Source of the DNA: Macrostomum lignano
Taxonomy: Eukaryota
Direction of reading: 5' to 3'
Length of the DNA stretch: 37,480 nt
Assembly (NCBI GenBank): GCA_002269645.1
Contig: NIVC01004704.1
Span: 1-37,480, forward strand
Each line of letters starts with the position of its first letter. The stretch's first letter is position 1. The position numbers and the translations under genes were made by a program. A model generated the notes under the pieces. It was not told the origin of the DNA. It worked only from the letters and a program-made list of their open reading frames with translations, and searched no databases. Below, piece by piece: positions 1-37,480 of this stretch.

Positions 1-893
1 CAGTGTCTGGATGTGGATTGTCAGTATCTGGGTGGATTGTCAGTGTCTGAATGTGGATTGTCAGTATCTGATGTGGATTGTCAGTGTCTGGATGTGGATT
101 GTCAGTGGCTGGATGTGATTGTCATTGACTAAATGTGGATTTTCAGTGGTGATGTGGATTGTCAGTGACTGAATGTGAATTGTCATGACTGAATGTGGAT
201 TTCAGTGGCTGACTCTTTATTGTCACTGGCTGAGTGTGGATTGTTAGTGGCTGAATGTGGATTGTCAGTGGCTGAATGTCGATTGTCAGTGGCTGAATGT
301 GGATTGTCGGTGGCTGACTGTTTATTGTCTAGCTGGATGTGGATTGTCACTGACTGAATGTGGATTGTCACTGACTGCAAGTGATTGTCACTGACTGAAT
401 GTGGATTGTCACTGACTGCAAGTGGATTGTCAGTGACTGACTCTGTGGATTGTCACTGATGAGTGTGGATTGTTAGTGGCTGAATGTGGATTGTCAGTGG
501 CTGAATGTCGATTGTCAGTGGCTGAATGTGGATTGTCGGTGGCTGAATGTTTATTGGCTCTAGCTGGATGTGGATTGTCACTGACTGAATGTGGATTGTC
601 ACTGACTGATTGTGGATTGTCACTGACTGAATGTGGATTGTCACTGACTGAATGTGGATTGTCACTGACTGCAAGTGGATTGTCACTGACTGATTGTGGA
701 TTGTCACTGACTGATTGTGGATTGTCACTGACTGAATGTGGATTGTCACTGACTGAATGTGGATTGTCACTGACTGAATGTGGATTGTCACTGACTGAAT
801 GTGGATTGTCACTGACTGAATGTGGATTGTCACTGACTGATTGTGGATTGTCACTGACTGAATGTGGATTGTTACTGGCTGAATGTGGATTGG
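1..893. repeat. Minisatellite, 21-bp unit GTGGATTGTCACTGACTGAAT, about 42 copies, runs off the window start
   Basis: Tandem periodicity read directly; degenerate at the left and homogeneous at about 560-860. Confidence 0.95.
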
Positions 894-1420
894 AATTGTT
901 TACGTTTTATGTTTAGTCCTCGAATTGTCGGTATTTATTTTTTAAATCGTCCATGTTTTACTGTCTGATACGCCTAGAATTAATTTAACAGATCTCGTTT
1001 CGCTGACGGCCCGGTCCGTCATTTCGGTCTGGCCAATAGTGTGCAACATGAGGCCTGGGTCGTTAGAAAGCAATTTAGATGTGTATTGGTAGTGCATGTG
1101 CAATAGTAGTAACGACTAACAAGCTAGCGTGATCAAGCGGCTCCCTCAATTCTTGATTAATGCTCTCTGTACTTTTGGCTGTTCGATCAGTCTCTCGCTT
1201 GACTCAGCTCTCTTATCCTCTCGATGTTGAGCTGCAGCTCGGAATTGCTTTGCAGTCACGCTTACTTTGCGCGAATTTGTCAGTCACATTAGCAGACGAG
1301 GCCCAATAATTGCAGCTGCTGGCTCTGTGTGTGCCGGTTAAAGTACTTTTTTCTAAGTAATTTTATTGCCATATGGTATTTATGCTGTATTTGATGGCTG
1401 TGTGCTTTTCTCTGATTGCT

Positions 1421-1975
1421 CCCTGCTTCTGTCTTCCCCTCCGCCCTGTCTTCCCCTCAACCCCTGTCTATCTCCATCCCTGTCTTCCCCTCCACCCCTG
1501 TCTTCCCCTCTACCCCTGTCTTCCCCTCCGCCCTGTCTATCTCTCCTCCCTGTCTTCCCCTCCGCCCTGTCTATCTCTCCTCCCCTGTCTTCCCCTCCGC
1601 CCTGTCTATCTCTCCTCCCCTGTCTTCCCCTCCACCCCTGTCTTCCCCTCCACCCCTGTCTTCCCCTCCGCCCTGTCTATCTCTCCTCCCCTGTCTTCCC
1701 CTCCGCCCTGTCTATCTCTCCTCCCTGTCTTCCCCTCCACCCCTGTCTTCCCCTCCACCCTGTCTTCCCCTCCACCCCTGTCTTCCCCTCCGCCCCTGTC
1801 TTCCCCTCCACCCCTGTCTTCCCCTCCACCCGGTCTTCCCCTCCACCCCTGTCTTCCCCTCCACCCGGTCTTCCCTCCGCCCTGTCTATCTCTCCTCCTC
1901 TATCTTCTCTATGCCCCTGTCTGTCTCACTGACTTCCTCTGTCTTCCGCTCTGTCTTTGTCTCCCCTCCCCTGTC
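1421..1975. repeat. Pyrimidine-rich minisatellite, 18-19-bp unit CCCTGTCTTCCCCTCC(A/G)C
   Basis: Direct inspection; interspersed CCCTGTCTATCTCTCCT variant. Confidence 0.9.
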
Positions 1976-2293
1976 TAACCCTACTCCCCATCTGTGCCAC
2001 ACTCTTCCATACCATATGTGTTCTCCTCCTTCCTCCCCTCTGTGTCTCCCTCCGCATTCCGCAGTCATGTAGTATGTTTTATTCTGAACATGCATTGCTG
2101 GAGAGCGGACAGTCGCATACAGTCGAGTTTCAGTAAAAATATTTTTTGTTTCTGTACACATAATCTTTTAAAGATTTGAATAACTGTCAAAGTGTAACTT
2201 TATTAAGTTTTGTCTCTGGACGATTTCAAAAAAATCTACTAAAGGCAGTCGATTGCGCTAGCGCAAAAATAATCAGGGTGGATCCTCATTCAG

Positions 2294-2358
2294 CGTACTT
2301 TTGCTACGCTCCGGTGCTTGAGGCTGAGGTCTCGCCATGGGATTGCTCTAGATACTTG
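2294..2358 (+). CDS. SLC25A24: Probable upstream exon of the SCaMC carrier (xYFCYAPVLEAEVSPWDCSRYL)
   Basis: Acceptor cctcattCAG at 2291-2293 and strong donor TTG|GTAAGC at 2359. The phase-0 end joins in frame to ATG 4556. The peptide loosely resembles the SCaMC linker YFLFNPV..EEIIRFW that precedes the IDIG..IPD(E/D)F motif. Confidence 0.45.
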
Positions 2359-2403
2359 GTAAGCTGAGCCTTGGGCAGTGCTGCCTGCCATTCGTTCGTA
2401 ATC

Positions 2404-3918
2404 GCACAAAGATTCTCTCTGATAGTTCTCAGATAGTGTGGAATGGCAAACAAAGACTCACTCTGATAGTTCTCAGATAGTGTGGAATGGCACACAAAGA
2501 CTCACTCTGATAGTTCTCAGATAGTGTGGAATGGCACACAAAGACTCAGTCTGATAGTTCTCAGATAGTGTGGAATGGCACACAAAGACTCAGTCTGATA
2601 GTTCTCAGATAGTGTGGAATGGTACACAAGGACTCAGTCTGATAGTTCTCAGATAGTGTGGAATGGCACACAAAGACTCAGTCTGATAGTTCTCAGATAG
2701 TGTGGAATGGCAAGCAAAGACTCACTCTGATAGTTCTCAGATAGTGTGGAATGGCACACAAAGACTCACTCTGATAGTTCTCAGATAGTGTGGAATGGCA
2801 CACAAAGACTCACTCTGATAGTTCTCAGATAGTGTGGAATGGCACACAAAGACTCAGTCTGATAGTTCTCAGACAGTGTGGAATGGCACACAAAGACTCA
2901 CTCTGATAGTTCTCAGATAGTGTGGAATGGCAAACAAAGACTCACTCTGATAGTTCTCAGATAGTGTGGAATGGCAAGCAAAGACTCACTCTGATAGTTC
3001 TCAGATAGTGTGGAATGGCAAGCAAAGACTCACTCTGATAGTTCTCAGATAGTGTGGAATGGCACACAAAGACTCACTCTGATAGTTCTCAGATAGTGTG
3101 GAATGGCACACAAAGACTCAGTCTGATAGTTCTCAGATAGTGTGGAATGGCACACAAAGACTCACTCTGATAGTTCTCAGATAGTGTGGAATGGCACACA
3201 AAGACTCACTCTGATAGTTCTCAGACAGTGTGGAATGGCACACAAAGACTCACTCTGATAGTTCTCAGACAGTGTGGAATGGCAAACAAAGACTCACTCT
3301 GATAGTTCTCAGACAGTGTGGAATGGCAAACAAAGACTCACTCTGATAGTTCTCAGACAGTGTGGAATGGCACACAAAGACTCAGTCTGATAGTTCTCAG
3401 ATAGTGTGGAATGGCACACAAAGACTCACTCTGATAGTTCTCAGACAGTGTGGAATGGCAAACAAAGACTCACTCTGATAGTTCTCAGATAGTGTGGAAT
3501 GGCACACAAAGACTCACTCTGATAGTTCTCAGACAGTGTGGAATGGCACACAAAGACTCACTCTGATAGTTCTCAGATAGTGTGGAATGGCAAACAAAGA
3601 CTCACTCTGATAGTTCTCAGATAGTGTGGAATGGCAAACAAAGACTCACTCTGATAGTTCTCAGATAGTGTGGAATGGCACACAAAGACTCAGTCTGATA
3701 GTTCTCAGATAGTGTGGAATGGCACACAAAGACTCAGTCTGATAGTTCTCAGATAGTGTGGAATGGCACACAAAGACTCAGTCTGATAGTTCTCAGATAG
3801 TGTGGAATGGCACACAAAGACTCAGTCTGATAGTTCTCAGATAGTGTGGAATGGCACACAAAGACTCTCTCTGATAGTTCTCAGATAGTGTGGAATGGCA
3901 CACAAAGACTCTCTCTGA
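2404..3918. repeat. Minisatellite, 44-bp unit CTGATAGTTCTCAGATAGTGTGGAATGGCACACAAAGACTCACT, about 34 copies
   Basis: Near-identical units differing at about three positions; lies in the putative intron 2359-4555. Confidence 0.97.
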
Positions 3919-4555
3919 AAAAACGGGTTAGAATTGCATGACAAAGACTCATAGATTTGAGAGTGGGATCAGAGGGTGTCTGATATTTTGGTTTTAACAT
4001 GAACAAGGAAGTGATGTACACTGCACGAGTGACCCCTTAGTGATTCTAGCATTTCTGCACCTTCAAAGCTTTTAATTATTTAAGTGCCTGAACGCCTAAT
4101 TTATAGCACATTCTCTGTCATGTGCAGATGCTAGCGTGGTAGTTTTTAGTAATCGATGTTTTTTAATTCTTGCATTTGCATTGACATTTTGTAGTGATAA
4201 TTATTAATAACGTTTCACTAAAACAGCTATTGAAGCTAAAAAAGAGATGCATCGGTATTAACTAAAGCCTAAAGTTATCAAATGCTTAACCGCACGAACT
4301 TCTGAATAGTTTTTTCCCGCTCGCCGTGTGCCGATGCTGCATTGTTCTGACTCCAAGTAATATTTGATTGTATTTATTCTCAAAAATGTTACATATTTTA
4401 AATAGCAATTTTCGTAACATTCTACTCATTGGCTTTTAATAAGTAAAGCGTATTGCTTGCTTAAATATTTTTTGTTTTAAAAGAAAGCATATATTGCTAC
4501 TAATGTTTATTCAGTAGCGTATCGAGAATATTTTCTTTGAACTCTCTGCCACTAG

Positions 4556-4759
4556 ATGGGCACGCTTAACACGGGCGACGAGGCGCAGATACCCGACGAC
4601 TTCTCGGCTGAGCAGCTTCGCTCCGGACAAGCATTGAACATGCTTTTCAGCGGCGGCCTTGCTGGCGCGCTGTCTCGCACCTGCACCGCTCCGTTGGACC
4701 GCTTGAAAGTATTGCGTCAAGTTTACGGATATCAGCACGCTGGCTCTTCCGCTATCAAG
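4556..4759 (+). CDS. SLC25A24: SCaMC-type mitochondrial ATP-Mg/Pi carrier, exon (MGTLNTGDEAQIPDDF...SRTCTAPLDRLKV...SSAIK)
   Basis: Acceptor TAG at 4553-4555 and donor AAG|GT at 4760. Contains GGLAGALSRTCTAPLDRLK, the first Px[DE]xx[KR] carrier signature. The vertebrate paralog (A23/A24/A25) cannot be resolved. Confidence 0.9.
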
Positions 4760-4800
4760 GTAGCTGATCCGGAATCTAGGGATTTGCTTATTTATTTATA

Positions 4801-5270
4801 TCCCTGTCTGGATTTCTTCTGATTACCCCACCTGAATTTCCCTTGATTTCCCCACCTAGAGTTCCCCTGATTACCCCACCTGGAGTTCCCCTGATACCCC
4901 ACCTGGATTTCCCTTGATTTCCCACCTGGATTCCCCTGATTACGATTTCCCTTTGATTTCCCTACCTGGATTTCCCTTGATTTCCTCACATGGATTTCCC
5001 CTGATTACCCCACTTGGATTTCCCTTGATTTCCTCACATGGATTTCCCCTGATTACCCCACCTGGATTTCCCCTGATTTCCCCACCTGGATTTCCCCTGA
5101 TTTCCCACCTGGATTCCCCTGATTTCCCACCTGGATTCCCCTGATTACCCCACCTGGATTTCCCTTGATTTCCCCACCTGGATTCCCCTAATTTTCCCAC
5201 CTGGAGTTCCCCTAATTTTCCCACCTGGAGTTCCCCTGTTTTTCCTACCTGGATTTCCCTGATTTCATCT
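4801..5270. repeat. Intronic minisatellite, ~23-bp unit CCCCACCTGGATTTCCCCTGATT
   Basis: Direct inspection; fills most of intron 4760-5333. Confidence 0.9.
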
Positions 5271-5333
5271 CCTGGCCTCTGCAATATTATGCTAAGTCTT
5301 TGTGCTAGCCCTTCTTCCAACCCTGCCCTCAAG

Positions 5334-5635
5334 GCCTTCCGCTGGATGCTGCAAGAAGGCGGTATCCGGTCGTTGTGGCGAGGCAATGGAGTCAACGTAA
5401 TAAAAATCGCCCCCGAGACGGCGATAAAGTACACGTTCTACGATTTCTATAAGCGCCTTTTGTTTGGCGGTCCGTCCGAACTGCAAATCCATCAGAAATT
5501 CCTAGCCGGCAGTCTGGCCGGGGCAACCAGTCAGACCATGATTTATCCTATGGAGGTGGCTAAGACCAGGATGTGCTTGAGGAAGACAGGCCAATATCCC
5601 GGCGGCCTGGTTGGCTGCCTCGCGTCCGTGTACAG
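5334..5635 (+). CDS. SLC25A24: SCaMC carrier exon ([28 protein letters not shown]...[10 protein letters not shown]...SVY)
   Basis: [21 protein letters not shown] is typical of SCaMC, and the second signature PMEVAKTR is present. Phase-0 acceptor (AAG 5331-5333) and phase-2 donor AG|GTTAGT at 5636. Confidence 0.9.
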
Positions 5636-6246
5636 GTTAGTTGTTGAATTGTGTACATGTTAGTTGTTGAATTGTGTACAGGTTAGTTGTTGAATTGTGT
5701 ACATGTTAGTTGTTGAATTGTGTACAGGTTAGTTGTTGAATTGTGTACAGGTTAGTTGTGTAACTGTGTACAGGTTAGTTGTTGAATTGTGTACATGTTA
5801 GTTGTGTAACTGTGTACAGGTTAGTTGTTGAATTGTGTACAGGTTAGTTGTGTAACTGTGTACAGGTTAGTTGTTGAATTGTGTACAGGTTAGTTGTTGA
5901 ACTGTGTACAGGTTAGATTTTGAATTGTGTACAGGTTTATTGTTGAACTGTGTACAGGTTTATTGTTGAACTGTGTACAGGTTAGTTTTTGAATTGTGTA
6001 CAGGTTAGATGTTGAACTGTGTACAGGTTAGTTTTTTAATTGTGTACAGGTTAGTTGTTGAACTGTGTACAGGTTAGTTTTTGAATTGTGTACAGGTTAG
6101 TTGTTGAACTGTGTACAGGTTAGTTGTTTAACTGTGTACAGGTTAGTTGTTTAACTGTGTGCAGGTTAGTTGTAACTGTGTACAGGTTAGTTGTTTAACT
6201 GTGTACAGGTTAGTTGTTTAACTGTGTACAAGGTTAGTTGTTGAAT
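5628..6246. repeat. Minisatellite, 23-bp unit GTGTACAG|GTTAGTTGTTGAATT, about 27 copies, overlapping the exon/intron junction
   Basis: The first unit includes the last 8 exonic nt and the real donor at 5636. Confidence 0.95.
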
Positions 6247-6310
6247 CGTTTATCGTTTGTCGCCAGTTCACTCAAACCAATCTTCCTTGCACTTCCTGAC
6301 GCCTCGGCAG

Positions 6311-6474
6311 AGAGGGTGGCACCCGCGCCCTGTTCCGCGGCTACACGATCAACCTGGCTGGCATTCTTCCCTACGCTGGCATCGAGCTGGCCGCCTACGA
6401 AACCACGCGGACCTGGCTGTTCCGCGACCTGCCCTCGCACGAAGCTCCCTCTGTGGCGGCTCTGCTGCTTTCAG
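6311..6474 (+). CDS. SLC25A24: SCaMC carrier exon (REGGTRALFRGYTINLAGILPYAGIELAAYET...LLLS)
   Basis: Not listed in the ORF track in this frame; translated by hand. Matches the SCaMC motif RGYxPNxLGIIPYAGIDLAVYE. CAG acceptor ends at 6310, phase-1 donor G|GTGCGT at 6475, and phases match both neighbours. Confidence 0.9.
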
Positions 6475-6509
6475 GTGCGTGACGAGGCTGGGCAGTGCGG
6501 TTGGGCGGT

Positions 6510-8548
6510 GGGAAAATTCTTTGGGATTTGAATTTGTGGAGGAGATTCTTTGGTATTCGAGTTTGTGGGGAGATTCTTTGGGATTCGAGTTTGTGGAGGA
6601 GATTCTTTGGGATTCAAATTTGGGGGAGATTCTTTGGGATTCGAGTTTGTGGGGGAGATTCAGTTTGTGTGGGGAGATACTTTGGGATTCGAGTTTGTGG
6701 GGGGAGATTGTTTGGTGCCTTGGTGGAGTTTGTGGGGAGATTCTTTGGGATTCGAGTTTGTGGAGGAGATTCTTTGGGATTCGAGTTTGGGGGGAGATTC
6801 TTTGGGATTCGAGTTTGTGGGGAGATTCTTTGGGATTCGAGTTTGGGGGGAGATTCTTTGGGATTCGAGTTTGGGGGGAGATTCTTTGGGATTCGAGTTT
6901 GTGGAGGAGATTCTTTGGTGCCTTGGTGGAGTTTGTGGGGAGATTCTTTGGGATTCGAGTTTGGGGGGAGATTCTTTGGGATTCGAGTTTGTGGAGGAGA
7001 TTCTTTGGGATTCGAGTTTGGGGGGAGATTCATTGGGATTCGAGTTTGGGGGGAGATTCTTTGGGATTCGAGTTTGGGGGAGATTCTTTGGGATTCGAGT
7101 TTGGGGGGAGATTCTTTGGGATTCGAGTTTGTGGAGGAGATTCTTTGGTGCCTTGGTGGAGTTTGTGGAGGAGATTCTTTGGGATTCGAGTTTGTGGGGA
7201 GATTCTTTGGTGCCTTGGTGGAGTTTGGGGGGAGATTCTTTGGGATTCGAGTTTGGGGGGAGATTCTTTGGGATTCGAGTTTGTGGGGAGATTCTTTGGG
7301 ATTCGAGTTTGGGGGGAGATTCTTTGGGATTCGAGTTTGTGGGGAGATTCTTTGGGGTTCGAGTTTGTGGGGAGATTCTTTGGGATTCGAGTTTGTGGAG
7401 GAGATTCTTTGGTGCCTTGGTGGAGTTTGTGGGGAGATTCTTTGGGATTCGAGTTTGTAGGGAGATTCATTGGGATTCGAGTTTGTGGGGAGATTCATTG
7501 GGATTCGAGTTTGTGGGGGATTCTTTGGGGTTCGAGTTTGTTTGTGTTTATTTGGGATTTGAGTTTGTTTGTGATTCTTTGGGATTCGAGTTTGTTGGGA
7601 GATTCTTTGGGATTCGAGTTTGAGGAGGAGATTCTTTAGGATTCGAGTTTGTTGGGAGATTCTTTGGGATTCGAGGTTTTTGGGAGATTCTTTGGGATTC
7701 GAGGTTTTTGGGAGATTCTTTAGGATTCGAGTTTGTTGGGAGATTCTTTGGGATTCGAGGTTTTTGGGAGATTCTTTAGGATTCGAGTTTGTTGGGAGAT
7801 TCTTTGGGATTCGAGGTTTTTGGGAGATTCTTTAGGATTCGAGTTTGTTGGGAGATTCTTTGGGATTTGAGGTTTTTGGGAGATTCTTTAGGATTCGAGT
7901 TTGTTGGGAGATTCTTTGGGATTCGAGGTTTTTGGGAGATTCTTTAGGATTCGAGTTTGTTGGGAGATTCTTTGGGATTCGAGGTTTTTGGGAGATTCTT
8001 TAGGATTCGAGTTTGTTGGGAGATTCTTTGGGATTCGAGGTTTTTGGGAGATTCTTTAGGATTCGAGTTTGTTGGGAGATTCTTTGGGATTCGAGGTTTT
8101 TGGGAGATTCTTTAGGATTCGAGTTTGTTGGGAGATTCTTTGGGATTCGAGGTTTTTGGGAGATTCTTTAGGATTCGAGTTTGTTGGGAGATTCTTTGGG
8201 ATTCGAGGTTTTTGGGAGATTCTTTAGGATTCGAGTTTGTTAGGAGATTCTTTGGGATTCGAGGTTTTTGGGAGATTCTTTAGGATTCGAGTTTGTTGGG
8301 AGATTCTTTGGGATTCGAGGTTTTTGGGAGATTCTTTAGGATTCGAGTTTGTTGGGAGATTCTTTGGGATTCGAGGTTGTTGGGAGATTCTTTAGGATTC
8401 GAGTTTGTTGGGAGATTCTTTGGGATTCGAGGTTGTTGGGAGATTCTTTAGGATTCGAGTTTGTGGGGAGATTCTTTGGGATTCGAGTTTGTGGGGAGAT
8501 TCATTGGGATTCGAGTTTGTTGGGAGATTCTTTGAGATTCGAGTTTTT
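6510..8548. repeat. Intronic minisatellite, 28-bp unit GGAGATTCTTTGGGATTCGAGTTTGTGG, with a 56-bp dimeric sub-array
   Basis: Fills nearly all of intron 6475-8579. Confidence 0.96.
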
Positions 8549-8579
8549 TGAGTCTATAAATTTCCCAATTAAATTTTAG

Positions 8580-8854
8580 GTGCCCTGGCCTCCTCAATCG
8601 GCATCGTGGCCTGCTACCCGCTGGCCTTGCTGCGCACCAAGATGCAGTCCAAGGTGCAGTTCAGCAGGCCGGAGCTCAACACTGTCAGAGGCCTGGCCGC
8701 CACGGTGTACCAAGCCGAAGGCATTGTTGGATTCTACCGCGGCATGGGCGCCAACCTGGTCAAGGTGCTGCCCTCGGTGGCTATCAGCTTTGCCACATTC
8801 GAGCGAATCAATCATTACTTTGACATCGCGCACCCGTTCGGGCGGACCTCGTAG
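8580..8854 (+). CDS. SLC25A24: SCaMC carrier terminal exon (GALASSIGIVACYPLALLRTKMQ...FYRGMGANLVKVLPSVAISF...stop)
   Basis: The degenerate third signature YPLALLRTKMQ is characteristic of SCaMC (YPLALVRTRMQ). TAG acceptor at 8577-8579 and stop ending at 8854. Confidence 0.9.
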
Positions 8855-8999
8855 CCTCGGGTTGACTGTTTCCTTGGGTTTTGGGTCGGGTAGGGGCTGG
8901 TTGTAGGGATCTTTTCATGGCTGCCGGTTTCTTTCGCTGTCTTTACTAAGAGTGCATTTTCACACAGAGATCAAGTTGATGTAAACGTCATCCACCCTG

Positions 9000-9748
9000 A
9001 TCCTCAGTTGCGGGACCAGCCTCCCCGATCCTGTTGCTGGGCGACCCTCTCAGATCCTCATTTGCTGGGTCAGTCTCCCAGATCCTCAGTTGCTGGGCCA
9101 GTCTCCCAGAGTGTCAGTAGCTGGGCCAGCCTCCCAGAGTGTCAGTAGCTGGGCCAGTCTCCCAGAGTGTCAGTAGCTGGGCCAGTCTCCCAGAGTGTCA
9201 GTAGCTGGGACAGCCTCCCAGATCCTCAGTTGCTGGGCCAGCCCCCCAGTTCCTCAGTTGCTGGGACAGCCTCCCAGATCCTCAGTTGCTGGGACAGCCT
9301 CCCAGATCCTCAGTTGCTGGGCCAGCCTCCCAGATCCTCAGTTGCTGGGCCAGCCCCCCAGTTCCTCAGTTGCTGGGACAGCCTCCCAGATCCTCAGTTG
9401 CTGGGACAGCCCCCAGTTCCTCAGTTGCTGGGCCAGCCCCCCAGTTCCTCAGTTGCTGGGACAGCCTCCCAGATCCTCAGTTGCTGGGACAGCCTCCCAG
9501 ATCCTCAGTTGCTGGGCCAGCCTCCCAGATCCTCAGTTGCTGGGCCAGCCCCCCAGTTCCTCAGTTGCTGGGACAGCCTCCCAGATCCTCAGTTGCTGGG
9601 ACAGCCTTCCAGATCCTCAGTTGCTGGGCCAGCCTCCCAGATCCTCAGTTGCTGGGCCAGCCTCCCAGATCCTCAGTTGCTGGGCCAGCCTCCCAAATCC
9701 TCAGTTGCTGGGATACCCTCTCAAATCCTCAGTTGCTGGGCCAGCGCT
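9000..9748. repeat. Minisatellite, 28-bp unit CAGCCTCCCAGATCCTCAGTTGCTGGG(C/A), downstream of the SCaMC stop
   Basis: Direct inspection. Confidence 0.93.
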
Positions 9749-10455
9749 ATCCTCAGAATCAGGCTGTGGGCATGAATCTGAAACATTTCATTTCACTTAC
9801 AAGTGGAAATCAGAAACCCTTTAGTCTCGGTCAAATCTGCAGCAATAGAATCTGAACTGTTTTAATCTAGTATAGTCATACTGTATGCTCGTCTTAAAGT
9901 AATTAAAAGTAGCTATTGCCTAATATTACACTGTCTTTCCTTTTTGTTAAAGTATGTTAATTGCTTTGCGCAGAAGAAATGTATCTTAATTTCTGTGTAA
10001 ATTAATTTCCTCTTTTTTATACTTTACTCGTATGAAAGTCAATCAAAAACGTTGCTGCAAGTGCATTACCCACGCAATCCCATTGCCTTCTGTGCACTTA
10101 GTACGAATTTCATTATGATAGAAAGTACTTGTAGCATATGTATTTTAGTGGCTAGTATCAGTGTATTGCTTCCGTTCCTGGCTTTACTTTTCAATGTATT
10201 ATTGTAATTGCCCAAGCGGTATATTTTTTGCGGTTGCTTTTTTTATTTTTAGTCTTACTTCTTCATTGTTTTGCCTAAGAAATTTTCTGTCCTGCGCTCC
10301 TTCTTTCGTTAATTATGCGTTTCAGTTTCGCATGTTAGAAAACAACATTTTCACTAGTTTTATTACTGAGACGGCGTCTGAGTTACACTAGCATCTGCTA
10401 GACTGGCTGAAGAGCGCGGGAATTAGAAATTGTGAGTTTTCATCAGCTCCGCCAT

Positions 10456-10594
10456 CTGCCAGCCAATCAGATTCGAGCAAGGCGTGAGGTTGTTGCTCTT
10501 GAAAGGGTAGGAAAATATCGATTAAATGTTGAATGTTTTCAAGCCTCAACAACGGCAGCTGCCAGCCAATCAGATCCGAGCGAGGCCTGAGGTT
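10456..10594 (+). promoter_or_regulatory. Duplicated ~36-bp CCAAT-box module (CTGCCAGCCAATCAGAT(T/C)CGAGC..GGC.TGAGGTT)
   Basis: Direct repeats at 10456-10491 and 10559-10594. Each contains AGCCAATCAG, which matches the NF-Y consensus, and lies about 1.6 kb upstream of the PICALM ATG. Function is not demonstrated. Confidence 0.4.
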
Positions 10595-12136
10595 TCTTTC
10601 CTTTAAAAATCGATAAAGTATGCTGATTGCACTGTATTTTGATAGCGCCAGCTACAGATGAGCAATCACAGCTATGTGAACTTTTGCATTGCAGTTTTGC
10701 ATTGTTTAGTGTTGTTCTACTGGTTTTTAGGTTTGCAAACTTTTGTGTCTCAAATCTATTTCTTGACCAATTTCTGCATTGTAAATATATTTATTTGCAA
10801 CCATGTTGTTAACTATAAGGCGTCGAGTCGAAACTGACTGAAGCTCCATCGTCATTTTACTTTACCGTTCCCACCCCCCCCCCCTACAAGTAATTCTTGT
10901 ACTCCACTCCGATATGAATATGATTCCTTGTTCGGAAATTCTGTTGGCTTTCTTGTGTTGTATTGTATAGCAGCCACAAAATATGTAGAATTATAAATAA
11001 GGTATAAAAATAGGATATGTCTATTTTGTTTATCTTTTTAGTGCGTTAAATCAACGTTGTGGCCTCTAGTTACTTTTTAGTAGGCGATTATAGCTGTATC
11101 TGCAATAATAGCAGAATTGGTCAAACTGGTTTTCCTTTTTTACTAGAAAGTTTTTTTCCTCCGTGAGTTTTGCCGGCGCTTTCTGTTGCATTATCTTACT
11201 TATAGTACGAGTTAACAGTTTTTTACTATTGCAAAAACTATTTAACTATTCGATGCGACACGCCGCGCTTTGTTGTATGCAAGGACGATAATATTATGTA
11301 CTACAAAATACATGTATCAGAAAGGAATGGCACAATCTTGATCGCTTTTCCATTTAACTAATATAACATTGTCACTTAAAATACGGAATGAACCTGTCGT
11401 ATCGCATTTGGCTTCAAGGGCAAGGGCGAATTTGCTACCGCAAATTCTAGCATTTCAGTTTCGCTAGTCATGAGTACCACCAACTCTGTTCCTCGAACTT
11501 TAATTTGATGTATCCATCAGCTGGATTTATTCACTAATTTACTGTCTTGTGGGACTTTTCGACCAACTGAATTAAAAGGATTCCCTATGTAAGACTTCAC
11601 CGTCTTCACGTGTACTTGACAGGGTCACATGTACAGTGCACGTGACAGCCCACATTAACTACCTTCGACTGATAAGTTCAAGGAAAAATTTAAATGTTCG
11701 GCCGTTCATTGGGTCATTTATACATTTTCTTTTCTATGTAATCCGCTCAAAAGGGGTGTTTAATTTAGTAATTTACGCACATACGCTAATAATACTCGTA
11801 ATGGTATGAAACGAACTACTTTTTAGGCTGTAAAATATATATTTACATGTACTTTTTAGACTGAAAATTTCCCCACAATAGATTTAAATTGCAAAATAAA
11901 GGTTAGTGTTTAGATTATTTGTTAATTTTATTGAGCGGCTTCTTATAAAATTTAAATGTAAAAACAGCAGATATATATATATCATCGATAACATCTTTAC
12001 TGTTAGTGCTGCTTAAACGTTGAACCCTATAATAAACGTTCTAAACGTTAAATCCTCTGAAGAGACATCAATTAATTCAGTTTTGCCTCTGTGTTAATAT
12101 CCTAGAAATTTATAAAGTAAATTTTAGGCATTCTCA

Positions 12137-12302
12137 ATGGCTGGGAAGGTTGTTAAGCAGTTAGCTGGCAGTGGTAGCGGGCAAAGCCTTATGGATCGGG
12201 TTACTGCTGCAAAACACTCTCTTGCTGGATCAGGACTTGCAAAAGCCGTTTGCAAAGCAACCACAGAAGAAATCACGGCCCCAAAGAAGAAACACTTACA
12301 GT
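12137..12302 (+). CDS. PICALM: PICALM/AP180 exon 1 (ANTH domain start)
   Basis: [41 protein letters not shown] matches the PICALM/SNAP91 N-terminus. Phase-1 donor T|GTAAGT at 12303. Confidence 0.95.
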
Positions 12303-12667
12303 GTAAGTTGTTTGTCTTTGACATGTAGATGGTTAGGCCTATCATTTTATTTCTTTATTATGAGGCTTATTAAGCTTTCTTAATTCTACTGCCTTGCTGA
12401 GGCTGGCTCCCTAGCCCAAAGTGTATTTCATAGTAGTCATGCACTACTTTATTCATATTTTAATTATTTTTTACTTCTGGTTCCATACGTATTATATATA
12501 TGTAAGTTAAAAGATTAGGTGTTAGGCCTAGACTTTGCACTATATATGATAATTGACTATTGATATTAACAATACTCTGTCTATTATTTTAAATGAATAC
12601 AAACACAAAGTCCTAAATATTAGACTTATTGATTTTTTAACTAGGCTTAACTACTTTTCTTTTGATA

Positions 12668-13453
12668 GGCTCATTCCATATAAGATGGACATATTTGGAA
12701 AATAGAAAAAAGTCAATATTTTTGCTTGCCATTGCCTAATTAGCCTATTTTTTTACCAAATGTTTATATTGTGCAATATATACAATCTAAGAATAAAGGA
12801 ATGGTAAAATGTTGGATTAGTATGTTATCAATTGGCAAAAAGTCATTTTTGTAAAAATTTGGACATTTTTCGAAGCAAAAGACATCATTAAGATTTTGTA
12901 CCTTTTAAAAACAAATAGAAAGCTTTTGAAGGTTGAAACAAACTATAGATAAAAGTATAGTACTTGCATCATCAGATAAAAGCATTGGTGACCAAATAAT
13001 CTATTATATTTTTAATGTATTAGTACCTCAAAGTTACTGAATTGACAGAAAAAAATATGTTACGACCATAATGTTACGACCATAAGGCTGCCTTTTCTTT
13101 TGTATCTTTGTTGCCTTTTGAGTTTATATATTCTAATAAAAGAGTATGATTTCTAAAGATGTTCTTAGTCAAATTTTAAAAATGTATTGCAAAATATCAA
13201 AAATGAAAAATGTTATAAGACTTTTACCTTTTAGTTTCTATATGTCAAAAATCCTGTCGTTACGACCATAAGTGTCATTTAAGGTTTAATAGCATCTATA
13301 CTAATGATGATATCTATATGAAACTCTATAAATATATTCTAGACAAAATAATCTTTCATTTAAAATATTGGTTTAGTATATTCTATTATTAGATTTTATT
13401 TTATTAGTAAAAATAACCTGTCATGTTACGACCATGCTTATATGGAATGAGCC
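12668..13453. mobile_element. Non-autonomous MITE-like element, 786 bp, unclassified
   Basis: Perfect 17-bp TIR GGCTCATTCCATATAAG (12668-12684 and 13437-13453), GATA immediately flanking both ends, four internal copies of GTTACGACCAT, AT-rich and non-coding. Confidence 0.7.
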
Positions 13454-13687
13454 GATATATATATTTTTAAAAGGTTAATGTTTTTATTAGGCTTATATAT
13501 AATTATTAGCAGTGCTTATCCCCAAGGTACCATAGGAATAATTTGTCTTATTCCTACAGTACTGTGGGCTGTAGTTTAGATTGTGTATACGGGGTCTAGT
13601 AGGGGAAAAAATACAGGACCTTATTTGTATGCCAGGACTAAAACGTTTTCATTTTGCTCCATTTCAAATAAATTCATTATTTATTAT

Positions 13688-14892
13688 GGCTATCCTGCAT
13701 TTTCGTTCGTTAAATTATTTTTTCACGTGGAATTAATTTTACATGATCTCACAAGTTCAGCACAGGCAATAAAAAATATTATGGGACATACAGAACACCC
13801 GAAAAGTTTAAGAAAGTTTGTTATAGTCAAGTCAGTTTAAACATTAGTCTCCGGATTACAGTGGGTAGTAATGGGTCACCCAGTACAGAAAGTTGCCGAA
13901 ATGATGCTCATTTGGGTAGAGCCGGCGCCACAGGAACTCCTGCAGGTGCAACTTGAAGAGCCCATTGCTGGTACCGTGCCCCTGATGCAGCTTGGCCTTG
14001 CAGTGCGCCCAGCTGCCCTCGATTGTGTTGGTGTGCACTGTCGGGTCCTGTGGGTCCACGAAATTGAGTCGATGGTTGACACTCGCATGGTTGAAGCCCA
14101 TGGCAGCAAGGCCATTGTACGACTGCCATCCATCAGTGATGACTCGGGAACTGGGCAAGATGTACTGCTGCAGAATAGGCAGCAGTGTTTCGGCACGTCG
14201 ATTCTCAACCACCACCATCATGCATTTGTTACTGCCACGCTCTACCATTCCAAGCACCCAGTGGCCCTCACGATAGTTGCCGACATGGTACTTGCGGTGG
14301 AAGAATTTGCTCTTGTCCACCTCCACTTCAATGTTCGGGCCACCAAGCTGCATTGGGTGGTCAATGAGTACCTGGGCACACGCATCGCAGCAGAAGTTGG
14401 CCCAGTCGACACTGGTATGCGGCTGCTGGATGTCACACTGCAGCATGATGTCCTTCAGTGGTGTCTTCAGTGCCCACCAGTACACAAAGTCCACTAGTTG
14501 GTTAAGCGCTAGGTGGCTTCTCTCGAAAAAGAAGCCCTTCCTTATGGACTCCTGGCCGTGACACTCCTTGCAAGCCCAAGCCCAGCCATCCACATACCGG
14601 TCACCCTGACGATGCTGAAGGCGCATTTGAGGTGCAGCAGGGCAATGGCACCGACGCTCGTTTGACAGCAGCCAGTATTTGGCCAGCCAGCGCATCAGAG
14701 ACGGTGTGTCAGTGGTCAAAAGAGCCAAGTCCCACATCCTTATGAGCGGCAGGTCGCATAGTTCCGCAGTAGGCCTTATCTCAGCTGGTGGGATGATAGT
14801 AGTGGGAGCAGCTAGATGACCCGCCATGTGGATGTGCAGTGTGGCTGAAAAAAATGAAAAAATAATTTAACGAACGAAAATGCAGGATAGCC
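13688..14892 (-). mobile_element. Full-length Merlin (IS1595/ISXO2-like) DNA transposon, 1205 bp, in PICALM intron 1
   Basis: Perfect 38-bp TIRs GGCTATCCTGCATTTTCGTTCGTTAAATTATTTTTTCA (13688-13725 and 14855-14892), perfect 8-bp TSD TTTATTAT (13680-13687 and 14893-14900), GG termini, and an internal transposase ORF. Confidence 0.93.
13856..14827 (-). CDS. Merlin/ISXO2-like DDE transposase, 323 aa
   Basis: N-terminal CxC...CxxC zinc ribbon, then VEVD(K)SKF.RKY..G....G.WVLG.VER, ITDGWQSY, H..VNH...FVDP...HTNTIEGSW, and LQEFLWRR. The ORF is uninterrupted. Confidence 0.92.
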   Translation of the reverse strand: MAGHLAAPTTIIPPAEIRPTAELCDLPLIRMWDLALLTTDTPSLMRWLAKYWLLSNERRCHCPAAPQMRLQHRQGDRYVDGWAWACKECHGQESIRKGFFFERSHLALNQLVDFVYWWALKTPLKDIMLQCDIQQPHTSVDWANFCCDACAQVLIDHPMQLGGPNIEVEVDKSKFFHRKYHVGNYREGHWVLGMVERGSNKCMMVVVENRRAETLLPILQQYILPSSRVITDGWQSYNGLAAMGFNHASVNHRLNFVDPQDPTVHTNTIEGSWAHCKAKLHQGHGTSNGLFKLHLQEFLWRRLYPNEHHFGNFLYWVTHYYPL

Positions 14893-17097
14893 TTTATTAT
14901 TCACAGCAATTTGAGCAACAAACTTAAAAATGATGCACTTTTGCAATGTTCACTGAGAAAAAAAAACAATAATAAAAGAAATACTTTCACTACTTTTTAT
15001 TTACAAAAAGTTCATAAAATAAGTTTTTAAGGCACAAAGTTTGAGCTTTTTTTATTCTAGTTGTTTTGGTATTGGCAGTATTGTATATAGTGTATCTTAT
15101 GTATAAAAGTCACTTTATTTAAGCCAAAAATTTTCTACTTTGTCATGTATATTAGATATATGCTGATGTATGCTAAAAATGGCAAGTAGTGTTGTATATT
15201 GATAAATCCTAGTGTACATATTGCCTTCCAAACTGTGGACCATGTGAATAATTTTCTGCTTATCCATATAGTATACTGGCAAGATAGCCACCTATGTTCT
15301 ATATGTCTATTATTTTTTTACTTCTATAAAACAAATATTCAAGGGAAGTTATGTTTTTATACTGCAATTAAACTGTAAATAACAAAATATAAATTACTTT
15401 TATGGTATCTGTAAGAAAAAAAGCTAGACTTATTTTGTCATTGTGCCATGCAGATAAAACATTAATTATTCCTTATGGTATCTTTAGGAACATAATATAG
15501 CTATATTGTCAGTGTGCTATGTAGGTAAGACAAATTATTCCCATGGTACTATAGGAATGACAGAAATTATTCTTATTGTACTATATGTATAAACACTGCC
15601 TTTATTAATATTAGTAAAACAATACAAAATCTTAATTTTAAGGTTAGACTAAGCAATCTTAGTTTGAAGAATAAGTTTTTTAATACTATATTAGAATATG
15701 ATCATGAGGCATGATAAAAAGATAAATGAAAGAAGGGAAACATAATAGAGACAATAGGAAACTTAGAGAAGAATTAGCTTTTTAAGCCAAGACCATAAAA
15801 GGACAAAGGGTAATCCATAATCAGGAAAATAATATATATTATATCATTTGCTAGAATAATTTTTTGGGGGACAATGAATATACATTTTCTGCAAGTTTTT
15901 ATATGATCTATATGTAATCTATTATATATATAACACCTAGCCAACCCAGCCAATATAAGTCACAAAAATGCCCATCTAAAAGAATACATAAATAGTACTA
16001 ATTAGATGATAAGGCATTTAGCTTTATAAGATAGTTATTCTTGCTATTTATCCAAAATTGCAATAATTTTTTCTTTAATGTTTCTTTAATAGGTAAGTCA
16101 TATTTTTGTTAAAAAGTAAGTCCCTTGGCCAGTGTAAATCAGGGGGGTTGCACATTTATGAGTTAGATTAACAAAGAATTATGCATTTTATTCTAATTGT
16201 GCTAAAAAAATTATACATTGAATGCATCAAGCACCTAATCTTAAATAAAAATCTATATTTGAAACCTTTCAAATTAGTTCAATTTATTCTACATTTGCTT
16301 AAAGTAAATTTAGTAAAAAGAATTAAGTTATATATTAATATATCATAGGATCATTATATTTTCCCTATGCTTAATAGCGTACGCCTAATAATGATTGTTT
16401 TAGATTATATATTTATTGTATAACTACTAGAATGTATGATATGTATAATTTTATTATATTAATCTGAAAAATTAGGTTTTTAGTTGGATCAAATATCCAA
16501 TATACCTCTAAATCTATGTTTATAATGTTTTTATATCATTGACAGCTTTTCTTTCTATCTTCTCATTTATTTTCTTTTCTTCCCACATTGTACAAAGCTA
16601 TGTTAGCATTATTTTCTACTAAATATCTGCTTTTAAAAATACCCCATAGTTGCTTGGCTGCAATATAACATCTATAATGCCTTAGAGCCCTGCTTTTATG
16701 ACAATGTCTCCTATAAGACATAAGAACATCAACTGAGTTAATTGTCTTGAAGAATAATGGTGTGTTCTTTTTGCATTTCCCCAATGGTAAATAGTAATAT
16801 CACCTTAGTGCAAGTTGGACAGGATCATACAAGCAAATTTTTGGATTAAGCAGGATTGGGATTGGAATTCCATTTTACCTCTGTGCTTTGGCAGTTTTGT
16901 GCCACCTAAAGCCTTATAATAGCCTATAATTAATAACCAACACTAGTAAATACATTTATTTTCAATCATTTGTATACTTTAAACAAATATATTTACTTAT
17001 AGGAGACAGAGGCATGCCTCATAAGATTTATGCAAGTTACACAAACAATGGCAAATCAGCCAAATCTTAAACTTATCTTTGTACAAATTTCGACCAG

Positions 17098-17408
17098 ACC
17101 TAATCGAGTGCACTAATGAGAGCAACGTCAGCATCCCGGAGCTCGCCAACGAGCTGCTGGATCGTCTGAAGCATCCCAACTGGGTTGTAGTATTCAAATC
17201 GTTGATTACTCTGCACAATTTAATGAACCACGGCAACGAGAGATTCGCCCAGTACCTGGCCTCCAATAACTGCGCCATATCATCACCGAACTACTCGGAC
17301 CGGACCACGCCTCAGGCTGCCGAGATGTCGAGATTTATTGTCCGCTACAGCGCCTACATCCAGGAGAAGGCCACCGCCTACCGCCTGATGGCGTTCGACT
17401 TTTGCAAG
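17098..17408 (+). CDS. PICALM: PICALM exon 2 (YLIECTNE...NWVVVFKSLITLHNLMNHGNERF...AFDFCK)
   Basis: Core ANTH motifs. The CAG acceptor completes T+AC=Tyr; donor AAG|GT at 17409. Confidence 0.95.
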
Positions 17409-17489
17409 GTTTGCTCTCTAAAGGCTGAGTGGGTTTAAATTTGTGTTTGGGTTCGCAGTAAAAAATCTGTCTAGGCTGCAGAGCTTGGG

Positions 17490-18535
17490 CATCTGCCTGA
17501 ATTAGCTACAGGTCTACCTACCGATCTACCTTAATTAGCCACAGATCTGCCTACCGATCTACCTGAATTAGCCACAGATCTGCCTATCGATCTACCTTAA
17601 TTAGCCACAGATCTGCCTACCGATCTACCTGAATTAGCCACAGATCTGCCTACCGATCTACCTGAATTAGCCACAGATCTGCCTACCGATCTACCTGAAT
17701 TAGCCACAGATCTGCCTACCGATCTATCTGAATTAGCCACAGATCTGCCTACCGATCTACCTGAATTAGCCACAGATCTGCCTACCGATCTACCTGAATT
17801 AGCCACAGATCTGCCTACCGATCTACCTGAATTAGCCACAGATCTGCCTACCGATCTACCTGAATTAGCCACAGATCTGCCTACCGATCTACCTGAATTA
17901 GCCACAGATCTGCCTACCGATCTACCTGAATTAGCTACTAATCTACCTTAATTAGCTACTAATCTGCCTGAATTAGCTACAGATCTACCTGAATTAGCTA
18001 CAGATCTACCTGAATTAGCCACAGATCTACCTGAATTAGCTACAAACCTACTGCCGATCTACCTGGATTAGCCACAGATGTACCTACCGATCTACCTGAA
18101 TTAGCTACAAATCTATCTACCGATCTACCTGAATTAGCCACAGATCTACCTGAATTAGCTACTAATCTTCCTGAGTTAGCTACAGATCTACCTGAATTAG
18201 CTTCAGATCTACCTACCGATCTACCTTAATTAGCTACTAATCTATCTGAATTAGCTACTCATCTATCTGAATTAGCTACTAATCTACCTGAATTAGCTAC
18301 TTATCTACCTGAATTAGCTACTAATCTACCTGAATTAGCTACTAACCTACCTGAATTAGCTACTCATCTATCTGAATTAGCTACTCATCTATCTGAATTA
18401 GCTACTAATCTACCTGAATTAGCTACTAATCTACCTGAATTAGCTACTAATCTACCTGAATTAGCTACTAACCTACCTGAATTAGCTACTCATCTATCTG
18501 AATTAGCTACTAATCTACCTGAATTAGCTACAGAT
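17490..18535. repeat. Intronic minisatellite, 33-bp unit CTACCTGAATTAGCCACAGATCTGCCTACCGAT switching to 21/22-bp CTACCTGAATTAGCTACTAAT
   Basis: Fills PICALM intron 2. Confidence 0.95.
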
Positions 18536-18582
18536 CTACTTATAAACTAATCATGTCTACCAATTGACCCACCCTGCCGCAG

Positions 18583-19216
18583 GTGAAGCGCGGCACAGAC
18601 GACAGCCTACTCAGAACCCTGACTGTGGAGAAGAGCATCAAATCACTTGAGGTGCTCATCAATCAATTCGACTCGCTGCTAGCCTTCGAAGTCACTCCAA
18701 AGGACGTCACCAACGGAGTTATTAGCGCAGCTTGCCTCATCCTGTACCGTGACGCCACTCGCCTGTTTGTGGTATTCAATGACGGCATCATTAACCTGCT
18801 AACCAAGTTCTTCAGCACCACAAGCAAGAAGCAGTGTCGAGAGGCTTTGGAAATCTACAAGAAATTTCTTGTGCGCAGTGATCTGCTCAACGAATTCAAC
18901 AAAGTGGCCGAATGCGTCGGCGTTGACAAATCGGACATTACCAGACTGCAGAAGCACCCGGTGTCTTTCCTGGACGCTATGGAGACCCACCTGGCCCAGC
19001 TGGAGGGTCGCACCTATGAGCCGCCGCCCCGCGAGCCGGAGCCGCCAGTCCAGGAGGCCCCGCCGGCCGCCGCTGCCGCCTCCAGGCAGCCGCCCGCTAG
19101 GCCGGCCTCGTCGCCTGCTGACGGGCCGCCCGCCGGGCCGCCGCCGCCCCGACCTCCGGGACCGTCAAGGCCGCCGCCGCCGAAGCCGGAGCCGCCGAAA
19201 ATTGGAGCCGCTGGCG
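18583..19216 (+). CDS. PICALM: PICALM exon 3 (rest of ANTH domain plus Pro-rich linker)
   Basis: VKRG...TNGVISAA...DATRLF..FNDGIINLL..F...YKKFL matches PICALM. Donor G|GTGAGT at 19217. Confidence 0.93.
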
Positions 19217-19234
19217 GTGAGTGCCGTTGGATCC

Positions 19235-20425
19235 GGATGGGATAAGAATTGTACAGGATTGGATAAAAATTGTACAGGATTGGATAAGAATTGTACAGGA
19301 TGGGATAAGAATTGTACACGATTGGATAAGAATTGTACAGGTTGGAATAATAATTGTACAGGATTGGATAAGAATTGTACAGGATGGGATAAGAATTGTA
19401 CAGGATGGAATAATAATTGTACAGGATGAAATAATAATTGTACAGGATGGGATAAGAATTGTACAGGATGGAATAATAACTGTACAGGATGGGATAAGAA
19501 TAGTACAGGATGGGATAAGAATTGTACAGGATGGAATAATAATTGTACAGGATTGGATAAGAATTGTACAGGATGGGATAAAAATTGTACAGGATGGAAA
19601 ATTCTACAGGATGGAATAATAATTGTACAGGATGGGATAAGAATTGTACAGGATGGGATAAGAATTGTACAGGATGGGATAAGAATTGTACAGGATGGGA
19701 TAAGAATTGTACAGGATGGGATAAGAATTGTACAGGATGGAATAATAATTGTACAGGATGGGATAAGAATTGTACAGGATGGGATAAGAATTGTACAGGA
19801 TGGGATAAGAATTGTACAGGATGGGATAAGAATTGTACAGGATTGGATAAGAATTGTACAGGATTGGATAAGAATAGTACAGGATGGGATAAGAATTTTA
19901 CAGGATGGGATAAGAATTGTACAGGATGGGATAAGAATTGTACAGGATGGGATAAGAATTGTACAGGATTGGATAAGAATTGTACAGGATGGGATAAGAA
20001 TTGTACAGGATGGAATAATAATTGTACAGGATGGGATAAGAATTGTACAGGATGGGATAAGAATTGTACAGGATGGGATAAGAATTTTACAGAATGGGAT
20101 AAGAATTGTACAGGATGGGATAAGAATTGTACAGGATGGGATAAGAATTGTACAGGATTGGATAAGAATTGTACAGGATGGGATAAGAATAGTACAGGAT
20201 GGGATAAGAATTGTACAGGATGGGATAAGAATTGTACAGGATGGGATAAGAATTGTACATGATGGGATAAGAATTGTACATGATGGGATAAGAAGCACAC
20301 AAGCGGGATAAGATGGGATAAGAGCAGGCACACAAGAGCAGGCACACAAGAGCAGGCACACAAGATGGGATAAGAGCAGGCACACAAGAGCAGGCACACA
20401 AGATGGGATAAGAGCAGGCACACAA
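19235..20425. repeat. Intronic minisatellite, 21-bp unit GGATGGGATAAGAATTGTACA (about 50 copies), followed by a short 14-bp AGAGCAGGCACACA repeat
   Basis: Starts 18 nt after the donor at 19217. Confidence 0.95.
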
Positions 20426-20720
20426 GCGCGCGGATACGTACGGAGTCATACACACAGGCACACACTCACACAGGAGTGTACAGCGGCCCTAACTTTATTT
20501 ATCGTTAGGCAGGTACACTTCACTGTGCCTTGGGGGTTGGCCCTCAATAGCGTTAATTGCACGAGCAGAGCCAAGCCGAGATTCCAATTTAGCCCTAAAT
20601 GAACGTGACTGCACTGGGAATCGAGCCTGGGCCGCAGGCACATCAGAGCGCCGCGCCAGACCAAGGCCCACTATCACGATTCAATTAACTTCTCACTTAT
20701 TAATTTGCTGCAACTTTCAG

Positions 20721-20825
20721 GTGGTTCTCAGCAGCAGCAGCAGCAGCAGCAGTCGCCGCCTCAGTCGGAGCCAGTCGCAGAGGCCGCCGCCGCCCCCGCC
20801 GTCCAACAGCCAGCCGGAGGAAACG
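20721..20825 (+). CDS. PICALM: PICALM exon 4 (GGSQ8SPPQSEPVAEAAAAPAVQQPAGGN)
   Basis: tttCAG acceptor, G|GTCAGT donor, phase 1/1, stop-free, and GC-rich against the flanking intron. Confidence 0.75.
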
Positions 20826-21023
20826 GTCAGTGTGACGGATGGTATTAATAAACATTCCTATAATCGCATATATTTATAAGCTTTCAGTTATTTGTGGCCG
20901 TATTAGATTCCTTCTTTACTTTTTTTGTGCTTTAGATTGTCACTTTGTAGTCTACTGATAGTAAGAATAATATTGACCTGATCGGTCTCTCGCCAATATG
21001 TTGTTGACTGCCTGTTTTTGCAG

Positions 21024-21113
21024 ACATTCTTGCCGAGTTTATGGTCAGCCAGACTGCCGCTTCGAATAATGCTGCTCAGCAGCAGCAGCAGCAGAAACCA
21101 GCAGCTGCTGGGG
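21024..21113 (+). CDS. PICALM: PICALM exon 5 (DILAEFMVSQTAASNNAAQ6KPAAAG)
   Basis: tttttgCAG acceptor, G|GTAAAG donor, phase 1/1, stop-free. Confidence 0.7.
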
Positions 21114-21356
21114 GTAAAGTTAATTAAAGTATAGCAGTTCGCTGTCGGCTTGTGTTTTAGTATGCTCAAACAGGAGACCTCATTTCCGGCGTGGAGTTAC
21201 CTGTTTCCGCACCCGTTTGCTCACCTTTATTAACATATAATTTGCCCTGTTGTGCTTTTGTTTAACCCAGACCGCCATTTATCCCCTTCGCTGTCATTGC
21301 CACTGCTTCCTGTGTGTGTCCTAAGTAGTAATTAGCACAGAATACTGTGGTAATTA

Positions 21357-21917
21357 GTGTTTCATGAGTAGCTGTAGGGTGTTTCATGAGTAGCTGTGGG
21401 GTGTTTCATGAGTAGCTGTGGGGTGTTTCATGAGTAGCTGTAGGGTGTTTCATGAGTAGCTGTAGGGTGTTTCATGAGTAGCTGTGGGGTGTTTCATGAG
21501 TAGCTGTGGGGTGTTTCATGAGTAGCTGTGGGGTGTTTCATGAGTAGCTGTAGGGTGTTTTATAAATAGCTGTAGGGTGTTTTATGAGTAGCTGTGGGGT
21601 GTTTCATGAGTAGCTGTGGGGTGTTTCATGAGTAGCTGTAGGGTGTTTTATAAGTAGCTGTAGGGTGTTTTATAAGTAGATGTAGGGTGTTTCATGAGTA
21701 GCTGTGGGGTGTTTCATGAGTAGCTGTGGGGTGTTTCATGAGTAGCTGTGGGGTGTTTCATGAGTAGCTGTGGGGTGTTTCATGAGTAGCTGTGGGGTGT
21801 TTCATGAGTAGCTGTGGGGTGTTTCATGAGTAGCTGTAGGGTGTTTCATGAGTAGCTGTGGGGTGTTTCATGAGTAGCTGTGGGGTGTTTCATGAGTAGC
21901 TGTGGGGTGTTTCATGA
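21357..21917. repeat. Intronic minisatellite, 22-bp unit GTGTTTCATGAGTAGCTGTGGG, about 25 copies
   Basis: Direct inspection. Confidence 0.95.
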
Positions 21918-22362
21918 ATCCCGGCTTGCTTTTTTGCGTTTTCTCTCTGTATTCAGCAGCAGCTCCGCTCTTAAAGGCTCGTACTTAACGAGCAGTGGAT
22001 TTGCGTCAAAATCCGATCCCGGTACCTTTGCACTCAGCCTCCTGGCCTAATTTGGCTAGCAACTCTTAGAGCTGAGTGTCAAATCGCTGTTCTGTTTTTC
22101 ATTTCATTCAGAAAGCCGAACAAGGCGGTAGTGTAAAGTTTCAGCTGGCTTTGCTTCTCATTGATCACGCGCACAGATTTTTACTTGGATTTCCGAAATC
22201 CCAATCCCTAACCCCATCGCTTTTCATCGTTCGAAGCGCTGAGATTTGAGCCCTTAAAAACTTTTGCCATTTTTCTCGTGTCGACAATCTATTGTTAATG
22301 CCAGCTCACTTTTCCGTGGCTTAAACTAATCTGTGCTGTCGTTTTTTACAGTCTCCTGCATA

Positions 22363-23226
22363 CCCTCCCCTGAGCACCTGCCCAACCCTCCCCTGAGTAC
22401 CTGGCCAACCCTCCCCTGAGCACCTGCCCAACCCCTCCCCCTAAGCACCTGCCCAACCCTAAGCACCTGTCCAACCCCTCCCCTGAGCACCTGCCCAACC
22501 CTAAGCACCTGTCCAACCCCTCCCCTGAGCACCTGCCCAACCCTCCCCTAAGCACCTGCCCAACCCTCCCCTGAGCACCTGCCCAACCCTCCCCTAAGCA
22601 CCTGCCCAACCATAAGCACCTGCCCAACCCTCCCCTAAGCACCTGCCCAACCATAAGCACCTGCCCAACCCTCCCCTAAGCACCTGCCCAACCATAAGCA
22701 CCTGCCCAACCCTCCCCTGAGTACCTGCCCAACCCTCCCCTAAGCACCTGCCCAACCCTCCCCTAAGCACCTGCCCAACCCTCCCCTGAGTACCTGCCCA
22801 ACCCTCCCCTAAGCACCTGCCCAACCCCTCCCCTAAGCACCTGCCCAACCCCTCCCCAAAGCACCTGCCCAACACCTCCCCAAAGGACCTGCCCAACCCC
22901 TCCCCTAAGCACCTTCCCAACCCCTCCCCTAAGCACCTGCCCAACCCCTCCCCTAAGCACCTGCCCAACCCCTCCCCAAAGCACCTGCCCAACCCCTCCC
23001 CTAAGCACCTGCCCAACCCTCCCCAAAGCACCTGCCCAACCCCTCCCCTAAGCACCTGCCCAACCCTCCCCAAAGCACCTGCCCAACCCCTCCCCTAAGC
23101 ACCTGCCCAACCCTTCCCAAAGCACCTGCCCAACCCCTCCCCTAAGCACCTGCCCAACCCTCCCCTAAGCACCTGCCCAACCCCTCCTTAAAGCACCTGC
23201 CCAACCCCTCCCCTAAGCACCTGCCA
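22363..23226. repeat. Intronic minisatellite, 23/24-bp unit CCCTCCCCTAAGCACCTGCCCAA, about 37 copies
   Basis: Direct inspection. Confidence 0.95.
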
Positions 23227-23383
23227 AAAACAGCAATTTAATATCAGCGCTTCTAAAACTGCGCTTTTGTGCATCATATACTTCTACACGTACTACTTAT
23301 AAGAAGTGCAGTTTAAACCAATTTACGTGTAATATTTACGATTTTATTTCCTAAAAATGCGCCGCAATTTCTAAATATTGCAG

Positions 23384-23547
23384 CCTCGGCCACAGCTGGT
23401 GGCGGCTTCGATCCGTTCGCCAGTCTGGGCGGCCTGACCTCCGACTTGGACGCCAGTCTGGCCAGTCTGGCCACCAGTCTAACTGTGAAGCAGTCTGCCG
23501 CTGCTAAGCCCGGGCCTGCGGCCGCCAGTGGCAACTCCACTGCTCAG
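23384..23547 (+). CDS. PICALM: PICALM exon 6 (GGFDPFASLGGLTSDLDASLASLATSL...)
   Basis: FDPF adaptor-binding-type motif, and DLDASLASL resembles PICALM DLDSSLANL. CAG acceptor and phase-0 donor CAG|GT at 23548. Confidence 0.85.
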
Positions 23548-23678
23548 GTGTGTTAAGCAGATGTGTCTTATCATTGTCTAATATATTAGTGTACCGTGTC
23601 CTTTTCTTTTGCGTCCTGACCTATCTGCTGAGTCAATCTGGATCTTTTTGGGTACGTCTTACTCATTTTTTAGGTCAA

Positions 23679-24435
23679 TATGACTCATTTTCTGCATCAG
23701 TATGACTCATTTTCGGCAATCAGTATGACTCATTTTCTGCATTAGTATGACTCATATGACTCATTTTCTGCATCAGTATGACTCATATGACTCATGACTC
23801 ATTTTCGGCAATCAGTATGACTCATTTTCTGCATTAGTATGACTCATATGACTCATGACTCATTTTCGGCAATCAGTATGACTCATTTTCTGCATCAGTA
23901 TGACTCATATGACTCATGACTCATTTTCGGCAATCAGTATGACTCATTTTCTTCAATCAGTATGACTTACGTGACTCATTTTCTGCATCAGTATGACTCA
24001 TTTTCTGCAATTGGCACGCCTCATTTTCTGCATCAGTATGACTCACATGACTCATTTTCTGCATCAGTATGACTCACGTGACTCATTTTCTGCAATTGGC
24101 ATGCCTCATTTTCTGCATCAGTATGACTCACATGACTCATTTTCTGCATCAGTATGACTCACGTGACTCATTTTCTGCAATTGGCATGCCTCATTTTCTG
24201 CATCAGTATGACTCACGTGACTCATTTTCTGCAATCAGCATGACTCACATGACTCATTTTCTGCATCAGTATGACTCACGTGATTCATTTTCTGCAATTG
24301 GCATTCCTCATTTTCTGCATCAGTATGACTCACGTGACTCATTTTCTGCAATTGGCATGCCTCATTTTCTGCATCAGTATGACTCATTTTCTGCATCAGT
24401 CTGACTCATTTTCTGCATCAACCAATGACTCATTT
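23679..24435. repeat. Intronic compound minisatellite built on ATGACTCATTTTCTGCATCAGT (22 bp) and ATGACTCAC units
   Basis: Direct inspection; about 37 TGACTCA heptamers by hand count. Confidence 0.93.
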
Positions 24436-24648
24436 TTTAATTTACTCTGGTTGATTTTCTTTGGCAATATGACTACAGATTTGTTGATATTTCTGACATT
24501 AATTTTTACATCATCATTATAAAAAAAACTGCTTATTTTGGATGATTCTGGGCCGCTACCACATATAATTCGAGTCCTCGCTTGTCAGATAACTCAGCCA
24601 TAACTAACGGAGTTCACCACAAAACCCCTCGTCGCCAACCCTCTCCAG

Positions 24649-24735
24649 CCCGCCGCCCCAGCCGCCGCCCCAGCCGCCGCCCCAGTCGCCAGCAAGAATC
24701 CGAACGCCGGTTTTGACCCGTTCGCCGACCTATAA
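24649..24735 (+). CDS. PICALM: PICALM terminal exon (PAAPAAAPAAAPVASKNPNAGFDPFADL*)
   Basis: Acceptor ccctctcCAG with a CTAAC branch point at about 24604, and a second FDPF motif. The upstream AG at about 24589 gives an immediate stop and was rejected. Confidence 0.8.
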   Translation, partial: PAAPAAAPAAAPVASKNPNAGFDPFADL

Positions 24736-26372
24736 TGTCGCCCACCTGCAGGCATGTGTGGAACAGAAATAGAAGATGGAATTTCGAGAGATTTTCAATG
24801 TTCTCTAATGAAATACTAAACTGAAGGCTCTACTTGTGTTATTAATCTTATTATTGTAAGTCAAGCGAATAATTTAGTGTTCGTTTGTGTCGCGTTTTTT
24901 TATTATTATGTAGCGTCTTAGGCATTAATTGAGTCAAAGTCTTACTCAACTCATCTACTCACTTACGTGTGTGTGCAGTTCCCGTTTAATTATCTATGCA
25001 ACAGGAATAACAACAAAGGCGGAAATTTTATTTAGTAGTTTCTATTGGTAAAGTGTTTTTCGATTTATTTAGCGCTACTGTTAGTAGAATAAAATGATTT
25101 TTAATCCTTAAATTAGCGTATAAAAATAGTATGGCAAACTAGCTATCTAACTCCCCCCCCCCTTGGGAGTAGGCACAGATTGAGGGAGTTTAAAGCTGTA
25201 AGGCTATTAATAATTAAGACTGTTTAGTTTCACAAGTTTAGAATTTTTAATAATAAATCTTGTTTTGTCTACGACATTAAAAGTCTGTGATGATATTTTT
25301 GTGATATTTAACAAAGTTTGTACTGCTTTATTTGAGTATATTTTATCTGTATCGCAAATCAAAGGAATCGAGACACTTTTATATTATCTTTTTAGTCCAT
25401 CAGGTTTTCTACAATTCTTTGACAAAATTTATTTTAGTAGTTTACCTTTGTCAAACTTTGTTCAATATTCTTTATTCAGCGCGCCTACACTACTGCAAGT
25501 ACGCTCGTAGAGATGTGGCACCTTTTATACTCTGTATTTCCATTCCTCCTTATAATAAATCTCACAGGCTTTATCTGCATAATATTAATTAGCAAACCTT
25601 TTGTTTTGCTTGCTTCTCCTTATCAGTCAAATAGATTGTAGTGCGAAGACATTTCTAGAATCTAGTCGCATTTTTATAATGTCCTCACATTTTTATTACT
25701 AAATATTGTTCAAATTTTGCACTTTTGCGTTATCTCGAAGTCGCAACAACATTAAAAGCGTATAAAATCAAGCTTTTAGAGCGTTTTTTGGCTTGCTTTC
25801 TAACTATTAAAAATAACAAAACCATTTGAAAAGTCGTTCTTTAGCATCTGTTTTTAAGTTTGTTTTGCCGTTTATTGATTGCAATGTAGCCACTACATCT
25901 GCAGTTGTCCTTGCAAAATCTGTTTTATAGTTTTAACAGCAGTAAATTAGTGTGATGGCCCTATGCAATTATCCAATATATTCCCTCGTATCTCTTTGTG
26001 TTTCCAATTTATCTTACAGTTTATGCACTCCAGACAGTTTTTTGTTGATTTTGTTTTAATCATGTGCGCAGCTGTAATCTGTTCTAGTCTCTTTTATAAT
26101 ACTTTTCAACTTGCCCTCTAGTGCACACTCGTTTTGTTAACAGTTTTAACGCGTTTATTGATACCGTGTTAAAGGACTAATAAAATTTATAATTAACCAT
26201 AATTATTGATCAGCTAATTATCCGCGCTAATGATTGCTTGTTTAGTAAGCGAAGCAATATCAATGTTTTGTGTTTTGGCTTTGTACTTTTTCGAATAATT
26301 TAAATTTTATCTTTCCTTGGAATTTATATAGTGGTCTAGCCTTTCTAGTAAAGGTCGTCCTATACTTATTCC

Positions 26373-26996
26373 CCCCTAACCAATTCCTATTGGCTGTTTG
26401 AATTCCATACCGCAGTCACTACTCTACCCCTAACCAATTCCTATTGGCAGTTTGAATTCTATGCCGCAGTCACTGCTCTACCCCTAACCAATTCCTATTG
26501 GCTGTTTGAATTCTATACCGCAGTCACTACTCTACCCCTAACCAATTCCTATTGGCTGTTTGAATTCTATACCGCAGTCACTGCTCTACCCCTAACCAAT
26601 TCCTATTGGCTGCTTGAATTCTATGCCGCAGTCACTGCTCTACCCCTAACCAATTCCTATTGGCTGTTTGAATTCTATACCGCAGTCACTGCTCTACCCC
26701 TAACCAATTCCTATTGGCTGTTTGAATTCTATACCGCAGTCACTGCTCTACCCCTAACCAATTCCTATTGGCTGTTTGAATTCTATGCCGCAGTCACTGC
26801 TCTACCCCTAACCAATTCCTATTGGCTGTTTGAATTCCATACCGCAGTCACTACTCTACCCCTAACCAATTCCTATTGGCTGTTTGAATTCCATACCACA
26901 GTCACTACTCTACCCCTAACCAATTCCTATTGGCTGTTAGAATTTCATACCGCAGTCACTGCTCTACCCCTAACCAATTCCTATTGGCTGTTTGAA
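26373..26996. repeat. Intergenic minisatellite, 54-bp unit CCCCTAACCAATTCCTATTGGCTGTTTGAATTCTATACCGCAGTCACTGCTCTA, about 11.5 copies
   Basis: Direct inspection; degenerate partial copies at about 27052 and 27128. Confidence 0.96.
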
Positions 26997-27505
26997 CTTT
27001 GTGGCCAACCCCGATTTTATTGCCCAAAATCGCTATTTAGTGCAAACTCTTACCCTTAACCAGTTCCTATTGGCTATTATAATTCAGTCTAGACTCGCAA
27101 TCAGAGGTTCAACTAGCTTGGACCCTAAACCCTTAAACAAATTCCTATTCTTTCTGTCCAGTCAATTCTCTACCCACTTTTATCCTTATTGTCTTGACTC
27201 GCTATCAGTGGCTGAACTATCTTGCCTATGTACATTATCTAGCGCTAGGACGAACGTACATTATTTCTTTCTGCACCGAAAACAATTCTCGCGTGATCCT
27301 TTCTCTTTAAAATCTTCTCTGGCCATGCTTAGGAGGCTATAATAGATTAGAATCAGTGGTTTAAAGAAATTGTAAATAATTGAAACAAACAGCCATTCAG
27401 CGGTTGGAAAGCTCATGGATTGTGAGCTGCAACCTCTTATAACGGTTTATACGGATATTTGACCCGTACTATTGTTAAAACGCTTCAGGCGCTACCGGCC
27501 AAGCC

Positions 27506-27905
27506 ATGAGCTATCGGGCGTCGCTGAACCTGCCCAAATTTGCCATCCCGGTTAGGCGGCCGGCTCGCAGTCCGAGCACGCCGAGCGGCTGCGTCGTCTA
27601 TGGGCCGAGGCCTACGCCTGGCAGCTGAGAGATGGGCGGCCGCGCCAAGTTTTCAGCCTGCACGACGGCCCGCCCTACGCCAACGGTAAGCCGCACGTTG
27701 GACACGCGCTCAACAAGGTGTTGAAGGACTCAGTGAGTCGCTACCAGCTTTTGCGCGGCCGGCAGGTTCGGTTTCGGCTAGGCTGGGACTGTCACGGGCT
27801 GCCAATCGAGCTCAAAGCGAAGCCGACTCAGTCAGCTGCTGGAAGCGATTCTGCCGAACCTGCTGCTGATTGTTCGCCAGCCAATCAGATTCGTCAAAGG
27901 GCAAG
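27506..27905 (+). CDS. IARS2: Mitochondrial-type IleRS exon 1 ([11 protein letters not shown]...[frameshift]...[20 protein letters not shown]...[10 protein letters not shown])
   Basis: HIGH motif (HVGH), HDGPPYANG and [10 protein letters not shown] are present. The N-terminal YRASLNLPK lies in a different frame, with the shift at about 27551-27570. Phase-2 donor AG|GTTAGC at 27906. Confidence 0.85.
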
Positions 27906-28596
27906 GTTAGCTCAGCGACGAAAGTGATATTGGTTGTGTATCTCATCACTGAGTATCTCTAGGGAGTAATCTACGCTCCGAAATCTCCTTATTTTTTACC
28001 TAGCTTTTGGTAGTCAGATTTCCCTTGAATTGAATTACATGTGCGGAAGAAAGACAGTACGCTTAGACGATAAAAATGATTAACTGTCAAAGTGATTCAA
28101 TACTTTGGGACGCCACTTGTACAACTTAGGATAATGAATAAGCTTTACACACATGTATGTACGCGAGCGAGTCCAAGACAACAGTAGAAACAGCAGCTAT
28201 TCAACAAGAACAAAAATGACAACCCAACAATCACAACACCAACAATGACGAAAACAACAATAAGGGGGTTGTCTGGAAGTGAGAATTCATGGTAATGGCC
28301 ATAGATACTAGTGACTATGGCTATATCGTGTCTATGGCCATTACAAACCATATTTTCTCACTTCCAGCTAACTTTATTGGTCAATTTGTCCACCAGGATC
28401 CGAGTGGGAAAGGGGAGTGGGGGGTGTGGGCGCGAAGCCCCACTTACAACCATAGACTATTTTATTTTACGCTCATGGACTCGTTCGTTTTCTAAAATGA
28501 TATCCCGGTAAATTGCTCTATTGTCAATTTCAAAAAATGACCGGTCGTTGCTTGAATGTCATTGCCTTAACGTAAATTACCATAGACATTTTGAAC

Positions 28597-28750
28597 AATC
28601 ACAACATTAACAATCACAGCACCAACAATCACAACACCAACACTGGCAACAAACCAACAGTAACAACAACCCAACAGTAACAACAATCACAACACCAACA
28701 ATTACAACACCATCACAACACCAACAATCACAACACCAACAATTACAACT
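28597..28750. repeat. Degenerate ACAATCACAACACCA-type repeat
   Basis: Direct inspection; IARS2 intron 1. Confidence 0.75.
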
Positions 28751-28760
28751 TCGGTGAAAA

Positions 28761-29775
28761 GGGTGAGATTCGGGGAGAAGTATAGAGGTGAGATTCGGGG
28801 AGAAGTGTAGGGTGAGATTAGGTGAAGAGTAGGGGTGAGATTCGGAGAAGTTTAGGGGTGAGATTCGGAGAAGTGTAGGGGTGAGATTCGGTGAAGAGTA
28901 GGGGTGAGATTCGGAGAAGTGTAGGGGTGAGATTCGGAGAAGTGTAGGGGTGAGATTCGGGGAAGTGTAGGGGTGAGATTCGGGGAAGAGTAGGGGTGAG
29001 ATTCGGGAAGAGTAGGGGTGAGATTCGGAGAAGTGTAGGGGTGAGATTCAGTGAAGAGTAGGGGTGAGATTCGGGGAAGTGTAGGGGTGAGATTCGGGAA
29101 GTGTAGGGGTGAGATTCGGTGAAGTGTAGGGGTGAGATTCGGGGAAGTGTAGGGGTGAGATTCGGTGAAGAGTAGGGGTGAGATTCGGAGAAGTGTAGGG
29201 GTGAGATTCGGAGAAGTGTAGGGGTGAGATTCGGGAAGTGTAGGGGTGAGATTCGGTGAAGAGTAGGGGTGAGATTCGGAGAAGTGTAGGGGTGAGATTC
29301 GGAGAAGTGTAGGGGTGAGATTCGGGGAAGTGTAGGGGTGAGATTCGGGAAGAGTAGGGGTGAGATTCGTGGAAGAGTAGGGGTGAGATTCGGAGAAGTG
29401 TAGGGGTGAGATTCAGTGAAGAGTAGGGGTGAGATTCGGGGAAGTGTAGGGGTGAGATTCGGGGAAGTGTAGGGGTGAGATTCGGGGAAGTGTAGGGGTG
29501 AGATTCGAGGAAGTGTAGGGGTGAGATTCGGTGAAGAGTAGGGGTGAGATTCGGAGAAGTGTAGGGGTGAGATTCAGTGAAGAGTAGGGGTGAGATTCGG
29601 AGAAGTGTAGGGGTGAGATTCGGGGAAGTGTAGGGGTGAGATTCGGGGAAGTGTAGGGTGAGATTCGGGGAAGTGTAGGGGTGAGATTCGGGAAGTGTAG
29701 GGGTGAGATTCGGGGAAGAGTAGGGGTGAGATTCGGGGAAGAGTAGGGGTGAGATTCGGGGAGAAGTGTAGGGGT
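28761..29775. repeat. Intronic minisatellite, 23/24-bp unit GGGGTGAGATTCGG(A/G)GAAGTGTA
   Basis: Direct inspection; IARS2 intron 1. Confidence 0.95.
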
Positions 29776-29909
29776 GCCATGTACACCGTGCGCTCAGGGG
29801 CACTGCTTGCCTGTTCTGTGGGCCTTGATCTGCGGCAGTGCCAAAGCCCTCCGCTAACTGAACTAACAATTAACAAACGGATCTCACCTCGGTCTGCTCA
29901 CCCACCCAG

Positions 29910-30390
29910 AGCATTCGCTGACCAGTGCATCGCAGAGCAACGGTTGGCATTTCAGCACTGGGGCGTCCTCAGCGCGTCAGCTGAGCACTACGAGACCAAA
30001 TCGCCCGGCTACGTGGCCCGTCAGCTGCTGGCGTTCGACCGGCTGCACAGTCTCGGACTGGTCTATCGCAGCTTCCTGCCCGTCCACTGGTCGGACAGTT
30101 CGGCCACTGCGCTGGCCGAGGCGGAGCTCGTGTATCGGGACGATCACCGGTCGGACAGCGCCTTCGTCCTGATGCCGCTGATTCGGCTGTCCGCCGACGC
30201 GTCGGCGCCTGAGGCTCTGAGAGACTCGGGAGGGGAGCAGCAGCCGCGGCATCACCTGCTGGTTTGGACCACCACGCCGTGGACTCTGCCGGCCAACGCC
30301 GCTGTCGCTGTGGGCCCCGGCATGCGCTACTCGCTGCGCCGTCTGCCAGACGGTCGGACCGTTGTTGTCGCAGCCAGCTGGCCCGGCTTC

Positions 30391-30424
<34 letters not shown>

Positions 30425-30501
30425 GCGTCGAGCTCGGAGAACCGCTGGCCGAGTTCCCTGCCGATGCGCTGATTGGGGCGACCTACCGGCATCCGTTCAG
30501 T
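29910..30501 (+). CDS. IARS2: IARS2 exon 2 (AFADQCI...LVYRSFLPVHWS..SATALAEAEL...VWTTTPWTLPAN...YRHPFS)
   Basis: IleRS motifs including WTTTPWTLPAN of the CP1 editing domain. CAG acceptor ends at 29909 and donor GTGGGT is at 30502. Confidence 0.9.
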
Positions 30502-30517
30502 GTGGGTTCCGGGTGGC

Positions 30518-30945
30518 AAGGCTATGGGACAGTGTGGGAAGGCTATGGGACAGTGTGGGAAGGCTATGGGACAGTGTTGGAAGGCTATGGGACAGTGTGG
30601 GAAGGCTATGGGACAGTGTGGGAAGGCTATGGGACAGTGTTGGAAGGCTATGGGACAGTGTGGGAAGGCTATGGGACAGTGTGGGAAGGCTATGGGACAG
30701 TGTGGGAAGGCTATGGGTCAGTGTGGGAAGGCTATGGGACAGTGTGGGAAGGCTATGGGTCAGTGTGGGAAGGCTATGGGACAGTGTGGGAAGGCTATGG
30801 GACAGTGTGGGAAGGCTATGGGTCAGTGTGGGAAGGCTATTGGGCAGTGTGGGAAGGCTATGGGACAGTGTGGGAAGGCTATGGGACAGTGTGGGAAGGC
30901 TATGGGACAGTGTGGGAAGGCTATGGGGCAATATGGAAAGGCCTG
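30518..30945. repeat. Minisatellite, 21-bp unit GGCTATGGGACAGTGTGGGAA, about 20 copies, in IARS2 intron 2 (reads GYGTVWE in frame)
   Basis: Direct inspection; interrupts the CP1 domain between HPFS and NAECPVL. Confidence 0.95.
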
Positions 30946-31002
30946 GGTCGATATCCTAATTCCTGCTGGCCATTAATCGCCAGGCCCCTCTTGAACCCGC
31001 AG

Positions 31003-31516
31003 AACGCGGAGTGCCCGGTGCTGCCATCGGATCACGTGACCGAGGACAAGGGCACCGGCCTGGTGCACGTGGCCCCCGCGCACGGCCGCGAGGATTTTCA
31101 ACTTGGCATCAAATTCAAACTTCCCCTCGTCTCCATGGTAACGGAGGCCGGCCGGTTCGGCGGCCCCGGCCTGTCCGAATCGCTGGAGGAGCTGAACGGC
31201 CGGCACTGCCTGACGGAGGGGTCCGGGGCCGTGCTGGACCTGCTGCGCCGGCGCAGCCTCCTGGCGCACACGGAGGCGCTGGTGCACAGCTACCCCTACG
31301 ACTGGCGCACCGGCCGCCCTGTGATGCTGCGCGCCTCCAGCCAGTGGTTTCTGGACACTGCCGGCCTGCGCGACCGGGCACTAACCGCTCTGGACACTGT
31401 CCGAATTCTGCCGGACAGGGAGGCCGGCGCTATGCGGGCTTTCGTGGCCGCCCGGCCCTACTGGTGCATCAGCCGGCAGCGGGTGCACGGAGTGCCGATC
31501 CCAGTGCTGTACGACG
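31003..31516 (+). CDS. IARS2: IARS2 exon 3 (NAECPVLPSDHVT..GTGLVHVAPAHG...HSYPYDWRT..P...WCISRQRVHGVPIPV)
   Basis: GTGLVHxAPAHG, HSYPxDWR and WCISRQR motifs. Donor G|GTGCGC at 31517. Confidence 0.9.
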
Positions 31517-31574
31517 GTGCGCTGGGGGTTTGGGATAGCCGAGGTTGCCAAGTTCTGCGAACCGATTCCTTTTA

Positions 31575-32277
31575 ATCCCATCTCATCTAATCCCTTCTGA
31601 CTCCATCTAATCCCATCGCACTCCATCTAATCTCAACCCACTCCATCTAATCTCATCCCACTCCATCTAATCTCATCCCACTCCATCTAATCCTATCCCA
31701 TTCCATCTAATCCTATCCCACTCCATCTGATCCTATCCCATTACATCGAATCCTATCCCATTCCATCTAATCCAATCCCATTACATCGAATCCTATCCCA
31801 TTCCATCGAATCCAATCCCATTCCATCTAATCCCATCCCATTCCATCTGATCCCATCCCATTCCATCTAATCCTATCCCATTACATCTAATCCCATCCCA
31901 TTCCATCTAATCCCATCCCATTCCATCTAATCCTATCCCATTACATCTAATCCCATCCCACTCCATCTAATCCAATCCCATTACATCGAATCCTATCCCA
32001 TTCCATCTAATCCTATCCCATTCCATCTAATCCTATCCCACTCCATCTAATCCTATCCCATTCCATCTGATCCTATCCCATTCCATCTGATCCTATCCCA
32101 TTCCATCTGATCCTATCCCATTCCATCTAATCCCATCCCATTCCATCTAATCCTATCCCATTCCATCTAATCCTATCCCATTACATCTGATCCCATCCCA
32201 ACCATCTAGTTCCATTTCAACATCTCAATCGCCTCCCACTTCGTCTAATCCCATTCCAATCCATCTAATCTCATCCC
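31575..32277. repeat. Intronic minisatellite, 20-bp unit ATCCTATCCCATTCCATCTA
   Basis: Fills IARS2 intron 3. Confidence 0.93.
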
Positions 32278-32298
32278 CGCGATATCCAACTTTCCCAG

Positions 32299-32723
32299 AG
32301 TCCACCGGCGACCCCGTCTACGACAGTCAGCTGACTCGCCGCTTCGCCGAGCACGTCGCCGAGACCGGCAGCGCCGACTCCTGGTTCGAACTCTCGGCCG
32401 ATCAACTCGCCGAAAAATTCGGCAGCTCCGAGCTGCGCCATCGACGCTTGAAGAAATCTGGCGACATCTTCGACATCTGGATGGACAGCGGCCTCTCCTG
32501 GGCGGTGGCCGGCGAGGCGGGCGACCTGGACGCTGACGGTCAGGCGTCGCTGTGCGTCGAAGGTCAGGACCAGTTCCGCGGCTGGTTCTCCAGCTCGCTG
32601 CTGCTCTCGGTGGCTCTGACTGGCCGGCCGCCTTACAAGAGCCTGGCTGTGCACGGCTTCACTGTGGACGAGACCGGCAGGAAGATGTCCAAGTCTGTTG
32701 GCAACGTGGTGGACCCGGAACAG
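32299..32723 (+). CDS. IARS2: IARS2 exon 4 (DIFDIWMDSG...EGQDQFRGWFSS...HGFTVDETGRKMSKSVGNVVDPEQ)
   Basis: Class I KMSKS motif and EGxDQxRGWF. The phase-1 acceptor and phase-0 donor are consistent with both neighbours. Confidence 0.92.
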
Positions 32724-32834
32724 GTGGGGACATGGGAGCGGGGGGTTGAGGGTGTGGGATGCTTTCACAACACCTGTCGTCTTGTCACAAGACGTGATAA
32801 GATAATCAAAAGGTTCGAGTGATTCGAAAAGGCA

Positions 32835-33030
32835 GTGTGAGATTAGACAAGGGAGGGTGAGATTAGAAAAAAGGATAAGATTAGAAAATTAAGGGGTGAG
32901 ATTAGAAAACTGGGTGAGATTAGAAAACTGAGTGAGATTAGAAAACTGGGTGAGATTAGAAAACTGAGTGAGATTATAAAAGGAGAGTGAGATTAGAAGA
33001 AAAGGGAGGGTGAGATTAGAAAAGGGAGGG
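32835..33030. repeat. Short 18-bp GTGAGATTAGAAAACTG(G/A) repeat
   Basis: Direct inspection; IARS2 intron 4. Confidence 0.8.
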
Positions 33031-33059
33031 TGAAATTCAGGGAACGGCCAGGAGAGATT

Positions 33060-34235
33060 GGAGACGGGCAGGGGAGGGTGGAGGCACGGTCAGGGGAGGG
33101 TGGAGGCACGGTCAGGGGAGGATGGAGACACGGTCAGGGGAGGATGGAGACACGGTCAGGGGAGGGTGGAGACACGGGCAGGGGAGGGTGGAGACACGGG
33201 CAGGGGAGGGTGGAGACACGGGCAGGGGAGGGTGGAGACACGGGCAGGGGAGGGTGGAGACACGGGCAGGGGAGGGTGGAGACACGGGCAGGGGAGGGTG
33301 GAGACACGGGCAGGGGAGGGTGGAGACACGGGCAGGGGAGGGTGGAGACACGGGCAGGGGAGGGTGGAGACACGGGCAGGTGAGGATGGAGACACGGGCA
33401 GGGGAGGATGGAGACACGGGCAGGGGAGGGTGGAGACACGGGCAGGGGAGGATGGAGACACGGGCAGGGGAGGGTGGAGACACGGGCAGGGGAGGGTGGA
33501 GACACGGGCAGGGGAGGATGGAGACACGGGCAGGGGAGGGTGGAGACACGGGCAGGGGAGGGTGGAGACACGGGCAGGGGAGGGTGGAGACACGGGCAGG
33601 TGAGGATGGAGACACGGGCAGGTGAGGATGGAGACACGGGCAGGGGAGGGTGGAGACACGGGCAGGGGAGGATGGAGACACGGGCAGGGGAGGATGGAGA
33701 CACGGGCAGGGGAGGGTGGAGACACGGGCAGGGGAGGGTGGAGACACGGGCAGGGAGGGTGGAGGCACGGTCAGGGGAGGATGGAGACACGGTCAGGGGA
33801 GGATGGAGACACGGGCAGGGGAGGGTGGAGACACGGGCAGGGGAGGGTGGAGACACGGGCAGGGGAGGGTGGAGACACGGGCAGGTGAGGATGGAGACAC
33901 GGGCAGGGGAGGGTGGAGACACGGGCAGGTGAGGATGGAGACACGGGCAGGGGAGGGTGGAGACACGGCAGGGGAGGGTGAGGCACGGTCAGGGGAGGAT
34001 GGAGACACGGTCAGGGGAGGATGGAGACACGGGCAGGGGAGGATGGAGACACGGGCAGGGGAGGTGGAGACACGGGCAGGGAGGGTGGAGGCACGGGCAG
34101 GGGAGGGTGGAGACACGGGCAGGGGAGGGTGGAGGCACGGTCAGGGGAGGATGGAGACACGGGCAGGGAGGATGGAGACACGGTCAGGGGAGGATGGAGA
34201 CACGGGCAGGGAGGGTGGAGACATGGGCAGGGGAA
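33060..34235. repeat. G-rich intronic minisatellite, 22-bp unit GGAGACACGGGCAGGGGAGGGT
   Basis: Direct inspection; IARS2 intron 4. Confidence 0.96.
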
Positions 34236-34597
34236 GATGTGATCTTGCATAAATAGCTGATAGCTAAGAAGGCTTAGTTTTTAGGAGAAAGGGATTTGTT
34301 TGTTTTCCCTTTGTGTTTCCAGCCTCCGACAGCGCAAGTTTTCTGTTTCAAAAGAATAAGTCTCTCTTTTGAGCCCGCCTTTTTTCATTTCCCGTCTTCC
34401 TTTTTAGGTGCGGAATCCCGCGTTTGTGCCTTGTGTCTATCATTTCGAGTGTCTGCAAAATCTCCTTTGGCGCTTCAGTGCTTTTTGAAAGCTTTTTTCT
34501 ATTTCCGTTTTGACTGAATTCAATTAATTTTTTTCGAATCTCTTCCTAAAAGCATCTTTAAGTAATTCTTCATCATTCTACTGAATAATTCGGGATC

Positions 34598-35112
34598 CCA
34601 ATATCCGCCCGGTCATCTACCTCACAGTCTACCCCAATATCCGCCCGGTCATCTACCTCACAGTCTACCCCAATATCCGCCCGGTCATCTACCCCACTGT
34701 TTACCCAATATCCGCCCGGTCATCTACCCCACTGTCTACCCCAATATCCGCCCGGTCATCTACCTCACAGTCTACCCCATTATCCGCCCGGTTATCTACC
34801 TCACAGTTTACCCCAATATCCGCCCGGTCATCTACCTCACAGTCTACCCCAATATCCGCCCGGTCATCTACCTCACAGTCTACCCCAATATCCGCCCGGT
34901 CATCTACCCCACTGTCTACCCAATATCCGCCCGGTCATCTACCCCACTGTCTACCCCAATATCCGCCCGGTTATCTACCCCATTGTCTACCCCAATATCC
35001 AGCTGGTCATCTACCCCATTGTCTACCCCAATATCCAGCCGGTCATCTACCCACTGTCTACCCCAGTGTCTCTGTATCCGGGTCATCTACCCCTGTCTAC
35101 CCCAATATCCCC
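34598..35112. repeat. Intronic minisatellite, ~36-bp unit CCAATATCCGCCCGGTCATCTACCTCACAGTCTACC
   Basis: Direct inspection; ends about 25 nt before the acceptor at 35136. Confidence 0.93.
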
Positions 35113-35136
35113 CACACCGTCCAACCCACTGCCCAG

Positions 35137-36213
35137 GTGATCCTCCGTCACGGGCCCGACGGTCTCCGCTACTGGGCTGCCAGCGCCGGCCTCGCCGTCA
35201 GACCGGAGATCGGCGACCGGCTTCTGGCCGCCGCCGACGGCCACGTCAAGCGGCTGCGCAGCCACCTGCGCTTTCTGCTCGGCTGCGTGTCCGACCTGCC
35301 TCTGTCCGAGACTGTCCGAACGGCTATCTGCCATCCGGCAGATGCCGGCTATCTCGCCCTGCTCGCCGACTTCGTCCGCTCGATCGAGGCCGCCTTCGAC
35401 GCCTGCGACACCGGCGCCGTGTGCCGCCAGCTGGAGCAGCTGCTGTCGCAGGCGGCCGGACCCTACCTGGCGGCCGTGAAGCACCGGCTCTACTGCTTCC
35501 CAGCCGACAGTCCCGACCGGCGCTCCGCCCAGGCTGCCCTGTGGCAGTCGCTGCGGGCAATCACCATGGCAACCGCTCCGGTACTGCCGCATCTGGCCGA
35601 GGAGGTCTACGCCGCTCTCCCAGTCGACGGATTCGGCGGCCGGCCGGCCGAGTCACCGACCAGCGTCTGTCTGGAGGCCTGGCAGTTCCCTGACCTGTCG
35701 GACAGCTCGGACAGTCGGACACTGCTCGGCCGGCAGCTGCTGGCCCTGTTCCGCCTGCGCTCGGCCGCTTTCGCCGGCTCTGACGAGTTCGCCCAGGCCG
35801 CCTCGGCCGCCGCCCGGCTGTCGCTGGCGCCGCTGAGTGCCGGCTGGGAGCTCCTGCTGGCCAACGACGCGTTGCCATGGCGACCAGAGGCCAAGGAGGA
35901 TCCTCGATTCGGCCGGCTGGCCGAGACACTGCGCTGCTCGTCCGTCCGGGTCGTCCGGGCTACCGAATTCGAGTCGCTGCGGGCGGCCGATCGGCGAGTG
36001 CTGACCGACTGCGACCTCGGCGACGTCGGCGTGCTGGTCGAGGAGGTCCGGCCCGACGTCTCCAGCGACTGCCCGCGCTGCCGCCGCCGCGTGGCCAAAG
36101 CTTCGGCCGGCGACACCTGCGGCGACGACGAACTGTGCCAGCAGTGCGCCGACTTCCTGCTGGACGGCTGGGCCTCTGACGCCGAGTCCAGCGAGACGGC
36201 GACGCGGCGATGA
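35137..36213 (+). CDS. IARS2: IARS2 terminal exon (anticodon-binding domain and C-terminal Zn finger)
   Basis: GPDGLRYWAA, KHRLYC, APVLPHLAEE, and a CPRC...LCQQC zinc finger of the bacterial/mitochondrial IleRS type. Stop ends at 36213. Confidence 0.92.
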   Translation: MILRHGPDGLRYWAASAGLAVRPEIGDRLLAAADGHVKRLRSHLRFLLGCVSDLPLSETVRTAICHPADAGYLALLADFVRSIEAAFDACDTGAVCRQLEQLLSQAAGPYLAAVKHRLYCFPADSPDRRSAQAALWQSLRAITMATAPVLPHLAEEVYAALPVDGFGGRPAESPTSVCLEAWQFPDLSDSSDSRTLLGRQLLALFRLRSAAFAGSDEFAQAASAAARLSLAPLSAGWELLLANDALPWRPEAKEDPRFGRLAETLRCSSVRVVRATEFESLRAADRRVLTDCDLGDVGVLVEEVRPDVSSDCPRCRRRVAKASAGDTCGDDELCQQCADFLLDGWASDAESSETATRR

Positions 36214-36217
36214 TCAA

Positions 36218-36795
36218 CTGATTTCCCATCCACCCCCTGAACCTTCAGGCTGATTTCCCATCCACCCCCTGAACCTTCAGGCTGATTCCCCATCTAATCC
36301 CCTGCATCTTCAGGCCGATTCCCCATCCACCCTGAACCTTCAGGCTGATTCCCCATCACCCCCTGAACCTTCAGGCTGATTTCCCATCCACCCCCTGAAC
36401 CTTCAGGCTGATTTCCCATCCACCCCCTGAACCTTCAGGCTGATTTCCCATCCACCCCCTGAACCTTCAGGCTGATTTCCCATCCACCCCCTGAACCTTC
36501 AGGCTGATTTCCCATCCACCCCTGAACCTTCAGGCTGATTTACCATCTAATCCTCTGAACCTTCAGGCCTGATTCCCCATTTTATCCCCTGCACCTTCAT
36601 GCGATTCCCCATCCACCCCTGAACCTTCATGCCGATTCCCCATCCACCCCTGAACCTTCATGCCGATTCCCCATCCACCCCCTGAACTTTCAGGCTGTTT
36701 CCCCATTTTATCCCCTGCACCTTCAGGCCGATTCCCCATCCACCCCTGAACCTTCAGGCTGATTCCCCATCTAATTCCCTGCACCTTCAGGCTTT
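36218..36795. repeat. Minisatellite, 31-33-bp unit CCACCCCTGAACCTTCAGGCTGATT(T/C)CCCAT, starting just after the IARS2 stop
   Basis: Direct inspection. Confidence 0.93.
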
Positions 36796-37480
36796 ATTCC
36801 AGGATGCTACACCTAGAATTCAAGCCTGTAGCTGGCAGTTGATGGGACAAAATTGTTGCAGTTAGAGATTGCTTTTTTACTCAAATTTATTGTTAACTTC
36901 CAAATAAAAGTGCGCAGTCAGTTTTAAGTTTTACAAATAAAAATCCGTTTTGCTTTGTTGAGCATAGATTGATTTTGCACTTTAAAACTGATTTTGCATA
37001 TCGATTAAAAGGCTTAATGGCCGCTCCGTTTTTAATTTAATCGGGTATTTATCCTTGCTAAAATGGAAAAGGTATTACAGTGTGTAGTTTTTAATTGAAC
37101 AGATTATTAACTGCAGAACAACTACAGTGTATCAGGGCGGGATCCCCCTAATCCCCTCACCCTGACAATTTTTTTTGCTGCGCCGGAACGTAGCAACGCA
37201 GGCACACGAAATTCAACAACAGGGGCAAACTGTCGAGATATTCAACGATTCTTCTAGAAGAGGTCGGATTTTTCCCATAAGCGCCAGCGTATTCAGTACA
37301 CCCCTGTGCGCCATCAGCACTGCGCCTCATGCAGCCTTGCCAAGCCTCCAAATTTCATCAGCACGCCGACCACATGTGTCTGCATCATCCTAACTTCGTT
37401 TGTCACTGGCCTTCACCCAGGCGGAGCTTCTGGACCTTCAACAGGTGGCACCAGGGGACTATAGACATCCTGTTTCTTAA

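What the first reader, a model, noticed from the sequence alone, without database searches (positions are those of the whole stretch)
2359..35136. Introns inflated by private, locally born minisatellites (one intron, one unit)
Seen: 12 of 14 modelled introns in three unrelated genes contain a tandem array, and every array has a different 15-44 bp unit. Subtracting the array leaves tiny stubs: 5636-6310 leaves about 64 nt, 6475-8579 about 66, 30502-31002 about 73, 31517-32298 about 79, 4760-5333 about 104, and 17409-18582 about 128. In these six introns the arrays begin 0-85 nt after the donor and stop about 20-65 nt before the acceptor, sparing the branch point and pyrimidine tract. Inference: short ancestral introns were expanded up to about 30-fold by in-situ amplification of a piece of their own sequence, not by TE insertion. 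That points to a genome-wide, probably transcription- or repair-linked, minisatellite-birth process that sets intron size. About 44% of the window is such arrays.
Basis: partly seen in the sequence, partly recalled or inferred. Interest (0 to 1): 0.8.

Follow-up and report, generated by a model that had tools for sequence, protein, structure and literature searches.

The report
Private minisatellites filling flatworm introns
In this contig of the flatworm Macrostomum lignano, almost every intron of three ordinary genes is mostly filled by its own unrelated tandem repeat array; these look like ordinary minisatellites, at least some demonstrably born on the spot, at unusual density.

Summary
The window is a whole 37,480-bp contig of Macrostomum lignano. 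It carries three same-strand genes: a SCaMC-type mitochondrial carrier, an ANTH/PICALM-type adaptor and an isoleucyl-tRNA synthetase. Twenty-two tandem arrays (units 14-54 bp, 117-2,039 bp long) cover 44.9% of it; shuffled sequence gives about 0. Twelve of 14 GT-AG introns hold arrays, and six shrink to 65-148 nt once the array is subtracted.

Corrections:
- Four introns hold two or three unrelated arrays, so "one intron, one unit" is not strict.
Positions 1-4555 all lie inside one 4.8-kb carrier intron.
- Three arrays lie outside introns.

- Local birth is shown for two arrays, whose units repeat their own exon-end plus donor 18 times, like amphioxus "mirage" minisatellites. For the others it is inferred: units are unrelated, there are no shared flanks and no transposon ends.
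- A second genomic copy, 0.48% diverged, carries the same arrays. Six of eight differ by whole units, so they behave as slow VNTRs older than that split.
- Arrays are not intron-specific. A transposon-laden intergenic stretch is 38% arrays, and one MULE transposon carries arrays in its terminal repeats.
- A transcription- or repair-linked, genome-wide process remains untested.

This is a dense new example of a known kind.

The parts
7..892 (+). Array of a 21-bp unit (CTGAATGTGGATTGTCACTGA), 42.7 copies, cut off by the contig start. Lies in carrier intron 3.
   Evidence: TRF. The same array is complete in L009 18941-20014. The window copy has 3 extra units (63 bp).
1429..1907 (+). Array of an 18-bp C-rich unit, 26 copies. 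Lies in carrier intron 3.
   Evidence: TRF. Same length in L009 apart from 1-2 bp gaps.
2405..3918 (+). Array of a 44-bp unit, 34.4 copies, 97% matches. Lies in carrier intron 3.
   Evidence: TRF. L009 has one unit fewer (44 bp).
4808..5266 (+). Array of a 24-bp C-rich unit in carrier intron 4760-5333. The rest of the intron is 115 nt.
   Evidence: Identical in L009 (459 bp, 0 mismatches).
5628..6245 (+). 'Mirage'-type array of a 23-bp unit. It begins 8 nt inside the exon, so each unit is the exon end plus the donor (GTGTACAG|GTTAGT...). Carrier intron 5636-6310; the rest of the intron is 65 nt.
   Evidence: the 14-mer junction is present 18 times. Use of any of the four downstream copies tested (copies 1-4) gives premature stops. 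The window has one more unit than L009.
6508..8546 (+). Array of a 28-bp G/T-rich unit, 72 copies, in carrier intron 6475-8579. The rest of the intron is 66 nt, so the intron is about 32 times that length.
   Evidence: Three separate whole-unit indels against L009 (57, 28 and 141 bp).
8995..9745 (+). Array of a 28-bp unit, 140 nt after the carrier stop codon. Probably in the 3'UTR.
   Evidence: No AATAAA/ATTAAA between the stop and the array; the first is at 9902. L009 has 3 more units.
17491..18539 (+). Array in ANTH intron 17409-18582. A 33-bp unit gives way to a derived 21-bp unit. The rest of the intron is 125 nt.
   Evidence: One-unit difference against L009.
19235..20294 (+). Array of a 21-bp unit, 50.7 copies, starting 18 nt after the donor of ANTH intron 19217-20720.
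20310..20426 (+). Short second array (14/38-bp unit) in the same ANTH intron.
21357..21917 (+). Array of a 22-bp G/T-rich unit; the first of two arrays in ANTH intron 21114-23383.
22362..23225 (+). Array of a 23-bp C-rich unit; the second, unrelated array in ANTH intron 21114-23383.
23661..24436 (+). Complex array (22/31/61/85-bp periods) in ANTH intron 23548-24648.
26373..26996 (+). Array of a 54-bp unit, 11.6 copies, about 500 nt upstream of the IARS start codon. Not in a coding-region intron.
28594..28749 (+). Degenerate 15-bp array in IARS intron 27906-29909.
28761..29776 (+). Array of a 23-bp G-rich unit (GGGTGAGATTCGGGGAAGTGTAG), 44 copies, in IARS intron 27906-29909.
   Evidence: Reproduced in L001.
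30513..30942 (+). Array of a 21-bp unit in IARS intron 30502-31002. The rest of the intron is 71 nt. The unit boundary repeats the authentic junction CAGT|GTGGG.
   Evidence: the junction 9-mer is present 18 times (the authentic junction at 30498 plus 17 copies in the array). The longest match to any non-adjacent junction is 7 nt.
31575..32208 (+). Array of a 20-bp C/T-rich unit in IARS intron 31517-32298. Degenerate copies run on towards the acceptor.
32821..33037 (+). Array of an 18-bp unit; the first of three unrelated arrays in IARS intron 32724-35136.
33064..34234 (+). Array of a 22-bp G-rich unit (ACGGGCAGGGGAGGGTGGAGAC), 53.5 copies; the second array in IARS intron 32724-35136.
   Evidence: G-quadruplex motif over 56% of it.
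34597..35110 (+). Array of a 36-bp C-rich unit; the third array in IARS intron 32724-35136. It ends 26 nt before the acceptor.
36218..36793 (+). Array of a 32-bp unit starting 5 nt after the IARS stop codon. Probably in the 3'UTR, or an alternative 3' intron.
   Evidence: the first AATAAA is at 36903. The older gene model P0002 splices across it.
4556..8854 (+). Last four coding exons of a SCaMC-type (SLC25A23/24-like) mitochondrial carrier: 4556-4759, 5334-5635, 6311-6474, 8580-8854. The EF-hand exons lie beyond the contig start.
   Evidence: Exact match to PAA46784.1. Full-length paralogue P0112.
12161..24735 (+). ANTH-domain clathrin adaptor (PICALM/AP180-like). Exons: 12161-12302, 17098-17408, 18583-19216, 20721-20825, 21024-21113, 23384-23547, 24649-24735.
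27506..36213 (+). Isoleucyl-tRNA synthetase gene. Exons: 27506-27905, 29910-30501, 31003-31516, 32299-32723, 35137-36213.

Best explanation
The arrays are ordinary minisatellites (VNTRs). They arose in place in non-coding DNA of Macrostomum lignano and have grown to fill most of the length of introns that were originally short.

Proposed mechanism, with each step marked as shown or inferred.
1. A short tandem duplication of 14-54 bp of local sequence founds an array. This is shown for two arrays whose unit is their own exon-end plus splice donor. It is inferred for the rest.
2. The array then gains and loses whole units by out-of-register pairing, either slippage during replication or repair, or unequal sister-chromatid or allelic exchange. 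Whole-unit changes are shown by the differences between two genomic copies. The pairing mechanism itself is inferred.
3. Change is slow and stepwise, about one event per array at 0.5% sequence divergence. The arrays are therefore long-lived rather than hypermutable.
4. Arrays persist wherever they do no harm. They are absent from exons, and they stop short of the donor (with the exceptions noted under evidence against) and of the last 26 nt or more before the acceptor. This pattern is what purifying selection on splicing signals would produce (inferred).

In this gene-dense stretch, introns make up most of the DNA that tolerates arrays, so the arrays set intron length. I see no need for an intron-specific or transcription-coupled process.
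For: Anatomy.
- There are 22 arrays with units of 14-54 bp, and units match their consensus at 86-98%.
- Adjacent units are more alike than distant ones in 17 of the 19 arrays measured. Four arrays show a dimeric higher-order structure. In one array a 33-bp unit gives rise to a 21-bp derivative.

Privacy.
- 30 array units sampled over about 65 kb of M. lignano DNA (the window plus the extra parts of L001 and L009) are mutually unrelated. The exceptions are that sub-array pair and one transposon-borne pair.
- With the arrays masked, no array flank resembles any other.

Local origin.
- Array 5628-6245 starts 8 nt inside the coding exon and repeats the junction 14-mer 18 times.
- The IARS intron-2 junction 9-mer occurs 18 times, once at the authentic junction (30498) and 17 times within array 30513-30942. 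The longest match to any non-adjacent junction is 7 nt for this array and 9 nt for 5628-6245.

VNTR behaviour.
- L009 is colinear with window 1-18265 and differs by 48 substitutions in 9,955 bp of unique DNA (0.48%).
- All eight shared arrays are present with the same unit.
- Six of the eight differ by indels of 63 (3x21), 44, 23, 57/28/141 (28-mer), 83 (28-mer) and 33 bp. That is nine whole-unit events in about 7.5 kb.
- Array substitution divergence is 0.43%.

Reality of the arrays: L001 reproduces seven arrays with only 1-bp homopolymer differences.

Tolerance pattern: 0 of 22 arrays lie in 5.5 kb of exons (p = 0.001).

No intron specificity.
- Arrays cover 27% of the window's non-intron flanks.
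- They cover 38% of a transposon-laden intergenic 10 kb in L009.

Published genome-wide figures that fit.
- Tandem repeats make up 13.1% of the M. lignano genome (PMC5730564 and its Supplementary Table 4).
- Mean intron length is 1,114 nt, against 558 and 692 nt in two congeners (PMC10468722).
- Spacers between genes in operons collapse to about 100 bp once repeats are subtracted (PMC8629364).
Against: - Direct evidence of local birth exists for only 2 of the 19 intronic arrays.
- No progenitor single copy could be shown for any array. Both available genomic copies already carry all the arrays.
- Arrays are somewhat denser in introns than in flanks. Nineteen against three, scaled by non-array target size, gives p of about 0.02-0.03. 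Two of the three non-intron arrays probably lie in 3'UTRs. A bias towards transcribed DNA is therefore not excluded.
- The copy-number distribution is top-heavy. Only 3 arrays with period of at least 14 have 2-8 copies, against 19 with 10 or more. A steady birth-and-slow-growth process does not predict this. It fits better with a past burst, or with growth that speeds up with array length.
- The AT-rich 7.4 kb (9746-17097), including a transcribed intron, has no array. This is unexplained.
- Two arrays sit very close to the donor or contain it (11 nt away, and -8 nt), so selection does not keep the donor region strictly clear.
Confidence: 0.72

Rival explanations
1. A targeted process. Minisatellite birth or expansion in M. 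lignano is coupled to transcription, splicing or transcription-associated repair, so transcribed non-coding DNA (introns, UTRs, outrons) is hit preferentially. This is essentially the first reader's inference.
For: - 19 of 22 arrays lie in introns.
- Two of the other three probably lie in 3'UTRs, since there is no poly(A) signal before them.
- Intron enrichment over flanks gives p of about 0.02-0.03.
- Every array but one (2405-3918) has a strong strand asymmetry, with GC skew of 0.2-0.9 in absolute value.
- Two arrays are built from splice-donor junctions.
- There is a weak trend for G-rich arrays to lie near donors and C-rich arrays near acceptors (rho = -0.41).
Against: - The trend with position is not significant (p = 0.10, n = 17).
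- The transcribed 4.8-kb ANTH intron 1 has no array.
- A transposon-laden intergenic 10 kb upstream of the paralogue is 38% arrays.
- G-quadruplex-type motifs, a plausible link to transcription-associated instability, occur in only 9 of 22 arrays.
- The sample is one locus.
Confidence: 0.2
2. The arrays were brought in from elsewhere. They would be members of dispersed satellite families or internal repeats of transposons that inserted into introns.
For: - M. lignano does have such arrays. A MULE transposon in carrier intron 1 (L009 13930-18190; ORF with FLYWCH and MULE domains) carries the same 14-bp array in both of its roughly 480-bp terminal inverted repeats.
- Transposons are active at this locus. 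An intact Merlin-like element and a 792-bp insertion polymorphism are present.
Against: - None of the window's 22 arrays shares a unit with another array.
- None has flanks resembling those of another array.
- Six introns leave only 65-148 nt besides the array, including the splice signals.
- Two arrays contain host exon sequence.
- Only about 65 kb of the 760-Mb genome could be searched for further copies.
Confidence: 0.05
3. The arrays are kept by selection because they do something, for example regulate splicing or set a required intron length.
For: - Arrays persist at similar length in two copies.
- Intronic minisatellites have been linked to splicing choices in C. elegans (CeRep25B, PMC4039745).
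Against: - Each array has a different sequence, so there is no shared motif that a factor could read.
- Copy number drifts by whole units between copies.
- Units within arrays have diverged by 2-14%.
- The same kind of array occurs in intergenic DNA.
- No Rfam family or tRNA was found in the window.
Confidence: 0.03

Closest known systems
Amphioxus 'mirage' minisatellites (Adh3 and globin genes; described in PMC3087553, which cites the original Adh3 work)
   Same: - Tandem duplications whose unit spans an exon-intron boundary and so multiplies a splice signal.
- Units of 10-72 bp at Adh3.
- Length variation between haplotypes.
- Array 5628-6245, and less cleanly 30513-30942, are of this type.
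   Different: - Only 2 of the 19 intronic arrays here include junction sequence.
- Here the phenomenon affects nearly every intron of three unrelated genes, whereas in amphioxus it is described at a handful of loci.
- Somatic instability, reported for amphioxus, could not be tested.
Classical minisatellites / VNTRs (own knowledge: the Jeffreys-type human loci)
   Same: - Head-to-tail units of 10-100 bp and arrays of 0.1-2 kb.
- Strand asymmetry in G and C content.
- Internal variant units.
- Whole-unit length differences between copies.
   Different: - Density is far higher: 45% of a gene-rich contig.
- The arrays are interstitial and intragenic rather than clustered near chromosome ends.
- The apparent rate of change is modest, about one unit-level event per array at 0.5% divergence, unlike hypervariable human loci (the human rates are from my own knowledge).
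Repeat-inflated operon spacers in M. lignano (Ustyantsev and Berezikov 2021, PMC8629364)
   Same: - Same organism and same logic. [quoted passage not shown]
- The authors read this as neutral accumulation of repeats in short non-coding spacers.
   Different: - That work concerns intergenic spacers and lumps simple repeats with transposons.
- It does not describe introns, private units or junction-derived arrays.
CeRep25B and other intronic minisatellites of C. elegans (PMC4039745)
   Same: Minisatellites of about 20-24 bp, 75% of which lie in introns.
   Different: CeRep25B is one dispersed family found in clusters on particular chromosomes. Here every array has its own unit.
Introners (intron-generating transposon-like elements; own knowledge)
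   Same: Both account for bulk intron sequence through repeat biology.
   Different: Introners are near-identical sequences at many genes and create new introns. Here the introns share no sequence, and I infer that the arrays expanded existing introns.

Membership tests
Minisatellite / VNTR | Head-to-tail tandem repeats with a unit of about 10-100 bp | tested here: met
   TRF periods are 14-54 bp with 3-72 copies in 22 arrays. Shuffled controls give about 0.
Minisatellite / VNTR | Copy number varies between alleles or copies in whole-unit steps | tested here: met
   Window against L009 (0.48% diverged): 6 of 8 arrays differ, and every indel of 3 bp or more is within 1 bp of a multiple of the unit length.
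Minisatellite / VNTR | Internal variant units, with local homogenisation | tested here: met
   Units are 86-98% identical to their consensus. Adjacent units are more alike than distant ones in 17 of the 19 arrays measured. Four arrays show dimeric higher-order repeats.
Minisatellite / VNTR | High germline or somatic mutation rate (hypervariability) | not testable with these tools
   Only two genomic copies are available. About one event per array at 0.5% divergence suggests a modest rate (inference).
'Mirage' minisatellite (amphioxus) | The repeat unit spans an exon-intron boundary | tested here: met
   Met for 5628-6245 (8 exonic nt plus the donor, 18 copies). Met for 30513-30942 in the sense that 4 exonic plus 5 intronic nt recur, 18 occurrences in all counting the authentic junction at 30498. 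Not met for the other 17 intronic arrays.
'Mirage' minisatellite (amphioxus) | The authentic site is still used and regular splicing is not disturbed | tested here: inconclusive
   The deposited proteins PAA46784.1 and PAA50295.1 correspond to use of the first donor copy. Use of any of the four downstream copies tested gives stop codons. No RNA data could be examined.
Transposon-borne or dispersed satellite family | The same unit occurs at unlinked loci | tested here: not met
   No unit recurs within about 65 kb, apart from the 14-mer in the two terminal repeats of one MULE in L009. The whole genome could not be searched.
Transposon-borne or dispersed satellite family | Arrays flanked by conserved element sequence, terminal inverted repeats or target-site duplications | tested here: not met
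   Self-comparison with arrays masked finds no similarity between array flanks. Stubs of 65-71 nt consist of splice signals.
Introner-type intron-generating element | Near-identical intron sequences in many genes | tested here: not met
   No similarity among the 14 introns once the arrays are masked, and no shared units.
Microsatellite / STR | Unit of 1-6 bp | tested here: not met
   Units are 14-54 bp. The only short-unit runs are coding (CGG)12 and (CAG)6-8 tracts.

The most novel reading that the evidence does not exclude
M. lignano (or its close lineage) underwent, or is still undergoing, a genome-wide wave of new minisatellite births that favours transcribed non-coding DNA. Under this reading the wave accounts for most of the twofold difference in mean intron length from its congeners. 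It also routinely multiplies splice donors into arrays of decoys that the spliceosome must ignore. If true, the species would be a natural system for studying how minisatellites are born, and how the correct splice site is chosen among up to 18 identical tandem copies.
Probability: 0.3. Interest if true: 0.7.

Novelty: new member of a known kind. Interest (0 to 1): 0.42.

Why it matters
If the pattern holds genome-wide, it would give a concrete cause for two published but unexplained figures. One is that 13% of the M. lignano genome is tandem repeats. The other is that its introns are about twice as long as those of its sister species.

The cause would be intron-size evolution driven mainly by locally born tandem arrays rather than by transposons.

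The junction-derived arrays are useful in their own right. One gene carries 18 exact tandem copies of its exon-end plus donor yet is annotated as spliced at the first copy. That makes a clean natural test of 5' splice-site choice and of how much nonsense-mediated-decay load is tolerated.

There is also a practical consequence. The arrays explain why this genome is hard to assemble and annotate. They matter for designing transgenes and guide RNAs in a regeneration model organism.

Tried and rejected
Look-ups that failed.
- The transposase ORF is not on record, so it could not be used to fetch more M. lignano DNA.
The paralogous contig was reached instead through the listing of cluster members and P0112.
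- The first genome paper (Wasik et al. 2015) is not held. What I say about it rests on my own knowledge, and I do not rely on it.

Protein searches.
- They found no orthologue from another Macrostomum species.
- The nearest ANTH relatives (56% identity; L002-L008, organism unknown) have an intron of about 63-84 nt near the position of ANTH intron 2. The position is not clearly identical and the organism is too distant, so I give this no weight.

Ideas tested and dropped.
- Position-dependent composition (G-rich arrays near donors, C-rich near acceptors): rho = -0.41, p = 0.10, not significant.
- G-quadruplex motifs as a common cause: present in only 9 of 22 arrays.
- A shared core motif. The best unrelated pair (22362 and 33064, both containing GGGCAGG) has p = 0.01 among 253 comparisons. 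GGGTGAGATT, shared by 28761 and 32821, has p = 0.015. Both are within chance.
- Junction-derived sequence at acceptors: none found.

Other negatives.
- Rfam and tRNA scans found nothing.
- Literature searches found no paper describing private intronic minisatellites in Macrostomum.

Full report
WHAT THE WINDOW IS

The last IARS exon is 100% identical to a Macrostomum lignano protein. My four-exon model of the carrier gene equals the deposited protein PAA46784.1 residue for residue. That protein sits on a contig of exactly 37,480 bp. The window is therefore one whole contig of the Mlig_3_7 assembly (GCA_002269645.1).

It carries three genes, all on the + strand.
- The last four coding exons of a SCaMC-type (SLC25A23/24-like) mitochondrial carrier.
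- A seven-exon ANTH-domain clathrin adaptor of the PICALM/AP180 type. My model is in frame over 510 codons.
- A five-exon isoleucyl-tRNA synthetase.

CHECKING THE OBSERVATION

Tandem Repeats Finder reports 64 rows, which merge into 22 arrays of at least 100 bp. Units are 14-54 bp. Merged coverage is 16,833 bp, or 44.9%. Ten dinucleotide-preserving shuffles gave 0-32 bp.

All 14 introns are GT-AG, and 12 contain at least one large array. The exception is 31517-32298, where degenerate copies run past the TRF boundary.

The arrays are real. An overlapping contig (L001) matches window 28723-37480 at 99.2%. Nearly all differences are 1-bp G or C homopolymer indels, and no array differs in copy number.

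- Four introns hold two or three unrelated arrays, so 'one intron, one unit' is not strict.
- Three arrays lie outside coding-region introns (8995-9745, 26373-26996, 36218-36793). Two of them start 140 nt and 5 nt after a stop codon with no poly(A) signal in between, so they are probably in 3'UTRs.

A SECOND GENOMIC COPY

The carrier protein's 90% cluster holds a 496-residue M. lignano protein with EF-hands (P0112) on another contig. Its locus, L009, is colinear with window 1-18265. In unique DNA it differs by 48 substitutions in 9,955 bp, or 0.48%. I cannot tell whether the two are haplotypes or recent duplicates. The assembly is known to contain 180 Mb of duplicated blocks at least 95% identical (PMC5730564).

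Reassembling P0112 from L009 gives seven exons. It also shows that window 1-4555 lies entirely inside carrier intron 3. That intron is 4,790 nt long, GTGAGT...TAG, and holds three unrelated arrays. The arrays at 7-892 and 1429-1907 are therefore intronic as well.

All eight arrays shared by the two copies have the same unit at the same place. Six differ in length. Every indel of 3 bp or more is within 1 bp of a multiple of the unit: 63 = 3x21, 44, 23, 57/28/141 in the 28-mer, 83 in the other 28-mer, and 33. That makes nine unit-level events in about 7.5 kb of arrays. Array substitution divergence is 0.43%, the same as in unique DNA.

Three conclusions follow. The arrays behave as VNTRs. They are older than the split between the two copies. 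They change slowly, by small steps.

IS EACH UNIT PRIVATE, AND WAS IT BORN LOCALLY?

Among 253 unit pairs in the window, only the two sub-arrays of one intron are related. There a 33-bp unit has given rise to a 21-bp derivative. Adding eight units from the extra parts of L009 and L001 gives one further related pair (discussed below). No 16-mer of any unit has a meaningful match elsewhere in the roughly 46 kb scanned (the window plus the L001 extension). With the arrays masked, array flanks share no similarity. Stubs of 65-71 nt leave no room for transposon ends.

Two arrays give direct evidence of local origin.
- Array 5628-6245 begins 8 nt inside the coding exon. The 14-mer GTGTACAG|GTTAGT, exon end plus donor, occurs 18 times. 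Use of any of the four downstream copies tested gives premature stop codons.
- The 9-mer CAGT|GTGGG occurs 18 times: once at the authentic IARS intron-2 junction (30498) and 17 times within array 30513-30942. The longest match of that array to any non-adjacent junction is 7 nt.

These two are the same kind of structure as the 'mirage' minisatellites of amphioxus (PMC3087553). For the other 17 intronic arrays, local birth is inferred, not shown.

ARE INTRONS SPECIAL?

Arrays make up 59% of intron DNA, or 73% without the transposon-filled ANTH intron 1. They make up 27% of the window's non-intron flanks and none of the exons, apart from the 8 nt at 5628. Scaled by non-array target size, 19 intronic arrays against 3 gives p of about 0.02-0.03. 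Zero arrays in exons gives p = 0.001.

Against intron specificity:
- The 10 kb upstream of the paralogue contains an integrase-like ORF and no evident host exons, and it is 38% arrays.
- The transcribed, AT-rich 4.8-kb ANTH intron 1 has no array at all.

One counter-example to privacy exists. In carrier intron 1 of L009, a MULE transposon (ORF with FLYWCH and MULE domains) has terminal inverted repeats of about 480 bp, 99% complementary. Each contains the same 14-bp tandem array. Some intronic arrays in this genome therefore do arrive with transposons.

MECHANISM

The best-supported account is the ordinary minisatellite life cycle. A short local tandem duplication founds the array. The array then gains and loses whole units through out-of-register pairing during replication, repair or unequal exchange. 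Several observations fit this.
- Adjacent units are more alike than distant ones in 17 of the 19 arrays measured.
- Four arrays have a dimeric higher-order structure.
- One array has evolved a shorter derived unit.

Arrays survive where they do not damage exons or core splice signals.

Other ideas did not hold up. Nearly all arrays have strong strand asymmetry. However, G-quadruplex motifs occur in only 9 of 22. The trend for G-rich arrays near donors and C-rich arrays near acceptors is not significant (rho = -0.41, p = 0.10).

One feature is not explained by steady birth and slow growth. Arrays are either absent or large. Only three with period of at least 14 have 2-8 copies, against 19 with 10 or more. 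That hints at a past burst or at growth that accelerates with length.

COMPARISON WITH WHAT IS KNOWN

Intronic minisatellites, including junction-spanning ones, are known from amphioxus. Dispersed intronic minisatellites are known from C. elegans.

For M. lignano itself the following has been published.
- Tandem repeats are 13.1% of the genome (PMC5730564 Supplementary Table 4).
- Mean intron length is 1,114 nt, against 558 and 692 nt in M. cliftonense and M. hystrix. The authors state that the nature of the repeats still needs detailed work (PMC10468722).
- Distances between genes in operons collapse to a peak of about 100 bp once repeats are subtracted, which was read as neutral accumulation (PMC8629364).

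I found no paper that describes private, intron-filling minisatellites or mirage-type arrays in Macrostomum. My search covers open-access literature only.

A rough consistency check, which is my own arithmetic on the published numbers: 13% of 764 Mb is about 100 Mb of tandem repeats. That is the same order as the extra intron length relative to the congeners. It also means that arrays cannot exceed about a third of all intron DNA genome-wide. This window, at 59%, is therefore richer than average.

VERDICT

The reading 'locally born, not brought by transposons' is right for at least two arrays and probable for the rest in this window. The extension to an intron-setting, transcription- or repair-linked, genome-wide process is not shown. 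It is partly contradicted by arrays in intergenic DNA and in transposon ends. I file this as a dense new example of a known kind (minisatellites, including mirage-type), of moderate interest. It comes with a clear set of genome-wide tests that were out of reach here.

Noticed in passing
window 13688-14892 (- strand ORF 13856-14827): An intact Merlin/IS1595-like DNA transposon inside ANTH intron 1. It is 1,205 bp long, with perfect 38-bp terminal inverted repeats, an 8-bp target-site duplication (TTTATTAT) and an uninterrupted 323-residue DDE transposase ORF (Pfam DDE_Tnp_IS1595, E = 3.6e-21). It looks recently active. It is also present in the second copy, L009.
   Followed up: yes
window 12665-13456; empty site at L009 about 31850-31860: A 792-bp AT-rich non-autonomous element, with inverted ends of 17-20 bp flanked by GATA on both sides. 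It is present in the window but absent from the otherwise colinear L009, which has a single GATA at that point. This is a transposon insertion polymorphism between two copies only 0.5% apart.
   Followed up: yes
L009 13930-18190: A MULE transposon in carrier intron 1, with an ORF at 15310-16749 (- strand) carrying FLYWCH zinc-finger and MULE transposase domains. Its terminal inverted repeats of about 480 bp are 99% complementary, and each contains a tandem array of the same 14-bp unit. It shows that some intronic tandem arrays in this genome are transposon-borne.
   Followed up: yes
window 1-4759; L009 10001-23839: The contig starts inside carrier intron 3. As a result the deposited 314-residue protein (PAA46784.1) is an N-terminally truncated model starting at an internal methionine. 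The full gene (P0112, 496 residues) has three upstream exons encoding EF-hands.
   Followed up: yes
window about 8834, about 27560-27580, 30017, 31073 and many sites within arrays: Single-base G or C homopolymer indels relative to the overlapping contigs. Several shift reading frames: the carrier C-terminus reads PFGRTS* in the window but RSGGPRSL...GWL* in L009, and IARS exons 1 and 2 are also affected. They look like long-read consensus errors rather than real differences.
   Followed up: partly
window 12150-12302: The first ANTH coding exon has the conserved SGQSL...KATTEE sequence but no in-frame ATG upstream of it. An acceptor-like CAG at 12158-12160 is in frame. The M. lignano spliced leader ends in ATG (PMC8629364), so the start codon may be supplied by trans-splicing.
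   Followed up: partly
window 9746-17097: A 7.4-kb AT-rich block (27-38% GC) covers the ANTH promoter, exon 1 and intron 1. It contains transposons but not one minisatellite, in sharp contrast to the rest of the contig.
   Followed up: partly
window 37152-37472; L001 about 14090-14460 and about 14970-15320: A dispersed repeat of about 320 bp at the contig end. Two further copies, 79-90% identical and in opposite orientations, lie about 5.5 kb downstream in the overlapping contig. Possibly a foldback or MITE-like element.
   Followed up: no
whole window: The copy-number distribution is top-heavy. Only 3 tandem repeats with period of at least 14 have 2-8 copies, against 19 with 10 or more. Newly born arrays are rare.
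   Followed up: partly
window 22362-23225 and 33064-34234: Two otherwise unrelated arrays, read on opposite strands, share ACCCTCCCCT/GGGCAGG-type motifs that recall the G-rich core of human minisatellites (own knowledge). Statistically this is within chance (p = 0.01 among 253 pairs).
   Followed up: partly
window 30390-30427, 20729-20752, 21077-21094, 24645-24690: Coding trinucleotide or 12-mer repeats: (CGG)12 encoding a poly-glycine run in IARS, and CAG and CCAGCCGCCGCC runs encoding poly-Q and PAA repeats in the ANTH C-terminal region.
   Followed up: no
window 36187-36839: An older gene model (UniRef A0A1I8IVB0, P0002) splices across the array that follows the IARS stop codon and adds a different C-terminus. 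The newer model (PAA47983.1) stops at 36211-36213. Whether this array is a 3'UTR or an optional intron is open.
   Followed up: no
L009 3256-4671 and 5185-6150: Upstream of the carrier paralogue lie an integrase-core-like ORF (probably a retrotransposon remnant) and an ORF with a J-domain-like motif. They sit among six more arrays with yet other units.
   Followed up: no
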